Shown: one piece after another, positions 1 to 64,000 of the stretch | Position numbering within the stretch: the stretch's first letter is position 1 | How the letters are laid out: each line of letters opens with the position of its first letter | Assembly: GCA_943355005.1 (NCBI GenBank) | Contig: CALRDV010000003.1 | Span: 8,590 to 72,589 of the forward strand | DNA length: 64,000 bases | Origin: Patescibacteria group bacterium | Lineage (GTDB): Bacteria > Patescibacteriota > Microgenomatia > UBA1400 > MFAQ01 | Direction of reading: 5' to 3' | Program-made: the position numbers and the translations under genes | Notes under the pieces: generated by a model | Told to the model about the DNA's origin: nothing | Database searches by the model: none | The model's input: the letters and a program-made list of their open reading frames with translations, nothing else

Positions 1-1351
1 CGCAGAGATAAACGATGTCAGTATCAATGGCTTCCAGACCGGCTAAAATTTGTTCGAACATGGCAAGATAGCCTCTTTCCAAATCCAGAATAATATTTTC
101 TCCAAAATCTGTAGGCGCAAGAGAAACACTCACAATTTTTTTACCTTCGGCCGCTTTTCTAAGTTGTCTTTGGCAAATGTTCATAAGAGCAGGCTCTATT
201 TGATTGTCGGTGTAGTAAACGATGCCGACAGTCGGTGGAGACTTAACTATTGATACTGAGGGGGTTTCAAGTGGGGGTTCGATTTCTTCTGTTTTTTCTG
301 AACGAACAGAAGTGGAGCTAGATGGTGGAAAAAGTTGTATAGATTCCGATTCTGTGCCGAGAATAGTGGAAGTAACACTGGGAGTGATAGTGTTACTGGG
401 AACGATGGAGGAAACAGAGTGGTCTTCGGCTTTTAATTTGTCTAAAGCTTCTTGAGTCCAGCCCGGGACCGGCATGAATTTTTCAACTAGCCAAGATAAA
501 GGTTTAATCTGTTTTTCCCAAGTGCCTTTGAAAAATAAATCACGGGCAGTTTTCTTGGCATTACTAACAGCACTGCCTGAAAGGGGATATGGAAAACCAA
601 AGTCTCCGCCTTGCGTGCGGAACATATGGCCATACCAAGTCTTGTGATTTACGACGACTCTTCCTCCGGATAGCCACGTTTTGACAGCTACTTCGATGCC
701 TTGCGACCCCCAACTTCCAAAGTTTTCATCACAAATATTTAGCTCCCAGTATTTATCTCGCGTCATCATAAAACAGGAACCTTGAAGTGACATCGTTTCT
801 GTGATGTCGCCGGTACCTTCAGGTCTTTTTTTGAATTCATTGAAATATTGGAAGTGAGGTTCCGGGTCAAAACAATATGAAGTACTTTGTGGATTATTTT
901 TGGCAATCCAAACGACATCTCTAGTGGTTTCTTTACCACATTGGGAACACACACCACTTGGTCCTTGATAGCGAGAATGGCCATCTGAACAAACCCAATT
1001 GAAAGCGTGCAGATTTCGCATCACGGGGACCATGGTCCAGTCGTCGTGCATTTCCTTGATCATCTTGACGTCAAACCCTTTGTCAAAAGCACAATGGGCA
1101 TCGGCCTTCATCACGTATTTGGCTTTGGAAAGACGACAAAGTTGATTGGTCATACCTCTCTGACCAATTGATTCAGTGACGTGGAAAATAGTAACTCTAG
1201 GATGATCTTTGATTACCGGCTCAGCCCAGGCGCCATCTAGTCCGATTATGACTTCCGTGTTCCCCTCAATATTATCTAAAATATCTTGGACTGTACGAGC
1301 AAGAAACATTTCGTTTCTGGCGGGAATAAGGATACTTAAGTCGTAGGTCAT
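1..1351 (-). CDS. GT-A fold glycosyltransferase (ppGalNAc-T/GT2-like) fused to a conserved C-terminal domain; C-terminus truncated by the window edge
   Basis: Translated by hand from the minus-strand ATG at 1351-1349 (ATGA overlap with the stop of the upstream gene); the frame stays open to position 1. It contains 'KADAHCAF' (DxH) and 'GSWGSQGIEVAVKTWLSGGR' (WGGEN-E-like) motifs. It is a paralog of 11035..12615. It is absent from the ORF track because it is truncated. Confidence 0.6.
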   Translation of the reverse strand, partial: MTYDLSILIPARNEMFLARTVQDILDNIEGNTEVIIGLDGAWAEPVIKDHPRVTIFHVTESIGQRGMTNQLCRLSKAKYVMKADAHCAFDKGFDVKMIKEMHDDWTMVPVMRNLHAFNWVCSDGHSRYQGPSGVCSQCGKETTRDVVWIAKNNPQSTSYCFDPEPHFQYFNEFKKRPEGTGDITETMSLQGSCFMMTRDKYWELNICDENFGSWGSQGIEVAVKTWLSGGRVVVNHKTWYGHMFRTQGGDFGFPYPLSGSAVSNAKKTARDLFFKGTWEKQIKPLSWLVEKFMPVPGWTQEALDKLKAEDHSVSSIVPSNTITPSVTSTILGTESESIQLFPPSSSTSVRSEKTEEIEPPLETPSVSIVKSPPTVGIVYYTDNQIEPALMNICQRQLRKAAEGKKIVSVSLAPTDFGENIILDLERGYLAMFEQILAGLEAIDTDIVYLC

Positions 1352-2307
1352 ATTTTTTTGTTTAAGTTTTGCTGCTTTTTTACTTTGGCAAGTAATTGTT
1401 TCGCGCGAGCAGAGGCAGTGTGATATTTATGTAACCAAGCGTGTCCAGCAAGCCGAATTTTATCAGTATATTCCGGATTAGACAAACAATACTTCAATTT
1501 TTCCATCATTTCTTCCGTAGTATCAAATAGGACAGCTGTTTTTCCATCTTCAAAAGCATGATCTAGCTTAATGGTGGTTCGTTGGGCAAGTAAAAGTGCT
1601 CCCATAGCGGGAACTTCGTAGTAGCGAACTGTATCTTGGCCGTAACCCCATAGAGATAAACCTATTTGAACACTTTTTAGGATTAGGCAGTATTGATCAT
1701 AACTTTTGTGGTAGTTATATGCATTTACTAAAGTGAGAAATGGTCTGCGGGTATCTGTCCATTTACCGGCCCAGAAGATTCTATTCTCTCTGGGTCCGGA
1801 AATATCTGAAGGACATAGAGAGTTTGAAAGTGAAAGTGATAATGGTTTGACAAAATCCGGATACTCGACATCGGGATGGTATTCTCTTTTGAAGTAAATT
1901 AATGGATTGGTAATGTCTATAGCTAGCTGTTCTAAATAAGTCATATCACAGCCGTCCACAAGAACGATGGGTGTGTTTTTTAGATTATTTTTGACGATGA
2001 TATCTAGTGCTTTGATGCTCGCTTCCAATGGATCTCGACGGACAGCATGGACTATGGCTCTGATAGGTCGAACCGCGGCAATGACGAGATCGTATTGACC
2101 GTTACGAAGAAGATCTAGTTTTTCGGCGTCGGTGCGGTTTACCGGGTATGTATAGCTAGATGGGTATCTCATCTCGATGTGTTCGTGAAGAAGAGGTTTG
2201 TGTGGGTAATCGTCGATATTTTCCGAACCTACAACTTGACACAAACCATCGAAAAGGGTATCGGTGTGGACATCTACAAAAGGTATCGTGTAAAAAAGTA
2301 TTTTCAC
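1348..2307 (-). CDS. CgeB-like GT-B glycosyltransferase (Glyco_trans_1_2-like)
   Basis: 319 aa. The C-terminus 'DTVRYYEVPAMGALLLAQ...FEDGKTAVLF' resembles the CgeB/GT1 C-terminal domain. Paralog of 9491..10420. Confidence 0.55.
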   Translation of the reverse strand: MKILFYTIPFVDVHTDTLFDGLCQVVGSENIDDYPHKPLLHEHIEMRYPSSYTYPVNRTDAEKLDLLRNGQYDLVIAAVRPIRAIVHAVRRDPLEASIKALDIIVKNNLKNTPIVLVDGCDMTYLEQLAIDITNPLIYFKREYHPDVEYPDFVKPLSLSLSNSLCPSDISGPRENRIFWAGKWTDTRRPFLTLVNAYNYHKSYDQYCLILKSVQIGLSLWGYGQDTVRYYEVPAMGALLLAQRTTIKLDHAFEDGKTAVLFDTTEEMMEKLKYCLSNPEYTDKIRLAGHAWLHKYHTASARAKQLLAKVKKQQNLNKKI

Positions 2308-2810
2308 TTGATGCTAAATAAAGGCTTAATATTGCTAACGACTGCGACACAGGGAAATATCTTATCGTAGTGGTACCGATATTTGAAGAGTGTCCAAATT
2401 TTGGAGTAACGAAAGTGACGTTCCCATTCCGGTGACGTATTGTTGATAACCATATAGTCGCATTTATCTTTCAATTTTTCAATTTCAACTATGCGATGGC
2501 TGTTCGGAGAATGATCAATGAAAATTACACCCCAATGTTTTTGGTCAAAATCGGCTTTATCCCAGTCCGGACAAAAAACTATATGGTGGTACTGACTCTC
2601 AAAACTTTTGGTTCGATTAAACCAGCGTTCGCTGTTTTCGTATGTATATAACTGACGCTTCATGATATGAGCGAGATGGTGTAGTAAGAAGGTAGAAAAA
2701 TGTCCTGAGCCAATTTCCAAGATATCTCCTTCGGAGATATCAACAATTCTCGTCAGAAGAGGCATATGGACAGCAAATAGATCGTTGTTTTCTGGGCGTA
2801 TTTGTTCCAT
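2304..2810 (-). CDS. Rossmann-like putative class I SAM-dependent methyltransferase (family MT-A)
   Basis: 168 aa with a 'DILEIGSGHFST' glycine-rich loop and a 'VIFIDHSP' motif. It has two further paralogs at 4777..5271 and 5268..5762. Confidence 0.45.
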   Translation of the reverse strand: MEQIRPENNDLFAVHMPLLTRIVDISEGDILEIGSGHFSTFLLHHLAHIMKRQLYTYENSERWFNRTKSFESQYHHIVFCPDWDKADFDQKHWGVIFIDHSPNSHRIVEIEKLKDKCDYMVINNTSPEWERHFRYSKIWTLFKYRYHYDKIFPCVAVVSNIKPLFSIK

Positions 2811-2822
2811 TTTATATATAAT

Positions 2823-3560
2823 TTAGGGTTTCAAAGGCTGAGTTTCTTGTGCCTGGCTGAGGTCATGGAATAATCCTTTGGGGTTGAAGTCTCCGGTGAC
2901 GTGATACCTAGCAATAGGGAACATGTATATAGCCGGCCCGACAGATATCTGAATACCGTTTTTGGCAGCGTAATGATTCCATTTTGAATTTAGATCGCTA
3001 TCCTCACCTTCGCGACTACCGGCATGACGGCCGAACAAACTTCTAGCTTCTAAGTTACCACCTAAGTCCCAGAAAGTAGATTTTTTCATGCAATATGTAT
3101 TGCCATGAACACTCGCATATAAACCTCTTCTGGTCTGAAGCCGTTCCATTTGCATACCGTATTCTTCTAGAATTTCTGGCTCTTGGGAAAGAGTGCCGTC
3201 TTCGAGTAGCACGGCAAAATAACGCGGGAATATCATCTTACTGCCCTCGTAATGGTAAGAGGCCATGATCGCTTCCTTGGACAAGATATGATCGATATCC
3301 GTACAAAGTATGTAGTCACCGGCGGCAAGCTTAACGCCGGCATTTCGGGCAATGCCCTGAGTCCAGGGACGTTTATCGTTGGTTTGGTGTAATTTTAAAT
3401 TCGGGAGATTGTAATCTTCTATCTTGTGAGGTGGGTTGCTACCATCATCAACAATTATAAATTCAATGTCGTCAGGTAAATCCATGGCTTTGAAATGCTT
3501 AACATTTCTGGCTACGGCACCGTGACTGTTGTAAACAGCAATGACGACAGATAATTTCAT
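2823..3560 (-). CDS. family 2 glycosyltransferase
   Basis: 245 aa. N-terminal 'LSVVIAVYNSHG...FIIVDDGS' and a 'CTDIDHIL' DxD-like motif. Confidence 0.7.
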   Translation of the reverse strand: MKLSVVIAVYNSHGAVARNVKHFKAMDLPDDIEFIIVDDGSNPPHKIEDYNLPNLKLHQTNDKRPWTQGIARNAGVKLAAGDYILCTDIDHILSKEAIMASYHYEGSKMIFPRYFAVLLEDGTLSQEPEILEEYGMQMERLQTRRGLYASVHGNTYCMKKSTFWDLGGNLEARSLFGRHAGSREGEDSDLNSKWNHYAAKNGIQISVGPAIYMFPIARYHVTGDFNPKGLFHDLSQAQETQPLKP

Positions 3561-4159
3561 AGTATTTTATCCATCCAGTAATGAGTTCTATTTAGTCCTC
3601 TTAATCGCCATTGGTCATATCTATCGACGGAATGAATTGGTATATGGAAAGCTTTTAATCTTTCGACGGTTTCAGCCTCTCTATATTGTTGAGAGACTAT
3701 TTTTCTGACATCGAAGTCTACCATGAGAGCGTCTACTTTCTCGAACTCTCCCGAGTCAATTAGGTCGTCCAAAATATCGCATTCGGAGCCTTCGCAGTTC
3801 ATTTTCATCACGATATAATCTGCTTTTTTCAGATTGTCTCTAAACCAGTCACTTGCTTTGACCATCTTGACACTTTTTTCGTTTACGTGATCGTCTATAA
3901 ACTTGTCTTTGTAGAGAGTGGCACCATCGGAATCACGGCCAACCTTCTTATTGGCATCGGTGTAAATGGAGGTGTTGCAAGTTTTGTTCCATAAGCCAAA
4001 TTCGCAAATTTCAATCTTGTTACTATTCAAAGCCTGGATGTCTTTACATAATTCTTTTTGGGGCTCAAAACAATAAATTTTGTCAAAGTGATGCTTGCTA
4101 GTAAGTACAGATTGAGCAGTGTCTCCTTTCCAAGCGCCAATATCTAAAAATATTTTCAT
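3557..4159 (-). CDS. FkbM-family methyltransferase
   Basis: 200 aa with 'IFLDIGAWKGDTA...IYCFEPQ', characteristic of Methyltransf_21/FkbM. Confidence 0.6.
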   Translation of the reverse strand: MKIFLDIGAWKGDTAQSVLTSKHHFDKIYCFEPQKELCKDIQALNSNKIEICEFGLWNKTCNTSIYTDANKKVGRDSDGATLYKDKFIDDHVNEKSVKMVKASDWFRDNLKKADYIVMKMNCEGSECDILDDLIDSGEFEKVDALMVDFDVRKIVSQQYREAETVERLKAFHIPIHSVDRYDQWRLRGLNRTHYWMDKIL

Positions 4160-4162
4160 ACT

Positions 4163-4783
4163 TTATTTTACCCACATCCAGCTTTGGTGATGGTCACCGC
4201 TAATTATGAACCAGATGTTTCTGCCTTTGGTGTAGGTGTAGGCGTGAATGACATCTTTTACATTTACTTGGCATTTGGATTTGAAGCCACCACGGCGGTA
4301 ATCATGGCCGGAAATAATGCCACCGGGCTTTACTTTTTTACTCCAGTAGTGAATATCTTCGGCGACATGAATAAACTCATGATTGCCATCAATATAGACA
4401 AAGTCGAGTGATTCATCTTCAAAGTCTTTGACCGCGTCCATGCTAAATTTTTTAATCAGAGTACAGTCGTAATCCTTGGTTCTCTGTTTGGCTTCTTCAT
4501 AAATTTCGTCGTAGTATTTCTGGCCTCCGCTGACATCGTAATAGTCGGGGTATTCGATCCAAGGATCGACACCATATAGTTTAAGCCCTGGAATAGATTG
4601 CAATAATATTTGGGTGTATTCTCCTTTGAGGACACCAATTTCGACGCCGGTTTTGACGTCGAGTTCTTTGAGTAGAGTAGCCAGCCCACCTTCACCACGA
4701 CCCCCTGGTATGACAAAAGCCGGTTTTTGGGTAAAGTCAAAATGATATTTGTTTCCGATGTATTCTTGGGCGTTATTTAGCAT
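4163..4783 (-). CDS. class I SAM-dependent methyltransferase (Methyltransf_24/CmcI-like; family MT-B)
   Basis: 206 aa with 'VEIGVLKGEYT', 'LDFVYIDGNHEF' and 'PGGIISGHDY'. Paralogs at 5771..6385 and 10417..11028. Confidence 0.6.
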   Translation of the reverse strand: MLNNAQEYIGNKYHFDFTQKPAFVIPGGRGEGGLATLLKELDVKTGVEIGVLKGEYTQILLQSIPGLKLYGVDPWIEYPDYYDVSGGQKYYDEIYEEAKQRTKDYDCTLIKKFSMDAVKDFEDESLDFVYIDGNHEFIHVAEDIHYWSKKVKPGGIISGHDYRRGGFKSKCQVNVKDVIHAYTYTKGRNIWFIISGDHHQSWMWVK

Positions 4784-5271
4784 TTGAATTTTTCTAATGA
4801 ATAAAAATTACTTAGGACAGTGGTCCAAGGAACTACTTTATCGTAATCGTAACGATACTTGAAAAGGGGGTAGATACTATTGTAATTATGAATGTTCTCG
4901 TGCTGAGGTTCTGAATCATGAATAATGACGTAATCGGCGTGATCTTTTAGTCTGCCGGCATCGACAGCTCTTTGGAGGGCAGGATCGTGATCGATAAAGG
5001 CGAGACCCCAATGTCGGTCCAGCAGGGGAATATCATCCCAGTTTTTGACAAAAATTATATCGTGATAATCGGACTGTTTTCTTTTGGCAATATTGTACCA
5101 ATGTTCGTTGGCTTCATAAGATACCAATTTGCGATCAAACACTGCGCAGAGCCAGTCCAGTAGGGTAGAAGAAAAATAGCCGGTACCGATTTCGACAACA
5201 TCACCTTTGGAAATGTCAAAGGCTCTGGTTAAGACCGTGAGATGGGTAGCCCACATGGCGATTTTTTTCAT
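4777..5271 (-). CDS. putative methyltransferase, family MT-A paralog
   Basis: 164 aa with 'DVVEIGTGYFSST' and 'AFIDHDP'. Tandem with 5268..5762. Confidence 0.45.
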   Translation of the reverse strand: MKKIAMWATHLTVLTRAFDISKGDVVEIGTGYFSSTLLDWLCAVFDRKLVSYEANEHWYNIAKRKQSDYHDIIFVKNWDDIPLLDRHWGLAFIDHDPALQRAVDAGRLKDHADYVIIHDSEPQHENIHNYNSIYPLFKYRYDYDKVVPWTTVLSNFYSLEKFKC

Positions 5272-5762
5272 GATTCAAATTTGCTAAGTTCGTGAAAGTT
5301 ACTAAGGACACTGGTCCAAGGCTCAACTTTTTTGTGATCAAAACGATATTTGAAAAGAGAATAAATGCGAGGATAGTCATAGCCTTTTTCGGAGCGGGGC
5401 TCAGTGTCGTGGACAATAATGTAATCAGCTTTGTCTTTGAGTCTTTCAATAGTCACAGCCCTTTCTTTGTGAGGATCATGATCGACGAAGGCTAGGCCCC
5501 AATGTTTTTGATCCAGTGGGATGTCGGCCCATTTTTCCACAAAAAAGATGTCGTGATAATCGGATTGCATACGTTTGGCTCTTTCGTACCATTTGGGAGA
5601 AGTTTCGTAGGAAACGAGCTTACGTCCGGAAAAGGAACAGACCCAGTCCAAAAAAGTGGTGGAGAAAAAACCGGTGCCGACTTCCAGAATATCTCCGGAA
5701 GATAAATCGAAAGCTCTCGACAGAAGGGGAATGTGAGTAGCCATTTTGGCGAGATTTTTCAT
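5268..5762 (-). CDS. putative methyltransferase, family MT-A paralog
   Basis: 164 aa with 'DILEVGTGFFSTT' and 'AFVDHDP'. Confidence 0.45.
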   Translation of the reverse strand: MKNLAKMATHIPLLSRAFDLSSGDILEVGTGFFSTTFLDWVCSFSGRKLVSYETSPKWYERAKRMQSDYHDIFFVEKWADIPLDQKHWGLAFVDHDPHKERAVTIERLKDKADYIIVHDTEPRSEKGYDYPRIYSLFKYRFDHKKVEPWTSVLSNFHELSKFES

Positions 5763-5770
5763 AAGTTAAT

Positions 5771-6385
5771 TTAATTTTTTACCCACATCCAGCCGGTATC
5801 GTGAGCACCTTCCGGACCGTTCAAAATAAACCAAGGGCTGATTTTGTGAGATTTAGTCCATGCATCCACTACATCCGTGACATGTACGAATTCGTGTCTT
5901 CTGACACCATAGTCGTGACCGGAAACGATGCCACCTTTGCGAACTTTCTTGCTCCACTGAGCTATGTCATTCGTTACGGCTTCAAAGCGATGATCGCCGT
6001 CGATAAAAACAAAATCGAGCGATTCGTCTTCAAAATCTTTAACGGCGTCTAAACTCCATTTGCGAATGATGGTGCTGTTAGGATATTTGCTTAATCTATT
6101 TTTGGCGTCCTCATAGATGGCGGGATAATGCTTTGGCTTTCGGAAATCTTTATAAACCGGATAGTATTCCCAGGCGTCTATGGAAAAAATTTGCATAGCA
6201 GGATTTGATTGACAAAGAACTTCGGAATATACCCCTCCGAGCACGCCAATCTCGGCTCCACTCGTAAAACCAAGTTCTTTAAATAAGTCCGGGAGATCGG
6301 TCAAACGATTGCATGTAATGTTGGCAGGAGTGCACTCTTTGGGGTCGACATGAAATTTTTCGAAAATGTGTTTGATAGTGTCCAT
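5771..6385 (-). CDS. class I SAM-dependent methyltransferase, family MT-B paralog
   Basis: 204 aa with 'AEIGVLGGVYS', 'LDFVFIDGDHRF' and 'GGIVSGHDY'. Confidence 0.6.
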   Translation of the reverse strand: MDTIKHIFEKFHVDPKECTPANITCNRLTDLPDLFKELGFTSGAEIGVLGGVYSEVLCQSNPAMQIFSIDAWEYYPVYKDFRKPKHYPAIYEDAKNRLSKYPNSTIIRKWSLDAVKDFEDESLDFVFIDGDHRFEAVTNDIAQWSKKVRKGGIVSGHDYGVRRHEFVHVTDVVDAWTKSHKISPWFILNGPEGAHDTGWMWVKN

Positions 6386-6429
6386 AAATAATTTTGGCTA
6401 AGTATATATTAGTTACTAATGACTGTCTA

Positions 6430-7389
6430 TTATGATTTTAGGCCGTAGTATTTGCGCATCCAGTCGAGAGTTTTTTGAACTCCTGTTTTTAAATCAACTG
6501 TGTTTGTGAGGTGAAGATCCCTGATAGCTTTAGAGGAATCGACTTTTTTAATTTTGGTAGTTAAGACCTCACTTTCTTTGTAGGTGATCAGGAAGGGGTC
6601 TGCTTGGGTAAGATTCCAAATAATTTGAACCAAGTCTTCCATGGTGTGTTCTTGATCGCTGCCGATATTGTAGACTTCGCCATCTTTAAAGTTTTCAATA
6701 ATGTTGGCGAGAGTTTGGCAGGTATCCACAATATATGAAGAAGTGCGGATGTGACCTTGATAAACGACAATCGGCAAGTGGTGAAGGGCGGAGTAACAAA
6801 ATTTGGAATTGACACTACGATAGGCGTGGTACCACTCACCCGGTCCGTAGGTATTAAATAGGCGAACAATGACAGATTTGGTGCCATGCATGTGACGTGA
6901 GTTTTCAATTTGCATTTCGTTGACCCATTTACTCATGGCGTAATCATTGAGCTGCTTAATCTCTACATACTTCATAACTTCTTCGGCCATGATTCCGGGG
7001 TAATCACCGTAAACTTCCGAGCTGGAAAAATGGATAAGTTTAAAACCGGCTTGCTCTTGAAGTCGCAAGAGATGTTTGGTGCCAATTACATTAGTTTTCC
7101 AAAGCTGTTCGTAGTAGTCTTCACCATTCCACCTGCCAAATTCGGCGGCAGTATTGTAAACAAAATCAAAAGGACCGAAGCGGTGAAAATATCTTTCCAG
7201 CTGTCTAAACTCAGAAATATCACAGCGGGCATAGCTGGTAGGGGAGAAAAACATCTGATGTTCCCAGCCTGATTCTCTTGGATCATGAAAAATATCCAAG
7301 CCAAAAACCTCATGACCTTTTTCAATTAAGATATTGGTTAGCCATTTACCGACGACACCTTTGCTGCCGGTGATTAGTATTTTTGACAT
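6430..7389 (-). CDS. NAD-dependent epimerase/dehydratase (SDR family, nucleotide-sugar modifying)
   Basis: 319 aa. N-terminal 'ILITGSKGVVGKWL' Rossmann motif, plus 'YAMSK' matching the YxxxK catalytic motif. Confidence 0.7.
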   Translation of the reverse strand: MSKILITGSKGVVGKWLTNILIEKGHEVFGLDIFHDPRESGWEHQMFFSPTSYARCDISEFRQLERYFHRFGPFDFVYNTAAEFGRWNGEDYYEQLWKTNVIGTKHLLRLQEQAGFKLIHFSSSEVYGDYPGIMAEEVMKYVEIKQLNDYAMSKWVNEMQIENSRHMHGTKSVIVRLFNTYGPGEWYHAYRSVNSKFCYSALHHLPIVVYQGHIRTSSYIVDTCQTLANIIENFKDGEVYNIGSDQEHTMEDLVQIIWNLTQADPFLITYKESEVLTTKIKKVDSSKAIRDLHLTNTVDLKTGVQKTLDWMRKYYGLKS

Positions 7390-7401
7390 ATAATCTGAAT
7401 C

Positions 7402-8121
7402 ATGAAAGAACTAAGCATTTGTATGACACATATTAACAGAAAAAGGCAATTATTAAATACCTTGCGAAGTATTCAAATTCAGGAAAACGCCAAAGAGTTA
7501 ACGGAAATAATAATCGTAGATGATGTGAGTAAAGTGCCGCTGAAAATGAGTGATTTTAAAAATATTGATTTGGATATAAAACTCATAACTATACAAACAA
7601 AAAATAAATGGTGGGTAAACCCTTGTGTGGGCTTTAATACGGCTTTCAATTTTATTCATGGTACTAAGGTCATTATTCAAAACGCCGAGTGTCTTCACGC
7701 TACCAACGTGATTGATTATGTAATCAAGAATTTAAAAGAGAAGGAGTATGTCGCCATGAGTGCACTTGGTTTATCGGAGAAAGCGACCAAAGCCATTAAG
7801 ACGTCGACTAAAATTGAAAAAATTTCTAAAGAAGGATCGGAATGGTTGTGTCACAACCGTTACCGGCCAAGAGCATTTAATTTTTGTGCGGCAATAAACG
7901 CCGAAGATTTGCGAATAATTGGTGGTTTTGATAATCGGCTAAGTGAAGGGGTTTACTACGATGATGACATCTTGCTTCAGTCGATAAGGAAAAACAACAT
8001 CGAGATAAGAATCGAGGATTCACAAGTGGTTTATCACCAGTGGCATGAAAAGATTTGGCAAAATTTGGAAGATTACAAGGGTTTACGGGCTAAAAACAAA
8101 CTTCTGGCCAGATCGATTTAG
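7402..8121 (+). CDS. GT-A fold glycosyltransferase (GT2-like)
   Basis: 239 aa with 'IIIVDDVS'. It is the only plus-strand gene in the cluster. Its stop overlaps the stop of the convergent gene 8118..8798. Confidence 0.5.
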   Translation: MKELSICMTHINRKRQLLNTLRSIQIQENAKELTEIIIVDDVSKVPLKMSDFKNIDLDIKLITIQTKNKWWVNPCVGFNTAFNFIHGTKVIIQNAECLHATNVIDYVIKNLKEKEYVAMSALGLSEKATKAIKTSTKIEKISKEGSEWLCHNRYRPRAFNFCAAINAEDLRIIGGFDNRLSEGVYYDDDILLQSIRKNNIEIRIEDSQVVYHQWHEKIWQNLEDYKGLRAKNKLLARSI

Positions 8122-8798
8122 TTATAAATATTTTTGATCATGTGGTCGGCTGTGCCCCAGAAGGGAATTTCGTAGGCGCGGAGTTCGCCCATACGTTTAC
8201 GATTTCCTTGGAAACCATAACCAAGGGCGTCAGGATGTGAGAAGACCACACATGGGGTGGTGGCGGTATATTGTACGGTTTTTCTGACAGTGACTCCCAA
8301 AGCGCCTTCATATTTACCCAGTTCACCAAAGTAGGGGAGAGGAATCTTAGATTCGTCGGGGTATCTGGCAAATCTTTCTTCAAGGGCTTCTATCAGGAGT
8401 TTTCTGGGAGCGATCATGGTGGAGTTACTTATGCGATATTTAAGTGAATAGGTAGGGGGAGTGGTCCAAGAAAAGATGGACCATCTGGCCATATCATAGG
8501 CAAATTCGTCGGGCTTTGGCCGAAAATTAAAATGTTCAGGACTATATAGGGTGTCATCTTCCGCCATGGCGACAAAATCGGTAGTGGCGGCTTTGGCTCC
8601 AAGTAATATTTGCCGATAGATACTGGGCACTCCGCGAGGATAATCAACCACAATATTTTCGCCATAGGTCATGGGTTGATGAGAAATTGAGATGAGGGGG
8701 TAGTCACCTTTAGATCGCCAAAGAATTTCCCGAGCGTTAGTGGCAAAGGGTTCTTTGAGAACGTTGGCGGTGTAATACAAAACGGTAAGATCGATCAT
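8118..8798 (-). CDS. conserved domain protein; standalone copy of the C-terminal domain found fused to the GT-A enzymes
   Basis: 226 aa. 'DLTVLYYTAN...AEDDTLY...PFWGTADHMIKNIYN' aligns to the C-termini of 11035..12615 and 1..1351. Confidence 0.5.
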   Translation of the reverse strand: MIDLTVLYYTANVLKEPFATNAREILWRSKGDYPLISISHQPMTYGENIVVDYPRGVPSIYRQILLGAKAATTDFVAMAEDDTLYSPEHFNFRPKPDEFAYDMARWSIFSWTTPPTYSLKYRISNSTMIAPRKLLIEALEERFARYPDESKIPLPYFGELGKYEGALGVTVRKTVQYTATTPCVVFSHPDALGYGFQGNRKRMGELRAYEIPFWGTADHMIKNIYN

Positions 8799-8807
8799 AA
8801 TAATTAT

Positions 8808-9494
8808 TTACGCTCCATAGATATTTTTGATCATGTCTTCGGCTTTACCCCAGTATGGAATGTCGTAGGCTTTAATTTCGCCTAAATTTTTGCGGCTACC
8901 TAGATATTCATAGCCAATGGCTTCGGGATGAGAGAAAACCACACAAGGGCAGGTAGAAGTATATTGAATTGTTTTTCGGACAGTGACACCTAGTCTGTTC
9001 TCGTATTTACCAAATTCACCCCAGGCACCCAGGGAAATTTTTGACTCATCCGGGTACCGGGCAAATCTCTCCTCAAGGGCTTCGATCAAGAGTTTTCTGG
9101 GGGCAATGAGGGTAGAGTTGCTTATGCGATATTTCATGGAATACATAGCCGGTCTAGTCCAAGAATATATGGACCATCTGGCCATATCATAGGCAAACGA
9201 GTCTGAAGGTGGGCGGTAAGCAAAATGATCTGGACAATATAAAGTATCGTCTTCGGCAAGGGCTACAAACTCGGTGGTGGCAGCTTTGGCACCCACTAAA
9301 ATTTGTTTGTAAATACTGAGATAGGCTCTAGGAAAATCTACCACAATATTTTGGCCATAATCCATAGGTTTTTGGGAAATAGAGATGAGTGGATATTCTT
9401 TTTTGGCTTTCCAAAGAATCTCTCTCGCATTGGAGGCAAAAGGTTCACGAAGGACATTGGCGGTATAGTAAAGAACTGTTAGGTCGATGATCAT
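8808..9494 (-). CDS. conserved domain protein; tandem paralog of 8118..8798
   Basis: 228 aa with the same motif set ('TVLYYTAN', 'AEDDTLY', 'PYWGKAEDMIKNIYG'). Confidence 0.5.
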   Translation of the reverse strand: MIIDLTVLYYTANVLREPFASNAREILWKAKKEYPLISISQKPMDYGQNIVVDFPRAYLSIYKQILVGAKAATTEFVALAEDDTLYCPDHFAYRPPSDSFAYDMARWSIYSWTRPAMYSMKYRISNSTLIAPRKLLIEALEERFARYPDESKISLGAWGEFGKYENRLGVTVRKTIQYTSTCPCVVFSHPEAIGYEYLGSRKNLGEIKAYDIPYWGKAEDMIKNIYGA

Positions 9495-10420
9495 GTTGTA
9501 GAAGTTATTTTAGCCATCATTTGACTGGCGCGTATTTTTGAGGTGTGGTATGTATGATACCAGTTGAGTCCGACTTTCCTGATTTTATCTACGTATGCTT
9601 GATGGCTTAAGCAAAAATCTAGTTTTTCTTTCATTTCTTCGGTATTTTCAAATATAACTGCAGTTTTGCCATCGACAAAAGCATTTTCGATTTCTATTTC
9701 CGGCTTTTGGCTAAAAAGAAGAGTGCCGTGGGCAGGAACTTCGTAATAGCGTACCGTATCATTGCCACGACCCATTAGGTTCAAACCGATACTATTTGAT
9801 AAAAGCATTTGATGATAATCATCGTGATAGTAGTTAGGGAAAGAGTACCCATAGGAATCTCTACAGATTTCCAAATACGGTTCTCTAGAGGGGCTAGAAG
9901 TGCCCGCCCAGAAAAGATTATTTTTTCTAGTGATACTTGTATCGTAGGGCGTGTAATTTAAAGAGAATGAAAAACTGAGAGGAACAACTTTTTTATTTGC
10001 ATTCTTATCGGGAAAGAACTCTCTTTTAAAATATAGTTGGGGGTTGAAATCTTTGATTAGTTTATCGTTAATTTCAAATTCATCACCTTGGTCGATTAGG
10101 AAGGTGGGTATCACTTTAGCCTTAACTTTTAGTAGGTCAAAGAATTCATTATTGGGAAAGTCGGTTATGTATCGACAGCCAATCAAGATACTATCAAATT
10201 CATTTTTTCTTAACTTTTCAGTGGTTAGAGCATCTGTAGAGACTATTGGGTGATTAAAGAAACAAGGATACCAATGAAATCTTCTCTGTTTATCTCCATG
10301 GAGAACTGGTTTTTGGGGATATTCTATAACATTTTCCGAACCAAGATGCTGGACTAATCCGTCGTAGAGAGTGTCGAGTCCGTAATCTAAGAACGTCGGT
10401 GTAATAAATAAAACCCTCAT
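9491..10420 (-). CDS. CgeB-like GT-B glycosyltransferase, paralog of 1348..2307
   Basis: 309 aa with 'DTVRYYEVPAHGTLLFSQ...FVDGKTAVIF'. Confidence 0.55.
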   Translation of the reverse strand: MRVLFITPTFLDYGLDTLYDGLVQHLGSENVIEYPQKPVLHGDKQRRFHWYPCFFNHPIVSTDALTTEKLRKNEFDSILIGCRYITDFPNNEFFDLLKVKAKVIPTFLIDQGDEFEINDKLIKDFNPQLYFKREFFPDKNANKKVVPLSFSFSLNYTPYDTSITRKNNLFWAGTSSPSREPYLEICRDSYGYSFPNYYHDDYHQMLLSNSIGLNLMGRGNDTVRYYEVPAHGTLLFSQKPEIEIENAFVDGKTAVIFENTEEMKEKLDFCLSHQAYVDKIRKVGLNWYHTYHTSKIRASQMMAKITSTT

Positions 10421-11028
10421 GGTTTTACATACATCCAGCTCGGATGTTTATCTTTGGCAATTACAAACCAAGGGTGAATTTGGTAAGAACTGCACCATCC
10501 GGTGACGGCGGGTACGACATGCATATAGCGACGTCGCCAATTGTAAGACCAGTCTTCGAAGTCATGTCCGTAGACTATGCCTCCCGGTCTAACTTTCTTT
10601 GACCAGTTAGAGATATCTTCGACCGTATGTTCGAAGTTGTGATTACCATCAATATAAACAAAGTCTAGACTATTGTCGGCAAATTGTTTGACCACTTCAT
10701 TACTCCAACCTTTAATCAAAGTACAGTCAAAATCTTTGGTACGCGACAAGGCCTCTTCATAGGCAGATTTGATGTCCTCGTTCGTGTAGTCCTTGTAGCC
10801 TGGATAGAGTTCCCAAAGATCAATACCGGAAAGTTTTAGTCCGGGAATACCTTTAAGTAAAGCTTCGGAGTAGGCTCCTCGATAGACTCCAATCTCTGCT
10901 CCGACTTTGAAACCAAGGTCTTTAAAAAGTTGGGGAATATCTGTTTCTCTACTAATCTGAAGCTTAAACGGAGATGGCTGACTAGAATCAATACCAAATT
11001 TTTCAACTAAATAGGCTAGGCTGTCCAT
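10417..11028 (-). CDS. class I SAM-dependent methyltransferase, family MT-B paralog
   Basis: 203 aa with 'AEIGVYRGAYS', 'LDFVYIDGNHNF' and 'GGIVYGHDF'. Confidence 0.6.
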   Translation of the reverse strand: MDSLAYLVEKFGIDSSQPSPFKLQISRETDIPQLFKDLGFKVGAEIGVYRGAYSEALLKGIPGLKLSGIDLWELYPGYKDYTNEDIKSAYEEALSRTKDFDCTLIKGWSNEVVKQFADNSLDFVYIDGNHNFEHTVEDISNWSKKVRPGGIVYGHDFEDWSYNWRRRYMHVVPAVTGWCSSYQIHPWFVIAKDKHPSWMYVKP

Positions 11029-11034
11029 TTTGGT

Positions 11035-12615
11035 TCAAGAATAAAGTTTGGTTATAAGGTCCTGAGCCATGCCCCAATAGGCCAGCATGCGACGAGGTAA
11101 AACATTTCTAAGAACGGTAGGGAATCGGCGGGCGCCATCTGTAGACTTGCAGTTGACGACCGGATTTTCGGAGGTCCAGGTGGTTTTATCTATGGAAGCG
11201 GACATAGTGAGAAGGATGGCTCCCGGTTCGTCTTTGTAGTTTTTGAGAACGGTTTTGATGGACTCAATCCAGTATTTTCGATTTGCCATTTGTGCACCAT
11301 CATAAGGAGCTTTTTGCCAGTATTTGCCACCAAGAGCCCAAACATTTGCATATTGGTAAAGATGATCGTCGGATGGTGGGGTAAAAGTAAAGTATTCCGG
11401 TGGATAAAGACAGTCGTCGTTAGCTATGACAGCGTAGGTAGTTTTGGATTCGGATAAACCTAGCAAGAGCATTTTTAAAGTTGTGGCAGGGCTTACAGGG
11501 GTCTTGGTATTTAGGGTAATGTTCTTGCCTAACTTTAAGGGTTTGACAGAAACAGAAACGAGTGGAAGATCTTTACTGTTTTCTTTTAAACTAGCAATGA
11601 TTTTTTTTTCAAAGTCAGGTTTTTCTGTATTGGAGGTGAGATAAATAACCGTAAGATCCTTATTTCTTTCTGGGGCTTTGAAGAGAGTGGCGGATTTAGT
11701 TGGTTGGTTGGATGTTTTGGGCATATCATTTATTGTATTACTAATTATAGTGGTCGTATTTTCGGGCCATAATCTTTTCTTCCAGTCGGAGGGCCAGCCG
11801 GGCATGAGAGGAAATTTTTCCACCAAGCTGATGAAAAAAACTTTATTCTCCACTAGCCACTTATTATATGAATAAGCATAGCTGCGACGGTTTTCATCCC
11901 TACTTAGATGATACATCCTTCCATAGACGGGTCCTTTGTGAAGATGAGCGTACCAGGTGTTTTTATTGGTGATTACTCGTCCACCGTGTTGCCAAGTAGT
12001 TAGAGAAATTTCTTCGGCTTCTTGGCCCCAACCGGTATAGCCTTCGACCTGCATAAAACCCATTTGTTGGAACCACTTCTTGGTCATAAACCAGCATGAA
12101 CCTTGAAACTGAATGGTGTTGTCTATTCGAACATTCCAATTTGAAAGTGTTCTTTCATCCCACTTGAAGCCGTGAATGGCATGGTCATTGGCTAGAGGAG
12201 GGAACATAATATATTCGTAATCGATGGGTGGGCGATTATCACTTTGGGGTTGAAGACTCCAATTTTCTGCATCTAGTCGATTTCGTCGGGGAATCTGTAC
12301 CCAGTTTGGTTGATGGTCTTTGGCCAGTTGAGTGTCGAAGCCTTTGGCCATCATACAGTGGGCGTCGAGTGACATGACGTATTCACCTTTAGCTTGAGAA
12401 ATAGCTAGATTGATACCATGACGTTTTTGAGAATAAGGCTGAGCAGGGAGATGGATATATCTAACTCTAGGGTCGGTAACAATTTCTTCCTTGGGTGGGT
12501 AATAACCGTCAACAATTGGAAGTATTTCGATATCACCCGTAGCTTTTTCGAGAACGTCCTGAATAGTTCTTTGAAGGAATCTTTCGGTCTTAGATGGAAT
12601 AACAACGGTAAGCAT
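11035..12615 (-). CDS. GT-A fold glycosyltransferase (ppGalNAc-T/GT2-like) fused to the conserved C-terminal domain
   Basis: 526 aa with 'LDAHCMMAKGF' (DxH) and 'GWGQEAEEISLTTWQHGGR'. The C-terminal approx. 200 aa are homologous to 8118..8798. Confidence 0.6.
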   Translation of the reverse strand: MLTVVIPSKTERFLQRTIQDVLEKATGDIEILPIVDGYYPPKEEIVTDPRVRYIHLPAQPYSQKRHGINLAISQAKGEYVMSLDAHCMMAKGFDTQLAKDHQPNWVQIPRRNRLDAENWSLQPQSDNRPPIDYEYIMFPPLANDHAIHGFKWDERTLSNWNVRIDNTIQFQGSCWFMTKKWFQQMGFMQVEGYTGWGQEAEEISLTTWQHGGRVITNKNTWYAHLHKGPVYGRMYHLSRDENRRSYAYSYNKWLVENKVFFISLVEKFPLMPGWPSDWKKRLWPENTTTIISNTINDMPKTSNQPTKSATLFKAPERNKDLTVIYLTSNTEKPDFEKKIIASLKENSKDLPLVSVSVKPLKLGKNITLNTKTPVSPATTLKMLLLGLSESKTTYAVIANDDCLYPPEYFTFTPPSDDHLYQYANVWALGGKYWQKAPYDGAQMANRKYWIESIKTVLKNYKDEPGAILLTMSASIDKTTWTSENPVVNCKSTDGARRFPTVLRNVLPRRMLAYWGMAQDLITKLYS

Positions 12616-12643
12616 TGCTCATATTTATACCACAAGTCTAATA

Positions 12644-13321
12644 TCAACTGAAGACGTGGTTGTAGTAGTCAAAGTGTAACTTATCCCGAACGTCCCAATT
12701 GGATTGATAATTGGAAGCGCCTTTGACGTAGCGGAAAGTGCCGGAGACGTTTTGCATGACGTACCAAGAACCATCTTTTTTGACAAAGCCATAGTAAGCG
12801 GGTGAATGTTCGTCGTCGATATCTGTAACGCTATAACCATCTGTGGGGTGCTCTTTGGAGGGGTCAATAATTTTACCTTCGGAGTCTTTGATACCAACAA
12901 CTTCAGTTACGCTATTGCCACCACCAAGGAAAGTATCCCTGGCCTTTTTGCTAAAGAGAGCCATGATAAGAAGAGAAATTCCGGTGGTACCAATGAGCTG
13001 CAAGAATAGTCTTTTGTTCTTATCGGCGACGTCCTTCGGGATATTTTGATCATCAGATTCAGTTACGGAGTTTGAAGCGGACACTGCTTCGTTTTTGGCT
13101 ATTACCGGTAAGGTGGGTAAGGAGCGTTTGGCAGGATTGGGATTGAGAAGGGCATTTTCAATGAGATATTCGAATAGTCTGGTACCAAAGTAAAAAACTA
13201 AGGGAAGATAAATGAAGCCGGCCAGAAGCTGATTGGTAGTTCTGGCGGTGAAAATACCAACAAGCATCAGGAAAAGACAAGCAAGGAAACTATAGATGAC
13301 CAGGGCTTTATCCGATTTCAT
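12644..13321 (-). CDS. hypothetical membrane protein
   Basis: 225 aa. It has an N-terminal TM segment, a second TM and a C-terminal soluble domain. Confidence 0.5.
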   Translation of the reverse strand: MKSDKALVIYSFLACLFLMLVGIFTARTTNQLLAGFIYLPLVFYFGTRLFEYLIENALLNPNPAKRSLPTLPVIAKNEAVSASNSVTESDDQNIPKDVADKNKRLFLQLIGTTGISLLIMALFSKKARDTFLGGGNSVTEVVGIKDSEGKIIDPSKEHPTDGYSVTDIDDEHSPAYYGFVKKDGSWYVMQNVSGTFRYVKGASNYQSNWDVRDKLHFDYYNHVFS

Positions 13322-13701
13322 TTAAGATTTTGCATACTAATGCGGAAAAGTATTAAAGCGATGGCAAAACAAAGGAGGATCAGATTTAAGAGAAAAGTGG
13401 GGTCAGATTGATTTATAAAAGAGGAGAGAGAAAAGTTACCGAAATAGAGGTGTTTCTGGTGGTCCAGATTGAGCAGACTGTGGAAGATTTTTTTAAAATA
13501 TGAAAAGATTTTGAGGGCAAAATAGGTGGCAACCGGAAGAAAAAGGATAAGTATCACAAGGCTGCTGGGACTATTTAGATTTAAAAAGGCAGATGTAATC
13601 ATGAAAAAAGTTACAATACTTCCGTAAAGGAAAAGACCGCTGTCAATAATTTGCAGCTGAGATTTTCTCATGATTTTTTCATTTTTTGACAAAGCCACCA
13701 T
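13318..13701 (-). CDS. hypothetical membrane protein
   Basis: 127 aa, multi-TM, with a 4-nt overlap to its neighbours. Confidence 0.4.
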   Translation of the reverse strand: MVALSKNEKIMRKSQLQIIDSGLFLYGSIVTFFMITSAFLNLNSPSSLVILILFLPVATYFALKIFSYFKKIFHSLLNLDHQKHLYFGNFSLSSFINQSDPTFLLNLILLCFAIALILFRISMQNLK

Positions 13702-14104
13702 ACTGATAAGAAATCAGAATTAGAATGGCAATCAAGATGACTCGCGCTAGCTGAGCAATAGCAGAAAAATTCTTAGTAAAGACGATGTCGGCGATGATGA
13801 TAATGAGGGAAAGGGTGATAAGGAATCTGGTAACTTTGGTAGCAAGGGTGGGGGAGGAAACCTCGATAATAGCTTCACCATCTTTGAGAATTGAAGTAGG
13901 TGTCTTTAAATTTTCATCCAGGACATCTTCAGAAATCTTGCTACCCAGAAAGTTTTCTAGGGCACTGGAGGTGATGATAAATGTGCCACGGATGTGACCT
14001 CTAGCGGCCTTGATACGACCTTCATTAAGGTATTTGTAAGTAGTGTTTGTAGACAGACCCAAGATCTTAGCAGCCTGCTTAACATTATAAATTTTGTTGG
14101 GCAT
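13679..14104 (-). CDS. HTH domain protein with C-terminal transmembrane segments
   Basis: 141 aa. The N-terminus 'VKQAAKILGLSTNTTYKYLNEGRIKA' resembles an excisionase/MerR-type HTH. The C-terminal half is hydrophobic. Confidence 0.5.
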   Translation of the reverse strand: MPNKIYNVKQAAKILGLSTNTTYKYLNEGRIKAARGHIRGTFIITSSALENFLGSKISEDVLDENLKTPTSILKDGEAIIEVSSPTLATKVTRFLITLSLIIIIADIVFTKNFSAIAQLARVILIAILILISYQYGGFVKK

Positions 14105-14141
14105 GTGTGATTACTAATCTTACCAAAGTTTACAAGGGAAT

Positions 14142-14312
14142 TTATTTCTTTTTACTCTCGGTATCGGAGGCTCCGGCATTAAATTCATTTCGAAACTCCT
14201 TAATGGAGTTTATTAAGCCGCGCGTAATCTCCGGTAGTCTTTTGCCGCCAAAAAGAAGAAAGAGGACGAGTCCTACTAGTAGTATTTCAGACGATCCAAG
14301 ATTGCCAAACAT
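14142..14312 (-). CDS. tatA: twin-arginine translocase TatA/E family protein (copy 1; below the ORF-track length cutoff)
   Basis: Hand translation gives MFGNLGSSEILLVGLVLFLLFGGKRLPEITRGLINSIKEFRNEFNAGASDTESKKK. This carries the TatA signature 'FGGKRLPE'. Confidence 0.7.
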   Translation of the reverse strand: MFGNLGSSEILLVGLVLFLLFGGKRLPEITRGLINSIKEFRNEFNAGASDTESKKK

Positions 14313-14379
14313 TTTTATTTAACTCCTTTCATATCTATAACATTACACTAAACCCCGCCAAAGCGGGGTATGCGTGCGA

Positions 14380-14544
14380 TTATTTCTCGGTGACGGCGTC
14401 TTTTAGGTCTTTGGTAGCGTCTTTTAGGTCTTTTCCGGACTCACCAAGATTTTTTCCGAGTTTGGGAAGAATCTTGCCTCCGAACAAAAGTACCAGGACG
14501 ACGACTATGACTAAAACTTCTGGCCATCCTATATTTTTGAACAT
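14380..14544 (-). CDS. tatA: TatA/E family protein (copy 2; below the ORF-track length cutoff)
   Basis: Hand translation gives MFKNIGWPEVLVIVVVLVLLFGGKILPKLGKNLGESGKDLKDATKDLKDAVTEK. Confidence 0.7.
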   Translation of the reverse strand: MFKNIGWPEVLVIVVVLVLLFGGKILPKLGKNLGESGKDLKDATKDLKDAVTEK

Positions 14545-14577
14545 ATTATTTACTTATAATAATTAATAACTATGATA

Positions 14578-14721
14578 TCACTTGTCTCCCTTGGACGCTT
14601 GGCGAAACTCTCTGATGGCTTTTGCGATTCCCTTGATAAAATTTGGGATAGCTTTGCTTCCAAAGAGGACCAGGATGACTATGGCGACGATTATTATTTC
14701 ATTTAATCCTATATTAGGCAT
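14578..14721 (-). CDS. tatA: TatA/E family protein (copy 3, divergent; below the ORF-track length cutoff)
   Basis: Hand translation gives MPNIGLNEIIIVAIVILVLFGSKAIPNFIKGIAKAIREFRQASKGDK. It lies antisense to the track ORF 14582..14770, which is judged spurious. Confidence 0.55.
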   Translation of the reverse strand: MPNIGLNEIIIVAIVILVLFGSKAIPNFIKGIAKAIREFRQASKGDK

Positions 14722-14947
14722 TACCGGTTTCACCCCCCTTCGATTTTTCTTCGGCAGATTCTCCGCTTAAAGCGTTTTCTCCTTTTAAGTCTGAAAGTGT
14801 GCCTTCGACTTCCTTTTTTATTTTACGGATTTCCTTGCTGGACTCACCTAAGCCACGAGCTAGTTCCGGGAGCTTCTTGCCACCAAAAAGAAAGATGAGA
14901 ACGATGACTACTACGATTACTTCTCCGGAACCAATGTTACTAAACAT
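14714..14947 (-). CDS. tatA: TatA/E family protein (copy 4)
   Basis: 77 aa, 'MFSNIGSGEVIVVVIVLIFLFGGKKLPELARGLGES...'. Confidence 0.75.
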   Translation of the reverse strand: MFSNIGSGEVIVVVIVLIFLFGGKKLPELARGLGESSKEIRKIKKEVEGTLSDLKGENALSGESAEEKSKGGETGNA

Positions 14948-14954
14948 GGTTTGA

Positions 14955-15713
14955 TTATATAGATTTATTTAATAGAAGACCGATCTCAAATAAAAGTATT
15001 GGAACTGATGTAAGGATTGCGAGAGAAATTACATCACCCGGAGGTAGCAGGGCAGCTAGTACCACTAATATGGCGTAAATAATTCTTCGGTTGCTAGCAA
15101 TGGTTTGTTTTTTGACAATTCTTAGTTTAATGAGGACAGTAATAAATATCGGAATCTCAAATAAAATGCCCAAGCATACTCCCATAATTATGGTTTGGGA
15201 GAAAAACTTGCTTATATCCCAGATATTGGTAATGTTGAAGTCGATAGCTGTCTTGGAGTACAAATTTATGACAAATTGCATGACCCAACCACCGAAAATA
15301 AATCCAAGAATGAAGAGAATGGTTGTAAAGGGGATAAGGCGAGATAATAGGGTGAATTCGTTACGCGCAAGGGCTGGTTTTAAAAAACCCATGACATAGT
15401 AAATAAATAGGGGAAAAGCAATAATAACTCCTGTAGCGATACCGGTATTGATGGCCAGGTCGATAAATTGATAGGGAGAAGAAAGAACAATAGTGATACC
15501 TTTAAGATTAAAAATGTTCATGGCGATCATGAGAATCTTCTGGTAGTAGAAGAAGCCAAAAATACCAGAAATAAGAACTACAGATAAAAGAATGAGAAGT
15601 TTTTTTTGAATTTCTTTAAGATAGGGGAGGTACTTAGATACAGTATCGTCAATTATCGAGCTTCCCGATGCAACAGGAGATATGGTAGCTGATTGATTGT
15701 TTTCTAAGGCCAC
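14955..15713 (-). CDS. tatC: twin-arginine translocase subunit TatC
   Basis: 252 aa, multi-TM, matching the TatC architecture. It sits immediately downstream of the tatA array. Confidence 0.7.
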   Translation of the reverse strand: MALENNQSATISPVASGSSIIDDTVSKYLPYLKEIQKKLLILLSVVLISGIFGFFYYQKILMIAMNIFNLKGITIVLSSPYQFIDLAINTGIATGVIIAFPLFIYYVMGFLKPALARNEFTLLSRLIPFTTILFILGFIFGGWVMQFVINLYSKTAIDFNITNIWDISKFFSQTIIMGVCLGILFEIPIFITVLIKLRIVKKQTIASNRRIIYAILVVLAALLPPGDVISLAILTSVPILLFEIGLLLNKSI

Positions 15714-15813
15714 AACTCAATATATCATGTTTGAAAAACTCAAACTTAAATACTCAAAATTGAATATATATTTTGTGGCAGGTTATTCCAAATAATGGAT
15801 TTTAAGCAGGACT

Positions 15814-16434
15814 TTATTTGGTGGTGCCGATGATGAGGCGAGCTTGGCTCGAGGACCCGGTAAGGACTCCGGCGTACGTGGCTTCGGGGAATGATTTAAT
15901 CAAGTCGGACATGACGATCTCTTTCTTGGATTCGATCTCTTTGGAAAGATAAACAGGTATTCCTTTGACTGTATCAGGGGAGTTTCCAAGTTTGTTTACT
16001 GTGTAGCCCATGGATTCCAGGGTTTTGCCGTATTTGGCTGCTAATCCTTTGGTGTCGGTAGAATTCAAAACATCAAAAGTGATTTCTGATTTTCTGAGAG
16101 GGACTGGTGTGGGGGTGTTTGAGACGGTTGGAGTGGCTGTCGGGGTAGGAGTGACTGCCATTTGTTGCTCGGCCGGCCGGCGGAAAAATATTACTCCTAG
16201 AACAATGGTGGAAATTATTACTAATACTCCTACTATTGAACCGAGGATGAAAAGAAACTTGTCTTTCTTTTCGGATGGTGGAATTTCCGGGACTATGGGA
16301 ACTACAGAATCTATTTTTAGTTCGGCATCTTTTTCGATGGAGGGGACAGTTGTCTCACTAGCGACTGCTACGGGGGTAACTTTCTCGGGTTCGGAAGAAA
16401 AACCTTCCGGTAGAGAGGAGTCTTTTTTCTTCAT
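15814..16434 (-). CDS. membrane-anchored LytR_C domain protein with a Pro/Thr-rich linker
   Basis: 206 aa with a TM segment and a 'TPTPTATPTVSNTPTPVP' linker. The C-terminus 'FDVLNSTDTKGLAAKYGKTLESMGYTV...' resembles LytR_C. Confidence 0.5.
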   Translation of the reverse strand: MKKKDSSLPEGFSSEPEKVTPVAVASETTVPSIEKDAELKIDSVVPIVPEIPPSEKKDKFLFILGSIVGVLVIISTIVLGVIFFRRPAEQQMAVTPTPTATPTVSNTPTPVPLRKSEITFDVLNSTDTKGLAAKYGKTLESMGYTVNKLGNSPDTVKGIPVYLSKEIESKKEIVMSDLIKSFPEATYAGVLTGSSSQARLIIGTTK

Positions 16435-16441
16435 CTTTTAA

Positions 16442-16840
16442 TTAAACTGCGGACGGAACATCGTTCCTGGTATAGCCCGCTAATATTTCTTTGACCATGT
16501 TTACAATTTGCTTTGGCTCAAACTCAGACTTTATGATGTACTTTACGGCGCCCTTGGTGAGGGCTGCTTCGGCATCCTGGGAGCCAGCTAGATTGGTTAG
16601 CATGATAACAGGTATGGCTTTGGTTTCCGGATCTTGTTTGACCTTTTCCAATACTTGTAAACCGTTCATCTTTGGCATCATAATATCCAAAAGTACGAGA
16701 GTTGGTTTGATGCTTCGAATTTTGTCCAAACCTTCTTCTCCATCAGCGGCGAGCTCGACATCGAATCCTTCAAATTTGAAGATTTTTTCGTACATCCTAC
16801 TCATTAGGGGATCGTCCTCGACTATTAAGATTTTCGTCAT
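16442..16840 (-). CDS. response regulator (receiver domain only)
   Basis: 132 aa with 'ILIVEDDPLM...LVLLDIMMPKMNG', a CheY-like receiver. There is no output domain. Confidence 0.8.
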   Translation of the reverse strand: MTKILIVEDDPLMSRMYEKIFKFEGFDVELAADGEEGLDKIRSIKPTLVLLDIMMPKMNGLQVLEKVKQDPETKAIPVIMLTNLAGSQDAEAALTKGAVKYIIKSEFEPKQIVNMVKEILAGYTRNDVPSAV

Positions 16841-16857
16841 ATATTAGCAGTTTACAG

Positions 16858-19254
16858 TTAGACCTTTGTATTGTCTACTTTAGTAACCTCGCCGGTATCG
16901 ATAGGCAGAGTAAAGGAGAAAACTGAACCCTGACCTTCGACAGAACTTTCAAGCTTTAGTTCTCCGTGCATACCTTCCGCCATAAGTTTAGAAATGTAAA
17001 GACCGAGTCCGGTGCCGCTAACGGTATCGCGGGTAAAAAGACTGGAACCGGCTTGTTGAAATTTGTGGAAGAGCAAACTTTGTTGTTTTAGAGGTATGCC
17101 ACGACCGGTATCGGAAACCAGGACTTTGACAAAGCCCTGCAGGACTTCAGTAGTTATTTTGATTCCGCCTTTGTCTGTAAACTTCAAAGCGTTACCTACT
17201 AAATTGATAATTATTTCTCGGACTTTGTCTGAGTCACAGATTACTTTTGGAAGATTGGGTAAAGGTGTGTACTCAAGTGAAATATTTTTGACCTCGGAAC
17301 CAGCCTTGTAGTCTGTGACTGTTTCGGTGATGAGAGTGTCTAGTTCTATGGGTTTCAAGTCGTAAATCATCTTTCCTTGCTCAAGGCGACTCACGTTTAA
17401 GAATTCATTGACGATGCGGATAAGACGGGTGCTCGATTTGTGAATGTCGTCAATCATCGTATTTAGCTCAGGGTCTTTGATGGCATCAGGATAGTAATCT
17501 TGAATCATAGAGATGTTGCCTCTAATGGCTGTGAGAGGGGTTCTTAGCTCGTGGCTGGCAATAGAGAAAAATTCGTCTTTGGAGCGTTCCAGTATTTTAG
17601 CTTCGGTAATGTCTTCAAAAAGTAAGATACTCCCGAGGTTACTTGCTTTTTCGTTTGATTGGGAAATAGGTAAGATGTTAGAGATGGGCACAAACGAAAT
17701 TTTTAAAGTCTTGGATCCATAATCAACTTCACCTTCGACTAAGACTGATTTATTTTCTTTGTGAAAAGCTTTATGAAGTTCGTGAAGGTTTGAATCTTTG
17801 GGAAATTTATTAAAGATATCCTCAGAACTGTTGATTTCGTTGGCCGTCATACCGAGAATGTCCAAGGATTTCTTGTTTAGGAATGATATGTGATGAGAAT
17901 CATCAACCATGACGAAACCGATAGGAAGACTGGAGATGGAAGCAGTTAGCTTAGTCTTCGCATTAGTGAGTTCCTCGGTTCGTTCGTCCACTTTTCTCTC
18001 GATATTTTCCTTTTCTGTTTTTAGCTGGTGTTCCAGATCTCTGGCGTCTTCAAGTAGATTTAGAACGGCGTAGTCTTTCTGTTCGAGTTTTTGATTGAGA
18101 GAGGACAGTTCGGTGATCTTTACGGATAGCTCGCTGGTTTTTTGTTTCACCTTTTCTTCCAAATCAGTATAAGATTCTTTCAGTCTTTGGCTCATGGAAT
18201 TGAAGGCTTGGGTCACTTCTCCAATTTCATCTCCGGAAACATCGAGTGGTTTGTCGCTGTAATTTCCGAGTTTAATTTTGTTCGCTTCGTTTCGCAATTC
18301 TTCTATGGGTTTCAGGATTAACTTGCTTAGGTAATATCCCAATGTTCCTACAACGATTGACAGTATCCCTATAGAGTAGGCTAGATTTTTAGCTAGTTGG
18401 TTTAGTGGGGCAAGAACTTCCGATAGGTCAATTTTGGTTACAAGACAAGATTTGAGTTCTGGTACCCATTTCCAGAACCCGAGAGCTTTGTCTCCGTGGT
18501 AGTCTATTACTTCGTCACTGATGGACGCTCCTGCTAGACACTCTTTGACTTGAGGGCGAAAGATTACTTTCTTTAGCTCTAATCCTGGCTCTTTTAGTAG
18601 TTCTGTGACTGTGACAGATGATGAGTTTATCAAAAACGTCTCTCCTGTATTACCGAAGCCTGAGCGTTCCATCATCAGTTTATTGATTTCGGAGATGTCA
18701 ATGTTGCCGACTAATAAACTTGACAATGAACCGTTGACGTTCTTAATAGGGCTGGTAATGGTGAGAATCGTGATGCCTGTGCTTGAATCGTAGCTAAAAT
18801 ACTGAGTTTCTGTTTGGGCTTGTGTTTGAGGGTTCAAAAAATATTCTTCACTGGTTTTAATTTTGCCCTCATCTTTCTCTTCGGTGGAAATAACCACTTG
18901 TCCGGCTTGGTCTAATATATAGAGGCTTGAAAATAAGGTTCTTTGGCTTAATATCTCGAGCAGCTCTGTCTTGATTAGTTCTTTGTCTACTTCCTTTTTG
19001 TTTAGTAAGTAACGTTGCACAATTTCTTTGTTTGTACTGTTGGTAGCCAAAAAATTTAGTTGGCTTTTTGCTCTGTTTAGAAAAGAGAGGATGCTTTGTT
19101 CTTTTAAAGTGGAGATGCTTTGAGTCTGAGATCTGGTTTGATTTAGAAGAGTTTCCCTTACTGTTCTAAACGCAATAAAACCACCGATGCAACTGATTAA
19201 TATAACTACGACTTCTATGGAAATAACTAATTTTTGGGTCAACCTTAGTTTCAT
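16858..19254 (-). CDS. sensor histidine kinase (extracytoplasmic sensor, HAMP, coiled coil, PAS, HisKA, HATPase_c)
   Basis: 798 aa with the H-box 'SHELRTPLTAIRGN', ATP-binding 'GTGLGLYISK', and two TM segments flanking a periplasmic domain. Confidence 0.85.
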   Translation of the reverse strand: MKLRLTQKLVISIEVVVILISCIGGFIAFRTVRETLLNQTRSQTQSISTLKEQSILSFLNRAKSQLNFLATNSTNKEIVQRYLLNKKEVDKELIKTELLEILSQRTLFSSLYILDQAGQVVISTEEKDEGKIKTSEEYFLNPQTQAQTETQYFSYDSSTGITILTITSPIKNVNGSLSSLLVGNIDISEINKLMMERSGFGNTGETFLINSSSVTVTELLKEPGLELKKVIFRPQVKECLAGASISDEVIDYHGDKALGFWKWVPELKSCLVTKIDLSEVLAPLNQLAKNLAYSIGILSIVVGTLGYYLSKLILKPIEELRNEANKIKLGNYSDKPLDVSGDEIGEVTQAFNSMSQRLKESYTDLEEKVKQKTSELSVKITELSSLNQKLEQKDYAVLNLLEDARDLEHQLKTEKENIERKVDERTEELTNAKTKLTASISSLPIGFVMVDDSHHISFLNKKSLDILGMTANEINSSEDIFNKFPKDSNLHELHKAFHKENKSVLVEGEVDYGSKTLKISFVPISNILPISQSNEKASNLGSILLFEDITEAKILERSKDEFFSIASHELRTPLTAIRGNISMIQDYYPDAIKDPELNTMIDDIHKSSTRLIRIVNEFLNVSRLEQGKMIYDLKPIELDTLITETVTDYKAGSEVKNISLEYTPLPNLPKVICDSDKVREIIINLVGNALKFTDKGGIKITTEVLQGFVKVLVSDTGRGIPLKQQSLLFHKFQQAGSSLFTRDTVSGTGLGLYISKLMAEGMHGELKLESSVEGQGSVFSFTLPIDTGEVTKVDNTKV

Positions 19255-19260
19255 GAGGGG

Positions 19261-20268
19261 TTATTTCAGGTAAATAGCTTCTAAAAATTGGAGGTCGTAG
19301 ATGTCTTTGATCTGGATTGGCTTATCTAGAATATTTTGTTCCAGCAAGATTTTTTGGGCTTGTTCCCATTTTTCTTTTTCCATCATGCCTATCGGTAGTC
19401 TTCCCGTCAAGATTAGTGGAACTGAGGATTCCAACATGTATTTTTCGTGAGAAGCACTGCTTTTGGGGGCATATTTTAGGGTAATATCAACTGCTTCATC
19501 TATGTTTTCTATGGCGTACTGCCAGCCCTTAAGAGTAGCCTTGAGAAAGCTGAGGACTTGTTCCGGTTTTGAGGCTATAGTTTCTTCTGAGGTAATAACA
19601 ATGTCGGCATACATATTTACTCCGTAATCAGAAGCCAGTATGGTGTTTACTTTCTGGCCGGCTTCCAAGACCATGTGAGGTTCATTGATGATGTAGCCGG
19701 TAGACACATCAGACGTTCCGTTTAGAAGTTCGGTGGCGTCATGACCAATTGGAATCTCCTTGATTTTACTTCGGTCTATATTTAATTTCTTCATCATGGC
19801 TAGATATAGATACTCTACGTTTTGGCCCATCTGAATGCCCACTGTTTTTCCGATAAAATCTTGTGGTTTGGTAATACCACTTTTTTTCAGTGAGTAGGCG
19901 GTAACCGGGTTTGTTTTGTATATCACGGCAATGGCGCGAACAGGAACTCCCTTGGCTCTGGCCAGAATAAGTTCGTCGGCTCCGGTAATGCCATACTGAG
20001 CTTTTCCGGAAACTACAAGATCAATAGATGATTGTCCTTTGATGACAAAGGGGAGTAAGTTCACATCCAAGGCTTCATCGCGGTAAAAGCCTTTTTCTAC
20101 GGCTACGTAGTTGCCGGCGAACTGGGCCTGGTGAAGCCATTTAAGGGCAACATTAATTTTTTCTGTCGGTCTAGCAAGGTTTTTCTTGCTTTGAATCGTG
20201 TATGGCGTAAAAATGAAAGCTGCAACGGCTATGAAAGCTAGTAAGGAGAGAAGCACTACTTTTTTCAT
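19261..20268 (-). CDS. NMT1/THI5-like (SsuA/TauA-type) periplasmic substrate-binding protein
   Basis: 335 aa with a signal peptide. 'INVALKWLHQAQFAGNYVAVEKGFY' is typical of NMT1-like binding proteins. Confidence 0.6.
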   Translation of the reverse strand: MKKVVLLSLLAFIAVAAFIFTPYTIQSKKNLARPTEKINVALKWLHQAQFAGNYVAVEKGFYRDEALDVNLLPFVIKGQSSIDLVVSGKAQYGITGADELILARAKGVPVRAIAVIYKTNPVTAYSLKKSGITKPQDFIGKTVGIQMGQNVEYLYLAMMKKLNIDRSKIKEIPIGHDATELLNGTSDVSTGYIINEPHMVLEAGQKVNTILASDYGVNMYADIVITSEETIASKPEQVLSFLKATLKGWQYAIENIDEAVDITLKYAPKSSASHEKYMLESSVPLILTGRLPIGMMEKEKWEQAQKILLEQNILDKPIQIKDIYDLQFLEAIYLK

Positions 20269-21800
20269 TTATTCTCCGAGGTTGTTTTTAATGACTCAAT
20301 CTCTTTTTTTAGTTCGGCCATCTTTAGTTCTCGACCTACCATTAGGGAGTTGAGTTTTTCTAGTTTTTCTAGATTTTCGTTTAGCACCAGGTCTGATTTC
20401 TTTTTCTCAGTGATGTCGTCTTCGATAGCGACATAGCCCTTGAGAATGCCGGTGTAGTCGATGATGGGGGAGATGGTGGCCATGGCAGTATAAAGCTCTC
20501 CACTTTGACGTTTGTTGGTCACTTCACCTTTAAATACTTGTTTCCTGGTTTTGATTGTGTCCCAAAGAGATACATAAAATTCGGGGGTCATTTGCCTGCC
20601 CCAGAGTCTGGGTGTCTTGCCTGCCATTTCAGAGAAACTGAAGCCGGTCATGATTTCGGCCGCGTGATTGGCGTAAAGTATCTTGCCGTCCGGGTCGGTG
20701 ATGATAATGTGACTGTTTGAGCTATCGACTGCCATCTGGATGGTCTGTAGGGAATCAAGCATTTCGTTTATCTTGTTTCTAAGATTGTCGACTTCATCAT
20801 TTCCTGTGGTAGATGTAAGTCTTTTGTTCGATTTTGCTGAGCCGGCGATGGACTCGACTTCTTTGGAAAGTGTAAAGACTTTACTGATGATAAATTTCCC
20901 GAGTACAAAATTGAGTAAGGCTACCAAAAGTAAACTAGCGACTCCAAAGATGGTGAGCAAAAGGACGGTGGTGTTGTGTCCTTGAATAGTGATATCTCTT
21001 TGGATGTCGGTTCTTACTATGGCCTGGGGCTGTCCATATACATCTTTGATAATGTAGTACCCGGAAATAATGTCTTTGTTAAGAGCATTTACGAATTGTT
21101 GATTTCCCTTTTTTAAATAGGCATTTTTGGCTTCTAGGTAGTCCGGGGTCATCTTTGGGTCATCCCACAAATAAGTGGAGGCTTCAAATTGGGTTAGTTC
21201 TCTTAAGGAGTCAATTACCCCTTCGTCGAAATACTTAGCAAATACAATACTGCCTTTGGGGGTACCTTTGCCATTGGTTAAATAGACATCTCTGATGACA
21301 AATAAAATAAGACCATCTTCTGTTCTGATGAAGCCTTGGTTGTTTTTGGTTTCGGTATTGATGTTTAAAAGTGCACTGCCGGTGGCAAAGTGCTTATACA
21401 GATCTTCGGGAAAATTAGTTTCATTGGTTATTTTAGATTTTGGCCCTTTTACCATAGCACTGGTGACAAGAACGCCGCTTTTGTCTACAAAAAGTACTTC
21501 ATCTACATTAGTTGGTATTAAGGCGTCCTGACTAAGATTTGCAGAGACATATTGTGGGTTTCTGTCCTCTAAAAAATTATAAGAATCATCCCAGATAGAC
21601 CAAGCTAAAAGACTGGAGTCGATTTTGGCCAAACTGTTCTTGATTACAGCGTCGACTCTTTGAATGTTATACTCGGTTCTTTGATTTTCAATTTCTTGGA
21701 ACCTATTGACTATGAATGGGTAAAAGAAGGCTGAAATCAGAGAGGTAAAGCCTATTGCCAAAATTACGGAAGTGATAGCTGTCTTTTTTTGTAGTGTCAT
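20265..21800 (-). CDS. membrane sensor protein with a periplasmic domain, a PAS domain and a C-terminal coiled coil (no output domain)
   Basis: 511 aa with an N-terminal TM, a second TM near aa 290, and the PAS-like 'IIITDPDGKILYANHAAEIMTGFSFSEMAGK'. Confidence 0.55.
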   Translation of the reverse strand: MTLQKKTAITSVILAIGFTSLISAFFYPFIVNRFQEIENQRTEYNIQRVDAVIKNSLAKIDSSLLAWSIWDDSYNFLEDRNPQYVSANLSQDALIPTNVDEVLFVDKSGVLVTSAMVKGPKSKITNETNFPEDLYKHFATGSALLNINTETKNNQGFIRTEDGLILFVIRDVYLTNGKGTPKGSIVFAKYFDEGVIDSLRELTQFEASTYLWDDPKMTPDYLEAKNAYLKKGNQQFVNALNKDIISGYYIIKDVYGQPQAIVRTDIQRDITIQGHNTTVLLLTIFGVASLLLVALLNFVLGKFIISKVFTLSKEVESIAGSAKSNKRLTSTTGNDEVDNLRNKINEMLDSLQTIQMAVDSSNSHIIITDPDGKILYANHAAEIMTGFSFSEMAGKTPRLWGRQMTPEFYVSLWDTIKTRKQVFKGEVTNKRQSGELYTAMATISPIIDYTGILKGYVAIEDDITEKKKSDLVLNENLEKLEKLNSLMVGRELKMAELKKEIESLKTTSENK

Positions 21801-21801
21801 A

Positions 21802-23367
21802 TTATTTTAATTGAGAACTAATATAGCGGGCAATAAGGTAGGAGGGGAGAAAGGAAAATATAATTAGAATGACGGTGATCAAGAAGGTAATCTCAATGGA
21901 TTTGCCTGCTGTGGCAAAGATGCTGGCAGATGGTCTACCGGCAAAGATCATACCCACGGTTTCATTGTTGGAGTCTTTAAGTGGGTGATATGCGGCGAAG
22001 TAGGAAGTGTTAAGTAGGTTTATTTGACCTGAATAATTTTTTCCTTGTAGTAGGACGAGGTTGGAAATATTCTTGTTGGTATTTTTGATACCAATTGGAC
22101 GGCTTAAATTTTTGGTGTCGTTAATGGTAGTCGCAGAAAGTGTTTCTCCGCCATAAAGACCGATTTCTAGACCTGTGGCTTTTTGGATACCATCAAGGAA
22201 GTTGTTGTCAAGGGTTTGTGAGGAGAAGATAACGCCGATGACCTTTCCGTCCAGTTTGATGGGAGTGGCTGACCTAACGGCGACGATAGGTGAGATGGCA
22301 GAATCTGTCGTGCTAATAGAAGAAATACTTTCGCCAATCATGGCTCGCTTAAAGAGTGAGTCTCCGGAAAGAGAATCTCCCACACGTTCGCGGTCTTCGC
22401 CTCTGGCCAAGACTTGGCCATACTCATTTGCGATAATAAGACTGCTTAATTTCTGAGAGATAAGAATACTTTCTGCAGCCGGAGCCAGAATTTTTTTATC
22501 ACTACTGCCGATGGCCGTGATGATGTTGGAATTTTGGGCCAAAATCGAAGCCGAGGCCAGAGTTTCGGATTTTTTGGCATCCAGAGCATAGGAAAGCACA
22601 GAAACGTCAGTAGAGAGTCTGGCTAGAGTTTCTTCTGAAATATTTTTCAGCAGTAGGAAGGTGAAAGAAACAGTAGTCAAAAGAAATATCGCTAGGGTGG
22701 TGGTGGTGAAAATTATAAATAGCTGAGTGTTTATGCGCTTAAGTAAGTAGAAGAAGGCCCACTTGATAAGTATCGCCGAGCCGAGAAGAAGAACGAGGTG
22801 GGCTGCAATCCAGATGGGTCCAAGAGGGGCTACCAGATGAAAAATATCGATATTTGTACTTTTACTAAAAAGATCGGGAATACAAAGGAGTTCAAAAAAT
22901 GCAGTTAAGAAAAAGGCGTACGAGACATTCTTGGTATGATCTTCGAGACCAATAGTAGCCCGACGGAGATAAAGCCAGGCTGCGGTGACAGCCAAAATGG
23001 GAGCCGTAAGGTGGGGAATGGCTATGTTAAAAATGGCAACGGCTGCTAGCTTTGGCTTGTCGATAAGAGGGTCGGAGATAAGTCCGGCAAGCAGAAATAA
23101 ATAGCCAAGATTGCGTAAGATAAGCGAAATCTTCTCACTTAGATCGCCTCCGAGATTAACAGAGGTAAGTCCGGGGGATTCGATGAGTACAGCATGAGCC
23201 AAGAAAGAAAGGGAGATTAAGAGGAAGCCGGTAATCTTGAGACCCTCTTTGAAGGTTCTTCTTTCCTGCCAGGCGTCTAGATAAAGCCAAAAAATAGAAA
23301 AAAATGCCAAGGCCGCAAAAATACTTGTGGCAAAGTGAAAGTTCTCGAGTAAGAATTGAGAAAACAT
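21802..23367 (-). CDS. integral membrane protein (N-terminal multi-TM bundle plus extracytoplasmic domain plus C-terminal TM); putative sensor module
   Basis: 521 aa. Hydrophobicity pattern only; no catalytic motifs were seen. Confidence 0.4.
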   Translation of the reverse strand: MFSQFLLENFHFATSIFAALAFFSIFWLYLDAWQERRTFKEGLKITGFLLISLSFLAHAVLIESPGLTSVNLGGDLSEKISLILRNLGYLFLLAGLISDPLIDKPKLAAVAIFNIAIPHLTAPILAVTAAWLYLRRATIGLEDHTKNVSYAFFLTAFFELLCIPDLFSKSTNIDIFHLVAPLGPIWIAAHLVLLLGSAILIKWAFFYLLKRINTQLFIIFTTTTLAIFLLTTVSFTFLLLKNISEETLARLSTDVSVLSYALDAKKSETLASASILAQNSNIITAIGSSDKKILAPAAESILISQKLSSLIIANEYGQVLARGEDRERVGDSLSGDSLFKRAMIGESISSISTTDSAISPIVAVRSATPIKLDGKVIGVIFSSQTLDNNFLDGIQKATGLEIGLYGGETLSATTINDTKNLSRPIGIKNTNKNISNLVLLQGKNYSGQINLLNTSYFAAYHPLKDSNNETVGMIFAGRPSASIFATAGKSIEITFLITVILIIFSFLPSYLIARYISSQLK

Positions 23368-25512
23368 TTAATTTAAGATTTTTTTAAGTAAATTTGTTTG
23401 GTCGAGATATCCAACGATCACTTCTTTAATAATACCTTTTCTGTCGACAATTAGGTGGGTAGGTAAAGTTTCCAATGAGAGTGGGGCTACCAGAATTCCG
23501 TCAGGATCGGCTATGAGTGGGACACTGTTGCCGCCTAGTTTTTGGAAAATATCGGTTTTGGAGACGGATTCTTGGATGGTGACGGCGAAAACATTTACCC
23601 CGGTGTTCGATATGTGGAATCTATCGAGAGCCAGAAGCTGATCTGAAGTGGACGGTTCCCAGCTGGTGATAAAAGAAATTACCGATGGTTTCCCCAGTAG
23701 GGAAGTGTTGCTAAATGAATAGTTTGGAGAGCTTAAATCAAAGTCGGGAAGTGGTTTGCCTATCAGTGTGTTCGTGGTACTGGTGGGTGAAGCGGAAGGG
23801 CTCAAATAAGAGACCGTTTTGGACAACCATCTACCCCAAAATCCGGCAGGGGTAAGAGAAAAAGATTGATTTATTATTGTGGGGGAGTTGGTTTCGAAAA
23901 TTTCTGTCCTTTGTTTCTGTTTGCTGTTTGATTCGACTTCGAGATAATATTTTCCGGCAGGTAGAATCAATTTGTATGTTCCGTCTTTGTCGGTATGTTG
24001 CGGATTTTGCTGAAGATAGGGCTCTCCGTCCCACAAGATATAGTCGTTAAGATTTTTTTCGTAGGCAAATACTTTAATTTTGGCCTGAGGGATAGTGGTA
24101 GTATCTTTGGCTGTGATTTTCCCCGGAGAGTTTACGATGATGGTGCTTAAGTATCTGTCTGTGTTGTTTTTGGCGCCATCGACAGAATGGGTCTTTAGTT
24201 TGAAACTTCCGGCTTCATTGATTACCAACGTTCCGGACCACAGACCACTTTCGGGATTTTTTGTCAGAGAAGTTTTCGTAGTGTCAAAAAATAAATCAAG
24301 ACTTGTAGGACCTCCAACGGCTGAGAGAACTATTTTTAGTGGGAGGCCGGCCAGAGTGTAGATGTTTCCGGCTTGATCGGGTCTTAAGATCATGGGTCCG
24401 ATGGCAAAGAAGGCTCCGCCGACTTGTGGTGGAAGCCGATCGATAATCATGGTGTGGTTTTTGGTGCTACTCGTGTTGCCGGAAAGATCTTTGACGCGAA
24501 CCTTGACTAAATAGTTTCCATCGTCCAGTTTGCCAGGGGTAAACTCATAAGTGCCGGTTTTTTTGCCTATACCTACAGCGAAGTCCACGGGTAACCAGTT
24601 CTTTCCTCCATCTAGGGAATAATCTATTTGAGAGATGCCGGCATTTACAGAACCTTCGTCAGAAACTTTACCCGTAATAATTGGAGCTTCGGTGAATATT
24701 TTTGAGAGGTCTGTTCCGAGTGTAATTTTGGGAGAATTAGTATCTTTTAAAATTATTGGAGGTGGGGCTGCGGTGGTTACCGTCACAGTTGTGGTCGTTA
24801 CTGTGGTGACACTGGCGGCTGAGGTGGTAAAGGTAGTGTTCACGGTGGAAGTAGTTCCTCCACTGCCAACTACAGTAATCAGATAGTGATATAAAGTGCT
24901 TGCGGACAAACCTGAAAGAGTAGTACTGTGAGAAGTTCCCGAAGATGTGGTGGTTGTAGAACCATAACTTGTGGTTTGGCCATAACTTACGGTACCGATG
25001 GAGGCGTAATTGGTAGTCCAAGAAAGACTTGCGGAACTATTCCCAATAGATAGCCTGATATCGCTGATAGTTGGCGCGACTTCGTTAACCGCTGTTAGTC
25101 TGATAGTGCATGAATCCGGTGAGTCCCCGGTAGAGTTTTCGGCCGTTTGCCAAGTCCAGTCCACCGGTCCCTCTTCGGCTCCAAGTAGAGCTCCGGAGGA
25201 ATCAAGATGCACTTCTTCATTGGGATTTAAAGTGCCTAGGGAATAGGTGTAGTAATCGTATTCTGTAGACTGAGTCCAGCCAGCCTCCACAATAGTTTGG
25301 GGGATGAGGTCTAGTATGGGTGAGAAATTTGTGGGGATCTTGATCCAGGAAATCGGGTTTGAGCCGGTATTTTTTAAATTAACGATGAAACCGCCGCTGT
25401 TTGGGAAAATTGAACTGGTGCTTGAGGTAATTTCGCAAGTAGCATAAACTCTGCCGGATGATAAGAATATAAACAGTAGGAATAGTAGTAGGGCTCTTGT
25501 GAAACGGGGCAT
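23368..25512 (-). CDS. large secreted/surface protein with a Thr/Ser-rich tract, Ig/FN3-like and CarboxypepD_reg-like domains, and a C-terminal Cys-less redoxin-like domain
   Basis: 714 aa with the signal peptide 'MPRFTRALLLFLLFIFLSSGRVYA' and runs such as 'TTTTSSGTSHSTT...TVTTVTTTTVTVTTAAPPP'. The C-terminus resembles TlpA/AhpC, but SWEPS replaces the usual WCGPC motif. Confidence 0.5.
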   Translation of the reverse strand: MPRFTRALLLFLLFIFLSSGRVYATCEITSSTSSIFPNSGGFIVNLKNTGSNPISWIKIPTNFSPILDLIPQTIVEAGWTQSTEYDYYTYSLGTLNPNEEVHLDSSGALLGAEEGPVDWTWQTAENSTGDSPDSCTIRLTAVNEVAPTISDIRLSIGNSSASLSWTTNYASIGTVSYGQTTSYGSTTTTSSGTSHSTTLSGLSASTLYHYLITVVGSGGTTSTVNTTFTTSAASVTTVTTTTVTVTTAAPPPIILKDTNSPKITLGTDLSKIFTEAPIITGKVSDEGSVNAGISQIDYSLDGGKNWLPVDFAVGIGKKTGTYEFTPGKLDDGNYLVKVRVKDLSGNTSSTKNHTMIIDRLPPQVGGAFFAIGPMILRPDQAGNIYTLAGLPLKIVLSAVGGPTSLDLFFDTTKTSLTKNPESGLWSGTLVINEAGSFKLKTHSVDGAKNNTDRYLSTIIVNSPGKITAKDTTTIPQAKIKVFAYEKNLNDYILWDGEPYLQQNPQHTDKDGTYKLILPAGKYYLEVESNSKQKQRTEIFETNSPTIINQSFSLTPAGFWGRWLSKTVSYLSPSASPTSTTNTLIGKPLPDFDLSSPNYSFSNTSLLGKPSVISFITSWEPSTSDQLLALDRFHISNTGVNVFAVTIQESVSKTDIFQKLGGNSVPLIADPDGILVAPLSLETLPTHLIVDRKGIIKEVIVGYLDQTNLLKKILN

Positions 25513-25572
25513 TGATTAATAATAGTACAAAGTGGGTAAAAATTGCGGATTTCTAAGGTAAAATATACGTAC

Positions 25573-25648
25573 GCCGGGATAGCTCAGTTGGTAGAGCGCA
25601 TGTTTTGTAAACATGATGTCGTGGGTTCGATTCCCGCTCCCGGCTCCA
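25573..25648 (+). tRNA. tRNA-Thr (anticodon TGT), CCA encoded
   Basis: Cloverleaf drawn by hand. Acceptor GCCGGGA/TCCCGGC, D arm GCTC-AGTTGGTA-GAGC, anticodon stem CATGT/ACATG with loop TTTGTAA, T arm GTGGG-TTCGATT-CCCGC. Confidence 0.85.
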
Positions 25649-25649
25649 A

Positions 25650-26078
25650 ATGGACTGTAAACAATGCGGCTGTTCAATAAAAAAGTACGCTTTTAAATAT
25701 TGCTCCAATCAGTGTCAGAGAAATTTCGAATATGGTGTGTTTGTAACTGATTGGAAATCAGGGGTTGTTACTGGCTCTGTCGGTTTAACAGCTAAAAATA
25801 TCTCTGGATATCTAAAAAGATATTTAGATGAAAAGTATGGGTTTAAATGCAGTTTGTGTGGATGGGATAAAGTGAACTCAGTAACAAATAGGGTACCTCT
25901 TGAAATAGATCATATTAATGGTGATTCTGAAGATAACAGCGAGATTAATCTTAGGGTTGTTTGTCCGAATTGTCACTCGCTTAGTTCTAATTATAAAAAC
26001 TTGAATCGTGGAAAAGGGAGAGTTTGGAGAAAGGATAAGTACATAAAAAATCCCCGTACGGGTGCACGGGGAGAGTGA
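25650..26078 (+). CDS. HNH endonuclease
   Basis: 142 aa with the N-terminal Zn ribbon 'CKQCGCSIKKY...CSNQC' and the HNH core 'EIDHINGDSEDNSEINLRVVCPNCHS'. Its start codon is 2 nt after the tRNA CCA. Confidence 0.7.
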   Translation: MDCKQCGCSIKKYAFKYCSNQCQRNFEYGVFVTDWKSGVVTGSVGLTAKNISGYLKRYLDEKYGFKCSLCGWDKVNSVTNRVPLEIDHINGDSEDNSEINLRVVCPNCHSLSSNYKNLNRGKGRVWRKDKYIKNPRTGARGE

Positions 26079-26534
26079 TTAACGAAAATCGCTTACAAGT
26101 TTGGCTTTGAAACTAATAATGTCGCCTTCCATATCCGGGATCCCAATACAAATGTCCATAAGGTCGATGCTATTTCTGTCTACCTCATAAAGACCTTTAC
26201 GGTATCTGATCTTGACGGTTTTGTATGGTTCCGGTTTCTTGGTACAGGAAGCGCTTCCTAAAATGTTTAATTGCTGCCTGTGTTCATAAAGAGCCCCTTC
26301 TTCTACATAGCCGATTTGATTTTCCCTCATGTCGGATACTTTGGTTTCTTTGTTTTGATTTGAAACCGGTTTCTTTTCCGACTTTTCCTTTTTGCCTGCT
26401 TTGTGCTTTTCGAAGGGTTTAACCGGATTCACCTGTCGGTGTTCTGTACAGAATATTTGGTTTGGGCTAATAGAAATCCCGCATTCTAAGCATTTGTATT
26501 TTTCGTAGACAAATGGAGGAATAGGGTTGTCCAT
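26079..26534 (-). CDS. Zn-ribbon protein, paralog family member C (with 28557..28949 and 28952..29365)
   Basis: 151 aa with 'YKCLECGISISPNQIFCTEH' and a shared C-terminal core 'YKTVKIRYRKGLYEVDRNSIDLMDI'. Confidence 0.5.
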   Translation of the reverse strand: MDNPIPPFVYEKYKCLECGISISPNQIFCTEHRQVNPVKPFEKHKAGKKEKSEKKPVSNQNKETKVSDMRENQIGYVEEGALYEHRQQLNILGSASCTKKPEPYKTVKIRYRKGLYEVDRNSIDLMDICIGIPDMEGDIISFKAKLVSDFR

Positions 26535-26576
26535 GGGGACCTCCTTATATTTTAAATTTGCGATACTCTGGTGAGA

Positions 26577-28508
26577 TTATACCGCCAAAATTTGGTCTTC
26601 AATCATTTGCGAGTATATTTTTTCGAAGATGTCTCGAATTATGTCCATGTTTAGCGTTTTGTTTCTGGCGATAAACGCCTGAAGGTCAGGCATTAGAAGG
26701 TCTACTCCTTCTTTATTGAAGTGATGATTACTGGTAGGGGATTCTTTCACAATTCCTCCAAGATAGGCCATTTTGCTTCCGGATAGACCCCAGCGTTTGG
26801 CTAGCTGTCTCATGATGTTTGGCTTTAGAGTCTTGTCTTTGCCTCCAATATATATAGCTACATTTCTATAAAAGTTACCCCAATCTTCAGGGTCTACATT
26901 TGAGATATCCCTGAAAGGGGGTGTCATTCTTTCCAAGTTTTTGGAGTCTTGATTCATAGCTGTGCCATTGTTCAGGATTTCGTCCTCTGTTCCTGCAATT
27001 AGTTCTTCGAAATACTCGGCATCATGACCAATATGTTTCTTGAGTTTTGCAATCAAAATGGGTGTCAGTTTAACTGTTTTTATGATCATCCTTCTTAGCT
27101 TATTTAGTCCCATCTCTTGAAGAATGTTTGGCGCTTTGATGAGAACGTTGTCGATACCTTGATTAATAGTGTTGGACTTTACAGCAGTTTTTGGAGAAGC
27201 ATCCTTGTTTTTTCGAAGATAAAACAGCCAAGGATATTCTTTTTTTAGCTCTTCTACATCGTTTTTGTCTCCGACCACGACGGGTGTTAGTGCCACATTC
27301 ATACAAAAAGGGGAGTTGTCTCGGGTGCTGTCGGAGAAGAAGCGACTGGTTTCCTCTCTTTCCGCTACAGTTTTTACCAACTCTTCGTAGAACCTTGAGA
27401 TCTCTGGGTTGATTATTTGAGAAGTAAAAGCGTACCTCATTAGTTTGATGCCCTTTTTCCAATTCTTGGCTGTTTCTTCGGCTTCTACTCGCCAGTTTTT
27501 TCTGTATAGGACCGCTTCAGGTCGATCAAGTAAATTCTCTGCGACTGCGATTTCCAGGGATCGAAGTCCACCCATGGAGTGCCCCAGAGAGATTGCTAGA
27601 GATTTTTGCCACCACGTACCGTTTTCAAGTGATTGGACTTGTTGGAGGTATTTGATGAAGTTTAGAAGCTTAGCTTCGTTGACAGTTGAAAGATAGAAAT
27701 CTTTTTTGAGTGCGAAAAATAGATTTGGTAGCTCGTCCTTCTGGAATTGCACCCAGTTTTCAGCGTGTCTTAGTAGTGTGTTGGTTTTGATGTTTTCTAC
27801 TTGAAGTCCAATTCTGTCGACGGCCTCTAACCACTGGGAAGCAATCTGATCTTGAGTAAACTGGTTTGCGTTTTCATTGTCCATGCTATTGTTGCTACCC
27901 ATGACATCGAGGTTTATGACGAGTGTTTTGGAGAGATCATCTTTTGTGAGAGTCACTCTGTTACCTTGCTTATCTAGGGCTTCAGCCCCTTCAATTTCAC
28001 CATTTAGAAGTTTCATGGCATAGCGCTCGAAGTTCTTACCTTTACCGCCCCAGCCGTGACCCATGATTACAAAGTACTCGGCGTTAGGGATAATTTCATC
28101 TCTGAAAAATTCTTGTCTTTCTTTTTGGTTTTTTTTCTTAGATATACTTTCCAGATACTGCGGATGGGCATAGATAGTATTTGGAGTATCTTTTATCCCT
28201 GGAACATCCGATTCAGTAAGACCTATTCCGGCAACGACCTTGTAGATTGATCCGTCAGCTTCTTTGGCTGTTCTGATAAATACTTCATTCGCGAGCACAT
28301 CGTTTGGCAAGTATTTTAGTTCGGGAGAAAGTTCTCTATTTTGACCCTTTAATCTTATTTGTTCTACAGTTTCGCGGTGAAGAGTGACTCTCGTTTCAGC
28401 ATCAAGAGGGTTATTTGGGTCTAGCTCATCCATCGGATGTGAATACTCCGGTGCTTTGAGAGTTTCCTTTTTGTATTCTTCTTGGTATATAGACAATCCT
28501 TCCGGCAT
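26577..28508 (-). CDS. large hypothetical protein with an alpha/beta-hydrolase (lipase/esterase-like) nucleophile-elbow motif
   Basis: 643 aa with 'ISLGHSMGGLRS' (GxSxG). No signal peptide is evident. Confidence 0.45.
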   Translation of the reverse strand: MPEGLSIYQEEYKKETLKAPEYSHPMDELDPNNPLDAETRVTLHRETVEQIRLKGQNRELSPELKYLPNDVLANEVFIRTAKEADGSIYKVVAGIGLTESDVPGIKDTPNTIYAHPQYLESISKKKNQKERQEFFRDEIIPNAEYFVIMGHGWGGKGKNFERYAMKLLNGEIEGAEALDKQGNRVTLTKDDLSKTLVINLDVMGSNNSMDNENANQFTQDQIASQWLEAVDRIGLQVENIKTNTLLRHAENWVQFQKDELPNLFFALKKDFYLSTVNEAKLLNFIKYLQQVQSLENGTWWQKSLAISLGHSMGGLRSLEIAVAENLLDRPEAVLYRKNWRVEAEETAKNWKKGIKLMRYAFTSQIINPEISRFYEELVKTVAEREETSRFFSDSTRDNSPFCMNVALTPVVVGDKNDVEELKKEYPWLFYLRKNKDASPKTAVKSNTINQGIDNVLIKAPNILQEMGLNKLRRMIIKTVKLTPILIAKLKKHIGHDAEYFEELIAGTEDEILNNGTAMNQDSKNLERMTPPFRDISNVDPEDWGNFYRNVAIYIGGKDKTLKPNIMRQLAKRWGLSGSKMAYLGGIVKESPTSNHHFNKEGVDLLMPDLQAFIARNKTLNMDIIRDIFEKIYSQMIEDQILAV

Positions 28509-28556
28509 AAGAATATTTTACCCCATAGACCGCAAAAATGCCCCCTAAGAAGGGGG

Positions 28557-28949
28557 CTAGGTATCGGAGAGGTGGACAAGGAAGCAGGGGGTATTTTCAT
28601 CATAATCGGGCCAACCGAAGTAAATATCGTCTCTGTCGATACTGTGGCTATCGAGTTTGATAGCACCTTTATATTTTCGAATCTTAGCCGTGTAGTATCT
28701 GTCTTTGTGAGGGCTAAGAATAGCTTTCGATAGAATCCAAAGTAAGCCATCTGCCTCAAAGATACTACCAGGGGAGGCATAAAAAGTTTTATCTTCAGAC
28801 ATACTGGAAACTGTGGTTGTATCGTCTGGAAAGTAAGGAGCACATTCTTTGCAGAAAATGCCTTTGGTGATGGGGGAGTCACAGTTAAGACAAATCCCTC
28901 TTTTATTCATGAACGAAACACCAATTAGGGGGTTAAATTTTTGATACAT
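28557..28949 (-). CDS. Zn-ribbon protein, paralog family member B
   Basis: 130 aa with 'CLNCDSPITKGIFCKEC' and the core 'YYTAKIRKYKGAIKLDSHSIDRDDIYF'. The overlapping track ORF 28421..28882 in another frame is judged spurious. Confidence 0.5.
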   Translation of the reverse strand: MYQKFNPLIGVSFMNKRGICLNCDSPITKGIFCKECAPYFPDDTTTVSSMSEDKTFYASPGSIFEADGLLWILSKAILSPHKDRYYTAKIRKYKGAIKLDSHSIDRDDIYFGWPDYDENTPCFLVHLSDT

Positions 28950-28951
28950 AT

Positions 28952-29365
28952 TTAACTCTTCATCCGAGTTAGAACCGCCATAAAATAATTTGTTTCAGTT
29001 TCATCCGTAAGCGTGTCTTGAAATACAAGGTCGGAACTGAGAGTGTTGTAGTCTACTTCAATAATGGAGGTAAGACTTTTTCGTATCCGTACACAGTATT
29101 TTTCATTTGTATATGGAGTTACTTGAGCGGTTCTCAAAATCCATATATTACCGATCTCTTCCATAAAGGCATCAGGGGTTGTGTAGCCTTCTTCCAAAAA
29201 GTCCATCTCTAAAATTGTTTTAATTTTGCTTATTGTCTCGTCGTCTGCTGGACTGTCCAGGAAACATGACGAACACAGAATGCCGGAGGTGATGGGGTGG
29301 TCGCAGTTAAGGCACTGCCCTGAACTAAAAACTGGATTGGACATAATTTCTCCTTGGAATTTCAA
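28952..29365 (-). CDS. Zn-ribbon protein, paralog family member A
   Basis: 137 aa with 'CLNCDHPITSGILCSSC' and the core 'YCVRIRKSLTSIIEVDYNTLSSDLVF'. Confidence 0.5.
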   Translation of the reverse strand: MKFQGEIMSNPVFSSGQCLNCDHPITSGILCSSCFLDSPADDETISKIKTILEMDFLEEGYTTPDAFMEEIGNIWILRTAQVTPYTNEKYCVRIRKSLTSIIEVDYNTLSSDLVFQDTLTDETETNYFMAVLTRMKS

Positions 29366-29455
29366 AGTAGTTTCTTCGTATTATAGCTTGCTTTACTAAA
29401 TATTTTTTTGGGTTAGGTAAATGAGGGTAAATAATGTAAAATACTATGTGTGTTT

Positions 29456-29528
29456 GCCGTCGTAGCTCAGCTGGCAGAGCGCGTTCTTGGTAAGAACGAG
29501 GTGTTGGGTTCGACCCCCAACGACGGCT
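29456..29528 (+). tRNA. tRNA-Thr (anticodon GGT), CCA not encoded
   Basis: Acceptor GCCGTCG/CGACGGC, anticodon stem CGTTC/GAACG with loop TTGGTAA, T arm TTGGG-TTCGACC-CCCAA. Confidence 0.8.
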
Positions 29529-29545
29529 CCCTGACTCAGCCTTAT

Positions 29546-29631
29546 GCCGAGGTGGTAGAGTGGTCAAATACTCGGGTCTGTAAAACCCGCGGCGCAAGCC
29601 TACACAGGTTCGAACCCTGTCCTCGGCACCA
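29546..29631 (+). tRNA. tRNA-Tyr (anticodon GTA), class II with long variable arm, CCA encoded
   Basis: Acceptor GCCGAGG/CCTCGGC, anticodon stem CGGGT/ACCCG with loop CTGTAAA, long variable arm, T arm ACAGG-TTCGAAC-CCTGT, 3' ACCA. Confidence 0.8.
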
Positions 29632-29636
29632 TAAAA

Positions 29637-29668
29637 GAATTTCCCCTTTACGGAGAAATTTTTTTATG
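29637..29668 (+). terminator. intrinsic terminator after the tRNA pair
   Basis: Hairpin tttcccc/ggagaaa followed by a T7 run. Confidence 0.5.
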
Positions 29669-29838
29669 GACCTCGTACAGGGTTCTTCTCACCCCCTCAT
29701 GTAACTATCTGCTGATAGTTCATTCGGACCTGGCTCGGTGTCGTCACGCCTCCGCCTCTCTTCATATTTGCTCTTGATCCTCAAAATCTCCTCAAGGGAT
29801 ATTTTTAGGGAGCAACTATTCAGAGCCTCGGCACTAAA

Positions 29839-29876
29839 TAAATATCCTCCCCTCGCGGGAGGATATTTTATTTTGT
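29839..29876 (+). terminator. strong hairpin plus T-tract (terminator-like)
   Basis: Perfect 12-bp stem aaatatcctccc/gggaggatattt with loop ctcgc, followed by 'tattttgt'. Confidence 0.4.
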
Positions 29877-29998
29877 AATTAGACAGGGTTCGAACATGCC
29901 GGAGCAGAACCCGTAACGGTTTTTGCGAGGCGGGGTGAGGCGAAGCTAATGCTGAGACCGAACCTCGAACCCCCAATCAATTCGGTATTAATCTATAT

Positions 29999-30024
29999 AG
30001 ATTCCCGCCTTCGCGGGAATGACA
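29999..30024. repeat. REP-like element, subtype 1 variant
   Basis: agattcccgccttcgcgggaatgaca. Confidence 0.45.
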
Positions 30025-30049
30025 AGAATGGATTTGCTATTATTAATGC

Positions 30050-30334
30050 ATGAACAAGTTACAATCCATGACGATTGGAGGAATATTACTAAGTGGTGTA
30101 TTGCTAGGTGGATGTGGTCCGGTTGCTGAGACGACGGAGGTGGTCGTGGAAAGTCCAACTCAAACTTTTACGGGAACAGTGTCCGGCACAGGTCCAAATT
30201 ACGCTATAACTGTAAACGGTAAAATGACGGAAATTACCAGCCGTAAAGTAGATTTGAGTAAGTATGTCGGAAAGACAGCTACAGTAACAGGGGAGTTTAG
30301 TGGAACAACTTTGTATGTAGACGAAGCGAAGTAA
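30050..30334 (+). CDS. small lipoprotein
   Basis: 94 aa with signal peptide and lipobox 'LLGGC'. Followed by the terminator aaaaaacccgcttatggcgggtttttt at 30354..30381. Confidence 0.6.
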   Translation: MNKLQSMTIGGILLSGVLLGGCGPVAETTEVVVESPTQTFTGTVSGTGPNYAITVNGKMTEITSRKVDLSKYVGKTATVTGEFSGTTLYVDEAK

Positions 30335-30387
30335 TTTCTAAGATTACCTAATAAAAAACCCGCTTATGGCGGGTTTTTTGTGATTGA

Positions 30388-31641
30388 TTAAAAGCCGGGG
30401 GATTTGTACAGGACCTCTTTGGTAGTGGCGTTCATCTGGATGATGAGGACGTCCTTGGTGTCACCGGCGGGATCGTAGGCCAGTTGCCAGATAGAGTTGA
30501 GGCCTGACTTGATGTATTGAGCTTTAACCGTAGCCGTACTGCATAGGCCACTGGTACACAGTGGGTTGGCAATCTTGAAGGCTTCGTCCAGATCCATACC
30601 TAGCGTGCTGCCAACCACCATGTCGTTGAGTGAAGGGATATTGTTGTCTGGGGTAACGTAGATGGCTTTGTCTATTACTTCAGGCTCCTTTCCTCCTGCA
30701 ATTAAGACATAGAAATATTTCTTGGTTGTGAGGTCCTGTCTGAAAAAGTATTTGGTAGATGCCAAAATTGGATTTGAAGCGTTTTCGGTTTTGACTAAAA
30801 TTAATTGAGCATTTGGTAGATGATTTATTGCAACCTTTAGAGCTCTTGAGGCATCAGCTAATGGCATTATAGTAGAGGTAGCCGAGAGAGTAGCAATAGA
30901 AGGTGTAGGTGTTAAAAAGATATTCGGAGTTGGAGTAGCACTGGGGGTGGCACTTTCGGTGGCTTCCATTGAAGGAGTAGGAGTAGTGAATTCAATGACG
31001 GAAGAGGTGGGAGTGGGAGTAACGGTAGTGTTTTGACTGTTTAATGTTTGAGTTATCTCACCAAGCTGTTGTTTTAGCTGACTGGATTGTGAAAGAAGAA
31101 AAACAACTCCGGCAATAGAAATGCCGGCGATCAAGAGAAGAACTATGGTAATGAGAGAACCAAAAGATGAACCACCTTTGGGGACTATCGTAGCAGGAAC
31201 TTCTATGGGCGCTGGAGGTATAGCTGGGGCTTGGTACACGGGCTGAGAAACGGGAGTCGGTGCATCGTAAGTGTCAGGAGCGGGGGTGTTGCTGGATGTA
31301 AAAGCAGAGGAGGAATAATCAGGTGCAGCTTCGGCCGCTGAGGTAGGAGTCGGTTCTGTCATTGGGTCCGGAATAGATTCGATTGCCGGTGTGGCAGATA
31401 TCATGGATGGAATTTCATCCGGAGTTTCTTCAAAAGATGGAGCTTGTTTAATGGGTTCGGGATTGGAAAGAGTATCGTTTGGCGTGGAAACAATTGGCTC
31501 ATCGGAAATCTTGTCAGGAATGGGAGCGTTAATATCCTCGAGGATAGATGTTTCGTTAGGAGTTGTGGTTGTATTAGGTGCTGTAGTGTCTGTGCTTGGT
31601 ACTACAGGTGTAGGAAATTGGCCGAGGTCGTCGTTTGGCAT
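30388..31641 (-). CDS. Pro/Thr-rich membrane-anchored protein
   Basis: 417 aa. The N-terminal approx. 140 aa are P/T/S-rich. It has one TM ('LITIVLLLIAGISIAGVVFLL'), a second T-rich tract and a C-terminal globular domain. Confidence 0.5.
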   Translation of the reverse strand: MPNDDLGQFPTPVVPSTDTTAPNTTTTPNETSILEDINAPIPDKISDEPIVSTPNDTLSNPEPIKQAPSFEETPDEIPSMISATPAIESIPDPMTEPTPTSAAEAAPDYSSSAFTSSNTPAPDTYDAPTPVSQPVYQAPAIPPAPIEVPATIVPKGGSSFGSLITIVLLLIAGISIAGVVFLLSQSSQLKQQLGEITQTLNSQNTTVTPTPTSSVIEFTTPTPSMEATESATPSATPTPNIFLTPTPSIATLSATSTIMPLADASRALKVAINHLPNAQLILVKTENASNPILASTKYFFRQDLTTKKYFYVLIAGGKEPEVIDKAIYVTPDNNIPSLNDMVVGSTLGMDLDEAFKIANPLCTSGLCSTATVKAQYIKSGLNSIWQLAYDPAGDTKDVLIIQMNATTKEVLYKSPGF

Positions 31642-31700
31642 GGTGAATTCAGTATGGCAAAAAAGAATGGTGGTGTCAACTTATCTGTACATTTTGAATC

Positions 31701-32057
31701 TTATTCGTTCCAAAATATTTCATCTTCGGAATTAGAAATTCCTATTTTGGGTTTAGTGGCGCCTTCCCAAATATCTTCAAGAGTGTAATTGCAATGGAGA
31801 CGATCTTTGTAGCTCGATTGCTGTGACATTTGTAAGAGGGTTTCTGCATAGAGTTTATCTTCTAAATCCCAATTTTTGTGATCTGGTGCAAGATTGGCAA
31901 TGTAACCCTTTTTCTTACCCACATTTCCGAACCCTGGGGCGTATAGATCAGCACCGGCGGCTAATATGCCATTTGGAGAGCTTACAACTTCCCAGTGTGT
32001 AACTTCTGGTGGTTTAATTCTCCTGGGCTCTCTTTCTCTGTTTCCAAATAATGGCAT
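31701..32057 (-). CDS. hypothetical protein
   Basis: 118-aa ORF with no recognisable motifs. Confidence 0.35.
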   Translation of the reverse strand: MPLFGNREREPRRIKPPEVTHWEVVSSPNGILAAGADLYAPGFGNVGKKKGYIANLAPDHKNWDLEDKLYAETLLQMSQQSSYKDRLHCNYTLEDIWEGATKPKIGISNSEDEIFWNE

Positions 32058-32111
32058 AATGGCAAAATTATACCATTATGGGTTTTTGATGGCTGTTTTT
32101 AGGAGGCTTCT

Positions 32112-33023
32112 CTAGAATTTTACAGATACAATCTTCTCACCAGTTGGATTTTGGTTAGTTGGTTTGTTGAGTCTGGAAATCGTGATTTGATTTTTGCCTA
32201 AAGGTGTAAAGGTCGCTCCTTGGTCCATGGGGTGGAAGATCTCGATATTTGGTGAGTTGTATACAATCTTAGGAACCAGGTCTCTTTCGCTTACGGCAGA
32301 TATCTGATAACTAATATAACCAGGATACAGCCGTCCATTTACCTCGGTTTGCTTTTGAGTGATAATCAAGTAAGTGTCGTTAAACGGGTCGAATATGATT
32401 TTTGTAAGGGTGTAATCGCCGTTTATAATTTTGTCTAAATTTATTTCGGACATAACTGTTTCGTCGCTATTAGATATGTAGTATTTGTTGGCTTGATTAT
32501 CTGCAAATAGGAAGTTGGAGAGGTCTCCAGAGTGGGTGTAGAGGACGAGATTGCTGTTCTTGGGCTGATACTTATAAACATGATCCGTATTCAAGTCGTA
32601 GGAAACGATTTCCATTTTTTTATACTCGTTTAGTCTATAAATACTAAGAATAGAATCACCTATCCAGCCACGGACGTCACTTTCTCGAAAACCCATGGAA
32701 GAGGAACAGTTTACTTCCGAAAAACCCAAGATAGACTCGGTATCTACGGGAGTGTCGTTTTTGAATATGTTCAATAGACATTTATCTGATGTGGCAACCG
32801 ACGTGAGCAAATAGACGTATTTTTTGTCGTGAGAAGTTGACAATTCCGGTGTATATCCAAAGGTATTATCTTCAATTTGTGGGTCTTTGGTGTCTTCAGT
32901 AGATGTTTGAGATTTTATGGGTTCGGCACAAAATGAACAAAGAAGATTAAACTTAACTAAAAGGAGAAATATCAAGCCTGCTGAAACTAAAAATAAGAGG
33001 ATGTTCCTAATTTTTTTTGCCAT
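32112..33023 (-). CDS. hypothetical membrane-anchored protein
   Basis: 303 aa with an N-terminal TM. Confidence 0.45.
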   Translation of the reverse strand: MAKKIRNILLFLVSAGLIFLLLVKFNLLCSFCAEPIKSQTSTEDTKDPQIEDNTFGYTPELSTSHDKKYVYLLTSVATSDKCLLNIFKNDTPVDTESILGFSEVNCSSSMGFRESDVRGWIGDSILSIYRLNEYKKMEIVSYDLNTDHVYKYQPKNSNLVLYTHSGDLSNFLFADNQANKYYISNSDETVMSEINLDKIINGDYTLTKIIFDPFNDTYLIITQKQTEVNGRLYPGYISYQISAVSERDLVPKIVYNSPNIEIFHPMDQGATFTPLGKNQITISRLNKPTNQNPTGEKIVSVKF

Positions 33024-33048
33024 ATTTTGATTATAGACGGCAGTATTG

Positions 33049-33702
33049 TTAGGTGTGAACTAAATAGTTTCTGGAGGATTTGTCGACGATTAGATTCAGT
33101 CCTGCCTCACGAAGGAGGTCTTGCAGGTAGGGTTTGGTGTGCGCAAAGTGGAATCGGGGTTTGTTTTGAAAAGGGATGTAGAGATGTTTAAGGTTTTTTG
33201 TTTTAAGTTTTAAGTTCAGGCTTTGGGTATTAAAGTGGTGTTTGAGTAGTTTAGGTTGCCAGAGGTTCCAGGCGGTGATTAAACATTTTCCTCCAGGTTT
33301 GAGGTGAATTTTAATTTGTTTGAGTACAAAAAGCTGGTCTTTTCTGGTTTCCAAATGATGAATGACGGCTATACAGAATATGTAATCAAATTGGGTGAGG
33401 TGTTTCCAAACAACTGGTTTAGTAATATCGGTTTCCAGAAAACGTGCTTTTGGGTGGGTTTCCACAGCTCTCTCAAGAAGTACTGTAGAGAAATCGATGC
33501 CGGTGTAATTAATTTCTTTGGGAAGCCCCAAGAGAAGGCGACCATTGCCGCAGCCAACGTCTAGGACGCTGGCGTTTTCTTTTACTTCCATTAGAAATGG
33601 TTTCATATCCGGCCAGATATAGCCACGAGAGGCGGAAAAGTTGACTCCTATATCGTTGTAGGTATCCTTAAGAGAATCGCTTTCAGATTTTTGGGCAGAC
33701 AT
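33049..33702 (-). CDS. class I SAM-dependent methyltransferase
   Basis: 217 aa with 'VLDVGCGNGRLLLGL' (motif I). Confidence 0.7.
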   Translation of the reverse strand: MSAQKSESDSLKDTYNDIGVNFSASRGYIWPDMKPFLMEVKENASVLDVGCGNGRLLLGLPKEINYTGIDFSTVLLERAVETHPKARFLETDITKPVVWKHLTQFDYIFCIAVIHHLETRKDQLFVLKQIKIHLKPGGKCLITAWNLWQPKLLKHHFNTQSLNLKLKTKNLKHLYIPFQNKPRFHFAHTKPYLQDLLREAGLNLIVDKSSRNYLVHT

Positions 33703-33801
33703 GGGTTTATTTTACACCCGTCCTATAGCTTGATGTATTGAATGTTTTGAGGTATTATTCCCCCAAGGAAAGAAGTAACTTGAAAAATAATTGGAGGTAG
33801 T

Positions 33802-34407
33802 ATGGCACTGATCAGATGTGACGATTTGAACGCAATAATTTTGGTAATTAGAAAGTCTGTTCATCAAGTCAGCAGTGTTTTGGGAGTTGAGATTGATCCT
33901 GATTCAGTGGATTATATAGCCTCAGCAGCCAAAGCGATGGAAGGGGAAATTTCATTTGAAGGTAATGATTGTGATGCAGATGATGAGCATAAGCAGGCGA
34001 TTAGATTTGTTTTGTCGGCTGTTGATTTTTGTGGTGTACCAATCGTCGATGAATTGATACTGGAAATGCTAGAAAATAAGGACAGATGTTCGTTTACGGG
34101 TTTCTCTGAACAAGATTTGTCAAAAATCGGACGTGAGCAAATAGTTCACAATTCGGCAATGGTAGTAAGTCCTAAGCAATTGAAGAAGGATTACACCTAC
34201 TTTCGCTTTGTAGATGAGAAGCCAGCTTCGTTACTTGTGGTGGTGGAGGTGAAGAACAGGTCTCTTGTTTTTTATGACCCGTTAGATATATTTAAATTAC
34301 GTCAAGAGCTCTCACTTTCTTCAGTTGGAATAATGCCATACCCAAATGGTACGTGGAATGTTTGGAACTGGCTTGAAGAAGCTTATCTGTCAACTGAAAT
34401 TGAATAA
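33802..34407 (+). CDS. hypothetical protein
   Basis: 201 aa, acidic. Followed by a hairpin/T-tract terminator at 34421..34450. Confidence 0.45.
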   Translation: MALIRCDDLNAIILVIRKSVHQVSSVLGVEIDPDSVDYIASAAKAMEGEISFEGNDCDADDEHKQAIRFVLSAVDFCGVPIVDELILEMLENKDRCSFTGFSEQDLSKIGREQIVHNSAMVVSPKQLKKDYTYFRFVDEKPASLLVVVEVKNRSLVFYDPLDIFKLRQELSLSSVGIMPYPNGTWNVWNWLEEAYLSTEIE

Positions 34408-34446
34408 AACATAAATCAAAAGGACCCCTAGTTGGGGCCCTTTTTT

Positions 34447-34866
34447 TTATTGGTAAGGTGTACTACTTTTTGAGTATGCAACGTAGTTGGTTACGGTTCC
34501 CGATCTTTTTGTAATTGAACCTAACAAGAAGATCATTCCGATTCCTGGTAAGAAACCATGTAAGTATCCTTCGAGAAATGTTGTTTCAAAGCGGTAACTT
34601 TCGATGAGTCCGTTTACTATTCCAACCAGGACATTAAATAGGGCAATTTGCCATCCATAAAGGGTGGATTGACCTATTGTCAATTCCCAGCTAAATAGGA
34701 CGAACTGTCCTATGGTAAGAAGAATTAACGCTCCAGTTTTAACTCCGTCAAAGAAGGGGTAATCAAAGAACCACTTGCCTGCCAGCCCGAAGGCTATAAG
34801 CAAAAAAAATATTGTGGCTACAATGAGATCCATCTTGTTTATTGCTTCAACAATTATTGGGCCCAT
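34447..34866 (-). CDS. hypothetical membrane protein
   Basis: 139 aa with 4 predicted TM segments. Confidence 0.45.
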   Translation of the reverse strand: MGPIIVEAINKMDLIVATIFFLLIAFGLAGKWFFDYPFFDGVKTGALILLTIGQFVLFSWELTIGQSTLYGWQIALFNVLVGIVNGLIESYRFETTFLEGYLHGFLPGIGMIFLLGSITKRSGTVTNYVAYSKSSTPYQ

Positions 34867-35009
34867 TTTGCCCTCCTTATTTTGTTTAGATTTTAGGCTT
34901 ACGCAATTGTTGGTATTTTAACACAAATATGCCTAATTGTCAAGTTATAGGGTGATATTTAGGCACAAAAAGCCCCGCCGAGAGGCGGGGTGGTTAGGTG
35001 AAACAGAGG

Positions 35010-35717
35010 CTATTTGACGAGGGTGCCGACTTTTTCACCCCGAAGGATTCTTTCGATATTCTCAAGGTCGTCGACATCAAACACAATGATTGGAATTTGC
35101 ATCCTTTTGCAGATTGCAAAGGCAGTGTCATCCATTACCATTAGGCCTTTTATAAGTGCTTCCTGGTATCCCAGCTCCTGGAACATGGTGGCATTTGGAT
35201 TCTTTTTTGGATCCGAGTCATACACGCCTTTTACGTTGCTTCCTTTAAGTAAGACGTCACAGTCGAGCTCGGCAGCCATGCGGGCGGCGGTGGTATCTGT
35301 TGTGAAAAATGGGATGCCTGAGCCGCCGGCAAGAATGGTGATGATGCCTCGGTCTAAGTGCTGTATAGCCTTGAGTCGAATGTAGGGTTCACAAGCTTGG
35401 TCGGTATGGAGTGATGACATGACTCTGGATGGCACACCGATAGCTTTCAACTTACCTTGAAGAGCTAAACCATTCATGATGGTTCCCAGCATACCAATGG
35501 TATCTGCTTGGGCTCGATCAAAGTTTGGGTCCGATAAGTTTATTCCTCGAAAAAGATTTCCTCCTCCAACAACTATTGCTAGTTCAATTTCGTAGTTGTT
35601 CTTAAGGTGTTTGAGATAGTTGGCAACCCGCTGAACCCTTAGGAAATCGATTCCTAATTGGCCTGGTGTACCCAAAAGTTCTCCGGTCAACTTCAATAAG
35701 ACGCGTCTGTAAATCAT
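35010..35717 (-). CDS. pyrH: UMP kinase
   Basis: 235 aa with 'LLKLTGELL' and 'AIVVGGGNLFRG', characteristic of PyrH. Confidence 0.85.
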   Translation of the reverse strand: MIYRRVLLKLTGELLGTPGQLGIDFLRVQRVANYLKHLKNNYEIELAIVVGGGNLFRGINLSDPNFDRAQADTIGMLGTIMNGLALQGKLKAIGVPSRVMSSLHTDQACEPYIRLKAIQHLDRGIITILAGGSGIPFFTTDTTAARMAAELDCDVLLKGSNVKGVYDSDPKKNPNATMFQELGYQEALIKGLMVMDDTAFAICKRMQIPIIVFDVDDLENIERILRGEKVGTLVK

Positions 35718-35783
35718 TCATGCCTCCTAAACTTTAAAGTGCTTCTCGTTCACTATAAATTATACATAGGGTAAAATTGCTAA

Positions 35784-37346
35784 GTGAAAATCGAAGAATT
35801 AGTACGAAGAGACGCGGAAAAAGTCACTCCTGAGAATTTGGAGGAGTATCGCCGCGCCTGGGCAAAGGTAATTGGCCGGATGCCGAAGAACTCAGAAATT
35901 TGGCCCTTTATTGACGATGATGAGATAAAAGAGCTTTACAAGACCCGCAGTGTACGGACTGAGTCCGGGGTAGCTCCGTTTGCGGTCATGATGAAACCTC
36001 ATTATTGTCCCGGCAACTGTGTTTACTGTCCACTGGAAGAAGGAATGCCGAAATCTTATTTATCGGATGAGCCGGCGGCTCAGAGAGCCAAGAAATTGAA
36101 GTTTGATCCGTATTTGCAAGTAGAGATGAGAATTAAACAGATGGAAGAGACTGGGCACATCACTGACAAAATAGATTTGATAGTGATTGGGGGAACTTTT
36201 TCTGCTTATCCGGATGATTACAAGCTGGAATTTTTTAAGGGTATGTTTGATGGGGTAAATGGATTTGTTTCCGATACTTTGGAAGAAGCCCAAAAATATA
36301 ATGAGACGGGGAAAAGAAGAATCGTGGGAATTTCGGTAGAAACAAGACCTGACTGGGTGACAGAACAGGAGATAATTTTATGGCGAAAAATGGGTGTGAC
36401 CAAGGTACAGCTCGGAGTCCAAGCATTCGATGAAGAAATTTTGAAGAAAATTAATAGGGGACATAGTCTGGATGAAGTGGCCGAAGCGACCAGGATGTGT
36501 AGAAATGCGGGGGTGAAGATTTGCTATCACTTCATGCCAAACTTGCCGGGGAGCACACCGGAAAAAGATATTGAGATGGCGAAAATAATGTTTAATGATC
36601 CTAGATTTGAGCCTGATTATCTCAAAGTTTATCCGGCGATGGTAATTCCGACGACTGAGCTGCATAAGATGTGGGAAAGAGGCGAGTATCAGAGCTATGC
36701 CGATGAGGATTTGAAAAGAGTATTGAAAGAAGTAAAAAGATTGACCCCGCGATGGTGCCGGATAGATAGATTGGTCCGTGATATCAGTAAACAGTGGGTG
36801 AGTTCGGGAACCCTGAGAACCAACTTAAGACAAATTCTACAGGCCGAATTAAAGAAAGAGGGTAAAAAATGTCTGTGTATCCGGTGCAGAGAAGTCCGAG
36901 CGGGTGTCTATGATGCTGAAGTAAAACTACTGATAGATGAGAGAGAAACTTTGGGGGGACAAGAGCTTTTCTTGTCTTTTGAAAGTGAAGACAATTTATT
37001 TTCGATGTTGCGACTGCGACTTCCGGAGAAAGATGAAAAGATGCTATTTAAGGAGCTTGAGGGGGCAGCGATAGTGCGGGAAGTACATACGTATGGTCAA
37101 GTAAAAGGAATTACTGCTATGGATTCCGGGTCGGAGCCCGGAATGACAGACCTTCAAGGAGACTCCTTGAAGGGGGAAGAAAGTCAACATAGGGGACTAG
37201 GGAAGAGACTTTTGGTAAAGGCTGAAGAGATCGCCAAAGACAGAGGCTATAAAAAAATGGCGGTAATATCGGCAATAGGCACGAGAGAGTACTACAAGAA
37301 GCTGGGATACGAGCTGGAGGGGGAGTATGTGGTGAAGATGTTGTAG
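35784..37346 (+). CDS. Elp3-family radical SAM plus GNAT protein (putative tRNA uridine-34 modification enzyme)
   Basis: 520 aa with the radical-SAM cysteine triad 'CPGNCVYCP' and a C-terminal GNAT 'RGLGKRLLVKAEEIAKDRGYKKMAVISAIGTREYYKKLGY'. Confidence 0.7.
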   Translation: MKIEELVRRDAEKVTPENLEEYRRAWAKVIGRMPKNSEIWPFIDDDEIKELYKTRSVRTESGVAPFAVMMKPHYCPGNCVYCPLEEGMPKSYLSDEPAAQRAKKLKFDPYLQVEMRIKQMEETGHITDKIDLIVIGGTFSAYPDDYKLEFFKGMFDGVNGFVSDTLEEAQKYNETGKRRIVGISVETRPDWVTEQEIILWRKMGVTKVQLGVQAFDEEILKKINRGHSLDEVAEATRMCRNAGVKICYHFMPNLPGSTPEKDIEMAKIMFNDPRFEPDYLKVYPAMVIPTTELHKMWERGEYQSYADEDLKRVLKEVKRLTPRWCRIDRLVRDISKQWVSSGTLRTNLRQILQAELKKEGKKCLCIRCREVRAGVYDAEVKLLIDERETLGGQELFLSFESEDNLFSMLRLRLPEKDEKMLFKELEGAAIVREVHTYGQVKGITAMDSGSEPGMTDLQGDSLKGEESQHRGLGKRLLVKAEEIAKDRGYKKMAVISAIGTREYYKKLGYELEGEYVVKML

Positions 37347-37392
37347 AATGTGGAAGTAGATTTGTAAATTTACATGTCAAAGAGGAGGTAGA

Positions 37393-37716
37393 ATGGGATT
37401 CACTTTTACTGATTCGGAATTGCACAAGTTAGCACAGAAGCCCTTTAGCTTTGAAAATTGGAATGCGTTTGAAGAGGCTTTCTCAAAGCACTCTGAATTT
37501 CCTGTCTGTTATAAATTGGCAATATTTGAACCTGGAACTGTGTATATATTGTCTGCTCCGCTGAAAATGATGTTGGATTTGCTCAATCGTGGTCTCGAGG
37601 GAGACGCTTTAGCAATTGAAAGAGTACTAAATCTTGTGAAAGCTGCGGCGAGCAGGCGTGGAATGGTTTCGATTTACGAATTTATCGAGGCTTTCCCGGG
37701 TTCGATTTTGGCTTAG
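37393..37716 (+). CDS. hypothetical protein
   Basis: 107 aa. Followed by a terminator at 37727..37762. Confidence 0.35.
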   Translation: MGFTFTDSELHKLAQKPFSFENWNAFEEAFSKHSEFPVCYKLAIFEPGTVYILSAPLKMMLDLLNRGLEGDALAIERVLNLVKAAASRRGMVSIYEFIEAFPGSILA

Positions 37717-37841
37717 TTTGTTTGCCAGGTGATATGCCTGGCTTTTTTGTGCCTAGAAGTGGTAATTTAGGTTGACATATAACCTATATTATGATATTAT
37801 TCGAAATAATACGTTGATAATTTAATAATGACTAGGAGGGC

Positions 37842-38261
37842 ATGATGCCTTACGATCCCAAGATAGTGGAAGAAGTAAAGCGATTATTCCCGAATTGCTT
37901 TATCTGTGGAATTCCGTTTGAAGACAATGAATTTTCAGCTGTGCATTCGGGCACCGGGTACCATTTTGTATTAGTGCCGTCAGATGATCCTGGCGAAAAA
38001 TATCGGTATAAAACTACCTGCCCGCCTGATGGTCATCCGGAAATGATGGGAGTAACTTTTGCAATTGGAGAGTTTAAGCAATTTGGTTTTCGGTATTTTG
38101 CCGACGCTGTCAGAGTTCATCATCATTGTCATAAAAGAATACACGCGTTGGCACTTCAGCTTTGTAAGGAGAACATACCCGGCTTTAAAGGAAATGGAGT
38201 AACTGCTCATTTGCTGGCAGAGGCAACATTTAACTTCAAGTTCTATCGCAAAGTTAAATAG
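37842..38261 (+). CDS. hypothetical Cys/His-cluster protein (possible HNH-like metal site)
   Basis: 139 aa with 'CFICG...HSGTGYHF...VHHHCHKRIH'. The assignment is weak. Confidence 0.35.
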   Translation: MMPYDPKIVEEVKRLFPNCFICGIPFEDNEFSAVHSGTGYHFVLVPSDDPGEKYRYKTTCPPDGHPEMMGVTFAIGEFKQFGFRYFADAVRVHHHCHKRIHALALQLCKENIPGFKGNGVTAHLLAEATFNFKFYRKVK

Positions 38262-38348
38262 TTTTATATACCGGGGGTATTACGCCTCCGGTTTTTTTGT
38301 GGGGTAAAATACTTACAAAGCACGTTTATACTTAGAAGGAGTTGAGAA

Positions 38349-38747
38349 ATGTTACAAAATATCTTTATTTATTTCAGAAATGCATTTCTGCTGGTATTTG
38401 TCTTGGGAGTTCTGATATCAATTTCTAATAATTTCTACACCCCTCCGTATTTCTTGGCAACTATTGTTCCCGTCTTTACTCTTTTTCTTCTGTACCTTCT
38501 TTTGGTTGCAGCTTCAGGTTTAGTTCTGAGTGTTGTTGTCGAAAATTGGAGTGAAATTGAGTTTGATTCTATATTGATGTTTTTGGTGATTTTAATTTTG
38601 AGCTGGTTGATAGGGATCATATTCCTTTCCATAATGGCATTTTTCCATTTGGTAGCACCAAATTTGGTATTTCCGGCATCCGTGGTAGTTACCTTGGTGT
38701 TTGTAGGAGTCTTATCCTTGTTGCCGTTAGAAAGGTTTTTGATTTAG
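38349..38747 (+). CDS. hypothetical membrane protein
   Basis: 132 aa with 4 TM segments. Confidence 0.45.
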   Translation: MLQNIFIYFRNAFLLVFVLGVLISISNNFYTPPYFLATIVPVFTLFLLYLLLVAASGLVLSVVVENWSEIEFDSILMFLVILILSWLIGIIFLSIMAFFHLVAPNLVFPASVVVTLVFVGVLSLLPLERFLI

Positions 38748-38786
38748 TGCTCATGCCGGGGGTTTTGACCTCCGGTTTTTTGTGGT

Positions 38787-39434
38787 TTGATTTTGTTGTA
38801 TCATCTATATAGTATGAAAAAGAATATATTTGGTGGTGTAATCTCGGCAATTTTGTTCGGCATGGTTTTCTTCTTTCCAAAATCAGCTTCCGCTAATGAA
38901 GGTGTTGTGAATTTACGTGGCACGGGCACTTCTGGCTCTTGTTTTGCAGCTTCAGTTTTTATTGATGGAACATACAAAATTCTTATGACTTGCCGTGAAT
39001 TGAAGATTGCGTTATCTCCCGAGAAGAATAGATATGTTGCTTGGGTAGAGGACGATGGAGGTAAGCAAAAGAGGTTGGGTGAGATTGTAAACGGTAAGCT
39101 TTCTTCGATTACCGATATTAAGTTTGTAAGAATTTTTGTGACCGTAGAGACAGATAACTATGGCAACACACCTTCCGAAGATGTTCTTCTGACCGGTTTT
39201 GCCGAGCCAATTAACTTCGGTGCTGGAGTTGCTTCAGCTCCAATTGTGACTCCTACACCTACCCCAACTAGAGCCGGTGAGACGACTCCGACAATTACGG
39301 GGACTACCACGCAAGGTCAGTCAGGTTTGGGTAGTGCACTTTCTACGATTTTCAAGATTGCTTTACTTGGATTTGGAGTCTTACTACTTGTGGTTGGCGT
39401 GTTTAGTTTTATATCCAGACGCAGAAGCTTGTAA
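38787..39434 (+). CDS. secreted protein with a C-terminal membrane anchor and a Thr/Pro linker
   Basis: 215 aa with a signal peptide, 'TPTPTPTRAGETTPTITGTTTQ', then a TM plus 'RRRSL'. Confidence 0.5.
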   Translation: MILLYHLYSMKKNIFGGVISAILFGMVFFFPKSASANEGVVNLRGTGTSGSCFAASVFIDGTYKILMTCRELKIALSPEKNRYVAWVEDDGGKQKRLGEIVNGKLSSITDIKFVRIFVTVETDNYGNTPSEDVLLTGFAEPINFGAGVASAPIVTPTPTPTRAGETTPTITGTTTQGQSGLGSALSTIFKIALLGFGVLLLVVGVFSFISRRRSL

Positions 39435-39441
39435 AATTAGA

Positions 39442-40773
39442 ATGACACAAGATGTCTTAGAAATGCCCGGGATGGGTTTTGTCCACGAACCAATAAATGA
39501 AAAAGTTACAGTGTTCGATTCAGGAGGATATTTAATCGAAATCCCAAATAATTTTAAAGTAACTAAGATAGAAAATAGAAAATACTTAGTCGAAAACACT
39601 GAAAAGCATAGAGAATTTGATGTAGAGCTATCTCATTCTGATATGTGGATTGCGGGTGAAAATACTCCGGATGATGGCAATCCTGAGGCAGCTAAAATGA
39701 TAAACGAAGCAAGAAGAATCTTTGAGGACACAGTTAGGGATAGGTTGGCCGCCTCTCTGTTTTTAAGAATGAAGAAGTCTATTAAGGCCGCAAGTGAATA
39801 TGACATGGTTCTCGCTACCGATATAAATTTAAGGAATCCGGTTGATGGGATGGAAGATGAAATGGACTCTGAGCTTTGGCTTGATTCGTATGCAGAAGCA
39901 GATGGGTATTTCAAAGTTCTTCAAACAAAGAAAATACCCCTTAAACTGAATCAATACCAAATTGATGGGAAGCAAATCGTTAGTGTTTTTAGTGTAGGGG
40001 AGATAGATCTGGTCCCAGTAGGGATGGCGATTCAAATTATGGAGGAATATCAAGATCTTTTTGGCGTTGCTTTACCCGATCATTTAAAATTGATTAATTT
40101 TTATGATTTTGAAGAAAAATTAAAAATCGAAAGAAAATTGCCTTATTCTTTAGCAAGTTGTGCAAGAGAAATTTTGGGAATTAACGGAGAAGCAAATCAA
40201 AAAAAGGGAATTATCATGTTTGCACCATTAGGTCAAACTTCTGTAGAAAACGGTAAACCTATTTTGAGTAAAACATATTTATATCGAAATATGCGTCATG
40301 AAATGGCACATATTTTGGATATGTGCAGAAAAAATGCTAGCTTAAGTCAAGTTGAGGGTTTTGCGTGTATGTGTGAGTTGAGATTCAATTTTGAAAACGC
40401 AAAAAAATATTTAAGATCCGAAAGGGGGTACACAAATACTGTTACTGAAAATTTGCTTTTAGCTATTTTAAATGATCCAGGTACAGATAAATCAGAGAGT
40501 AAAATTGCGGAGAACTATGGAGTATCGGGAAGTTTTTTTTGCCATTTGTTTGAGAAGTTTGGCTCCGAAAAATTTTTGGATTTTTATGGACTAATTACCG
40601 GTACATTGGCCTTTAATGGCGAAAAACTTATTAATTATGATGATTCTCTTAGAAAGGTTGATTTAGATTTAACCAAAAATAATACGATTGAATCTCTAAA
40701 CTTTGTCTGCAAAGGTACCACCTTTGACTCTCAAAAATTAATTGAAGAGTTCTTGGCCAGGATTAACAATTAA
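39442..40773 (+). CDS. hypothetical protein with an HExxH motif (possible Zn-metallopeptidase)
   Basis: The track ORF starts at 39277, overlapping the previous gene. The first non-overlapping ATG at 39442 ('MTQDVLEMPG') is preferred. The motif is 'MRHEMAHILD'. Confidence 0.4.
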   Translation: MTQDVLEMPGMGFVHEPINEKVTVFDSGGYLIEIPNNFKVTKIENRKYLVENTEKHREFDVELSHSDMWIAGENTPDDGNPEAAKMINEARRIFEDTVRDRLAASLFLRMKKSIKAASEYDMVLATDINLRNPVDGMEDEMDSELWLDSYAEADGYFKVLQTKKIPLKLNQYQIDGKQIVSVFSVGEIDLVPVGMAIQIMEEYQDLFGVALPDHLKLINFYDFEEKLKIERKLPYSLASCAREILGINGEANQKKGIIMFAPLGQTSVENGKPILSKTYLYRNMRHEMAHILDMCRKNASLSQVEGFACMCELRFNFENAKKYLRSERGYTNTVTENLLLAILNDPGTDKSESKIAENYGVSGSFFCHLFEKFGSEKFLDFYGLITGTLAFNGEKLINYDDSLRKVDLDLTKNNTIESLNFVCKGTTFDSQKLIEEFLARINN

Positions 40774-40775
40774 GA

Positions 40776-41462
40776 TTAGGGGATGAGGATGCCTGCTAGG
40801 AAGCGGATGGGTGGGGTAATGATGGACATGATGGGAGCTTCACCGCCAAAGAAGGGGAATATTAAGAATAAGAGAATCAGCATGCCATAGCGATTCATAA
40901 TAGCTTGGAATTCGTAGGCTAAATCTCTGGGAAGGAGGCCGAAAATGATTTTTTGACCATCGAGAGGTCCGACAGGGATGAGATTGAAGATAGCTAGGCC
41001 GATATTCGTCAGGATTAGAGGGGTCAGAAAAACAGCAAACACGTATGGCGTGAATCGAATAAGAATAGAAACGGCGATGGCTAAGAGAAGGTTGCTGATC
41101 GGCCCGGCAATGGAGATGATGGCTGAGTCGCGTCTGGGGTTTTTGAGATTGTAGGGGTCAAAAGGAGTCGGTTTGCCCCAGCCATAGGCAAAACTGCCAC
41201 CGGACAACAAGAGAAGTCCGAGGGGGAGTAGGATGGTACCGACTGGGTCAATGTGGGCAATGGGATTTAGGGTCAGTCTGCCGGCAACTCTCGCGGTGGG
41301 GTCTCCCAGGCGGTCGGCGGCGAAAGCGTGGGCAAATTCATGGATACTGATGGCCACTACCAGGTAGATAACGTTTAATAGAAAGACAAAGAAAAGCATT
41401 GGTTTATTATACATATTTTGAGGTAGGCAAGGTAGGCTCATATGTGGTAAAATTTCAATCAT
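40776..41462 (-). CDS. M50 family (site-2 protease-like) metallopeptidase
   Basis: 228 aa with 'HEFAHAFAADRLGD' and 'LNPIAHIDPVG'. Confidence 0.75.
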   Translation of the reverse strand: MIEILPHMSLPCLPQNMYNKPMLFFVFLLNVIYLVVAISIHEFAHAFAADRLGDPTARVAGRLTLNPIAHIDPVGTILLPLGLLLLSGGSFAYGWGKPTPFDPYNLKNPRRDSAIISIAGPISNLLLAIAVSILIRFTPYVFAVFLTPLILTNIGLAIFNLIPVGPLDGQKIIFGLLPRDLAYEFQAIMNRYGMLILLFLIFPFFGGEAPIMSIITPPIRFLAGILIP

Positions 41463-41685
41463 GGAAAAAGATAAATATGGCTGTGTAATTTGTGGTAAGG
41501 GTATTCAGCATGCCCATTTGGTTAGTTTCTCGAAACGTAAGATCAATCATATCCGCAGACCCAACCTTCACACACATCACTTGGTAATTGATTCTCAAAG
41601 GGTCAAGATTAAGGTTTGTACCACTTGCAAGAGATCTCTTAGGGTAGATGAGCGTGCAGCTCAATCAGCCTCAACGAATGCCTAA
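41461..41685 (+). CDS. rpmB: 50S ribosomal protein L28
   Basis: 74 aa with 'KRKINHIRRPNLHTHHLVIDSQRVKIKVCTTC', which resembles the L28 core. Confidence 0.6.
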   Translation: MEKDKYGCVICGKGIQHAHLVSFSKRKINHIRRPNLHTHHLVIDSQRVKIKVCTTCKRSLRVDERAAQSASTNA

Positions 41686-42334
41686 TCCAGTCGAATGGTC
41701 TAGAAATTGGTCTCCTAAGTTAAGTAATTTTTCTGGTGGAACAAGTTCTGCTGAGTCAAGTCGTGGTGGTAGTGTAGTCATTTCACGGTTTGGTGAATTT
41801 TCTTGTGACATTGGAAGCAGAGATGAGCTTATGGCAACATTCCCGGAAGAAGGACTTATATGTAGCTATACTGAGGATTGTAAATTAGCTTTCGTCTTGA
41901 TTGATTTAGCAATCTATTTTGAGAATTTTAGCGAAAAAGATTTCGATTTTATGGCTAAAAATGGAGCCGAGCTTGCCGGTGTAGTTCAGAGAGTGAGAGA
42001 TCTAAATCAAAATTTATATATGACAGTTTTTCCAGCATTGCAAATTGTAAGGACCGAGCTATGGCAAAAGAAAAAAATCATTAAGTATACTGAGTTTACC
42101 GATGATGCATTTAACGGTAGACTGCGCTTATTGAAGCTGGACGAATTCGAGTTGGCTTTTCGAGTAATTAAAAGTGGAGACGAGATGACGATAGGTTTGG
42201 GAGAAATTGAAGGTAAAAATGCGACTCTAATCCCGATATCGGTCAGTAACAAAGTGGATTATGTGTCGGAAATAACTTCAGGAGATACCCACAGATTTTC
42301 TAACTTAGCGGATAAAATCATACTTAATAGGTAG
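41648..42334 (+). CDS. hypothetical protein
   Basis: 228-aa ORF. Confidence 0.4.
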   Translation: MSVQLNQPQRMPNPVEWSRNWSPKLSNFSGGTSSAESSRGGSVVISRFGEFSCDIGSRDELMATFPEEGLICSYTEDCKLAFVLIDLAIYFENFSEKDFDFMAKNGAELAGVVQRVRDLNQNLYMTVFPALQIVRTELWQKKKIIKYTEFTDDAFNGRLRLLKLDEFELAFRVIKSGDEMTIGLGEIEGKNATLIPISVSNKVDYVSEITSGDTHRFSNLADKIILNR

Positions 42335-42337
42335 CTT

Positions 42338-43228
42338 TTAGATTTTGTGGCCGGAGAGGAATTGTTTCCAGGTAGTTGGGTTCTTGCCGGGGATTTGAAC
42401 GGTGTCGATTATTAACTTATCGGAAACGAGAGAAGTTTTCAAAATTTTTATTTGTATAGCCCCGCCTTGGCGGGGGACAATTGTCGTCCAGGCGCCCGGT
42501 TCCGGATTGAGGGAGCGGATGAGAGCATGAACTTCTTTGGCATCAACTCCCTTAAGGGCGTTAAAAGTTTTCACGGAGGGGACCAGGGCAGAAGCGTGAG
42601 AAATTGTTTTGTGGCTTGGAGTAAAAGTGGCGAGGGATTCGTCTTGAGGCATAGAAGTGTAATTTTGAGCACAGATTTCGGGTAATTTATCTGTCAGAAG
42701 TTCTTCTGCAGCCTGAGTAAGTTTTGTGGTCAATTTTAGGACATCATCATTCATGTCGATAGTGACTTTTGCTTGAGAGATTATATTACCGTGGTCCAGT
42801 TTTTCATCCATTTCCATCAGTGTGACTCCGGTTTCTATGTCCATGTTTTTGATGGCTTCGGAGATACAAAGAGCGCCTCGATATTTGGGAAGTAAAGAAA
42901 AATGAATATTGAAAGTGCCTAGTGCGGGGGATTCGAGCCAAGTCTTGGGAACTATTTTGCCAAAAGAGACGAATAAGAAGATATCGGGTTTGAGGAGTCT
43001 GAGGTGAGCCAGATTGGCTTCATCCAGCTTATTGGGTTTGTAAATTGGTAAGTCGTAGTTACCGGCCATTTCAGAGACAGGGGAAGGAGTTAGGACTTGT
43101 TTGCGGCCTTGAGGTTTGTCCGGGGTGGTGACTACGCCAACCACATTTACCAATTTGGATTGTATGATTTTTTCCAGAATTTGGGCTGAGAAGTCGGGTG
43201 AGCCGAAGTAAATAAGATTTTTGAGCAT
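42338..43228 (-). CDS. fmt: methionyl-tRNA formyltransferase
   Basis: 296 aa with 'LIYFGSPDFSAQILEKII...VVGVVTTPDKPQGRK'. Confidence 0.8.
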   Translation of the reverse strand: MLKNLIYFGSPDFSAQILEKIIQSKLVNVVGVVTTPDKPQGRKQVLTPSPVSEMAGNYDLPIYKPNKLDEANLAHLRLLKPDIFLFVSFGKIVPKTWLESPALGTFNIHFSLLPKYRGALCISEAIKNMDIETGVTLMEMDEKLDHGNIISQAKVTIDMNDDVLKLTTKLTQAAEELLTDKLPEICAQNYTSMPQDESLATFTPSHKTISHASALVPSVKTFNALKGVDAKEVHALIRSLNPEPGAWTTIVPRQGGAIQIKILKTSLVSDKLIIDTVQIPGKNPTTWKQFLSGHKI

Positions 43229-43248
43229 GGATATATTATATTTCGGAT

Positions 43249-43275
43249 GGATTCCCGATCAGGTCGGGAATGACA
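43249..43275. repeat. REP/MITE-like palindromic element, subtype 1 (GGATTCCCGA-TCAGG-TCGGGAATGACA)
   Basis: 8-bp inverted repeat ATTCCCGA/TCGGGAAT in the fmt-def intergenic region. Other copies: 29999..30024 (variant), 45129..45156 (inside a CDS), 47780..47806, 50523..50548 and 63619..63675 (expanded loop). Confidence 0.6.
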
Positions 43276-43286
43276 TTTGTGTGTGT

Positions 43287-43823
43287 TTATATTTGGTCTA
43301 TGGGGGTGAGGCCGTCTTTGGTGTCTTTGAGAATTTGGCCTCCCTGTCTGAGAATGTGGTCGGTGAACAAGATTCCGTCCAAATGATCGTTCTCGTGCTG
43401 GACATAGGCAGACTCGGCGTCTTCGAATTTGCGATGACGTTTGACTAGTTCGCCGTTTTCAGGGGTGAGGTAATCCATCTCAATAGAGTAGGGTCTATCG
43501 ACGACGCCCCAGATACCAGGGAGAGATAAACAGCCTTCAAGCCAGCGGTCCTTTTTCTTGGTGTGAACTGTCGAGAACATCGCCTCGGATGCCTTTGTGA
43601 TGACTGGGTTGATAAAGATTTCCGGCTTACCATTAAGTAAGACGATAAAGAGACGGCGGTCTATGCCTACCTGGGTGGCTGCTAGGCCTACACCTTCAGG
43701 GTCTCTGGAAGCTTTGAGAGTCGAAATCATTTCACTAATCTGCTTTTCCAGCTTTTTGTCGAGCTTGAGCACAGGCTTAGCCACAAGGCGGAGGAATGGG
43801 TCGTGCGTAACGAGGATTTTCAT
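43287..43823 (-). CDS. def: peptide deformylase
   Basis: 178 aa with 'GVGLAATQVG', 'EGCLSLPG' and 'HENDHLDG'. Confidence 0.85.
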   Translation of the reverse strand: MKILVTHDPFLRLVAKPVLKLDKKLEKQISEMISTLKASRDPEGVGLAATQVGIDRRLFIVLLNGKPEIFINPVITKASEAMFSTVHTKKKDRWLEGCLSLPGIWGVVDRPYSIEMDYLTPENGELVKRHRKFEDAESAYVQHENDHLDGILFTDHILRQGGQILKDTKDGLTPIDQI

Positions 43824-43896
43824 AAAGTCTATTTTACCATATGTAATTGACTTATAGTAATGCGTGTTTTATAATTTGAGTTGAACGTAAATTTAA

Positions 43897-44280
43897 ATGA
43901 GAAAGGTTGGTATCCAAATGCTAAGAGGATTTGTGCTCTACATGTACTACGCTCTTTCCTTAATTGGGGCGTTGTTGGTGAGTAGTTTTGCTGATGCCAC
44001 TAAACTGTACCCTTGGATGTTTTTGGCGGGTTTGGTTTGGCAAATATTGCCTGAAGTTCCGGTGATACTTAAGTTGGGGCGGTGGGTTACTTGGGATGAC
44101 AAATTTGTTTTGCAGGGGGCGGTTTTACTTAATCTGGTCACTTACTCCACAATTGGGGTTCTGTTTTACGTCTTGAAGATGTGGCCCGAACCTCTCGCGT
44201 CCCTGGGAATCTTGATTCCTTTTTTGTTTTGCTTTCAGGGAGCGTTCCGAAAAAGCTTTTTGGTTCCATATGTAGATTGA
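43897..44280 (+). CDS. hypothetical membrane protein
   Basis: 127 aa with 4 TM segments. Confidence 0.4.
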   Translation: MRKVGIQMLRGFVLYMYYALSLIGALLVSSFADATKLYPWMFLAGLVWQILPEVPVILKLGRWVTWDDKFVLQGAVLLNLVTYSTIGVLFYVLKMWPEPLASLGILIPFLFCFQGAFRKSFLVPYVD

Positions 44281-44318
44281 TACTTCCCACCTTAAAGGTG
44301 GGAAATTTTTTGCAAAAA

Positions 44319-46346
44319 TTATTTGGTGATCTGATTTAGGCGGTCTTTGGCGGCTTCGTAGTCTGGCTTAAGTTCGATGGCTTTTTGGAAGGCAAGCTTG
44401 GCCGCTTCCAGTGTAGATTTTGCGTCGGTGCTGGCTCCGAGGACTTTGGACTCCGACATGGATTGGGCTAAGCTAGCGTAAAGAATACCAATGTTGTAAT
44501 AATTGGTCGCTTCGGTGGGAGAGAGCTCGGTAATTTTTAGTAGCGTGTTAATTGCGTCCAAATTATATTTTGGATCTAAAGTTGCCAGAGATAGTTCGGT
44601 ACGGGCTTTGGTCTTTAGTAGATTTAAATTGTATTTATTCATCTCTACCGCTTTCGCAATATTTGTAACTGAATCACTCATGTATTGATTAAGATAGTCT
44701 TGGCCTCTTTTCTTTAAATCGGCGGAAGTGGAGGCAGTAAAGTCTTTCATCTGAGGTGCAATAATTTGGACGGCAACTAGCGCTTGGACATTTCCGAGCT
44801 GGGCATAATAAATCGGCTCGCGTGGATTTAAATCGATTGCCTTGAGATCTTCCGAGAGATTGTTCCTGCCGGCAGTGTAAGCCAGATCGGCGACCCACAG
44901 CCGTCGTACTCCAAGAAGTAGCCAAATGGCTAAGATAATGATAAGAGTTTTGCCAACCGTCTCGTTTAGATTATTTTTTTGAGAAATAATTTTGGCTTGT
45001 TCGGTCGCGGAAATATAAATGGCGGGGAAGAGGAAAAAGAAAATGGCAACGTTTACGACAGAGAAGCCGAAGTAGTTGGTGATGAGAATACTGATGAAGC
45101 CGAGGAGGAGAGGGAGGGATAGGGAACTGGATTCCGGATCAGGTCCGGAATGACGAGATATAAAAATACAAATAATTGAAACAATGAGGAAAAGATAGGC
45201 TGCGAGACCGACGAAGCCGGTATTGGCCAAGAAATTTAAATATTCGTTGTGAGCTTTGTTGTAAAGAAAATCAGACTCGGAAGTGAGATTGTGAGCTGCG
45301 GGCCTTACCCAGTAATAAGTGTAGCCAAAAGTTTCGACTCCGGTACCAAAGAGGGGATACTTCTTACCTAGTTCGATGGCGCCTGTCCAGACGACGCGAC
45401 GGATAGTCATGGAGTCTGAGCCACCAACGCGGGTTTTGTTTTCTTCGTTGATGATGGATTCGGTATTGGAATAGAGAGGATTAATCTTGTTTAAAGAGGA
45501 AAGAGTTCGAGAAACCGAACTGCCTTTAAAAAATATTACTAAAGCAAGAAGTATTCCTAAGCCATAAAGAATTTTGGGTTGCTTTTTTTGAAGAGAAATT
45601 ATGATGACAAAAGCGGTTAGGATTACGGCTGTGGCGCCAATGCCGGATTGAGAGCGGGTAAAGAGAATAGAAATCAGAAAGAGTCCGGACAAAAAGACGT
45701 GGGCAAAGCGGGAATTAATATTTTTGGTGTTTACCGCGGTAAAAAGGGAAATGGGAAGTAGAGCAATTAAATATGCAGAGAGCCAGTTTGGCTGACCCAA
45801 AGTGGAGAAGACGCGATTCTGGACATCTTGCACCCAGACATTTTTATCAATACCCATTTTTTCCAAGACAGCGTAACCGGCTGTAATCGCCGCGGTAGTT
45901 AGGATGGCGTAGAAAAGATTTTTTATGGCTTTAGCTTGTCCCAAAAAATGGGTGACGAGAGCGTAAAAAAGAATGACGTAGCAAATGGTGGACATCAAGC
46001 CACCATGGAAGCGGGAGTAATAGCCCCAAAGACTTGTGTGCCGGTCGATGGAAATATAGGTGGAAATGATTTGTGATGTGAGGAAAACTAAAATGGGGAG
46101 GTCCAGAGGTGTTTTGGCAATCTCAAATTTCTTGATTTCGAAGGACCGCCAAAGCCAACCGGCAGAAATAATAATCGTCATGGCATAGACGAACATCATC
46201 TTGTTGAATTCGAAAACTTCGGAAGTGAAAGGCCAGAGTAAAAGAGGGGTGATGAAGAAAAGGGTGTAGAAACAATAGTGAATAAAAGTGGCCGGTTTTT
46301 GGAAAATTATTTTTGGAGGAAATATCTTTTTCGACGCAGATGACAT
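44319..46346 (-). CDS. O-antigen ligase-like (Wzy_C) polytopic membrane protein with C-terminal TPR repeats
   Basis: 675 aa, many TMs, with 'HNEYLNFLANTGFVGL' (Wzy_C-like) and a TPR-like C-terminus. It contains an in-frame REP-like element at 45129..45156. Confidence 0.6.
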   Translation of the reverse strand: MSSASKKIFPPKIIFQKPATFIHYCFYTLFFITPLLLWPFTSEVFEFNKMMFVYAMTIIISAGWLWRSFEIKKFEIAKTPLDLPILVFLTSQIISTYISIDRHTSLWGYYSRFHGGLMSTICYVILFYALVTHFLGQAKAIKNLFYAILTTAAITAGYAVLEKMGIDKNVWVQDVQNRVFSTLGQPNWLSAYLIALLPISLFTAVNTKNINSRFAHVFLSGLFLISILFTRSQSGIGATAVILTAFVIIISLQKKQPKILYGLGILLALVIFFKGSSVSRTLSSLNKINPLYSNTESIINEENKTRVGGSDSMTIRRVVWTGAIELGKKYPLFGTGVETFGYTYYWVRPAAHNLTSESDFLYNKAHNEYLNFLANTGFVGLAAYLFLIVSIICIFISRHSGPDPESSSLSLPLLLGFISILITNYFGFSVVNVAIFFFLFPAIYISATEQAKIISQKNNLNETVGKTLIIILAIWLLLGVRRLWVADLAYTAGRNNLSEDLKAIDLNPREPIYYAQLGNVQALVAVQIIAPQMKDFTASTSADLKKRGQDYLNQYMSDSVTNIAKAVEMNKYNLNLLKTKARTELSLATLDPKYNLDAINTLLKITELSPTEATNYYNIGILYASLAQSMSESKVLGASTDAKSTLEAAKLAFQKAIELKPDYEAAKDRLNQITK

Positions 46347-46481
46347 GGGTATAGTTTAGCAGAGAAAAGCAAAAGTCCTCCGAAAATATCGGAGGACTTT
46401 AATGGTTGAGATCGCCCAGAGAGTAGCCAAAGCCGTGTCGGAGGTGCACCCCCAACCAACTCCACTGTTTCTCTGGGCTTG

Positions 46482-46555
46482 TGCCCTTGGCGCGACTCGA
46501 ACACGCGACCCTTTGCTCCGCAAGCAAATGCTCTAATCCACTGAGCTACAAGGGC
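46482..46555 (-). tRNA. tRNA-Arg (anticodon GCG as read), CCA not encoded
   Basis: Minus strand reads GCCCTTG-TA-GCTC-AGTGGATTA-GAGC-A-TTTGC-TTGCGGA-GCAAA-GGGTC-GCGTG-TTCGAGT-CGCGC-CAAGGGC-A. There is an upstream TTGACT-N17-TATATT promoter. Confidence 0.7.
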
Positions 46556-46692
46556 TGGGTCAAACTTAAATTTTCATACTACGTGCGCGGATTTCCTATA
46601 ATATATCACGAAGGTCTCAATAAGTCAAGTATTAAGCCTGGTTTTATCAATAAAAAGTCCCGTCTGAATCAGACGGGACTTTACTTCAATGC

Positions 46693-47514
46693 TTAAGGTT
46701 GAGCTGGTTGCAGGCGGGGAAGATTGCCATATTTCTGGCAGAGGTCCATCCCCGTAGTCCAGGTCTGGCCAGGTTTTCGGTCTGAAGGACCGTCTTCGAA
46801 AGTACCCTTACCTGAGTCATTCTTTGGGTAGGCGCCACCCCAGGGTGTGCCTCCGGTCTTCGCCCAATACCAGGCGATTGCATCGCCGTTCGTGACACTG
46901 TCGTAGAATAGGTACGCCACTTTTAAAATGGCGCCTGTTGCATCATCCGACAAAGTGCCACAGTTTTTGAACGGAGGCATATCTCCCGGCTTTGCTTTAG
47001 AAACTACCTCGAGCAACTTACTTATTATGTCTCGAGCGCGAGAGCCGTTGATGGTGGGGCTGTTTTGCTTTGAGGTGTGGTGTTGATACGCCAGACTTTC
47101 ACCAATCGCATTACCAGCGGCAGCAGCCACAAGAACGTAAGCCGTATTTTTGATCATGACAAGAGCGTAGACTATCGCATTATCGCCATTTCCTGGTGTA
47201 AGGCGAGAAACGCTCATTGTGGGAACGAGAACCATGTCTAAATTGTCCAATTCTCCCTTTCCACACTGCCAGATAAGTGCATCTTCGCCGAACAAATCGG
47301 TATCAACTGACATTGGCGAAATGTTGGGCACGTTGTTCACACAGGCATCGTACTCCTGTGTGTAGGTGAGAGTGTTGTCTACGGCCACATTTTGGCCGGC
47401 GACGTAGTTCGGGTCGGTGGGTGGCAGATCTTGGTGTGCCACACCTGATCCGACACAGGCTGATAACACAAGACTAAAAACGGTGAGTATCGCGAATACG
47501 AAATATTTTTTCAT
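46693..47514 (-). CDS. lipoprotein, hypothetical
   Basis: 273 aa with signal peptide and lipobox 'LSAC'. There is a downstream terminator hairpin at 46655..46684. Confidence 0.5.
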   Translation of the reverse strand: MKKYFVFAILTVFSLVLSACVGSGVAHQDLPPTDPNYVAGQNVAVDNTLTYTQEYDACVNNVPNISPMSVDTDLFGEDALIWQCGKGELDNLDMVLVPTMSVSRLTPGNGDNAIVYALVMIKNTAYVLVAAAAGNAIGESLAYQHHTSKQNSPTINGSRARDIISKLLEVVSKAKPGDMPPFKNCGTLSDDATGAILKVAYLFYDSVTNGDAIAWYWAKTGGTPWGGAYPKNDSGKGTFEDGPSDRKPGQTWTTGMDLCQKYGNLPRLQPAQP

Positions 47515-47779
47515 TTTGGGGTCCTTTCTGAACCACTTATAGAAAAACTTGAGTCTCGTCCGAATGGAAGAGTACGCTTGGTCCCGCTTATGGCGGGACG
47601 CTTGGAAAAAACAATTTCAGAGAGCGAGATCTACTTACTTTTTACTCTCGTAAGTTGGAGCATTATAGCACCACTGAGGCTATTTGTCAAGTTATAGGCC
47701 TTTAAGTAGTCTCCTTGAAGGCTGATATTGAGGCTGGGTGGTGTGAGTCCCGCCTAGGCGGGAGACGTTGCTGTTGCCT

Positions 47780-47806
47780 GGATTCCGGATCAAGTCCGGA
47801 ATGACA
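47780..47806. repeat. REP-like element, subtype 1
   Basis: ggattccggatcaagtccggaatgaca. Confidence 0.6.
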
Positions 47807-47814
47807 AATATCCT

Positions 47815-47852
47815 GGATTGCCACGGTTCGGAGTACCGAAACTCGCAATGAC
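47815..47852. repeat. REP-like element, subtype 2 (GGATTGCCAC...TCGCAATGAC)
   Basis: ggattgccacggttcggagtaccgaaactcgcaatgac, a nested hairpin. It sits 8 nt after the subtype-1 copy. Other copies: 52156..52194 and 63688..63726 (variant inner stem). Confidence 0.55.
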
Positions 47853-47921
47853 GGTGTTAGTCTCGCTTTAGTGGCTATACTTTGATATTATTTAGGGGCA
47901 TTATGACTACTTTAAATTATC

Positions 47922-48986
47922 ATGTTTGAGAAACTCTGGAGATTGGCGACACTAGATGTAGGCATAGATCTAGGCACGGCCAATGTGGTAGTTCATGTCA
48001 GAGGCAAGGGAGTAGTCATTCGTCAGCCGTCTGTGGTAGCGAGGAACATGAAGACGAAAGAAATTTTGGCGATGGGGGATGAGGCTAAGAAGATGCTTGG
48101 GAAGAATCCGGCGAATATCGAGGTGGTAAGGCCACTGAGAGACGGAGTTATCGCTGATTTTGATGCAGCCGAGGCGATGCTCAAGCACTATATTGTGGAA
48201 GTTCATGAGTTATATAAAGGCTTAGGCTTCAAAATCCCGAGACCAAGAGTGTGTATTGGAATTCCAAGTGGAGTAACTGAGGTGGAAAGAAGAGCTGTCC
48301 AGGAGGCTGCACTTGAAGCCGGAGCACGTGCCGTGTTCTTGGTGGAGGAACCGATGGCGGCTGCAATCGGGTCAGGACTGCCGGTGGAGAAAGCAGAAGG
48401 TCAGCTCATCTGTGATATCGGTGGGGGCACAAGTGAGATTGGTGTTATATCTCTAGGTGGATTAGTGTTGAATCGAAGTTTGCGGGTGGCAGGGGACGAA
48501 TTGACCGAATCGATACAAAATTTTGTTCGATTGAAATACAATCTTTTGCTGGGTGAAAGTACGGCCGAGGAAGTAAAAATCGCAGTCGGGTCAGCTTACC
48601 CGATGAAAAGAGAGAAAGAGGGGAATCCCTTACAGATTGTGGTTCGGGGTAGAAGTTTGGAGGATGGCCTACCAAAGTCTCTGAAGCTTGATAGTGTAGA
48701 GATTCGGGAGTCCTTGATGCCGATAGTCAATCAGATATTGGGAGAGATTGCTTTGATTATCGAGGAAACACCACCTGACCTAGTTGCCGATATTCTGGAA
48801 AAAGGGATGGTGATGGCTGGGGGAGGCAGTTTGATTCGAGGGATAGATAAACTCATTAGTGAGCAGATAGGTATGCCTGTATGGGTGACGGATACACCGC
48901 TTGAGGCGGTGGTTCGAGGCTGTGCTAAGGTGCTAGAGAGTGATAAACTACTTGGGAAAGTAAAAGTCGTGGGTGGGTTGAGGTAA
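47922..48986 (+). CDS. mreB: rod shape-determining protein MreB
   Basis: 354 aa with 'GIDLGTANVVVHV' and the actin-fold motifs. Confidence 0.9.
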   Translation: MFEKLWRLATLDVGIDLGTANVVVHVRGKGVVIRQPSVVARNMKTKEILAMGDEAKKMLGKNPANIEVVRPLRDGVIADFDAAEAMLKHYIVEVHELYKGLGFKIPRPRVCIGIPSGVTEVERRAVQEAALEAGARAVFLVEEPMAAAIGSGLPVEKAEGQLICDIGGGTSEIGVISLGGLVLNRSLRVAGDELTESIQNFVRLKYNLLLGESTAEEVKIAVGSAYPMKREKEGNPLQIVVRGRSLEDGLPKSLKLDSVEIRESLMPIVNQILGEIALIIEETPPDLVADILEKGMVMAGGGSLIRGIDKLISEQIGMPVWVTDTPLEAVVRGCAKVLESDKLLGKVKVVGGLR

Positions 48987-49010
48987 TAAGACTTGATATA
49001 AAATACATTC

Positions 49011-49310
49011 ATGATAGCTAATTCGAAGAAATTTAGTTTAAGAGAAGTAATTGACATGGGTGAGTATCATCCTGACTTTTTAGCCGCTTTTCCTGAGTGG
49101 GAGACTTTGAGTAAACCCATACAATGGGAGTTAATTAAAAAAGCTTTGGATATACGAGAGCGTCAGCTGGTACAGCAATGGGCGGAGATAAACAACATCT
49201 TGGATTTTCGTTTAAAACCAGAGTTGAAAGTCGCCCTAAAAAATATTGAAGAATCAAGACATGAAGTGATGAGAGATAGGGAGATGCTGATAATGGTGTA
49301 TTTTGGATAA
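49011..49310 (+). CDS. hypothetical protein
   Basis: 99-aa ORF. Confidence 0.35.
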   Translation: MIANSKKFSLREVIDMGEYHPDFLAAFPEWETLSKPIQWELIKKALDIRERQLVQQWAEINNILDFRLKPELKVALKNIEESRHEVMRDREMLIMVYFG

Positions 49311-49312
49311 GT

Positions 49313-50110
49313 CTATGGTGAAGTAATGATGGCGAGGTTGTTGGGGTTGGCGTTTAGAGAATCGTAAAGAGAAATTTCGGCTTTTTGCAAAGGCTCTTGA
49401 CTGATGGTGAGAAGTTTGGTAATTTTGCCAATAATTAAATTGCCTGGGAAAAGTTCACCGGGTTCCGTAAAAATAAAATCTCCGAGAATGATAGGGTACT
49501 GGCTGGGGACTTCACCGATTTGAGAAGTGTTCCCTGCATAATGATAAAAACCTTTTTGTCCGGAAGCGGTACGGATGGGGAAGGAGGGAGACTTTTCACT
49601 TTCGAGTGGGGTAATCGTGATGGCGGTGCCTTTGACTTCCAGAACTGTGCCAAGAAGTACATTGCCGGAAACAAGAGGCTGTCCGGGTAGTACTTTATCC
49701 AGCGGGGCGGTGGAAGAAACGATAAATTTTCCCGATGAGCCGGATAGACGGACAGGAATAATGGCCTTAAAAGAATTTTTTAAATTGTCGGTGATTTTTT
49801 TGTCTATCAAGGTTTGTTTTAGGAACTCATTTTCCGAAAGCAAGGACGCAATGTGAGTTTTTTGTTCGCGATTTTGTTTCTCCAAACCGGAGATATTTTT
49901 GAGATAGGTAAATTTATTTTCGACGGTTAGTTTTAGCTTGGCAACAGGTAGTGTGGCCGGAGCAAAAATGATATTAAATATATTGTCTACACTTTTGCCC
50001 ACCTTGAGTTTTCCTGTGGTAGCAAGTAGTATTGACAGCAGAAATGGAAGTAATAGTAGATTTATTTTTATAGAAGTATTCATGATAGATAAGCAAACCA
50101 AGAATATCAT
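49313..50110 (-). CDS. mreC: rod shape-determining protein MreC (inverted relative to mreB, mreD and mrdA)
   Basis: 265 aa with an N-terminal TM, a coiled coil and a C-terminal 'PIILGDFIFTEPGELFPGNLIIGKITKL' matching the MreC beta-domain pattern. The minus-strand reading was confirmed by hand. Confidence 0.6.
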   Translation of the reverse strand: MIFLVCLSIMNTSIKINLLLLPFLLSILLATTGKLKVGKSVDNIFNIIFAPATLPVAKLKLTVENKFTYLKNISGLEKQNREQKTHIASLLSENEFLKQTLIDKKITDNLKNSFKAIIPVRLSGSSGKFIVSSTAPLDKVLPGQPLVSGNVLLGTVLEVKGTAITITPLESEKSPSFPIRTASGQKGFYHYAGNTSQIGEVPSQYPIILGDFIFTEPGELFPGNLIIGKITKLLTISQEPLQKAEISLYDSLNANPNNLAIITSP

Positions 50111-50504
50111 AAAAGCTGCCGTGGCGGTGATATTTTGTGTGCTATTTGGTGAAGGTGTTTTTGGCTTGGGAATTTTTTGGCCTTTTCTTTTGATACTGTT
50201 GGATTGGAGTTGGATTTATTGGTTTTCTTTTGTGATTGGTCTTCTGATAGCTTCGATTTACCGGATACCGGTCGGTCCGCCGGCTTTGTTTCTGGTAATT
50301 GTGACCGGGGGATTATCTTTTGTTTTTAATTCCAGAAAAGAAACCGGCTGGGTGATGCTGGTGATTTCCTTACTTGCTAGTTTTGTTTTTGATAAAGTGT
50401 TTGGAGTTACTTGGAGTATGTGGGATTTTTTCTCGATTGTGGTGGCGTGGATGATTGCTTCCAGGTGGTTTGAAAGGTCGGAAACTATTAAACTGAATTA
50501 TTAA
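50082..50504 (+). CDS. mreD: MreD-like membrane protein
   Basis: The track ORF 49938..50504 was trimmed to the internal ATG at 50082 ('MIDKQTKNII...'), leaving 140 aa with about 5 TMs. Confidence 0.45.
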   Translation: MIDKQTKNIIKAAVAVIFCVLFGEGVFGLGIFWPFLLILLDWSWIYWFSFVIGLLIASIYRIPVGPPALFLVIVTGGLSFVFNSRKETGWVMLVISLLASFVFDKVFGVTWSMWDFFSIVVAWMIASRWFERSETIKLNY

Positions 50505-50522
50505 TTAAGAGTTATTTTTATA

Positions 50523-50548
50523 GATTCCCGATCAGGTCGGGAATGACA
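50523..50548. repeat. REP-like element, subtype 1
   Basis: gattcccgatcaggtcgggaatgaca, between mreD and mrdA. Confidence 0.6.
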
Positions 50549-50552
50549 CTAA

Positions 50553-52088
50553 ATGGGGAAAAAGGAAATATATACCTGGACGAAGATGATTTTGGTGCTA
50601 GTGATGGCCATGGTTTTTTCGCGCGTCTTTTTCTTGACTACTGTCATGGGTGATCATTTTGGGGATTTGGCTCACGGTAATATGATTCGGAAAGAAAAAT
50701 TGGATCCTATCCGTGGCGTGATTACTGACAGATTTGGAAAACCGCTGGCGATGAATATTGATTATTTGGGTAGGACGATTAGGTATTATCCCGGAGGAGA
50801 AACGATTTCGGCTATTGTGGGGTATTTGGGAAAGCCAAGTCAAGGTGACTTGAAAGATTGTGCTCAATGTAATCCGGTGATGACACTTGGAAAAGCAGGA
50901 CTGGAGAAAAGTTATCAGAATGATTTGGTGGGATTTCCGGGCGAAGCCGTAATTCAAGAAACTGCCGACGGGAAGACTAGAAAAGTTATTACTCAGATTG
51001 AGTCTGCTCCCGGGAAAAATCTTAAAACAAATATTGATTTGGAGTTACAGAAGCAGGTTTTTTTGGCCCTGAAAAATAAATATAAAGAAGAGGGGAAAAG
51101 TGGGGCGATGATAGTGGCAAAAGTGAATGGGGAAGTGCTGGCTTTGGCTAGTGTACCGTCCTTTGACCCAAATTTGTTTATTGCGAATGGTAAGCGAAGT
51201 GATTTTGGTGGAGATTATAAGGATATAGAAAGTTTGCTGATAGACGAAAAAGGAAAACCTTTGTTTAATAGGGCAATTTCCGGAGATTTTGCTCCTGGGT
51301 CTGTCTACAAACTTGTGCCAGCGATGGGAGCACTCGAAGAAGGGAAGATAAATCGAGAAACAGAAATTTTGGATACGGGAGAAATAAAAATAGGGTTGTA
51401 TCGCTTTGGGAATTGGTATTTGGATCAGTTTGGAAAGACCGAGGGTGAGGTGAATGTGATAAAAGCGATTTCCAGAAGTAATGATATCTTCTTTTATAAA
51501 ATGGGGGAGGCGCTAGGCGCCGATTCGCTGATTTCATGGACTAAGAGATTTGGTTTGGGAGAAAAAACCGGCATTGATTTGCCTGGTGAGTCTGGAGGTT
51601 TTGTGCCAACGCCTTACTGGAGGGAAAAGACTCTGGGAGAAAAATGGTTTTTGGGGAATACTTATCATATGGCAATTGGTCAGGGAGATCTTATGACGAC
51701 GCCAATACAGATAAATAGAATGACGGCCCAAGCCGTGAGCGGCATGAGCTGTGACCCTATGATTGTCGGAAGTGTGGCGTGTGGAGACCAGAAATTTAAT
51801 CCAAAGAATATTGCGACAATATTGGAAGGGATGAAGGGAGCTTGTAGCCCAGGGGGGACTGCTCCTGCTTTGTTTGAATATGCAGGGAGAATTTACTGCA
51901 AGACTGGTACGGCTCAAGTGGGTTCAAAAGAGACTCTTTCAAACGCTTGGATTAGTGTGGTAATTCCTAAAGGGCAAGATGTTAGAGAGTGGATTGTGAT
52001 TACGGTCCTAGTGGAAGAGGGAGGTCAGGGGAGTGCGGTGGCTGCGCCTGTAGCGAAGGAGATTATGCCGTATTTGATGAAAATTTAG
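50553..52088 (+). CDS. mrdA: penicillin-binding protein 2 (class B transpeptidase)
   Basis: 511 aa with 'APGSVYK' (SxxK), 'SRSND' (SxN) and 'KTGTA' (KTG). Confidence 0.85.
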   Translation: MGKKEIYTWTKMILVLVMAMVFSRVFFLTTVMGDHFGDLAHGNMIRKEKLDPIRGVITDRFGKPLAMNIDYLGRTIRYYPGGETISAIVGYLGKPSQGDLKDCAQCNPVMTLGKAGLEKSYQNDLVGFPGEAVIQETADGKTRKVITQIESAPGKNLKTNIDLELQKQVFLALKNKYKEEGKSGAMIVAKVNGEVLALASVPSFDPNLFIANGKRSDFGGDYKDIESLLIDEKGKPLFNRAISGDFAPGSVYKLVPAMGALEEGKINRETEILDTGEIKIGLYRFGNWYLDQFGKTEGEVNVIKAISRSNDIFFYKMGEALGADSLISWTKRFGLGEKTGIDLPGESGGFVPTPYWREKTLGEKWFLGNTYHMAIGQGDLMTTPIQINRMTAQAVSGMSCDPMIVGSVACGDQKFNPKNIATILEGMKGACSPGGTAPALFEYAGRIYCKTGTAQVGSKETLSNAWISVVIPKGQDVREWIVITVLVEEGGQGSAVAAPVAKEIMPYLMKI

Positions 52089-52155
52089 GTTCGTCATCAC
52101 GAGGAGCGAAAGCGACGTGGTGATCCAGGCTAATGAAAATTCAAAAAGTGGTCCT

Positions 52156-52194
52156 GGATTGCCACAGCTCGGAATACCGAGATTCGCAATGACA
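52156..52194. repeat. REP-like element, subtype 2
   Basis: ggattgccacagctcggaataccgagattcgcaatgaca, just upstream of promoter P1. Confidence 0.55.
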
Positions 52195-52203
52195 AAGAGG
52201 GTC

Positions 52204-52232
52204 TTGACAAATCTCGTGTTATGGGGTATTAT
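52204..52232 (+). promoter_or_regulatory. sigma70-like promoter P1 (TTGACA-N17-TATTAT)
   Basis: The -35 TTGACA is at 52204-52209, the 17-nt spacer ends in TGGGG, and the -10 TATTAT is at 52227-52232. Confidence 0.6.
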
Positions 52233-52239
52233 ATACGTA

Positions 52240-52780
52240 TTCTAGAAATAGAAGTTTACTTTTAAATCTAATGGTTGGCCGCTATGAAATGGAAGTTAAG
52301 GCTTTTGTTTCGTAACGGCCAAAGCCGATACCTGTAATCTAGCAAAGGACCGCCTAGGTTAAACCAGCGCCTTATGATTACAGGGTTCTCGTATAAGTCC
52401 TTCCCCCCTGCAGCGTAGCCTCCGCCGATGTAGGAGCTGATTCCGCATCATTGGTTGACGCATTTCAGGGTATGGAAGCACAATAGGGCGTGATGGCCCT
52501 GTACGAGCGATACGAACCGCCCTTAGCAGGGCATGGCGCCGAGCTTAATGGTTCGGACGTATTGTGAGAGTGTCTCGTCGGAGGTTCACCTGCTATGGTG
52601 ATACCACGCTATCCGGCTGCCAGAGAGCTCTCAGACCAAGATCCTGCCAAGAAGAGGCGCATAAAAACTTCTTGGCGGGATCGTCCGCAAAATGATGTGG
52701 GCCGGCGGACCGCGCCGGCCCCCATCAATCTTTCTTGAAAATAGTAGCCGTCATAATTGTGACGGCTATTTGCTTTTTTG
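52240..52780 (+). ncRNA. candidate structured ncRNA 1 (approx. 540 nt, GC-rich, class unknown)
   Basis: Bounded by P1 and an intrinsic terminator (hairpin 52746..52768 plus T6). It has no long ORF and is GC-rich relative to its surroundings. Confidence 0.5.
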
Positions 52781-52808
52781 AGGCTTGAGGCTGATAGACC
52801 CATAACAC

Positions 52809-52837
52809 TTGACAAAAGGGGAAAGTGGTGGTAGAAT
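52809..52837 (+). promoter_or_regulatory. sigma70-like promoter P2 (TTGACA-N17-TAGAAT)
   Basis: -35 at 52809-52814 and -10 at 52832-52837. Confidence 0.55.
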
Positions 52838-52843
52838 AACTGT

Positions 52844-53400
52844 ATTCTCGAAAGAGATTGTTCCTTAATTCATAAATGAATTTGGACTGCGAAGTTGGTC
52901 ACCAAGCTGGAATTCTAAATATTTGGATTTCGAGCTTGGTGGCCGACAACGCAACGGCGCCATGACGTCCCTTGATGTGAGTACTCCATTTTTTTATCAT
53001 TCAGGAGACTCTATTCTAAACGTATGTATCGTTGTGCACAAAGTTGCGGGGATTCACTGCCTGCTTTGTGTAGTCGCGTTGCTTTCCCTAAGTGCCCCTC
53101 GCAAAGGCAACCTTTCTCAAGACGAGAAGGTGGAAACCGGAGGCAGTCCGGCAGAGAGATTGGGAGATGGTTGCTCAACCGTCTTCACTCTCTGATGGTG
53201 ACTTCCTGAATGAGCCCCTCTTCACATTGGACCCCGGGGTCTATTTGTGTCGAAGCGCGGAAGTCATCCAGTCCTCAGGAGCTGAAAGCAGTGATATGGC
53301 CTTTTTCGGTCTATGCACAAATGCTAGCTCCTGGGGACAAATTCATTTATCTTATTTCATCTCTGAGACCGGCCATGCGCCGGTCTCATTTGCGTTTTTG
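52844..53400 (+). ncRNA. candidate structured ncRNA 2 (approx. 555 nt, GC-rich, class unknown; paralogous 5' region to ncRNA 1)
   Basis: Bounded by P2 and the terminator gagaccggc-catgc-gccggtctc plus T-run (53365..53399). Its 5' motif 'GTATTCTCGAAAGAGA' matches 'GTATTCTAGAAATAGA' of ncRNA 1. It contains only short mutually overlapping ORFs. Confidence 0.5.
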
Positions 53401-53510
53401 GGACTTGTAGTACAATTCCCGTTTGTGTTTGCCCGAGAAAGTTGGGCGCTTAACGTGTATATTTTAAAGAAGGCATGCGGGCGGGTCACGCCCCGCCCCT
53501 ACAAAAAATT

Positions 53511-55583
53511 ATGAAATTGGTAATCGTAGAATCACCCACCAAGACAAAAAGTCTCTCAAAATATTTGGGAGGTGATTTTGAGATCTTGGCAAGTATGGGA
53601 CATGTGCGGGATTTGCCGAAAAGTAAATTTGGAATTGAAATAAAAGATAACGGGGATGATAAATTTAGCTTCGAACCGACTTACGCCATCATGGATAAGA
53701 AGGAAGATACAGTGAAGAGACTCAAAGTCGAGGCAGCCAGAGCCGACGAAGTAATACTTGCTTCCGATCCTGACCGCGAAGGAGAAGCAATCGCCTGGCA
53801 TGTAGAACAAATTTTGAAAGATGCCCTAAAAGGCAAGAAGAAACAGCCAATTTTTAAGAGAGTGGCTTACAACTCTATCACCAAGGAAGCGATTCTTGAA
53901 GCTATGGAGAACCCTCGTGAAATTGATATGAACATGGTGAACTCTCAGCAAGCCAGAAGGTTTCTGGATCGTTTGGTGGGATATAAACTGTCGCCAATTT
54001 TATGGAAAAAAGTTCGACGTGGATTGTCTGCCGGCCGGGTGCAGAGTGTGGCAGTCCGATTAATTGTAGACAGGGAAAGAGAGATTGAAAAATTTATCCC
54101 TGTCGAGTATTGGCAAATTAGGGCTTTGGTAAAAACCGAAAAAGGAGATGAATTTTGGGTAGAGCTGGCCCGCCTACGCAGTGCTACGGCGAGGCAAGCT
54201 AAATTAGAAATAAGAAATGGAGTAGAAGCCAAAGAAATATTGGATGTATTGGAAACAGTTGACTATTTAATTGAAGACATTAAGAAGTCCGAGAGGAAGA
54301 CGCAACCCCATGCGCCGTTCAAGACATCTACTTTACAGCAAGCTGCGGCAAACGTTTTGGGCTGGTCCGCTAAGAAAACGATGAATGTGGCACAAAAACT
54401 TTACGAGCAGGGAGATATTACTTACCACAGAACTGATTCATTTAATTTAGCTCCTGTCGCCATTGATGCGACCAGGAAATTTATTCTTGAGGAATATGGT
54501 GAAAAGTATTTGCCAAAAGTGCCGAGAATGTACAAGACTTCAGGTAAAGTGGTAGCACAAGAAGCCCATGAAGCCGTCCGACCAACACATATCGAAGTCA
54601 CACCGGAAAAATATACAGGCCAAGAAATGCCGATTGATGAGAAGAAACTTTATTCACTGATTTGGCGAAGAACGGTAGCGTGTCAGATGGCCGAAGCAAT
54701 TTTTGATGATACAAAAGTAGTGGTGAAGGCAGGAACTTGTGAACTGACAGCCAATGGAATTGTAGTGAAGTTTGATGGCTGGAAAAAACTGTTTGCCAAA
54801 GACCCCACTTCGCCAGGGCTTCGAGGGGCAAGTAATGAACCTGTGGCTTTGCCGGAAATGAAAGTGGGGGAGAAGCTGACGAAAAAGAAGATTGAAAGTT
54901 TGCAGAAATTCACCCAGCCGCCGGCTAGGTTTAATGATGCATCGCTTATCAAGGAGCTGGAGAAGAAGGGGATTGGACGACCTTCGACTTACGCGGCAAT
55001 TATCTCGACAATCATTGATCGAAGATATGTAGAGCAGAAAGATAAAAAGTTTTTCCCGACATCGATTGGGAAAGCGGTAGTAGATTTCCTCATGGAAAAC
55101 TTCCCTAGAGAGATGGAATATGAGTTTACGGCGAAGATGGAAGATTCTTTGGATGATATTGCGAGTGGAAAAGTGAAGTGGATGGAGATGCTAAGTAAGT
55201 TTTGGGGTGATTTTTCCAGAAAATTATTTAAGGTGGATAAAGACAGTGCTAGAGTCGGAGTTCCCACTGAGAGTACCGGCCAGAAGTGTCCGGAGTGCAA
55301 AGAGGGGGAGATAGTGATTCGTGATGGTAAATTTGGAAAGTTCCTAAGCTGTAATAGATATCCGGAGTGTAAATATAAGGCGCCTTATATTCTGTATGTA
55401 GATGGTGTGGTGTGTGAGAAATGTGGCAAAAGAGTGGTGATGAAGAAAACTAAAACTAACCGAGATTTTTACGGCTGTGAGGACTACCCGAACTGTACCT
55501 GGGCCAGCTGGAAGAAGCCTCTCACCAAGGAAGAGGAGAAACAGGCTGAGGTAAAAGATACGGGAGAGGAAGTGGAGGAGTAG
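53511..55583 (+). CDS. topA: DNA topoisomerase I
   Basis: The start was moved to ATG 53511 ('MKLVIVESPTKTKSL'). It has the TOPRIM motif 'ASDPDREGE', the active-site region 'ITYHRTDS' and C-terminal Zn ribbons. Confidence 0.9.
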   Translation: MKLVIVESPTKTKSLSKYLGGDFEILASMGHVRDLPKSKFGIEIKDNGDDKFSFEPTYAIMDKKEDTVKRLKVEAARADEVILASDPDREGEAIAWHVEQILKDALKGKKKQPIFKRVAYNSITKEAILEAMENPREIDMNMVNSQQARRFLDRLVGYKLSPILWKKVRRGLSAGRVQSVAVRLIVDREREIEKFIPVEYWQIRALVKTEKGDEFWVELARLRSATARQAKLEIRNGVEAKEILDVLETVDYLIEDIKKSERKTQPHAPFKTSTLQQAAANVLGWSAKKTMNVAQKLYEQGDITYHRTDSFNLAPVAIDATRKFILEEYGEKYLPKVPRMYKTSGKVVAQEAHEAVRPTHIEVTPEKYTGQEMPIDEKKLYSLIWRRTVACQMAEAIFDDTKVVVKAGTCELTANGIVVKFDGWKKLFAKDPTSPGLRGASNEPVALPEMKVGEKLTKKKIESLQKFTQPPARFNDASLIKELEKKGIGRPSTYAAIISTIIDRRYVEQKDKKFFPTSIGKAVVDFLMENFPREMEYEFTAKMEDSLDDIASGKVKWMEMLSKFWGDFSRKLFKVDKDSARVGVPTESTGQKCPECKEGEIVIRDGKFGKFLSCNRYPECKYKAPYILYVDGVVCEKCGKRVVMKKTKTNRDFYGCEDYPNCTWASWKKPLTKEEEKQAEVKDTGEEVEE

Positions 55584-55624
55584 ATTTTTAGTATAAAAAA
55601 GACCCCACAAGGGAGTCTTTTGAT

Positions 55625-56056
55625 TTATGATGCGGTATAGGAGACTTCGGCTTTTTCGCTGGGGTGATCCGGAACAATTCGGATATCGACATTCTTGTCC
55701 GCACTTTGTTCGCCACAGTCGGTACGGAACCTGATATTAAAGGCTCCGGTGACTATTACTGTTCGGACAACTGGCTCACCACTATTACTTACCGGCGTAA
55801 CCCCGTGCTGAATGGTTCGGTTGCCTTCTTTGGATGAGTAGATTTGTGCCTTGCCATCAGAGACACTGACCTCCGCCCGGTAACCGTTTTGCGCGAACTT
55901 GATAGTTATCTTCATTCCATCGTAGACATATCCTGTCATGTTCAGTGTGTCGCCAAAAGTTGCCTTGGTGACTTGTAATCCTGCAATATCGAGGGAGTGA
56001 TAATCGTTTAGATGACCAACAGTCAAGGTCTTTCCTGGTTCAAGTGATTTTTCCAT
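55625..56056 (-). CDS. hypothetical protein (GC-elevated)
   Basis: 143-aa ORF. Confidence 0.4.
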   Translation of the reverse strand: MEKSLEPGKTLTVGHLNDYHSLDIAGLQVTKATFGDTLNMTGYVYDGMKITIKFAQNGYRAEVSVSDGKAQIYSSKEGNRTIQHGVTPVSNSGEPVVRTVIVTGAFNIRFRTDCGEQSADKNVDIRIVPDHPSEKAEVSYTAS

Positions 56057-56202
56057 TTAAAGTTCTCCTTTGTAACGTGCCTGGGGTGAGTTTTTAGATA
56101 CCCTATATAGTACCACAGATGAGGCTGGAATGTCAAGTTCTAGGTAAAAGTGATATAATATGGGTTGAAAGTTCGCTAACAAAAATTTGAGAGGAGCAGA
56201 CA

Positions 56203-56772
56203 ATGGATATTTCAGTTTCAAGTATTAAGTTTTCTAATAGAAGTATTATCAAAGCGTCATTGCCCGAAGGATATCAGACGAGTAACGGGGATAAAACCGA
56301 CCACATCGTCGCAATTTGCAACGGAACCACAATGGTGGGTACCGCCCAGGTCGAGGGTCTTCATGTACATTTCGAATTTGAAAAGGATGTACACGGTGTG
56401 ATCACCGAGAAGGCGCAAGCTTTCAAAAAGGCGCTATACAAGAAGTTTCCGGAACTGGATCCTGAACGGATCGTCTGGAATATCTTCTACCTCTGGGGCA
56501 CAGAGTATACGTATCATGGGCAGGGCTACACCAATCCCGTCAGCGCCTTGAATGAATTTGAACCGATGATGGCACGGAATGGGGCATGGCTTTGCTCGTT
56601 TCGGGCGAAGCATGCAATGGAATTGGAGTTCGATACTCTTGCTTCATTTCCCATCTACGCTGCTGAGGGTTTGAGTTTTGATTCGTTTTCTGATGTGGGG
56701 TCAATTCATATCATGATCACAAACGATGAAAAAGCCAGCTTGAACATCACGAATACTCTCGCGCTGGAATAG
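56203..56772 (+). CDS. hypothetical protein (GC-elevated; strong SD and -10)
   Basis: 189 aa. Upstream are TGTCAA-N17-TATAAT and the RBS 'GAGAGGAG'. Downstream is a terminator at 56781..56812. Confidence 0.5.
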   Translation: MDISVSSIKFSNRSIIKASLPEGYQTSNGDKTDHIVAICNGTTMVGTAQVEGLHVHFEFEKDVHGVITEKAQAFKKALYKKFPELDPERIVWNIFYLWGTEYTYHGQGYTNPVSALNEFEPMMARNGAWLCSFRAKHAMELEFDTLASFPIYAAEGLSFDSFSDVGSIHIMITNDEKASLNITNTLALE

Positions 56773-56837
56773 TTTCTATAATGCGACTCGCAAATGCGGG
56801 TCGCTTTTTTTATAAAAAAACCCAGTTATATCTGGGT

Positions 56838-57278
56838 TTATTTGCTTTGAAGTGAATAGAGTAATCTCAGGCCGTGAACTGATATTAGGGGGGCTATGGT
56901 GAGAGTTACGATTACCGGGATGTTTTCTTTAGTGACAGATTCCCAGGATAGCAGATAAGTTTCGGGGGCGGTCAGGATGACTCCCGGCTTAAGATTTTTG
57001 CGAGAGAGACCGGAGTGCTTATAGGAGAAATTTAATGGTCTAGTAATGTCCGATGCGTTCTCGATGGAGAAGCGACCCATGAGGCCTTTACCGACATTCA
57101 CTTTTAGAATATGTCCCACATTGACAAGGTCAGGGATGAGAATTGAATGGACGAGATTTTGTTTTCTCTCTGTACCACCATAAATGTGAAAGACGCCAAA
57201 GTCTGGACAAGTGCGATTGGTAAATACTTCTTTAGGGATATTTTGAACAAGTGAAATGACGACATCATTCATGTGCAT
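56838..57278 (-). CDS. hypothetical protein
   Basis: 146-aa ORF. Confidence 0.4.
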   Translation of the reverse strand: MHMNDVVISLVQNIPKEVFTNRTCPDFGVFHIYGGTERKQNLVHSILIPDLVNVGHILKVNVGKGLMGRFSIENASDITRPLNFSYKHSGLSRKNLKPGVILTAPETYLLSWESVTKENIPVIVTLTIAPLISVHGLRLLYSLQSK

Positions 57279-57314
57279 GGTTATCTCCTTTTTTCAATGG
57301 GCAAAGATGAGTAA

Positions 57315-58610
57315 TTGTACTATCATTTAATTATGGCTATTTTTGCCCGAATAAAGAAATTGTTGAAGTCGGTCGGTCCCGGGTTTATTACCGGGGCGGC
57401 GGATGATGATCCGAGTGGAGTAGCGACGTACTCTATTGCCGGAGCACAGTTTGGCTATGGCATGCTTTGGATGAGTTTGTTTCTGCTGCCGGCGATGATT
57501 TCTATTCAGGAAATGTGCGGACGAATCGGCATGGTGTCCGGACGAGGTTTGGCCGGGGTGATTAAAAAATATTATTCTAAGAAGCTGTTGTGGTTTGCTG
57601 TCTCACTTCTTTTTGTAGCTAATGTGATTAATATTGGCGCCGATTTGGGTATTATGGCTGCCTCATTACAAATGCTTTTGGGACTGCCATATTATTTTTG
57701 GCTGGTAGTGACATCTGCACTTATTATATGGATGGAGATTGCTGTTTCTTACAAAAAATATTCCAAATATCTTAAGTGGTTGGGCCTTTCATTGCTAGTT
57801 TATGTCATCACCGCTTTTATGGTGAAGCAAGAACTGAAGGAAATTGTGATGTCTACTTTGGTGCCCAGTATCCAATTTAATCTGGGTTATTTGATGACTT
57901 TGGTGGGTTTTCTAGGAACCACGATTTCTCCATATTTATTTTTCTGGCAAGCTTCGGAAGAAGTTGAGGAGGAAATTTCTGATGCTAGATTTCCGATATC
58001 AGACTTCGATCAAAAAGCGGCGGTCAGCAAGAAAAGAGTGGCTGTAATGAGAGCGGATACTAATGTGGGAATGCTTTTTTCCAATCTGATGACTTTCTTT
58101 ATCATTCTAACCACGGCTGCGACTTTAAATAAAAATGGAATTTTCAGTATCAATACACCCCAAGAAGCGGCACTCGCACTTAAACCGCTGGCAGGGGATT
58201 TTGCCTATATTTTGTTTGCTGTAGGAATTATCGGAATTGGTTTGCAGTCTATTCCTGTCTTGGCCGGCTCGGTCGCTTATGCTGTATCTGAGGCCTTAGG
58301 GATAAAAGAAGGTTTGTCTAAAAAATTTGGTGAGGCCAAGGGGTTTTATCTCGTGATTTTTGTAGCGACAATTATGGGTATGCTCATGAATATGTTTGGC
58401 GTAAATACGATTCAAGCTCTTTATTATAGTGCGATTGTAAATGGGGTAATTGCCGTACCTCTTATTTTTATCATCATTAAACTGGCGGATGACGAAAGAG
58501 TAGTGGATGGTTTCAAGACCAAAAAGTGGGCTAAAGTCTTCGCTTGGGCTACCTTTGTTTTTATGGCTTTGGCGGTGGTACTGATGGTGATGGCGACACT
58601 ATTGAAATGA
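57315..58610 (+). CDS. NRAMP-family divalent metal cation transporter (MntH-like)
   Basis: 431 aa with 'GPGFITGAADDDPSG' (NRAMP N-terminal signature) and about 11 TMs. Confidence 0.7.
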   Translation: MYYHLIMAIFARIKKLLKSVGPGFITGAADDDPSGVATYSIAGAQFGYGMLWMSLFLLPAMISIQEMCGRIGMVSGRGLAGVIKKYYSKKLLWFAVSLLFVANVINIGADLGIMAASLQMLLGLPYYFWLVVTSALIIWMEIAVSYKKYSKYLKWLGLSLLVYVITAFMVKQELKEIVMSTLVPSIQFNLGYLMTLVGFLGTTISPYLFFWQASEEVEEEISDARFPISDFDQKAAVSKKRVAVMRADTNVGMLFSNLMTFFIILTTAATLNKNGIFSINTPQEAALALKPLAGDFAYILFAVGIIGIGLQSIPVLAGSVAYAVSEALGIKEGLSKKFGEAKGFYLVIFVATIMGMLMNMFGVNTIQALYYSAIVNGVIAVPLIFIIIKLADDERVVDGFKTKKWAKVFAWATFVFMALAVVLMVMATLLK

Positions 58611-58646
58611 CCCTAGACAGGTCGATAAATTTAGAATAAGTTAGAG

Positions 58647-58874
58647 GTGATGACGGAAAAATTTGATAGTAAATTTCATAAATGGTATGTCGGTGGAGAT
58701 GGTGAAGTAGTTGAGCGACCACTTCCAAGCCCCACTTTTGAGGTAGTAGGGATGACCTATGAGGAAGTGTTGGATGAGTACCGTATTTATATGGGAGATC
58801 CTTTGGCTGAATTTCCTCAAGCAATAATCGACCAATTAAAAATGGCCGGAAAGGTACCTGAAGAAAATGGGTAG
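58647..58874 (+). CDS. small hypothetical protein
   Basis: 75 aa. Its end overlaps the start of the next gene by 8 nt. Confidence 0.3.
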   Translation: MMTEKFDSKFHKWYVGGDGEVVERPLPSPTFEVVGMTYEEVLDEYRIYMGDPLAEFPQAIIDQLKMAGKVPEENG

Positions 58875-59445
58875 ATTTATTGTTTTGTACGGGTCCAATA
58901 ATCTCGGAAAATCGAAGCAGTTGGAACTTTTGGAACAGACCTATCTGGAAGCTGGATTACCGTATACTAGAATAAAATATCCCATCTACGATTCGCCGAC
59001 AGGTGAAATCATTAATAGAGTTTTGAGGCCGGATGAAAATGGAAATAAGCTGGAAATGTCCGATGACGATTTACAGTGCCTGTATGCCGAAAACAGGAGG
59101 CAGTATGAACTGGCTTTGTTGGCTTTACTTGAGCAAGGCGACGTAATCGCAGAGGATTATGTGGGTACAGGTTTGGCTTGGGGACTGACTAAGGGTGTGG
59201 ATAGGGGGCTCTTGGATGAATTTAATAGGGGACTACTAAGACCTGATTTTGAGATACTGTTGGATGGACAAAGGTTTGGTGGAAGTATCGAAAAAGGCCA
59301 CCGACACGAAGCGGCCGGTCAAGAGGTTTGGGAGAGAAGTCGGGAGGTTCACTTGGGTTTGGCTCGGGAAATGGGGTGGAGGATAGTAAACGCCAATGAA
59401 AGTGTGGAAAGGGTGCATGAGAGCATTATGGAGATTTTGAGCTAG
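58867..59445 (+). CDS. P-loop nucleoside-monophosphate kinase, thymidylate-kinase-like
   Basis: 192 aa with P-loop 'LYGSNNLGKS' and 'IAEDYVGTGLAWG', which resembles the Tmk DRY/substrate-binding region. Confidence 0.45.
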   Translation: MGRFIVLYGSNNLGKSKQLELLEQTYLEAGLPYTRIKYPIYDSPTGEIINRVLRPDENGNKLEMSDDDLQCLYAENRRQYELALLALLEQGDVIAEDYVGTGLAWGLTKGVDRGLLDEFNRGLLRPDFEILLDGQRFGGSIEKGHRHEAAGQEVWERSREVHLGLAREMGWRIVNANESVERVHESIMEILS

Positions 59446-59461
59446 AGAATTACCGGGGGTC

Positions 59462-59490
59462 TTGACAAATTGACTGTTATGGGGTATACT
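59462..59490 (+). promoter_or_regulatory. sigma70-like promoter P3 (TTGACA-N17-TATACT), near-duplicate of P1
   Basis: cTTGACAAATtgacTGTTATGGGGTATAct versus P1 cTTGACAAATctcgTGTTATGGGGTATtat. Confidence 0.55.
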
Positions 59491-59591
59491 TCCCACTATT
59501 GTGCTGTGCCTGATGCATAGCTAATCCTAGAAGTTGCGGCTCGGCCGTGACTCAGGACCTTGATAACTGAATGAAAGGAAAGGAGCGAGAC

Positions 59592-61052
59592 ATGGAAAAA
59601 TTTATCCTAGGGGCAGAAATTTTCTTATTTGCCTCGATTGTATTGTTCGCTGTTAAGGCGATACTGGATGTTACCAACTCGGACTACGAAGTGACCTGGA
59701 ATGAATACATTGTCGTCACGATAGTTGTTGGTCTGGTTCTCTCTTTTGGAGGGGTTCAGATCGGTTGGGCGCAAGCTCGTAATTCACAGAAAAGCTTTAA
59801 TGAGATTTGGGGTGGCTGGGAGAATGGAGCATGGCCTGTTGATTTTGGCTGTACCAAGGACGGTCCTTGTATACACGAGTATCCTTGTGATCACTACATT
59901 ACATATACGACTGAGTGTAATGGGTATGACAAAGATGGTAAATGCACAGGTACTCACCAAGAACCACATGATAATTGGCATGCTTGCCCGGTTTATACCA
60001 AGGAAACCAGCTATCTGATGTCGACTAACCTCGATCAAGAATTTGAGTTCGGTAATCACTGTGTCGATCTAAATCCTGTTCGTTGGGGAATTGGATCTTC
60101 CGATTATGAAGCTGGACAAACTGCCGTCAACGCATGTGTGGGCATTCCGCCTGCCTGGGAAGCGGTGAACTATCGTGTAAACGTGATTCATCAGCCTGGT
60201 CCTGCTTTCAAAAAGAATACATACGAAAACCTCGTAATCGCAGCGGATGAGGAAATGTTCAAGAAGTATGATGGATATGTTCAGGAATTTTTGGCGGCCG
60301 GGATTCTTCCTATGGTGGTCAGTCCTGAAGCAATTCACGATTACTATTTGACTGAGCCGATATATGCTGTTGGGTGGGCGCCTCAAAACCCTGCACAATG
60401 GCAGGAATACATCCGCTATCTCGATGGTGCAGTTGGTGAAGAACTGCATGGTACTACCCATGTCGTAATCATCCAAAGCCCAATTGCTGATAGGAATCCT
60501 CAGCGCTATATTACTACTCTCAAAGCTTATTGGCAGGATCCTAAGTTCTGCGGTGACAACTGTTTTCCCAAAAATGGAATTTTGATCGTTGTTGGGACGA
60601 CGGATGGATCAACAGTGGCTTGGGCGCGAGCTGAGACAGGTATGCCTGTAGGCAACCGAGACCTGATCAACCATGCTGAGATCGATCTAGTAGGTGTTGC
60701 CTTAACACCTGATGCTTTGATCGGACGAATCATCCCTGAGCCTTATGTCCGTGACGATGGCAAGAATAAAGTGCGGGCATTACACCCGAATCCAGGTGCA
60801 ATCGAAACACTAGTCTGGGGCTTAAAATTCCCTGAGACCAAGTTCGTGCGTATCTCGATGAAGGCGAAGGATGCGGATGATGTGGGAACTGGGTTTAATT
60901 GGTTGGAAGAAATGATTCGTCCAACAAAAACTCAGCAAAGATGGATCGTATTTTGGTGTTCTTTGTTGTCACTTATCCCGATCGGGATTGTGGCGGCTAA
61001 TGGCGAACGACCACGCCGGCGCAGTCGCTCCTCATCGAGCTACTTCCGGTAG
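59592..61052 (+). CDS. Cys-rich membrane protein, hypothetical
   Basis: The track ORF 59571..61052 was trimmed to 'MEKFILGAEIF'. It has 2 N-terminal TMs, a Cys-rich ectodomain ('CIHEYPCDHY...CNGYDKDGKC'), a C-terminal TM and an Arg/Ser tail. Confidence 0.45.
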   Translation: MEKFILGAEIFLFASIVLFAVKAILDVTNSDYEVTWNEYIVVTIVVGLVLSFGGVQIGWAQARNSQKSFNEIWGGWENGAWPVDFGCTKDGPCIHEYPCDHYITYTTECNGYDKDGKCTGTHQEPHDNWHACPVYTKETSYLMSTNLDQEFEFGNHCVDLNPVRWGIGSSDYEAGQTAVNACVGIPPAWEAVNYRVNVIHQPGPAFKKNTYENLVIAADEEMFKKYDGYVQEFLAAGILPMVVSPEAIHDYYLTEPIYAVGWAPQNPAQWQEYIRYLDGAVGEELHGTTHVVIIQSPIADRNPQRYITTLKAYWQDPKFCGDNCFPKNGILIVVGTTDGSTVAWARAETGMPVGNRDLINHAEIDLVGVALTPDALIGRIIPEPYVRDDGKNKVRALHPNPGAIETLVWGLKFPETKFVRISMKAKDADDVGTGFNWLEEMIRPTKTQQRWIVFWCSLLSLIPIGIVAANGERPRRRSRSSSSYFR

Positions 61053-61087
61053 TCGTTTATAAAACTATTGTTCAAGGAGAAATAAAA

Positions 61088-61753
61088 ATGGATCCGATTC
61101 AAATTTTGAAGAAATACGGTTGGTTGGTGGTTGTGGGCGTGATTTTGCTCAGCATCATCAGCGCTGTGAGTAATACCAAGACGCAAAACCGGTTCTACGA
61201 GAACCAGGCGAATGCGATCTATGCATCGTGCCAGACCGAATTGTCGACCTACATGGTCGCCTTCAACGACAAGTTCAGCATTATGAACTTCAATGCCGCG
61301 ACGGTTCATTCCGTCATCACGGACGCTGTTACCGGGCGTTATGATCAGCTTGGCAACGATGGTCTGCCGACAGGAAGTATCGACGCTGGACTGCTGGTGA
61401 ATGCCATTATGGTCAGTGAGGCTTACCCTGACACCAGCGCTTTGACTGCGTTCGCGCAAGAATTTTCAATTTGGGATGCTTCCCGGCGCGAGGATTTTGG
61501 GAATTGCCAAAAATCACTTATCAGCAATTTCCAGTCCTGGGACACCTTCAACAGTGGTCTGGTTCAGGAACCGTTGTCTGCTGCGATGGGATTCCCCGAT
61601 GAAAAACTGACGACTGGTGGAAAGAATCCGCTTTTTGGTCAGGCTGCCCGCGAGAAGATGCTCGAATTGGTCCTGTACAAGGGCGCGCGCGATGCGTATG
61701 AGTCCGGTGATCTTTTGGACAACCCAATCCCGACCCCGATGATTCAGCCTTAA
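61088..61753 (+). CDS. membrane-anchored hypothetical protein
   Basis: 221 aa with an N-terminal TM. Followed by a terminator at 61785..61810. Confidence 0.45.
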   Translation: MDPIQILKKYGWLVVVGVILLSIISAVSNTKTQNRFYENQANAIYASCQTELSTYMVAFNDKFSIMNFNAATVHSVITDAVTGRYDQLGNDGLPTGSIDAGLLVNAIMVSEAYPDTSALTAFAQEFSIWDASRREDFGNCQKSLISNFQSWDTFNSGLVQEPLSAAMGFPDEKLTTGGKNPLFGQAAREKMLELVLYKGARDAYESGDLLDNPIPTPMIQP

Positions 61754-61980
61754 TCATCGATCCATTCAGTATCATAATATTAGTCTCCCCAGTACGGGGA
61801 GACTTTTTTGTGGCTTAAGTGGTAATTGCAATGGGTAATAACCATGCCTCTGGGGGGTCCTGTAGTGCTCCTAAATCCTGATATTAACGTAATATCCTAT
61901 ATGAATGGCTCCAGGATAGTCACGTACTGCCTTTAGCCAATAAAAAGCCTCTCCCGTTGGGAGAGGCTTTCTTTGTTTCT

Positions 61981-62775
61981 TCATCGAAGATAGAATGTCA
62001 AGAATTTCAAACCCGCCACGGCGCTATTGTGAGCGGCCGCGTCGTAGGTGGATTCGACTTTAACGCCATCAGCATCGTTACTAATCGAGCTAAAGACGAT
62101 GAATGGAACGTTGTTGTGTTTTTTGGCGATAACGGCGAGGTTATAAGACTCCATGTCTACAATACTCGCACCAGTTGCTTTGAACACATCGGGGCCGTTA
62201 GTCACGTACTCTTTGGCAGTGACGCCTGAGCTGGTGACTATCGCCAGTTGGTTGTCTTTTACGATTTGGATGAGGTTGTTTTCGATTTTAACTGAGTTTC
62301 CTGTGTGTTGTTCCGACCAGAATTCAGGCACAACCACACTAAGTATTTCGAGGTTTGAGTCTAAACCACCTGAAATTCCGACGTAGATAACAATCTGTAC
62401 ATCGAGGAAGTTGTTCAGGACATAATCCAGATCCTTTTCGGCACCCGGTCCAAAACCAGTCAAGTCGAAATAATTGAACTCAACACCGTAATACGATGCT
62501 CTGTAGACAGTGACATCGCCTGAGAGGCAGGTGGCAATCGGTGTGGCTGAATCTGAAATGGCTGCTAGTTCACGGCCAAGAGCTGTTACTACGAGGGGCA
62601 TTGATTCAAGGTAGAACTCTGAAGTGCAAGCTGTGATTTCCTGTGCAGGAGGCGCTTTAGGAGCGCAACCGGTAAAGAGAATCAAAAAAGCAATGATCAA
62701 GATAATCGTTTTGTGATTCATGTTAATGTCCATTTCTGAGGCATAGCCTCCTGATGTGAGATACGAGAATCCCAT
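61981..62775 (-). CDS. lipoprotein with a PNP_UDP_1 (nucleoside phosphorylase/MTA-SAH nucleosidase-like) domain
   Basis: 'IVDMESYNLAVIAKKHNNVPFIVFSSISNDADG' resembles the MtnN/PNP family. A likely internal start is 'MNHKTIILIIAFLILFTGC' (lipobox). Confidence 0.5.
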   Translation of the reverse strand: MGFSYLTSGGYASEMDINMNHKTIILIIAFLILFTGCAPKAPPAQEITACTSEFYLESMPLVVTALGRELAAISDSATPIATCLSGDVTVYRASYYGVEFNYFDLTGFGPGAEKDLDYVLNNFLDVQIVIYVGISGGLDSNLEILSVVVPEFWSEQHTGNSVKIENNLIQIVKDNQLAIVTSSGVTAKEYVTNGPDVFKATGASIVDMESYNLAVIAKKHNNVPFIVFSSISNDADGVKVESTYDAAAHNSAVAGLKFLTFYLR

Positions 62776-62845
62776 AGTATATCATAATTGAGGCTGTTTG
62801 TCAAGAAAATATGCGTAAATTGTGGGGTTTGGGGTAGAATAAAGC

Positions 62846-63607
62846 ATGGCAAAAGCAATATTTGATGGTAAAAAAGAGGCAGAACGAATGGCTGTATTTC
62901 TCGAGGAGTCGGAAAGACTCCTGGGGAAAAGTCTGGTGATATTTCAGTGCGATGGGCGTACGGATGAGAGTGCGTATGTGCGGCTCAAGCACGAGATGGG
63001 GGAGAGACTTGGGGTGATGGTGTCAGTCATATATGCTCAGGATAAGGAAGAGCTGAAGGAAATGCTTGCGTCTGCAAACGAGGATGATACAGTGGATGGT
63101 ATTTTGATACAGTTGCCGGTAGTTGGAACGGATAAGGCTGAATTGGAGAGTATTGTGGCTTCAATTAAGCCAAGTAAAGATGTTGATGGGTTAAACCCCA
63201 AAAGCAGATTTGTACCCGCAGTAATCAGAGCTGTGGAAAGGGTCGTGGAGATATTTAAGATTAGTGAAGATGATCGGGTGGCTGTGGTGGGTGCGAAAGG
63301 AGCGATTGGAAGCCGGCTTATGACTAGACTCCACGATCTGAATATTGAGCCTGAAGGGTTTGATAAAGGGGATGATCTTAAGAATCTTAAGGACTTTGAT
63401 GTAGTTATAAGCTGTACCGGTACGGTTGGGGTGATTACCGGAGAAATGGTAATGGATGGCTTCGTGGGCATAGACCTAGGCTATCCTAAGGGGGATATTT
63501 CGCCTGAGGCGGTCGAAAAGGCGTCTTTGATCACCCCTGTGCCTGGTGGCGTGGGCCCCATGACTGTAGTGGCTCTCTTTGAGAATCTCGCGGATACGGA
63601 GTATTAA
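62846..63607 (+). CDS. folD: bifunctional methylenetetrahydrofolate dehydrogenase/cyclohydrolase
   Basis: 253 aa with 'PVPGGVGPMTVVAL' and a Rossmann 'VAVVGAKGAIGSRL'. Confidence 0.75.
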   Translation: MAKAIFDGKKEAERMAVFLEESERLLGKSLVIFQCDGRTDESAYVRLKHEMGERLGVMVSVIYAQDKEELKEMLASANEDDTVDGILIQLPVVGTDKAELESIVASIKPSKDVDGLNPKSRFVPAVIRAVERVVEIFKISEDDRVAVVGAKGAIGSRLMTRLHDLNIEPEGFDKGDDLKNLKDFDVVISCTGTVGVITGEMVMDGFVGIDLGYPKGDISPEAVEKASLITPVPGGVGPMTVVALFENLADTEY

Positions 63608-63618
63608 AAAGTAAGACT

Positions 63619-63726
63619 GGATTCCGGGTCAAGCTCGCCTCGCTGAAGCCGAGTCGAAGCGGGCCCGGAATGACAGGTGGACAGGTTGATTGCCACGGCC
63701 GACCTAAAGTCGAGCCTCGCAATGAC
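63619..63726. repeat. compound REP-like locus: subtype 1 with a 30-nt loop insertion followed by subtype 2
   Basis: ggattccgggtcaag[ctcgcctcgctgaagccgagtcgaagcgg]gcccggaatgaca, followed by gattgccacggccgacctaaagtcgagcctcgcaatgac. Confidence 0.5.
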
Positions 63727-63774
63727 CAGGTATTAAAAAACTCCCCATCGCTTGACAGGGAGTTTTTGAGTGCG

Positions 63775-64000
63775 TTATCGTATTTGCAGGTACTCATCCT
63801 TCTTGCCTTCAGGCACGAAGTAGATGATGTGTTGATTGTTCAGCTTATCTTTATACAGCTGATAACAAGGTGAAATTTTATCCGTTTCCATGACTGTATG
63901 GGAGGCGAAGAAACCCAAGGCATCGCTGACAACACCGTTCTCGGTCTCAGAAGTTCTGTAGAAGATATTTTTGGCAACCACAGAACCTTCGTTTGCCGGA
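63775..64000 (-). CDS. hypothetical protein, N-terminus outside the window
   Basis: The minus-strand frame stays open to the window edge. The track's M at 63981 is a GTG. Confidence 0.3.
   Translation of the reverse strand, partial: PANEGSVVAKNIFYRTSETENGVVSDALGFFASHTVMETDKISPCYQLYKDKLNNQHIIYFVPEGKKDEYLQIR

Follow-up and report, generated by a model that had tools for sequence, protein, structure and literature searches.

We use "the window" for the whole stretch of DNA analysed, 64,000 nucleotides from an ultra-small, Collierbacteria-like bacterium. A sugar-adding and sugar-methylating cluster of 16 genes fills its positions 1-12615 and is followed by two small membrane protein genes and a set of Tat genes. 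Families were assigned with Pfam and NCBIfam, paralogy was assessed by blastp and motifs were read from the translations. The features discussed here are:

1..1351 (cut at the window start), minus strand: G1, GT27-like GT-A N-domain, Ser/Thr/Pro-rich linker and start of a C-domain; PF00535
1348..2307, minus: G2, CgeB-like GT-B glycosyltransferase, GTG start; PF13524, E 4e-18
2304..2810, minus: G3, MT-A, the most divergent paralog (44-45% to G7/G8)
2823..3560, minus: G4, GT2 glycosyltransferase, frequent in the core cassette; PF00535, E 1e-14
3557..4159, minus: G5, FkbM-family methyltransferase; TIGR01444, E 2e-13, and PF05050
4163..4783, minus: G6, MT-B (Methyltransf_24); PF13578, E 3e-17
4777..5271, minus: G7, MT-A, tandem paralog of G8 (60% amino acid, 68% nucleotide identity)
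5268..5762, minus: G8, MT-A, unannotated 164-aa family; no Pfam match
5771..6385, minus: G9, MT-B (Methyltransf_24); PF13578, E 2e-16
6430..7389, minus: G10, extended SDR, UDP-xylose synthase-like (UDP-glucuronate decarboxylase); PF01370, E 6e-38
7402..8121, plus: G11, small GT2-type GT-A; PF00535, E 8e-7
8118..8798, minus: G12, tandem duplicate of G13 (74% amino acid, 73% nucleotide identity)
8808..9494, minus: G13, standalone C-domain, GT-A family, EDD subtype; no Pfam or NCBIfam match
9491..10420, minus: G14, CgeB-like GT-B; PF13524, E 3e-12
10417..11028, minus: G15, MT-B, Methyltransf_24 class I SAM, putative sugar O-methyltransferase; PF13578, E 3e-16
11035..12615, minus: G16, GT27-like GT-A N-domain, Ser/Thr/Pro-rich linker and C-domain; PF00535, weak PF02709
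12644-13321, minus: G17, small membrane protein, directly upstream of the cassette
13318-13701, minus: G18, small membrane protein, directly upstream of the cassette
14142-14947, minus: four ORFs with TatA-like translations
14955-15713, minus: TatC; PF00902, E 3e-35
30388-31641: Thr/Pro-rich ORF, 18 kb from the cluster
44319-46346: Wzy_C and TPR gene (O-antigen-ligase/PglL-like)

Gene layout and paralogy

The ORF layout and a reading of the junctions agree with the initial annotation, which had described 16 consecutive genes, 15 of them on the minus strand and coupled by ATGA overlaps. G1, G4, G7, G13 and G14 each begin with such an overlap, G2 begins with a GTGA overlap, the G6 junction is a 7-nt overlap, and the remaining same-strand gaps measure 6-47 bp. 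The one plus-strand gene, G11, starts 12 bp from the start of G10 and its stop overlaps that of G12, and its position is probably a local inversion. G1 extends past the window start, and its C-terminal end is thereby missing. GC content is uniform. About nine glycosyltransferase domains are spread over about seven genes: the GT27-like N-domains of G1 and G16, the GT2 proteins G4 and G11, the CgeB-like GT-B proteins G2 and G14, and a new GT-A family represented four times, by G12, by G13 and by the C-domain in each of G1 and G16. Methyltransferases number up to seven if MT-A is counted. Pfam and NCBIfam gave no family match for G3, G7, G8, G12 or G13, and TM prediction found no membrane segment in any of the 16 cluster proteins.

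The paralog families named in the initial annotation were recovered by blastp, Pfam and NCBIfam, with similarities far beyond chance: 74% for G12/G13 (E 1e-133), 60% for G7/G8, 44-45% for G3 against either of these, 45-47% among the MT-B trio, 41% for G2/G14 and 27% for G1/G16 (E 1e-39). The proposed recurrence of the C-domain as two standalone genes likewise holds, as G12 and G13 match the C-terminus of G16 at 27-28% (E 1e-20) and that of G1 at 31-35%. The proposed segmental duplication of a gene block, however, finds no support, since the two blocks lack a colinear gene order and the G1-type and the G16-type form separate orthologous groups: each shares 58-90% identity with its counterparts in other CPR phyla, as against 27% between the two. 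Tandem duplication is suggested for two pairs only, G12/G13 and G7/G8.

GT27-like enzymes, a new GT-A family and the modifying enzymes

The GT27 affinity first suspected from motifs proved specific. The translations read LDAHC and WGQEAEE in G16, and ADAHC and WGSQGIE in G1, and three features align with GT27: DxH, the Gal/GalNAc-T-like WG-x-E-x-E and a third element, a His further downstream. When searched against the PDB, the G16-type profile had only ppGalNAc-Ts among its top 15 sequences (E 2e-7 to 7e-4), and the G1-type profile gave stronger matches, again with only eukaryotic ppGalNAc-Ts at the top (GalNAc-T2, E 6.5e-11). An AlphaFold model of G16 residues 1-300 (AF2 pLDDT 89), which covers the N-domain (aa 1-~290), returned ppGalNAc-Ts as the Foldseek PDB top 50 (E 5e-14 to 6e-12). 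By profile and, for G16, by predicted fold, the closest solved relatives of both N-domains are thus the eukaryotic polypeptide GalNAc-transferases (GT27) of the type that initiates animal mucins, a ranking that depends on which bacterial GT2 structures exist. The shared part is the GT-A catalytic domain with its three motifs, at a sequence identity of only 16-20%. Unlike the eukaryotic enzymes, G1, G16 and their relatives lack a ricin-type lectin domain and end either in a second catalytic domain of GT-A type or without any C-terminal domain; the G1 N-domain bears a Cys/His insertion; and the cassette enzymes have no membrane anchor, which implies that they are cytoplasmic. The G1-type is the most conserved component and the last gene in nearly every related cassette. 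G16-type genes occur elsewhere in 2-4 tandem copies per cassette, so not all can be initiating polypeptide transferases and most must elongate; with several paralogs per cassette, some would take sugars as acceptors. That enzymes with GT27-like folds are also able to act on sugars counts against a purely protein-directed role.

The C-terminal domain, modelled on the standalone G13 (AF2 pLDDT 93.6), is predicted to adopt a GT-A glycosyltransferase fold, with structural matches to SpsA, WrtF, PmHS2 and K4CP. G13 has 725 homologs, all annotated as hypothetical, and a phage homolog superposes with a TM of 0.73. G13 has an invariant E81-D82-D83 and belongs to an EDD subtype of the family, alongside an NDDC subtype (G16) and, in complete relatives of G1, an EHD subtype. 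On the strength of this model the C-domain is a previously unannotated GT-A glycosyltransferase family, which would make G1 and G16 bifunctional glycosyltransferases. Two GT-A domains in one soluble chain are also found in K4 chondroitin polymerase of E. coli and Pasteurella heparosan synthase 2, both among the C-domain matches at about 10% identity; the domain types here are different, the context is rich in methyltransferases and polymerisation is without evidence in this system.

Three MT-B methyltransferases (G6, G9 and G15), an FkbM methyltransferase (G5) and two CgeB-like GT-B genes are as previously named. G15 is 72% identical to orthologs adjoining G16-type genes in relatives, G9 has orthologs at 62-63% in loci L003 and L008, and the G6 counterpart in L017 is fused to a G5-like FkbM domain, which in L001 and L009 is instead fused to a G4-type GT2. 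The sole significant PDB match of the MT-B profile is 6g7d (E 3.5e-4), which we take to be a mycobacterial methylmannose-polysaccharide methyltransferase. Of the three supposed MT-A methyltransferases, the three-paralog family is real (1906 representative clusters, with G8 orthologs at 74-78% in relatives and fusions elsewhere of MT-A to the C-domain and of a GT27-like domain to MT-A), whereas its identity as a divergent class I methyltransferase is at most probable, read from weak profile matches to family-3 O-methyltransferases. Among the glycosyltransferases, G14 has orthologs at 47-48% in L001 and L009, and G4 at 61-73% in CPR loci, with the G4-type in 16 of 80 phage loci; both G4 and G11 have weak partial NCBIfam matches to EPS, teichuronic-acid and PglI-type GT2 models. 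Genes for nucleotide-sugar dehydrogenases turn up repeatedly within the phage cassettes. The gene first called an SDR epimerase or dehydratase is indeed an SDR, more exactly a UDP-xylose-synthase-like one: G10 matches PDB 8w3u/9ar1 (Mth373) with E 1e-90, and Mth373 is described as a UDP-xylose synthase (PMC12820599).

The cassette in related bacteria and phages

Cassette modules recur in Collier-, Woese-, Saccharibacteria, Paceibacterota, Zambryski- and Peribacteria, and 218 IMG/VR contigs carry a G16-type gene. In the best 80 of these contigs the core order is G16-type, MT-B, (GT2), G1-type, placed after the genes for terminase (TerL), portal and major head protein, a setting in which the cassette product must act in the cytoplasm. 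Phage cassettes comprise 3-5 genes as against 16 here, and phage and Collierbacteria G16-type domains reach 75% identity. Pfam and NCBIfam showed neither a phosphoglycosyl transferase nor Wzx/Wzy nor an ABC transporter in the cluster, and the gene families that recur in related loci (50 genomic, 80 viral) include no lipid-carrier transferase, flippase or polymerase. The combination that would have told against the initial annotation, ordinary GT2 enzymes devoid of GT27 affinity in an undecaprenyl context, is thus not what the cluster and its relatives show.

Upstream, the G17 family adjoins the cassette in 23 of 46 cellular loci. G17 itself has a predicted TM segment, a C-domain of ~100 aa and an internal Tat-like motif, KR-L-F-L-Q, and every full-length family member has (K/R)R-x-F-L-K. 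It is uncertain whether G17 and G18 are part of the cassette system. TatC lies upstream in 16 of the 46 cellular loci, across several CPR lineages, versus none of the 80 phage loci; the Tat genes are associated context, with at most a putative functional link.

We also searched beside the cassettes for same-strand ORFs with at least 60% S+T+P over 50 aa within 1.5 kb. Such an ORF is present in 61 of 80 viral and 19 of 55 genomic loci, usually 2-50 bp from the cassette, at a density of 2.87 per 10 kb directly beside it versus 0.38 further off (7.5-fold). It is missing from the other 36 genomic loci, many of which are incomplete. In the Collierbacteria relatives L001 and L009, such an ORF follows the G1-type gene at a distance of 109-117 bp. 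This enrichment favours the protein O-glycosylation put forward in the initial annotation, but not the Thr/Pro-rich target it placed nearby, as the window has a single strongly Thr/Pro-rich ORF, at 30388-31641 and 18 kb off, and the relatives point to a Ser/Pro-repeat protein encoded directly after the G1-type gene. Since the window is cut inside G1, the proposed acceptor would lie beyond its start and is not visible here; we infer that a Ser/Thr/Pro-rich acceptor is encoded just past that point in this genome.

Proposed function and alternatives

Sequence, predicted structure and neighbourhood together give about an even chance that the cluster carries out cytoplasmic O-glycosylation and O-methylation of adjacent Ser/Pro-repeat proteins. 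A soluble assembly line would build a heavily O-methylated, probably xylose-containing oligosaccharide stepwise, directly on Ser/Thr of the "mucin-like" repeat proteins encoded beside the cassette and without a lipid carrier. The first sugar would come from a GT27-like enzyme, our guess being the universally conserved, single-copy G1-type; the remaining glycosyltransferase domains would lengthen the chain and the methyltransferases would cap hydroxyls. The protein acceptor, the initiating enzyme and the sugars are all putative assignments, as are GalNAc and a mucin-type chemistry. Neither a signal peptide nor a Tat motif occurs in the neighbouring Ser/Pro-repeat proteins of relatives, which leaves their export in cellular hosts without an explanation and counts against this reading.

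Soluble cytoplasmic glycosylation has a precedent in the serine-rich repeat adhesins of Gram-positives and their accessory Sec system (PMC6973325), in which Ser-rich repeats are likewise O-glycosylated stepwise by soluble enzymes encoded beside the substrate gene; one of these, GalT1 (5hea), is a secondary PDB match of the GT27-like profiles. Here, in contrast, neither an initiating pair of GtfA/GtfB type nor SecA2/SecY2 was seen; the candidates for initiation are GT-A enzymes resembling GT27, there is heavy methylation, the neighbours lack signal peptides and the cassette is associated with Tat rather than accessory Sec genes. Virus-encoded soluble glycosyltransferases and methyltransferases also act cytoplasmically on structural proteins, as in chlorovirus A064R (PMC9614988) and, according to a passage citing them in PMC11256854, the glycosylated capsids of Che8-type mycobacteriophages. 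Multi-domain enzymes, such as the GT-GT-methyltransferase A064R, are a trait shared with the cassette, which itself sits inside phage head modules, and the C-domain model matches the A064R domain-1 structures 2p72/2p73. Those systems differ in that chlorovirus glycans are N-linked, while the present cluster has GT27-like enzymes, the new C-domain family and MT-A, and its copy in the window is much larger and lies in a cellular chromosome context.

The Wzy_C and TPR gene in the window is a point against a carrier-free reading. Soluble glycosyltransferases could instead use undecaprenyl phosphate, at the inner membrane face, as the base on which the methylated oligosaccharide is built, with flipping and en bloc transfer to protein, peptidoglycan or lipid by this Wzy_C/TPR protein or a relative, and with initiation and flipping genes elsewhere. 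Some O-antigens carry methyl caps, peripheral glycosyltransferases of O-antigen pathways likewise have no TM segments, and the weak GT2 matches of G4 and G11 would fit. We nevertheless regard this route as unlikely: the cluster, the examined window ORFs and the recurrent neighbours in ~130 related loci include neither a phosphoglycosyl transferase or flippase nor an ABC transporter or polymerase, phages carry the cassette in their head modules beside Ser/Pro-repeat proteins, and the two key enzymes have their closest relatives among the protein-modifying enzymes of GT27.

That head-module placement could also mean that the cluster travels as cargo on a prophage or a phage-derived island, most of it to the left of the window, and glycosylates virion proteins (head-decoration or fibre) rather than cellular ones. 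The 218 viral contigs, the identity of up to 75% and the fibre-type look of the downstream neighbours in relatives, which lack signal peptides, are in keeping with this, and the left flank falls outside the window. The upstream flank, however, is cellular here and in relatives (TatC/TatA, G17/G18, two-component systems, MreB, TopA), with synteny conserved in several CPR lineages; no phage head-module families lie near the Collierbacteria relatives L001-L011; Pfam and NCBIfam scans of the window ORFs gave cellular families; and the expansion to 16 genes and the uniform GC content fit poorly, making cargo distinctly unlikely. We consider it very unlikely that the product is a non-protein glycan, not exported or else wall-associated, for example an intracellular polymethylated polysaccharide like those of mycobacteria, or a glycolipid or lipoglycan on scavenged lipid. 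The many methyltransferases without export genes, the 6g7d match and the likeness of the two-GT-A-domain enzymes to the polymerases K4CP and PmHS2 agree with such a product, which would leave the Ser/Pro-repeat adjacency, the phage head-module location and the specific GT27 likeness without account. Cytoplasmic protein glycosylation is the reading we prefer; the core genes accompany Ser/Pro-repeat proteins in many relatives, bacteria as well as phages, suggesting a system of protein glycosylation not described before.

Gene content and paralogy of the cluster

Positions 1-12615 hold 16 consecutive open reading frames (G1-G16), 15 of which lie on the minus strand. The ORF layout, the Pfam and NCBIfam matches and the strong paralog identities confirm the highly paralogous glycosyltransferase (GT) and methyltransferase cluster described in the initial annotation.

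Genes of the cluster and their Pfam/NCBIfam matches
G1, minus strand, start at 1351: Glycos_transf_2 N-domain, followed by a C-domain
G2 and G14, minus strand: PF13524, CgeB-like GT-B
G3, G7 and G8, minus strand (the MT-A genes): no match
G4, minus strand: GT2
G5, minus strand: FkbM
G6, G9 and G15, minus strand (the MT-B genes): Methyltransf_24
G10, minus strand: extended SDR
G11, 7402-8121, the sole plus-strand gene: GT2
G12 and G13, minus strand (standalone C-domain genes): no match
G16, minus strand: Glycos_transf_2 N-domain, followed by a C-domain

G1 runs past the start of the window, so that its C-terminus and the following gene lie outside. ATGA overlaps occur at five junctions (the starts of G1, G4, G7, G13 and G14), G2 begins in a GTGA overlap and G6 in a 7-nt overlap, and the other same-strand intergenic gaps measure 6-47 bp. 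G10 and G11 start divergently, with 12 bp between their ATG codons (7389-7402), and the G11 stop overlaps that of G12 (8118-8121), which suggests that a local inversion has left the cluster as two transcription units. No membrane segment is predicted in any of the 16 proteins.

Paralogs share 74% identity for G12/G13, 60% for G7/G8, 44-45% for G3 against G7/G8, 45-47% within the MT-B trio, 41% for G2/G14, 27% for G1/G16, and 27-35% for the C-domain genes against the C-termini of G16 and G1. These repeats had been read as a segmental duplication. We reject a recent block duplication because the G1-type and G16-type enzymes belong to two different orthogroups, each of them conserved widely, and because the two supposed blocks are not colinear in module order. 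Tandem duplication is apparent only for G12/G13 and G7/G8.

GT27-like enzymes and their partner families

Both large enzymes, G1 and G16, have the affinity to GT27, the CAZy family of eukaryotic polypeptide GalNAc-transferases (ppGalNAc-Ts), that had been proposed from their motifs. When the G16-type profile (40 sequences) was compared with all PDB sequences, the top 15 matches were all ppGalNAc-Ts (E 2e-7 to 7e-4) and the match covered the entire catalytic domain; the G1-type profile gave a clearer result, with ppGalNAc-Ts in all of the top 14 places and GalNAc-T2 at E 6.5e-11. An AlphaFold model of G16 residues 1-300 (pLDDT 89) was searched against the PDB with Foldseek, and its best 50 matches were all GT27 (E 5e-14 to 6e-12, TM 0.56-0.67, 16-20% identity). 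Among solved structures, then, it is GT27 and not GT2 or GT7 that supplies the closest characterised relatives. We also take the pairing of PF00535 with a weak PF02709 match, as found in G16, to be the Pfam pattern of the ppGalNAc-T catalytic part.

The catalytic motifs agree with this assignment. The Mn2+-binding DxH motif is present as LDAHC in G16 and ADAHC in G1, its D84 and H86 are invariant in the alignments of both types, and in the G16-type it aligns with the DCH of GalNAc-T4 (LDAHC against LDCHC). The Gal/GalNAc-T motif (WGGE-x-E) takes the form WGQEAEE in the G16-type and WGSQGIE in the G1-type, with W, G and E invariant, and the G16-type WGQEAEEIS..W..GG aligns to WGGENLELS..W..GG of GT27. 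The downstream metal-binding His is aligned as well (YAHLH against VGHVF). In contrast to GT27, the cluster enzymes have neither a ricin-type lectin domain by Pfam, their C-terminal domain being a GT-A fold, nor a type II membrane anchor (maximum 19-aa Kyte-Doolittle scores of 1.08 for G1 and 0.91 for G16), and we therefore call them GT27-like rather than members of GT27. Most members of this GT27-like family are about 290 aa long and have no C-domain. The N-domain of the G1-type contains an insertion (window ~950-1010, G1 residues ~115-138; HAFNWVC..GH..YQGPSG.C..CGKET) that is missing in the G16-type; its H115, C121, C135 and C138 are invariant, and the pattern looks like a small zinc-binding ribbon.

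For the C-terminal domain, the structural model that the initial annotation had called for was made on the standalone copy G13. The AlphaFold model (pLDDT 93.6) has a Rossmann-like alpha/beta/alpha GT-A fold, and an acidic DXD-type motif, the invariant E81-D82-D83, follows strand 76-81 (the fourth strand, beta4). Foldseek matched it to the GT-A enzymes SpsA (E 5e-7), AvpGT, the WrtF fucosyltransferase, heparosan synthase 2 (PmHS2), the K4 chondroitin polymerase (K4CP) and A064R-D1 at a TM of about 0.5 and about 10% identity, while the best match among viral models was an uncharacterised Caudovirales protein (E 6.6e-15, TM 0.73). None of the roughly 725 G13 homologues has a Pfam domain, and every source-given name among them is 'hypothetical protein'. 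By its predicted structure the C-domain constitutes a new family of GT-A glycosyltransferases, so that G1 and G16 would be bifunctional enzymes with two GT-A domains; the cluster total is nine GT domains.

Both MT families had been read as methyltransferases, which stands for MT-B by its Methyltransf_24 match but less firmly for MT-A, with its missing Pfam match and weak profile likeness. The MT-B profile has a single significant PDB match (6g7d, E 3.5e-4). A profile built from the three MT-A sequences of the window found homologues in 1906 representative clusters at E <= 1e-3. Motif I (E/D-x-G-x-G) is conserved in MT-A as E27-x-G29-x-G31, through which the best PDB profile matches, at a weak E of 0.017-0.1, are family-3 class I O-methyltransferases. 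A class I SAM-dependent methyltransferase is thus a plausible identity for MT-A. An hhalign comparison of MT-A with MT-B was not significant (E 0.015, probability 3%) and a Pfam scan of 30 MT-A members gave nothing consistent, so MT-A is treated here as a candidate methyltransferase only. Fusions tie MT-A to glycosyltransferases: it is joined to the C-domain in P0249 and P0329, to a GT27-like domain in P0356, and elsewhere to GT2, and it also occurs in tandem. G10 matches Mth373 (PDB 8w3u/9ar1) at E 1e-90, a protein described as a UDP-xylose synthase (PMC12820599), and this match makes xylose a likely component of the glycan.

A conserved cassette in CPR genomes and phages

Fifty-five loci were found when 185,579 species genomes were scanned with the G16-type profile, and a BLAST comparison of every ORF in these loci with the window genes gave their gene content. 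The labelled loci belong chiefly to the Candidate Phyla Radiation (CPR: Collier-, Woese- and Saccharibacteria, Paceibacterota, Zambryski- and Peribacteria), along with a Pacearchaeota bin and a few others. The modules occur together nearly everywhere: the G16-type gene in one to four copies, MT-B, MT-A, C-domain genes, a G4-type GT2 and, as the terminal gene, a bifunctional G1-type of 560-600 aa. Of these parts the G1-type is the best conserved: its mean column identity is 65%, and most loci have a copy 70-90% identical to that of the window. Recurrent extras within the relatives' clusters are further GTs (TOD1/MUCI70-like, Glyco_tranf_2_4, GT1-like), methyltransferases and nucleotide-sugar enzymes, and the window cassette is itself an expanded version with additional CgeB-like GTs, FkbM, SDR and G11.

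Many TPA_asm MAG records titled 'uncultured Pseudomonadales/Gammaproteobacteria' (L006, L007, L010, L011, L020, L028, L029 and others) bear clearly CPR-type, Collierbacteria- or Woesebacteria-like loci, so their titles look wrong. Several 'MAG' contigs (L023 = L087, L051, L042, L058) carry head genes and are in fact phage contigs placed in cellular bins; one of them, labelled Pacearchaeota, equals an IMG/VR contig in length and has ORFs 100% identical to those of that contig.

The same profile found 218 viral contigs in IMG/VR, the best 80 of which carry a minimal core of G16-type, MT-B, an optional GT2 and G1-type genes. Upstream of the viral cassette lie genes for a terminase large subunit (phrog_2, E 1e-35), a portal (phrog_1216, E 3e-48), a scaffold-like acidic protein and a major head protein (phrog_267, E 4e-14). 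In 22 viral loci the gene immediately 5' of the G16-type gene encodes a family of about 295 aa consisting of a small N-domain and long SPSAS-type repeats, and proteins of 450-1600 aa with similar repeats are often encoded immediately 3' of the G1-type gene.

Counting as Ser/Thr/Pro-rich any ORF with S+T+P >= 60% and S+T >= 35% over 50 residues, we found one on the same strand within 1.5 kb in 61 of the best 80 of the 218 viral loci and in 19 of the 55 genomic loci. Their density is 2.87 per 10 kb near the cassette against 0.38 farther off in the same loci (7.5-fold). In the Collierbacteria relatives L001 and L009 such a gene lies 109-117 bp 3' of the G1-type gene. Neither a signal peptide nor a twin-arginine motif was found in these neighbour proteins. 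Another family, of about 640 aa, Thr-rich (MATR.KTIE...) and with no signal peptide or Pfam domain, follows the G1-type gene in five loci (L003 17788-19710, L028 19243-20828 and three others); in L003 it sits between the cassette and a Ser/Pro-repeat protein. By tblastn, no copy of the relatives' flanking families (640-aa Thr-rich, 618-aa Ser/Pro, 359-aa and 201-aa) lies within the window.

Other features of the window
12644-13321 (G17) and 13318-13701 (G18): small membrane proteins sharing an N-terminal two-helix module
13679-14104: HTH_17 (excisionase/MerR-like) DNA-binding domain fused to C-terminal hydrophobic segments, membrane-anchored-regulator-like
14142-15713: TatC, with four TatA-like paralogs in tandem (56, 54, 51 and 77 aa)
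16858-23367: dCache-HAMP-PAS histidine kinase, NMT1/THI5-like periplasmic binding protein, CHASE4-PAS protein and triple-Cache protein
23368-25512: secreted protein of 714 aa, Thr-rich in places, with an Ig-like domain and, at the C-terminus, an AhpC/Redoxin domain
30388-31641: 417-aa single-pass protein whose TM helix is flanked on either side by Thr/Pro-rich regions
44319-46346: 675-aa multi-pass protein, Wzy_C (O-antigen ligase/PglL-like) with a C-terminal TPR
50553-52088: PBP2-type transpeptidase-like, by translation alone
53475-55583: type IA topoisomerase-like, by translation alone

The products of 30388-31641 and 23368-25512 are presumably the nearby 'Thr/Pro-rich surface proteins' that the initial annotation named as possible targets, a proposal that is not supported; the two genes lie 11-18 kb from the cluster and are unlinked to it in relatives. 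The HTH_17 gene keeps its synteny in Collierbacteria relatives. Between 16858 and 23367 three large sensors stand in a row with one transport-type gene between them and a stand-alone response regulator adjoining, a density of signalling that is unusual for a small CPR genome. The homologues of G16 indicate Candidatus Collierbacteria (CPR/Patescibacteria) as the source. The remaining window is cellular, with TatC/TatA-like genes, two-component sensors, MreB/MreC, Met-tRNA formyltransferase and FolD; core cellular genes being present, a wholly viral window was rejected.

TatC lies 5' of the cassette in 16 of 46 cellular loci, spread over several CPR lineages, and in none of the best 80 of the 218 phage loci, and the G17 family does so in 23 of 46 cellular loci and 2 of the same 80. 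G17 has an internal Tat-like KR-L-F-L-Q motif followed by a third helix and a C-domain of ~100 aa, and every full-length G17 homologue in related loci has (K/R)R-x-F-L-(K/Q) and then a TM segment. This matches the twin-arginine consensus (S/T-R-R-x-F-L-K plus a hydrophobic segment), placed atypically after two N-terminal TM helices, and is what one would expect if Tat inserted the third helix and exported the C-domain in folded form. To our knowledge, Tat is the only general export route for folded, hence pre-modified, proteins. Any export of a cluster product by Tat is speculative. Haloarchaea have glycosylated fimbriae that depend on Tat, although nothing there suggests glycosylation before export (PMC11821415).

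A possible route of protein O-glycosylation

Taken at face value this is an ordinary-looking glycan and methylation cluster, and a non-protein glycan as its product is very improbable; the comparative evidence points to a probable new form of protein O-glycosylation common to CPR bacteria and phages. To the specific route we give an even chance: the glycan would be built stepwise in the cytoplasm, with no lipid carrier, on Ser/Pro-repeat proteins encoded beside the cassette (in this organism beyond the window), and O-methylated thereafter, with xylose as a probable sugar. The multiple G16-type copies imply that sugars, and not polypeptide, are the acceptors of many GT27-like enzymes here. The 16 genes include no phosphoglycosyl transferase, flippase, ABC transporter or polymerase/ligase, nor does any family for the first three functions or for a polymerase recur in the related genomic or viral loci. 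A lipid-carrier route could use the Wzy_C/TPR protein (44319-46346) as an en bloc glycan transferase, but its gene stands alone, 32 kb from the cluster, and we consider this unlikely. The GC content is uniform, and with promoter and terminator scans at chance level and no tRNA flanking the cluster there is no evidence of an island boundary; a module for virion glycosylation, carried by a prophage to the left of the window, is quite unlikely.

The proposed route has functional precedents in the serine-rich-repeat adhesins (PMC6973325), in mycobacteriophage capsid glycosylation, as cited in PMC11256854, and in the chlorovirus A064R, a soluble GT-GT-methyltransferase (PMC9614988). The adhesin/accessory Sec system has a GtfA/GtfB initiating pair and SecA2/SecY2 next to a Ser-rich substrate. 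In relatives of the cassette a Ser-rich, substrate-like neighbour is present; among the neighbours scanned (a part of the total), no recurrent family was of SecA or SecY size and the only GT-Bs are CgeB-like. In its broadest form, a reading we regard as rather improbable, the system would be the counterpart, in prokaryotes and phages, of mucin-type O-glycosylation: its GT27-like enzymes, which may share descent with the eukaryotic family, would initiate in the cytoplasm on Ser/Pro-repeat virion and CPR surface proteins, new GT-A and methyltransferase families would elaborate the glycan, and in CPR bacteria the process would be coupled to the co-located Tat genes.

Our literature search found no description of the cassette, its GT27-like enzymes, the C-domain or MT-A, no bacterial GT27-like enzyme with a known function and no Tat export of pre-glycosylated proteins, and a recent study called glycosylation in Saccharibacteria unexplored. 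What is defined here is one new enzyme family (the C-domain), one candidate family (MT-A) and a conserved gene neighbourhood. An attached life on other cells is assumed for CPR bacteria, as reported for cultivated ones, so surface chemistry probably matters for that contact. If our interpretation is right, one mobile cassette would make methylated O-glycans on Ser/Pro-repeat proteins in many CPR lineages and their phages, with enzymes whose nearest characterised relatives are the animal mucin-initiating transferases. It would give a function to three 'hypothetical' families, the C-domain (~725 clusters), MT-A (~1900 representative clusters) and the ~290-aa GT27-like proteins (>1000 proteins), and would offer compact soluble GT27-like enzymes for glyco-engineering. 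Phage virion glycosylation would then reach far past the mycobacteriophages, and the finding would bear on the origin of GT27.

Follow-up and report, generated by a model that had tools for sequence, protein, structure and literature searches.

A probable homing-type HNH gene and a rare hydrolase/Zn-ribbon locus between tRNA genes of a Patescibacteria chromosome

Closest described systems

Homing endonucleases of tRNA clusters are encoded by genes embedded beside tRNA genes, and polymorphic toxin loci such as T6SS Tle-Tli carry lipase effector/immunity arrays. The nearest solved structures are capped alpha/beta-hydrolases: deacetylcephalosporin C acetyltransferase (2vav/2vat), homoserine O-acetyltransferase MetX (6iog), peroxisomal Lpx1 (2y6v), PME-1 (3c5v/7soy), monoglyceride lipase Rv0183 (6eic) and PhaZ (8ynv). 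PGAP1-like and lipase class 2 esterases (Pfam PF07819) have a GHSMGG/AHSMGG nucleophile elbow. Among small proteins, YjdM/PhnA and the antitoxin MqsA (110-130 aa) pair an N-terminal four-ligand zinc ribbon with a second small domain.

Elements reminiscent of each of these lie between positions 25573 and 29631 of the window, the whole 64,000-nucleotide stretch of DNA analysed here. An earlier note had described three tRNA genes, an HNH ORF, three paralogous Zn-ribbon (ZnR) proteins and a 643-aa GHSMGG protein in this interval; we recovered every one of them, with all five ORFs in place. As a single explanation of the interval, we lean slightly towards two independent modules, the HNH gene (module A) and the hydrolase/ZnR locus (module B), whose only common feature is their tRNA-adjacent position.

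The HNH gene at tRNA-Thr(TGT)

ARAGORN and Rfam agree on the three tRNA genes, all on the plus strand. The first, tRNA-Thr(TGT) (25573..25648), looks like an ordinary bacterial tRNA, with its CCA encoded at 25646-25648 and an identical sequence in the related genome L001. At the far end, tRNA-Thr(GGT) (29456..29530), tRNA-Tyr(GTA) (29546..29631) and their terminator form a block whose orientation in the window is opposite to that in L001 and L017.

A single A separates the CCA of tRNA-Thr(TGT) from the ATG (25650) of a free-standing, 142-aa HNH endonuclease (25650..26078, plus strand), in which an N-terminal Cys-rich finger precedes the HNH core. It is identified by PHROG (E 1.7e-15) and PADLOC ZorE/HEase matches, with a Pfam HNH score of 21.3 bits against a cutoff of 21.4. 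Homologues are carried by 87 phage records, and in 9 of the 11 sampled GenBank phage lineages they touch tRNA-Thr(TGT) or lie within 77 nt of it; in Raoultella phage Ro1 no base separates the CCA from the ATG, and the T5-like phages HdH2 and AmPh_EK80 have direct homologues of the window HNH beside tRNA-Thr(TGT), at 34-38% identity. An internal control in IMG/VR found a tRNA at most 400 nt away for 7 of the 12 best HNH matches, versus 0 of 48 weak matches to the HNH core only. The tRNAs neighbouring the HNH matches in IMG/VR are mostly not Thr, a point against the two-module reading. Judging by homologues and gene neighbours, the HNH protein is a member of a clade living inside or beside phage tRNA genes, most often beside tRNA-Thr(TGT). 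Because its phage homologues sit beside tRNA-Thr genes, the tRNA-Thr/HNH boundary is a junction of mobile-element type, as the earlier note had suspected.

The HNH gene is thus of a known kind, the tRNA-cluster homing endonucleases, although it resides in a bacterial chromosome beside a normal-looking host tRNA rather than in a phage tRNA array. The junction and the ATG are kept in L001, where the protein is 75% identical, a value typical for the neighbourhood. The L001 copy also departs from the homing endonucleases in being frameshifted, with the hydrolase and ZnR-C of that genome intact. The HNH gene is a module separate from the hydrolase/ZnR locus. Its context suggests a homing-type selfish nuclease gene, which would already have been resident at the chromosomal tRNA-Thr(TGT) when the lineages of the window and L001 parted. 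Expression is probably through read-through from the tRNA gene, and tRNA 3' processing would leave an almost leaderless HNH mRNA.

The hydrolase/ZnR locus

The 643-aa protein (26577..28508, minus strand) represents a new, very rare family of cytoplasmic alpha/beta-hydrolases. Its oxyanion motif is HGWGG (151-155) and its GxSxG elbow, correctly recognised before, is GHSMGG (309-314). The triad is Ser311-Asp558-His595, with Ser311 in the elbow, and G152, GHSM 309-312, D558 and H595 are invariant across full-length family members. An AF2 model built from 9 sequences (pLDDT 81.7, pTM 0.87) places a strand-Ser-helix elbow before Asp and His that follow successive strands, the canonical order for the fold, with large helical insertions at about 211-303, 330-384 and 418-548. 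The top Foldseek PDB matches are all capped alpha/beta-hydrolases, as are all six weak PDB profile matches. The protein shares with them the core fold, the order of oxyanion loop, elbow, Asp and His, and a helical cap inserted ahead of the Asp strand. It differs in its roughly doubled length, its three helical insertions and N-terminal beta extension, a sequence identity of only 7-11% and a TM below 0.3 when query-normalised. Because these structural matches are weak (best Foldseek E 4e-3; TM 0.45-0.6 target-normalised), the substrate class is a guess. Some 390 residues of mostly helical decorations surround the core, so the enzyme, which would be soluble and act through the Ser311 triad, is probably an acyl-ester hydrolase or acyl-transferase. 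No hydrophobic segment was found in it, and no signal peptide, transmembrane segment or secretion/delivery domain was detected in it or in the ZnR proteins.

An exhaustive HMMER search of 1.84 billion representative proteins returned only eight true relatives of the hydrolase, and the hydrolase is absent from 50,697 phage and 72,556 plasmid records. Searches of Pfam, NCBIfam, PHROGs, PADLOC and PDB sequences placed neither the hydrolase nor the ZnR proteins in a family, and for the hydrolase no Pfam or NCBIfam model reached threshold; the earlier description of a serine hydrolase outside any described family therefore holds. The elbow is identical to that of the PGAP1-like and lipase class 2 esterases, and weak Pfam PGAP1 matches in two family members centre on it. 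Membership of PF07819 was nevertheless rejected, the matches falling short of the gathering cutoff (24.3 bits) with scores of 11.9 and 13.2 and the likeness covering only about 15-60 residues around the elbow.

The three small genes share the minus strand, and their products, like the hydrolase, would be cytoplasmic. ZnR-C (26079..26534; 151 aa, pI 8.7) combines a Cx2C-x10-Cx2H ribbon and a Lys-rich linker with a conserved C-terminal domain; ZnR-B (28557..28949; 130 aa, pI 5.9) starts 2 nt past the stop of ZnR-A (28952..29344; pI 4.3). ZnR-A had been proposed as a 137-aa protein: the gene is present, but its start is most likely ATG 29344 (130 aa) instead of TTG 29365, given the AGGAG box upstream of the ATG and the use of the same Met by the L004 orthologue. 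As had been claimed, the three form a real multi-copy family with a shared ribbon and C-terminal core, given paralogy far beyond chance (E 7e-18 for A-B, 7e-14 for B-C, 1e-3 for A-C) and the invariance of the Cx2C...Cx2(C/H) ligands and of the I-R and D residues of the core. Charge varies within the family: ZnR-C has a basic, Lys-rich linker (pI 8.7-9.2), and strong acidity (pI 4.2-4.4, net charge -10 to -17) marks both ZnR-A and the copy in L017. YjdM/PhnA and MqsA, similar in size and layout, were rejected as relatives (profile probabilities 2% and 0.6%); the ZnR proteins have no Pfam PhnA or HTH match, and domain searches detected neither a helix-turn-helix nor another known nucleic-acid-binding domain.

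A profile search of 5.8 billion proteins, a six-frame HMM search of all loci and a metagenome scan yielded only seven ZnR members; they come from four genomes, and each lies no more than one gene away from a hydrolase of the close clade and on its strand. ZnR-C is present downstream of the hydrolase wherever that side could be read, and the upstream slot holds two, one or no ZnR genes depending on the genome. Seven distant hydrolase relatives have no ZnR neighbour; the trio does not, as the earlier note had asked, always accompany the hydrolase.

The same note had proposed a four-gene operon. Between ZnR-B and the hydrolase gene, however, all four genomes have a GC-rich, terminator-like hairpin with a T-run (28540..28557, minus strand; same place in L004, L001 and L017) and the motif TATGGGGTAAAATAT (28513..28527, minus strand), 4-5 nt before the hydrolase ATG, and the locus is therefore probably two transcription units. 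The hairpin probably terminates the upstream unit, in which ZnR-A and ZnR-B would be transcribed from their own promoter-like box; the slot is exchangeable. That box, TATAAT (29380..29385, minus strand), lies ahead of the slot genes within a conserved AAGCTATAATA found in the window, L004 and L017; L001 has GTTATAATA. TATGGGGTAAAATAT could serve as a -10-like box (TAAAAT), the mRNA then being leaderless or short-leadered, or else as an unusual ribosome-binding site; it also holds a mini-ORF, ATG-GGG-TAA. ZnR-C would come from the same unit as the hydrolase: it begins 42 nt past the hydrolase stop (42-69 nt across loci), has AAGGAGG 5 nt upstream of its ATG, and a scan of the gap found no terminator-like hairpin. 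A terminator-like hairpin of 9 pairs (6 GC) followed by TTTTTT (26051..26072, minus strand) ends this unit within the convergent HNH ORF, whose last codons it overlaps. Hairpins and motifs at the locus are conserved in the four genomes.

Comparison of gene order and divergence indicates that the hydrolase/ZnR locus is chromosomal, vertically inherited and fast-diverging. Against flanking orthologues 62-92% identical between the window and L001, the hydrolase (59%) and ZnR-C (53%) diverge at a similar rate. Relative to L004, the hydrolase is only 47% identical, though the adjacent ZnR-B is 88% and ZnR-A 74% identical. For the hydrolase and all ZnR genes pN is well below pS (0.07 vs 0.54 for ZnR-B), and these are thus real, constrained genes. 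Within the hydrolase, variation peaks at codons 246-305 and 426-485, both inside the helical insertions. The hydrolase family adjoins tRNA genes in five of seven independent lineages. At another syntenic site, the hydrolases of L008 and L016 share only 22% identity, and the NDK beside them 89%.

Role of the ZnR proteins and origin of the interval

The ZnR proteins are most likely hydrolase-specific partners, to judge from sequence and neighbourhood. They would act as dedicated regulatory, inhibitory or adaptor subunits, binding the hydrolase through the shared C-terminal domain, while the ribbon and the variable linker would give each paralogue a distinct charge and role. The contrast between ZnR-B and the hydrolase in L004 speaks against this, being the opposite of what is expected of simple co-evolving partners. 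So do the seven distant relatives, which work without a ZnR neighbour; because of them, a partner is not intrinsic to the hydrolase family.

Alternatively, the hydrolase might be a toxic effector in conflict (anti-phage, or inter-bacterial/host antagonism) and the ZnR proteins its immunity, inhibitor or sensor proteins. A GxSxG hydrolase with several paralogous small genes on its sides, their variable copy number and quick divergence resemble Tle-Tli, a likeness of possible workings and not of membership, and the paralogue array with its exchangeable cassette slot would fit. The hydrolase and ZnR-C are the fastest-diverging proteins of the syntenic block, with variation concentrated in the helical insertions, the L008/L016 pair is only 22% identical, and the tRNA-adjacent locus has a nuclease gene beside it. 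Yet unlike Tle-Tli this locus lacks a secretion system, its small proteins bear no signal peptides and its sequences are not similar to those of Tle-Tli; transmembrane and delivery domains are likewise missing, and the PADLOC models match none of the four proteins. The distant relatives sit singly among housekeeping genes and lack any small partner, which is hard to square with a self-toxic enzyme, and ZnR-A and ZnR-B fail to co-diverge with the hydrolase. We therefore consider this reading unlikely.

A shade less probable is that the ZnR proteins are small nucleic-acid-binding regulators of transcription or translation of the locus instead of enzyme partners. The zinc ribbon, the basic linker of ZnR-C and the conservation of ZnR-B independent of hydrolase divergence would agree with this, and the conserved non-coding motifs that precede the slot and the hydrolase gene could be operators. 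Against it, proteins that bind DNA or RNA are not usually as acidic as ZnR-A and the L017 copy, domain searches detected no nucleic-acid-binding domain, and three paralogous regulators seem uneconomical for one enzyme gene.

The earlier note's own reading, that the whole interval is one small mobile islet inserted at tRNA genes with the HNH gene as part of its machinery, draws on the bounding tRNAs, the phage-associated HNH clade, the differing upstream slot and its divergence discordant with that of the hydrolase, the recurrent tRNA adjacency of the hydrolase family and the inverted tRNA-Thr(GGT)/tRNA-Tyr block. Synteny argues against it, however: the same tRNA-bounded position was found in every related genome recovered, with orthologues shared on either flank in L001, the same upstream boundary in L017 and conservation in L004 up to the contig end, a pattern the note had itself named as contrary to its proposal. 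Furthermore, GC content matches the flanks, the search for direct repeats of tRNA 3' ends that the note had suggested found none, no integrase or recombinase ORF was identified within or beside the interval, the hydrolase is missing from the phage and plasmid records, and the rest of the locus persists in L001 despite the frameshifted HNH gene. The islet is thus largely refuted and very improbable.

Least credible of all is that the ZnR genes are lineage-specific orphans beside the hydrolase by chance and functionally unconnected to it: small orphan genes are common in uncultured small-genome bacteria, the distant relatives have no ZnR and the upstream copies have their own transcription unit, but each of the seven known members, spread over four genomes, is on the same strand as a hydrolase of this clade and at most one gene away, ZnR-C closely follows the hydrolase with its own ribosome-binding site and a gap free of terminator-like hairpins in the scan, and ZnR-B is under strong purifying selection.

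With the ZnR proteins as the likely partners of the hydrolase, the interval is best read as a probable selfish HNH gene next to a rare, fast-evolving chromosomal hydrolase/ZnR locus, the two being mutually unrelated.

The tRNA-flanked interval and its serine hydrolase

Five open reading frames lie between tRNA-Thr(TGT) (25573-25648) and the pair formed by tRNA-Thr(GGT) (29456-29530) and tRNA-Tyr (29546-29631), as the earlier note had them, coordinates included; all three tRNA genes were called by both ARAGORN and Rfam. An HNH ORF on the plus strand is followed on the minus strand by the genes of a 643-aa hydrolase (26577-28508) and of three small zinc-ribbon (ZnR) proteins, with ZnR-A (28952-29344) and ZnR-B (28557-28949) upstream of the hydrolase gene and ZnR-C (26079-26534) downstream. 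We read the interval as two modules, a selfish HNH gene beside tRNA-Thr(TGT) and a chromosomal hydrolase/ZnR locus whose ZnR proteins are partners specific to the hydrolase. This is the best-supported reading, and one to which we give slightly more credence than doubt.

The hydrolase has very few relatives. A word-indexed search of 5.8 billion proteins returned only the protein itself and one relative at 59% identity, and an exhaustive HMMER search of 1.84 billion representatives yielded eight true relatives of 530-667 aa; P0013, also returned by the latter, is a Sushi-repeat protein and was rejected as a false positive. A viral scan with alignment A4 found no relative. The lipase-type GxSxG elbow noticed earlier is indeed present as GHSMGG at 309-314, with G309-H310-S311-M312 invariant across the family. 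S311, D558 and H595 are invariant in the nine full-length members, and the aligned oxyanion loop, HGWGG at 151-155, has an invariant G152. An AF2 model built from the nine-sequence alignment (pLDDT 81.7, pTM 0.87; a model from a 2-sequence alignment, pLDDT 32.5, was discarded) places the elbow between a strand (304-310) and a helix (312-325), with strands 145-150, 550-555 and 587-590 leading into HGWGG, D558 and H595, respectively. Sequence and model thus give the protein the traits that define an alpha/beta-hydrolase, namely an elbow on a strand-turn-helix, the Ser-acid-His order with an oxyanion loop after strand 3, and similarity of fold. The model also has an N-terminal beta extension and helical insertions (roughly 211-303, 330-384 and 418-548; about 390 residues in total).

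The top Foldseek matches to the model in the PDB are all capped alpha/beta-hydrolases, including DAC acetyltransferase, MetX, Lpx1, PME-1, monoglyceride lipase and PhaZ, though none of the matches is strong (E 4e-3 at best; target-normalised TM 0.45-0.61; 7-11% identity). Six PDB profile matches stay below threshold, and all are likewise alpha/beta-hydrolases, whose alignments fall on the oxyanion, elbow or His motifs. Among curated families (Pfam Abhydrolase_1/6, PGAP1 and DUF915; NCBIfam) the protein falls below every gathering cutoff, its best Pfam match being PGAP1 with 11.9 bits (cutoff 24.3); its relative P0014 reaches 16.7 bits on Abhydrolase_1 (cutoff 25.8), and NCBIfam returned nothing for the family. 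Neither a signal peptide nor a hydrophobic segment was found in the protein. We conclude that the protein is, in all probability, a cytoplasmic and catalytically active hydrolase or acyl-transferase with a Ser-Asp-His triad, and that it represents a new and very rare family inside a well-known superfamily. The GHSMGG elbow allows a motif-level guess that the substrate may be a lipid or acyl ester.

Zinc-ribbon proteins and divergence of the hydrolase locus

The small proteins are paralogous, as proposed (A-B E 7e-18, B-C E 7e-14, A-C E 1e-3), and share both the ribbon, an invariant Cx2C...Cx2(C/H), and a C-terminal domain of about 75 residues. All aligned members have the predicted metal ligands C15, C18 and C29 and a fourth, C or H, at position 32; the ribbon of the copy in the related locus L017 reads CAVC...CTSC. 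Two CxxC-type knuckles with four conserved ligands place the family in the Zn-ribbon structural class, and the match to Pfam Zn_Ribbon_1 is sub-threshold (E 0.072). While the ZnR-A gene itself stands, its reported length of 137 aa probably does not: the protein most likely has 130 aa and starts at ATG 29344, since AGGAG lies just upstream and the database protein and the orthologue in the related locus L004 use the same Met, support that TTG 29365 lacks. The failure to place the trio and the hydrolase in a described family proved justified, no significant match being found in Pfam, NCBIfam, PHROGs, PADLOC or PDB sequences; our literature search found nothing relevant on the pairing of a hydrolase with zinc-ribbon proteins. 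YjdM/PhnA and MqsA, which resemble the ZnR proteins, were tested as relatives and rejected.

Only seven ZnR members, in four genomes, came out of a profile search (5.8 billion proteins), a six-frame HMM scan covering the window and all fetched loci, and a metagenome scan: A, B and C in the window, A and B in L004, C in L001 (a further relative with the close hydrolase clade), and a single upstream copy of 167 aa in L017. All seven lie within one gene of a hydrolase of this clade and on the same strand, and all the genes are under purifying selection (e.g., ZnR-B, pN 0.07 vs pS 0.54). This locus is thus the only context known for ZnR, an orphan family. The converse question, whether the hydrolase is always accompanied by ZnR, has a negative answer, as seven loci of distant hydrolases contain no ZnR-like ORF (six-frame HMM, --max, E <= 10); the pairing is thus an innovation of one clade and not a property of the enzyme family. 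A 156-aa gene behind the distant hydrolase of locus L016, considered as a diverged ZnR, has no cysteines and no HMM match. We infer that the ZnR proteins interact physically with the hydrolase and affect it; ZnR-C would be a constant subunit of the enzyme and the upstream copies exchangeable modulators.

The layout of the genes was previously taken as a four-gene operon. Their order and strand are as described, but a single unit is not what we read, because a hairpin with a T-run and a conserved motif stand ahead of the hydrolase gene; the arrangement rather suggests two units, a variable one for the slot and a constant one for the hydrolase and ZnR-C. The gaps measure 2 nt (ZnR-A/ZnR-B), 48 nt (ZnR-B/hydrolase) and 42 nt (hydrolase/ZnR-C). 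In four of four genomes the spacer ahead of the hydrolase gene holds a GC hairpin with a T-run and then, 4-5 nt ahead of the ATG, the motif TATGGGGTAAAATAT (window 28513-28527, minus strand; L004 919-933; L001 9982-9996; L017 831-845). This 15-mer contains a two-codon mini-ORF, ATG-GGG-TAA, in all four, and candidate roles for it are a regulatory start-stop element, a -10 box or a ribosome-binding site. A TAAAAT hexamer ends 6 nt ahead of the hydrolase ATG, a position that suggests a leaderless or very short-leader mRNA. Ahead of the upstream slot stands a conserved AAGCTATAATA box, and the slot itself is occupied by ZnR-A and ZnR-B in the window and L004, by one ZnR in L017 and by an unrelated 84-aa membrane-type ORF in L001. 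This last ORF (9649-9903) has a hydrophobic segment (maximum 19-residue hydropathy 1.76) and has before it a promoter box of the same type, and after it the same hairpin, as the slot genes of the window. ZnR-C has a strong predicted ribosome-binding box, AAGGAGG, and the canonical terminator 3' of it overlaps the last codons of the convergent HNH gene.

Comparison of the window with L001 shows flanking orthologues 62-92% identical, the hydrolase (59%) and ZnR-C (53%) being the most diverged proteins, and the divergence of the hydrolase is concentrated in its helical insertions (codons 246-305 and 426-485). Compared with their L004 orthologues, ZnR-A and ZnR-B of the window show 74% and 88% identity (nucleotide 72-83%, pS 0.40-0.68), whereas for the hydrolase gene identity is 47% and pS, already from the first codon, 0.64-0.97; L004 is the outgroup when the hydrolase N-termini of the four genomes are compared. 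Such discordance indicates that either the upstream cassette was exchanged or rates have been very uneven. The distant relatives have no conserved neighbours, apart from NDK with tRNA-Pro in two loci, L008 (6001-8695) and L016 (1902-5080). Here NDK is 89% identical in amino acids (76% in nucleotides), a tRNA-Arg segment is 98% identical and tRNA-Pro(CGG) occupies the same place, and yet the hydrolases at this syntenic site share 22% identity without nucleotide similarity, and the large genes upstream are unrelated. The contrast indicates either extreme local divergence or allele replacement. With the window clade counted, a tRNA gene stands no more than about 130 nt from the family member in five of seven independent lineages; tRNA-Pro(CGG) is found 27-129 nt downstream in three (L008 8095-8169, L014 7930-8001, L016 3912-3984) and tRNA-Ala(CGC) 57 nt upstream in a fourth (L010 6056-6129). 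The 729-aa call in L010, P0016, is over-extended, its first 62 codons (6001-6186) running through this tRNA-Ala(CGC); the Met at nt 6187, with which the 667-aa P0015 begins, is its real start.

Divergence that is extreme but local, at a syntenic site that stays fixed, together with an exchangeable cassette upstream and neighbouring tRNA genes, is typical of conflict or host-dependence genes. The hydrolase/ZnR locus behaves like such a locus, and this pattern makes it a reasonable candidate for experiment. That it is itself a conflict system, either effector and immunity or defence, is nevertheless an unlikely reading, if one to keep in mind: a small partner throughout the enzyme family, as toxin-immunity and toxin-antitoxin systems have, is missing from the distant hydrolases, and neither the hydrolase nor any ZnR matched the defence models of PADLOC-DB v2 at E <= 1, where only the HNH protein did, to the generic ZorE/HEase. 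We are also doubtful that the ZnR proteins are nucleic-acid-binding regulators. They carry a zinc ribbon, and ZnR-C is basic (pI 8.7-9.2) owing to a Lys-rich linker; the upstream copies are acidic (pI 4.2-6.3). Partnership with the hydrolase remains the reading that we prefer.

The HNH gene at tRNA-Thr(TGT) and the synteny of the interval

By its sequence the 142-aa ORF is an HNH nuclease, with the catalytic motif EIDHINGD...N...CPNCH, matches to PHROG HNH families (E 1.7e-15 and 2.7e-14) and to the PADLOC ZorE/HEase nuclease models (E around 1e-8 to 1e-9), and a score just below the Pfam HNH cutoff (21.3 bits against 21.4). Its start 2 nt past the encoded CCA of the tRNA was correctly described, a single A separating the CCA (25646-25648) from the ATG at 25650. 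Homologues were detected by tblastn in 87 GenBank phage records, and in nine of the 11 independent phage lineages inspected the homologue touches, or lies no more than 77 nt from, a tRNA-Thr gene, with tRNA-Thr(TGT) present at all nine junctions. On the 3' side of the tRNA it is found in Raoultella Ro1 (ATG immediately after the CCA), Xanthomonas XbC2 and Klebsiella AmPh_EK80 (77-nt gap in each), E. coli vB_Ec-M-J (53-nt gap) and Streptomyces Forrest (behind a tgt/cgt/ggt tRNA-Thr trio). It adjoins the 5' side in T5-like HdH2, Synechococcus DSL-LC03 and Enterococcus iF6, and in Ochrobactrum vB_OspM_OC, annotated on the opposite strand, it ends 3 nt from tRNA-Thr(TGT). The iF6 homologue (MT909815.1, 41100-41501), which has no gene annotation in that record, is the closest in GenBank phages (41% identity, 94% coverage) and lies within a 12-tRNA array, overlapping tRNA-Thr(TGT) by ~12 nt. 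As an internal control in IMG/VR, a tRNA was found within 400 nt in seven of the 12 best-scoring HNH relatives and in none of 48 weaker matches to the HNH core only. This clade thus shows the recurrent siting within or beside tRNA genes by which tRNA-cluster homing endonucleases are recognised. Free-standing homing endonucleases of the T5 F-Tfl and T4 SegB type are an established phenomenon in phage tRNA clusters, and the junction in the window belongs to this already known type of arrangement.

The tRNA/HNH junction is kept in L001 (GGCTCCA-A-ATG), where the HNH protein is 75% identical, the usual value for the neighbourhood, and is frameshifted by one extra A in a poly-A run, as seen in three assemblies. 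Together these observations indicate a nuclease gene that is old at its site and decaying in one lineage. Its decay is therefore independent of the hydrolase locus, and the HNH gene is a separate module. Import of the tRNA from a phage along with the nuclease was considered and is unsupported, tRNA-Thr(TGT) being identical in the window and L001, of normal bacterial appearance and unlike the phage tRNA-Thr genes. The HNH gene would be expressed by read-through from the tRNA, whose 3' processing would leave a nearly leaderless mRNA.

Nor does the interval as a whole fit the mobile, tRNA-bounded islet that the earlier note had proposed, a reading that we hold very improbable. Although tRNA genes do bound it, its GC content (0.41-0.42) equals that of the flanks (about 0.42), no direct repeat of a tRNA 3' end was found within it, the sole long direct repeat being the ribbon coding sequence common to ZnR-A and ZnR-B, and no integrase or recombinase ORF or domain was identified in or beside it. 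Neither combination that marks genomic islands, an integrase with a tRNA 3'-end repeat or a compositional deviation with presence/absence polymorphism, is seen, and a search of 50,697 phage and 72,556 plasmid records found no hydrolase of this family. The flanks are ordinary chromosomal genes (two-component sensors, TatC, a methyltransferase, an amino-acid kinase, an Elp3-like radical-SAM protein, MreB and topoisomerase I). L001 (GCA_964348455.1) has its hydrolase, ZnR-C and HNH genes between the same two tRNA boundaries, and the flanks to either side are orthologous; in L017 (a JGI contig) tRNA-Thr(GGT)/tRNA-Tyr also precede a ZnR gene and then the hydrolase gene, and L004 has ZnR-A, ZnR-B and the hydrolase gene in the order of the window. 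The interval is thus at the syntenic site in every relative recovered, the observation set beforehand as decisive against an islet, and only the ZnR-A/B slot varies. That the ZnR genes neighbour the hydrolase by mere chance is scarcely credible, given that they occur exclusively with it, on its strand and at short distances, and are under purifying selection.

Some rearrangement is seen around this conserved core. The block of tRNA-Thr(GGT), tRNA-Tyr and a terminator hairpin is inverted in the window (29456-29868) relative to L001 (9151-9505) and L017 (1-205); the neighbours on both sides keep their orientation, which points to a small in-situ inversion of ~400 bp. Between tRNA-Thr(TGT) and TatC the window (16858-23367) has three large sensors (Cache/CHASE4/PAS/HAMP/HisKA) and an NMT1/THI5-like protein, and L001 has instead a 309-aa protein, an NTPase, an SpaA-like protein and a sortase, so that the region beyond tRNA-Thr(TGT) is the one differing between the two. 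In L001 the counterpart of the Elp3-like protein (35784-37346; 520 aa, Radical_SAM, Radical_SAM_C and a C-terminal GNAT acetyltransferase) has 89% identity. The content of L001/L005 (CAYGCQ010000005.1) comprises a sortase, an SpaA-like pilin, several TatA genes, an Elp3-like radical-SAM protein and many orphans, at ~42% GC.

Significance of the two modules

Neither the HNH nor the hydrolase/ZnR findings overturn current understanding. The former indicate that a phage-type, tRNA-Thr-linked endonuclease lineage is also resident at a chromosomal tRNA gene, and, with its start codon against the CCA, the HNH gene could serve as a simple model of how a selfish gene is expressed together with a tRNA. 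For the latter we put forward, as a speculative extension, an undescribed defence or host-interaction module of uncultured small-genome bacteria, in which a rapidly diversifying intracellular serine hydrolase would occupy tRNA-adjacent hot spots and the exchangeable ZnR cassette of one clade would inhibit or sense it. In a bolder variant the hydrolase would act on tRNA-linked esters, which would account for the tRNA linkage. Orphan families are common in uncultured small-genome bacteria. Should the ZnR proteins turn out to be partners that serve this hydrolase alone, the locus would define a new alpha/beta-hydrolase family together with a small-protein fold or function that is also new, and would do so in uncultured bacteria of a poorly understood group whose genes mostly lack an assigned function.

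Follow-up and report, generated by a model that had tools for sequence, protein, structure and literature searches.

The short palindromes dispersed through the 64-kb window (the whole stretch of DNA analysed here) are hairpin repeats of the type recognised by small GIY-YIG single-stranded DNA nucleases (Ssn) and do not form a REP family of their own. Read as its reverse complement, the element corresponds to the NTS/dRS3 repeat of Neisseria, and more generally it belongs to the 'Ssn-related motifs' (SRMs); in each copy a small DNA hairpin is framed by two conserved flanks, GTC immediately before the stem on the 5' side and C immediately after it on the 3' side. GIY-YIG Ssn nucleases bind and cut hairpins with these flanks solely when the DNA is single-stranded (Chenal et al., Nat Commun 2025, PMC11893778). 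In this family (cd10448) the cut falls a few nucleotides upstream of the hairpin on one strand only, as observed in vitro for four Ssn/SRM pairs; the GTC and C positions are critical for both cleavage and binding, and SsnA acts on neither RNA nor double-stranded DNA (PMC11893778). We consider it probable that the copies are SRMs of the NTS/dRS3 type, which are now, or were recently, substrates of a CPR-type Ssn encoded outside the window, elsewhere in the genome. They would have spread through a Collierbacteria-like CPR genome as small mobile insertions by way of a single-stranded DNA intermediate, most of them landing in intergenic spacers and two in frame in tolerant protein loops, and their consequence for the cell would be exerted on DNA rather than RNA. 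This places a CPR genome inside the recently described Ssn/SRM system; a host of this kind is not mentioned in the main text of PMC11893778.

The window contains 11 credible copies, plus two short variants, with at least three stem types (ATTCC, ATTGC and ATCAC) arranged as singles, tandems or convergent doublets (Table 1). An initial annotation of this DNA had reported at least nine copies; all nine are present at the coordinates it gave, and copies 37121-37148 and 52093 extend the list. Its two loci with a subtype 1 and a subtype 2 copy in tandem are likewise real, as is the loop insertion in one copy, which has 35 nt between its stem arms versus 5. The pattern GGATTN..AATGAC has seven matches in the window versus 1.85 expected, and a search for GTC-stem (at least 7 bp)-loop-C has nine versus 1.07 in dinucleotide shuffles. 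No copies occur in positions 1-29998, largely because there is little intergenic space there (1.4 kb of non-coding DNA versus 5.4 kb in the second part). The copies had been placed at operon boundaries, and most do lie between genes; however, copy 45129 lies in frame inside a 675-aa ORF and copy 37121 inside the Elp3 ORF, and the 'ncRNA' annotated after mrdA has no Rfam support.

Table 1. Hairpin repeats in the window and the genes hosting in-frame copies
Feature	Position	Strand	Remarks
SRM, ATTCC stem (subtype 1), GTCATTCCCGCGAAGGCGGGAATC	30000..30023	-	Intergenic, downstream of tRNA-Tyr; copy nearest to Neisseria NTS
SRM, ATTCC stem	37121-37148	-	In frame in Elp3 CDS, peptide DSGSEPGMT; missed earlier
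SRM, ATTCC stem	43250..43274	-	In 58-nt def/fmt spacer, both genes on - strand
SRM, ATTCC stem	45130..45154	-	In frame in O-antigen-ligase-like ORF 44319-46346, peptide RHSGPDPES
SRM, ATTCC stem	47781..47805	-	Upstream of mreB, tandem with copy 47816..47852
SRM-like, ATTGC stem (subtype 2), GTCATTGCGAG..CGTGGCAATC	47816..47852	-	Two-tier hairpin
SRM, ATTCC stem	50523..50547	-	Between 188-aa ORF and mrdA; identical to copy 43250
SRM-like, ATCAC stem (ATCAC/GTGAT)	52093..52125	+	Opposite orientation, left arm of convergent doublet; missed earlier
SRM-like, ATTGC stem	52157..52193	-	Right arm of convergent doublet, 3' of mrdA
SRM, ATTCC stem, 35-nt structured loop insert	63620..63674	-	3' of folD-like gene
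SRM-like, ATTGC stem	63688..63726	-	Tandem with copy 63620..63674, followed by terminator-like hairpin
Possible short variant GTC-TCCCGCC-TA-GGCGGGA-C	47747..47766	-	GTC and C enclose a perfect 7-bp stem; uncertain member
Possible short variant GTC-CCCCGCC-AA-GGCGGGG-C	42459..42478	-	Inside fmt; could be chance, about one match expected in shuffles
Elp3 gene	35784..37346	+	Host of in-frame SRM insertion, variable loop
O-antigen-ligase-like gene (Wzy_C + TPR), 675 aa	44319..46346	-	In-frame SRM insertion between transmembrane helices

The copies share with NTS/dRS3 and SRM repeats the core GTCATTCC-stem-loop-stem-GGAATCC, the hairpin size, a clustered and mainly intergenic distribution, and the GTC and C flanks that give the element its orientation; these flanks are present in 11/11 copies and in all three stem types. 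None is an NTS in the strict sense of the search in PMC11893778, which admits at most one mismatch to CGTCATTCCCGCGMAVGCGGGAATCYRG: the closest copy (29997-30024, - strand) has two mismatches, and no other comes within three. The published SRM pattern, HGTCWYN(0-2)YYVSBRHN(0-5)WNVSBRGN(0-2)RNCYNB, which was built by hand from 29 genomes, matches one of the 11 copies (30000..30023), the others mostly differing in the inner stem and in a 5-nt loop. The commonest variant in the window lies outside this pattern, yet it directly flanks ssn in locus L156, in the exact form of copy 43250. The window also adds two stem types, ATTGC and ATCAC, and with them a two-tier hairpin.

As DNA, the six short ATTCC copies fold at -7.6 to -8.9 kcal/mol and the long-loop copy 63620..63674 at -16.2 kcal/mol, with z-scores of -2.9 to -4.9 for these seven; copy 30000..30023 lies at the stable end of the short copies (-8.9 kcal/mol, z -4.9), and the 109-nt doublet 52093/52157 folds at -19.6 kcal/mol (z -3.4). 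Covariation in the stem is strong. Among 140 instances from other genomes, stem position 6 is complementary in 138 (100 expected) and the innermost pair is Watson-Crick in 135 (84 expected), with four pair types in use; a T occupies position -1 on the complementary strand in 130. The compensatory changes pointed out previously (CCCGA/TCGGG versus CCGGA/TCCGG, and those in the subtype 2 inner stems) are real. Folding and covariation agree with the definition of an SRM as an inverted repeat of 20-50 nt that forms a hairpin in single-stranded DNA.

At least 120 genome stretches, drawn from many phyla, carry the same hairpin (about 22 matches in this collection are estimated to arise by chance), as do at least 120 viral contigs. 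The hairpin is nearly unchanged in metagenome-assembled genomes (MAGs) from dozens of phyla, on viral contigs and in one archaeal MAG. We found the hairpin at 70 of 80 metagenomic ssn loci, which recovers the association independently of PMC11893778. In 42 of 68 metagenomic loci ssn is bracketed as in an IS, by a copy in forward orientation on its upstream side and an inverted one on its downstream side; such bracketing extends to CPR genomes. Among named organisms, the closest Ssn homologs come from Patescibacteria, Woesebacteria, Pacebacteria and Wildermuthbacteria, and in CPR loci L208 and L209 ssn lies within SRM clusters. Long-loop variants similar to copy 63620..63674 flank ssn in L173, copy 47781..47805 recurs in the independent contig L001, and the architecture of doublet 52093/52157 recurs in L122, L204 and other CPR loci. 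Hairpins with the ATTGC stem occur near ssn genes but were not seen as their immediate flank in the sampled clade.

These results bear on a rival reading, in line with the initial annotation, in which the palindromes are REP/BIME-like repeats moved by a REP-associated tyrosine transposase (RAYT) whose gene lies elsewhere in the genome. The resemblance is real: both consist of dispersed short hairpins whose conserved flank is asymmetric and which occur as singles and inverted doublets (the REP and REPIN organisation), and in both the repeats flank the gene of a partner enzyme that works on single-stranded hairpin DNA; moreover, in a Woesebacteria genome ssn has a weak Y1_Tnp-like ORF at a distance of 4 kb. 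However, the gene consistently bracketed by the hairpin encodes a GIY-YIG nuclease and not an HUH/Y1 transposase, the head is GTC and not GT[AG]G (the REP head being GTAG), and the sequence is shared across many phyla whereas REPs are species-specific. In agreement with the annotation, phmmer with two Y1 queries detected no Y1 transposase-like ORF in the window. The RAYT proposal is therefore largely refuted, and we consider it very improbable. What stands of the REP/MITE-like description is that the palindromes are dispersed, structure-constrained and evidently mobile. Nor do they fit a MITE, being single hairpins of 24-55 nt with no target-site duplication between filled and empty sites. The element nonetheless matches the inverted repeats that flank ssn in the IS-like SRM-ssn-SRM unit, and because of this correspondence the idea that the copies are pieces of one known IS's terminal repeat is correct in part.

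IS110-family elements target REP-like hairpins, and the repeats could be integration target sites for a site-specific recombinase of the IS110/Piv type, as dRS3 is for Neisseria filamentous prophages. dRS3 is indeed cited as a phage recombinase target (PMC11893778), and such a role is compatible with recognition by Ssn. As an explanation in its own right it is extremely unlikely, as no such recombinase or inserted element lies beside any of the 11 copies and as it would account for a use of the hairpins and not for their origin or spread.

Presence/absence differences among close relatives, which the initial annotation had suggested looking for, indicate that the hairpins behave as mobile insertions. 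The Elp3 insertion is absent from 79 other aligned Elp3 homologs; the loop of the O-antigen-ligase-like protein is empty in L123 and holds a doublet in L122; and the def/fmt spacer is reduced to 1 nt in L122 and 5 nt in L206, without a hairpin. These filled and empty sites occur among relatives with 83-85% Elp3 identity. In addition, copies 43250 and 50523 are identical at different loci, and copy 47816 is matched, with one mismatch, by a copy that L123 and L205 carry at another locus. Together, the near-identical copies and the polymorphic sites among such relatives point to recent activity.

Unlike the bracketed loci described above, the window contains no ssn. Neither an ssn gene nor a remnant of one, and hence no cd10448-type GIY-YIG gene, was found in the 64 kb, nor in the roughly 116 kb of syntenic sequence covered in relatives. 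This leaves room for a reading in which the repeats are fossils of a lineage that lost a working Ssn or never had one, either inert leftovers or arrivals by recombination with foreign or viral DNA, with no present function. Consistent with it, ssn is missing from the roughly 180 kb of this lineage, most hairpin loci in other genomes also have no ssn nearby (among the hairpin matches listed, it lies within the retrieved stretch at 3/120 genome loci and 5/120 viral loci), and the frequency of hairpins on viral contigs offers a possible delivery route. We regard this reading as unlikely given the signs of recent activity and the compensatory changes that keep the stems intact. Moreover, ssn tends to sit on very short contigs and is therefore easily missed in MAGs, where the hairpins themselves probably cause assembly breaks.

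The orientation of the hairpins is constant whether the flanking genes lie on the + or the - strand, so that mRNAs carry either strand. This argues against a role at the RNA level, whether in terminating transcription, stabilising mRNA or marking sites of processing at operon boundaries, for which the intergenic position of most copies, the stability of the hairpins and the terminator-like hairpin after copy 63688 might be adduced. There is no U-tract directly 3' of the hairpins, two copies lie within coding sequences, the GTC and C flanks, unpaired but conserved, are consistent with recognition of single-stranded DNA by a protein, and SsnA does not bind the RNA form of the motif (PMC11893778); an RNA-level function is accordingly most improbable. 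If the copies are instead Ssn substrates, the analogy with Neisseria suggests that single strands, whether incoming or exposed, may be cut at specific sites, which would modulate recombination in naturally competent bacteria; competence for DNA uptake has been reported in Patescibacteria (PMC12455944).

All solitary copies in the window are uniformly oriented: the strand that can be cut is in every case the inferred leading-strand template, a bias that was not reproduced in our cross-phylum sample. A replication-related strand bias of this sort is a signature of the mechanism of transposases that recognise single-stranded DNA hairpins, which resemble the Ssn system in recognising one strand and cleaving a short distance from the hairpin. 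No member of that transposase family is present, however, and Ssn is not known to rejoin DNA or to move or copy the hairpins. It is conceivable, though we would not favour it, that the GIY-YIG nuclease drives active transposition of SRM hairpins as single-strand elements, with insertion in CPR genomes strand-specific relative to the replication fork, and that repeated hits and mutual replacement at the same loops remodel Elp3 and the envelope ligase in frame. This would be a third enzymatic route to the spread of REP-like repeats, alongside Y1/RAYT, and the uniform orientation would record either insertion into the template of the lagging strand or selection against cutting of the cell's own forks. 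If both the strand bias and the 'hot spots' in loops proved to be genome-wide, they would offer the first clues from living cells to the way SRMs spread and to whether Ssn threatens the cell's own replication intermediates.

Besides this uniform strand, what is new here is the pair of in-frame copies in protein loops of Elp3 and the O-antigen-ligase-like protein, the same loops being empty in relatives or occupied by other hairpin types. Rickettsia palindromic elements (RPEs), which are about 100-150 bp long and restricted to Rickettsia, insert in frame in protein-coding genes at tolerated surface positions and add short peptide segments. The present repeats can be likened to them by description, but are shorter (24-55 bp) and occur across phyla. 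Two of the 11 window copies are in frame inside genes, compared with 2% of NTS inside genes in N. meningitidis, and the main text of the Ssn study does not report in-frame hairpins within essential or conserved genes (PMC11893778). The hairpins are thus able to sit in frame within such genes, and annotators of CPR genomes should beware of the spurious peptide motifs that they yield (DSGSEPGMT, RHSGPDPES, ..RND..).

A full-text search with the core sequence of the hairpin led to a description of the Neisseria Transformation Sequence (NTS; CGTCATTCCCGCGMAVGCGGGAATCYRG), a repeat that includes the long-known dRS3 (Chenal et al. 2025; PMC11893778). This sequence is the reverse complement of the ATTCC-stem elements (subtype 1) of the initial annotation. 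Ssn-related motifs (SRMs) are hairpins flanking genes of small GIY-YIG proteins (cd10448, SsnA). Binding by SsnA requires the hairpin in ssDNA form; the enzyme is active on the GTCAT... strand alone, which it cuts a few nucleotides 5' of the hairpin, and has no activity on the reverse strand, dsDNA or RNA (PMC11893778). The base most critical for binding is the C directly 3' of the palindrome, and for cleavage the three nucleotides 5' of it (PMC11893778). These positions, GTC 5' and C 3' of the palindrome, are kept in all 11 window copies compared, across all three stem types; one of the 11 matches the published degenerate SRM pattern and none the strict NTS definition. We assign the window elements to the NTS/SRM class, here in a CPR host. 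The class has been known since 2025, and dRS3 from much earlier. The initial reading as REP/MITE-like elements holds for structure and mobility but not for family or enzyme: the documented partner of NTS/SRM hairpins is a GIY-YIG Ssn nuclease.

The nine copies first annotated were all recovered at the positions given for them, and four additional elements were found (see table). A termini-only pattern gave 7 matches in the window against 1.85 expected, and a sequence-agnostic search for GTC, a perfect stem of at least 7 bp, a loop and C gave 9 against 1.07 in dinucleotide shuffles. As ssDNA, ATTCC-stem copies fold into a hairpin of 8 bp with a loop of 4-6 nt; the six short copies have energies of -7.6 to -8.9 kcal/mol and the long-loop copy -16.2 kcal/mol, with z-scores of -2.9 to -4.9. 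ATTGC-stem copies (subtype 2) fold as two-tier hairpins, in which outer and inner stems of 5 bp each are separated by an internal loop. No Rfam family matched over the hairpins at gathering or permissive thresholds, and the mreB region had no megablast match among plasmids. Most copies are intergenic, in keeping with the operon-boundary placement first proposed, but that at 45129 lies in frame inside an ORF. The absence of copies from 1-29998 is mostly due to a tightly packed minus-strand gene block with little non-coding space (1.4 kb, against 5.4 kb in the rest of the window), and we therefore rejected their clustering in the second half as a biological signal.

Hairpin copies and two possible short variants in the window, named by start coordinate (starts vary by 1 nt between listings)
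Position	Type	Location	Remarks
29999		after tRNA-Tyr	
37121-37148	subtype 1	in frame in long ORF, Elp3	encodes DSGSEPGMT; additional
42459	short variant		from GTC-stem-C search; additional
43249		def-fmt spacer	
45129		in frame in long ORF, O-antigen-ligase-like protein on - strand	encodes RHSGPDPES
47747	short variant		from GTC-stem-C search; additional
47780		upstream of mreB	
47815		upstream of mreB	
50522		before mrdA	
52093-52125	ATCAC/GTGAT stem	after mrdA	opposite strand (+); convergent doublet with 52157-52193; additional
52157-52193		after mrdA	
63619		after folD-like gene	
63687		after folD-like gene	

Between the post-mrdA doublet and topA lies about 1.3 kb (52194-53474) without a convincing ORF; it holds two short ORFs without Pfam matches. 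The 'ncRNA' initially placed after mrdA has no Rfam match over this interval.

The hairpin is far from confined to the window. A scan of one genome per species with the pattern GGATTCCSGN{5,9}CSGGAATGACA found the ATTCC-stem form in at least 120 genome stretches from many phyla, with about 22 chance matches estimated. Among the matches listed, bacterial MAG labels include Proteobacteria, Bacteroidota, Chloroflexota, Planctomycetota, Nitrospirota, Cyanobacteria, Spirochaetes, several CPR phyla and Omnitrophota, together with a Nanoarchaeota archaeon. Of 140 instances, 138 have complementary bases at stem position 6 (100 expected) and 135 a Watson-Crick innermost pair (84 expected), all four pair types being used; in 130 a T directly precedes GGATTCC. 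These instances are therefore clearly not due to chance. The covariation bears out the structural constraint proposed at the outset. The Nanoarchaeota-labelled MAG (L039) carries an exact SRM at 1510-1535, followed after 25 nt by another hairpin of related type (GTCATTCCTGCGAAAGCAGGAA..); this means either that DPANN archaea share the family or that the contig is mis-binned. The ATTCC-stem hairpin also occurs in at least 120 predicted viral contigs from IMG/VR (L210-L329), often several times per contig, which makes viruses plausible vehicles for its spread across phyla. An Ssn-type protein is encoded by five of 120 hairpin-bearing viral contigs among the matches listed.

Three ssn genes adjoin the hairpin among the genome loci (L017, L064 and L083), and of 80 metagenomic loci fetched because they encode relatives of these Ssn proteins, 70 contain the hairpin. 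In 42 of 68 ssn loci the gene is bracketed, closely preceded by a forward copy and followed by an inverted copy that overlaps its stop or lies directly behind it, an IS-like architecture. The commonest variant in the window, GTCATTCCCGACCTGATCGGGAATCC, flanks ssn in metagenomic locus L156, whose Ssn has its closest named homologs in Patescibacteria, Woesebacteria, Pacebacteria and Wildermuthbacteria. The ssn genes of a closed Woesebacteria genome (L208) and of a Patescibacteria contig (L209) also lie inside hairpin clusters. The Ssn/SRM system is thus present in CPR bacteria. The named Elp3 homologs at 83-85% identity to the window protein are Candidatus Collierbacteria, which makes the host a Collierbacteria-like member of the Microgenomates/CPR; Woesebacteria and Pacebacteria belong with Collierbacteria to the Microgenomates. 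The ATTGC-stem type is found in ssn neighbourhoods, often as convergent doublets, and was not seen as the immediate ssn flank in the Ssn clade sampled.

In L156, L208 (10285-10310) and L209 (10285-10324) the inverted SRM overlaps the 3' end of ssn, and the C-terminal residues of the nuclease (..DWIPDQV / ..DWIPDRSRG..) are therefore encoded by hairpin sequence. Beside ssn in L129, L134, L148, L194 and L208, one hairpin half plus about 10 nt forms partial duplications in tandem, for example two or three repeats of GTCATTCCCGC-N10 ahead of a complete SRM. There are also arrays of the other half (..CCGGAATGACAG..), and L038 and L051 are further loci with such repeats. Cleavage and repair, or slippage, may have left these footprints.

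Comparison with relatives revealed that occupancy of the sites is polymorphic. When the window Elp3 was aligned with the 79 homologs closest to it, a short loop, YGQVAQIDINDGIKTQH (504 aa), emerged as the basal state, and ...ITAMDSGSEPGMT... occurs there in the window protein only. In other relatives this loop holds different inserts, among them the peptides SLRGAE..AISESGI..EIRND; in L204 the insert is, at the DNA level, a convergent doublet of ATTGC-stem hairpins within the coding sequence. The ligase loop is empty in L123, has the 9-residue SRM insert in the window and a doublet in L122, while the def-fmt spacer is 1 nt in L122, 5 nt in L206 and 58 nt with the hairpin in the window. Moreover, copies 43250 and 50523 are identical, and copy 47816 matches, except for one base, copies that L123 and L205 have at another locus. 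Such differences between filled and empty sites, with near-identical copies elsewhere, indicate recent insertion or replacement; no target-site duplication is visible at filled versus empty sites.

Directly after the Elp3 SRM, and in frame, is a second, unrelated perfect palindrome (37151-37173; CCTTCAAGGAG-A-CTCCTTGAAGG) encoding DLQGDSLKG, a peptide present without the SRM in homologs P0010, P0025, P0027 and P0031. The Elp3 loop of L122 has a different palindrome, CTGCAGGGCC-TGG-CCCTGCAG. Several kinds of hairpin-forming insert seem to accumulate at this site in Elp3.

All solitary copies in the window, nine at seven loci, share one orientation: their cleavable strand is the minus strand, as it is in both short variants. 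The sole plus-strand copy is the left arm of a doublet, and solitary copies in syntenic loci of six relatives are oriented as in the window. The same orientation is kept in minus-strand gene contexts (def, fmt, the ligase, L204 4123) and so does not depend on the direction of genes, which argues for asymmetry at the DNA rather than the RNA level. GC skew is positive on the plus strand across the whole window (GC about 42%); because third-codon-position skew is positive for genes of both strands (+0.29 plus, +0.41 minus), a coding artefact is ruled out and the skew is of replication type. By the usual interpretation, the cleavable strand is therefore the leading-strand template and the non-cleavable strand the lagging-strand template. 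This arrangement would be consistent with an insertion bias or with the avoidance of self-cleavage at forks. Replication-strand bias was, however, rejected as a general property of SRMs: cross-phylum orientation against local GC skew is 64:76 (n = 140), against coding strand 65:74 (among the 140), and orientations at other CPR loci are mixed. We do not regard the bias in the window as a property of the SRM family. In-frame insertions at recurrent protein loops, multiple stem types, doublets and local strand bias are of moderate interest. With plus marked as leading by GC skew, the roughly 33 tightly packed genes in 1-29998, almost all on the minus strand, would form a 30-kb block transcribed head-on to replication.

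Searched with a profile of 68 Ssn proteins, neither the 64-kb window nor about 116 kb of syntenic DNA of relatives yielded an ssn gene or remnant. Contigs with close Ssn homologs are mostly 0.4-3 kb long. Metagenome assemblies thus seem to break at ssn/SRM clusters, which would leave these clusters under-represented in MAGs, and the absence of ssn from a MAG fragment is therefore weak evidence. Searches with phmmer and two Y1 queries found no Y1 transposase-like ORF in the window, where the initial annotation had noted no cognate transposase. In the Woesebacteria genome (L208, CP065002.1), a 221-aa ORF (13935-14600, minus strand) with a weak Y1_Tnp (PF01797) match lies 4 kb from ssn, with no SRM detected beside it.

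Competence for DNA uptake has been reported in Patescibacteria, in which GIY-YIG genes are among those predicted to have been transferred horizontally (PMC12455944). A Neisseria-like role in handling incoming single strands is therefore conceivable.

NCBIfam models match many window proteins only weakly. The tRNA-Arg called by ARAGORN at 46481-46555 (minus strand) has anticodon GCG; ACG is the usual bacterial anticodon for this codon box. A ParE-type toxin gene lies directly upstream of Elp3 in L122 (9165-9643) and L205 (3445-3948), though not in the window, and is accompanied in L205 by a PhdYeFM-type antitoxin gene.
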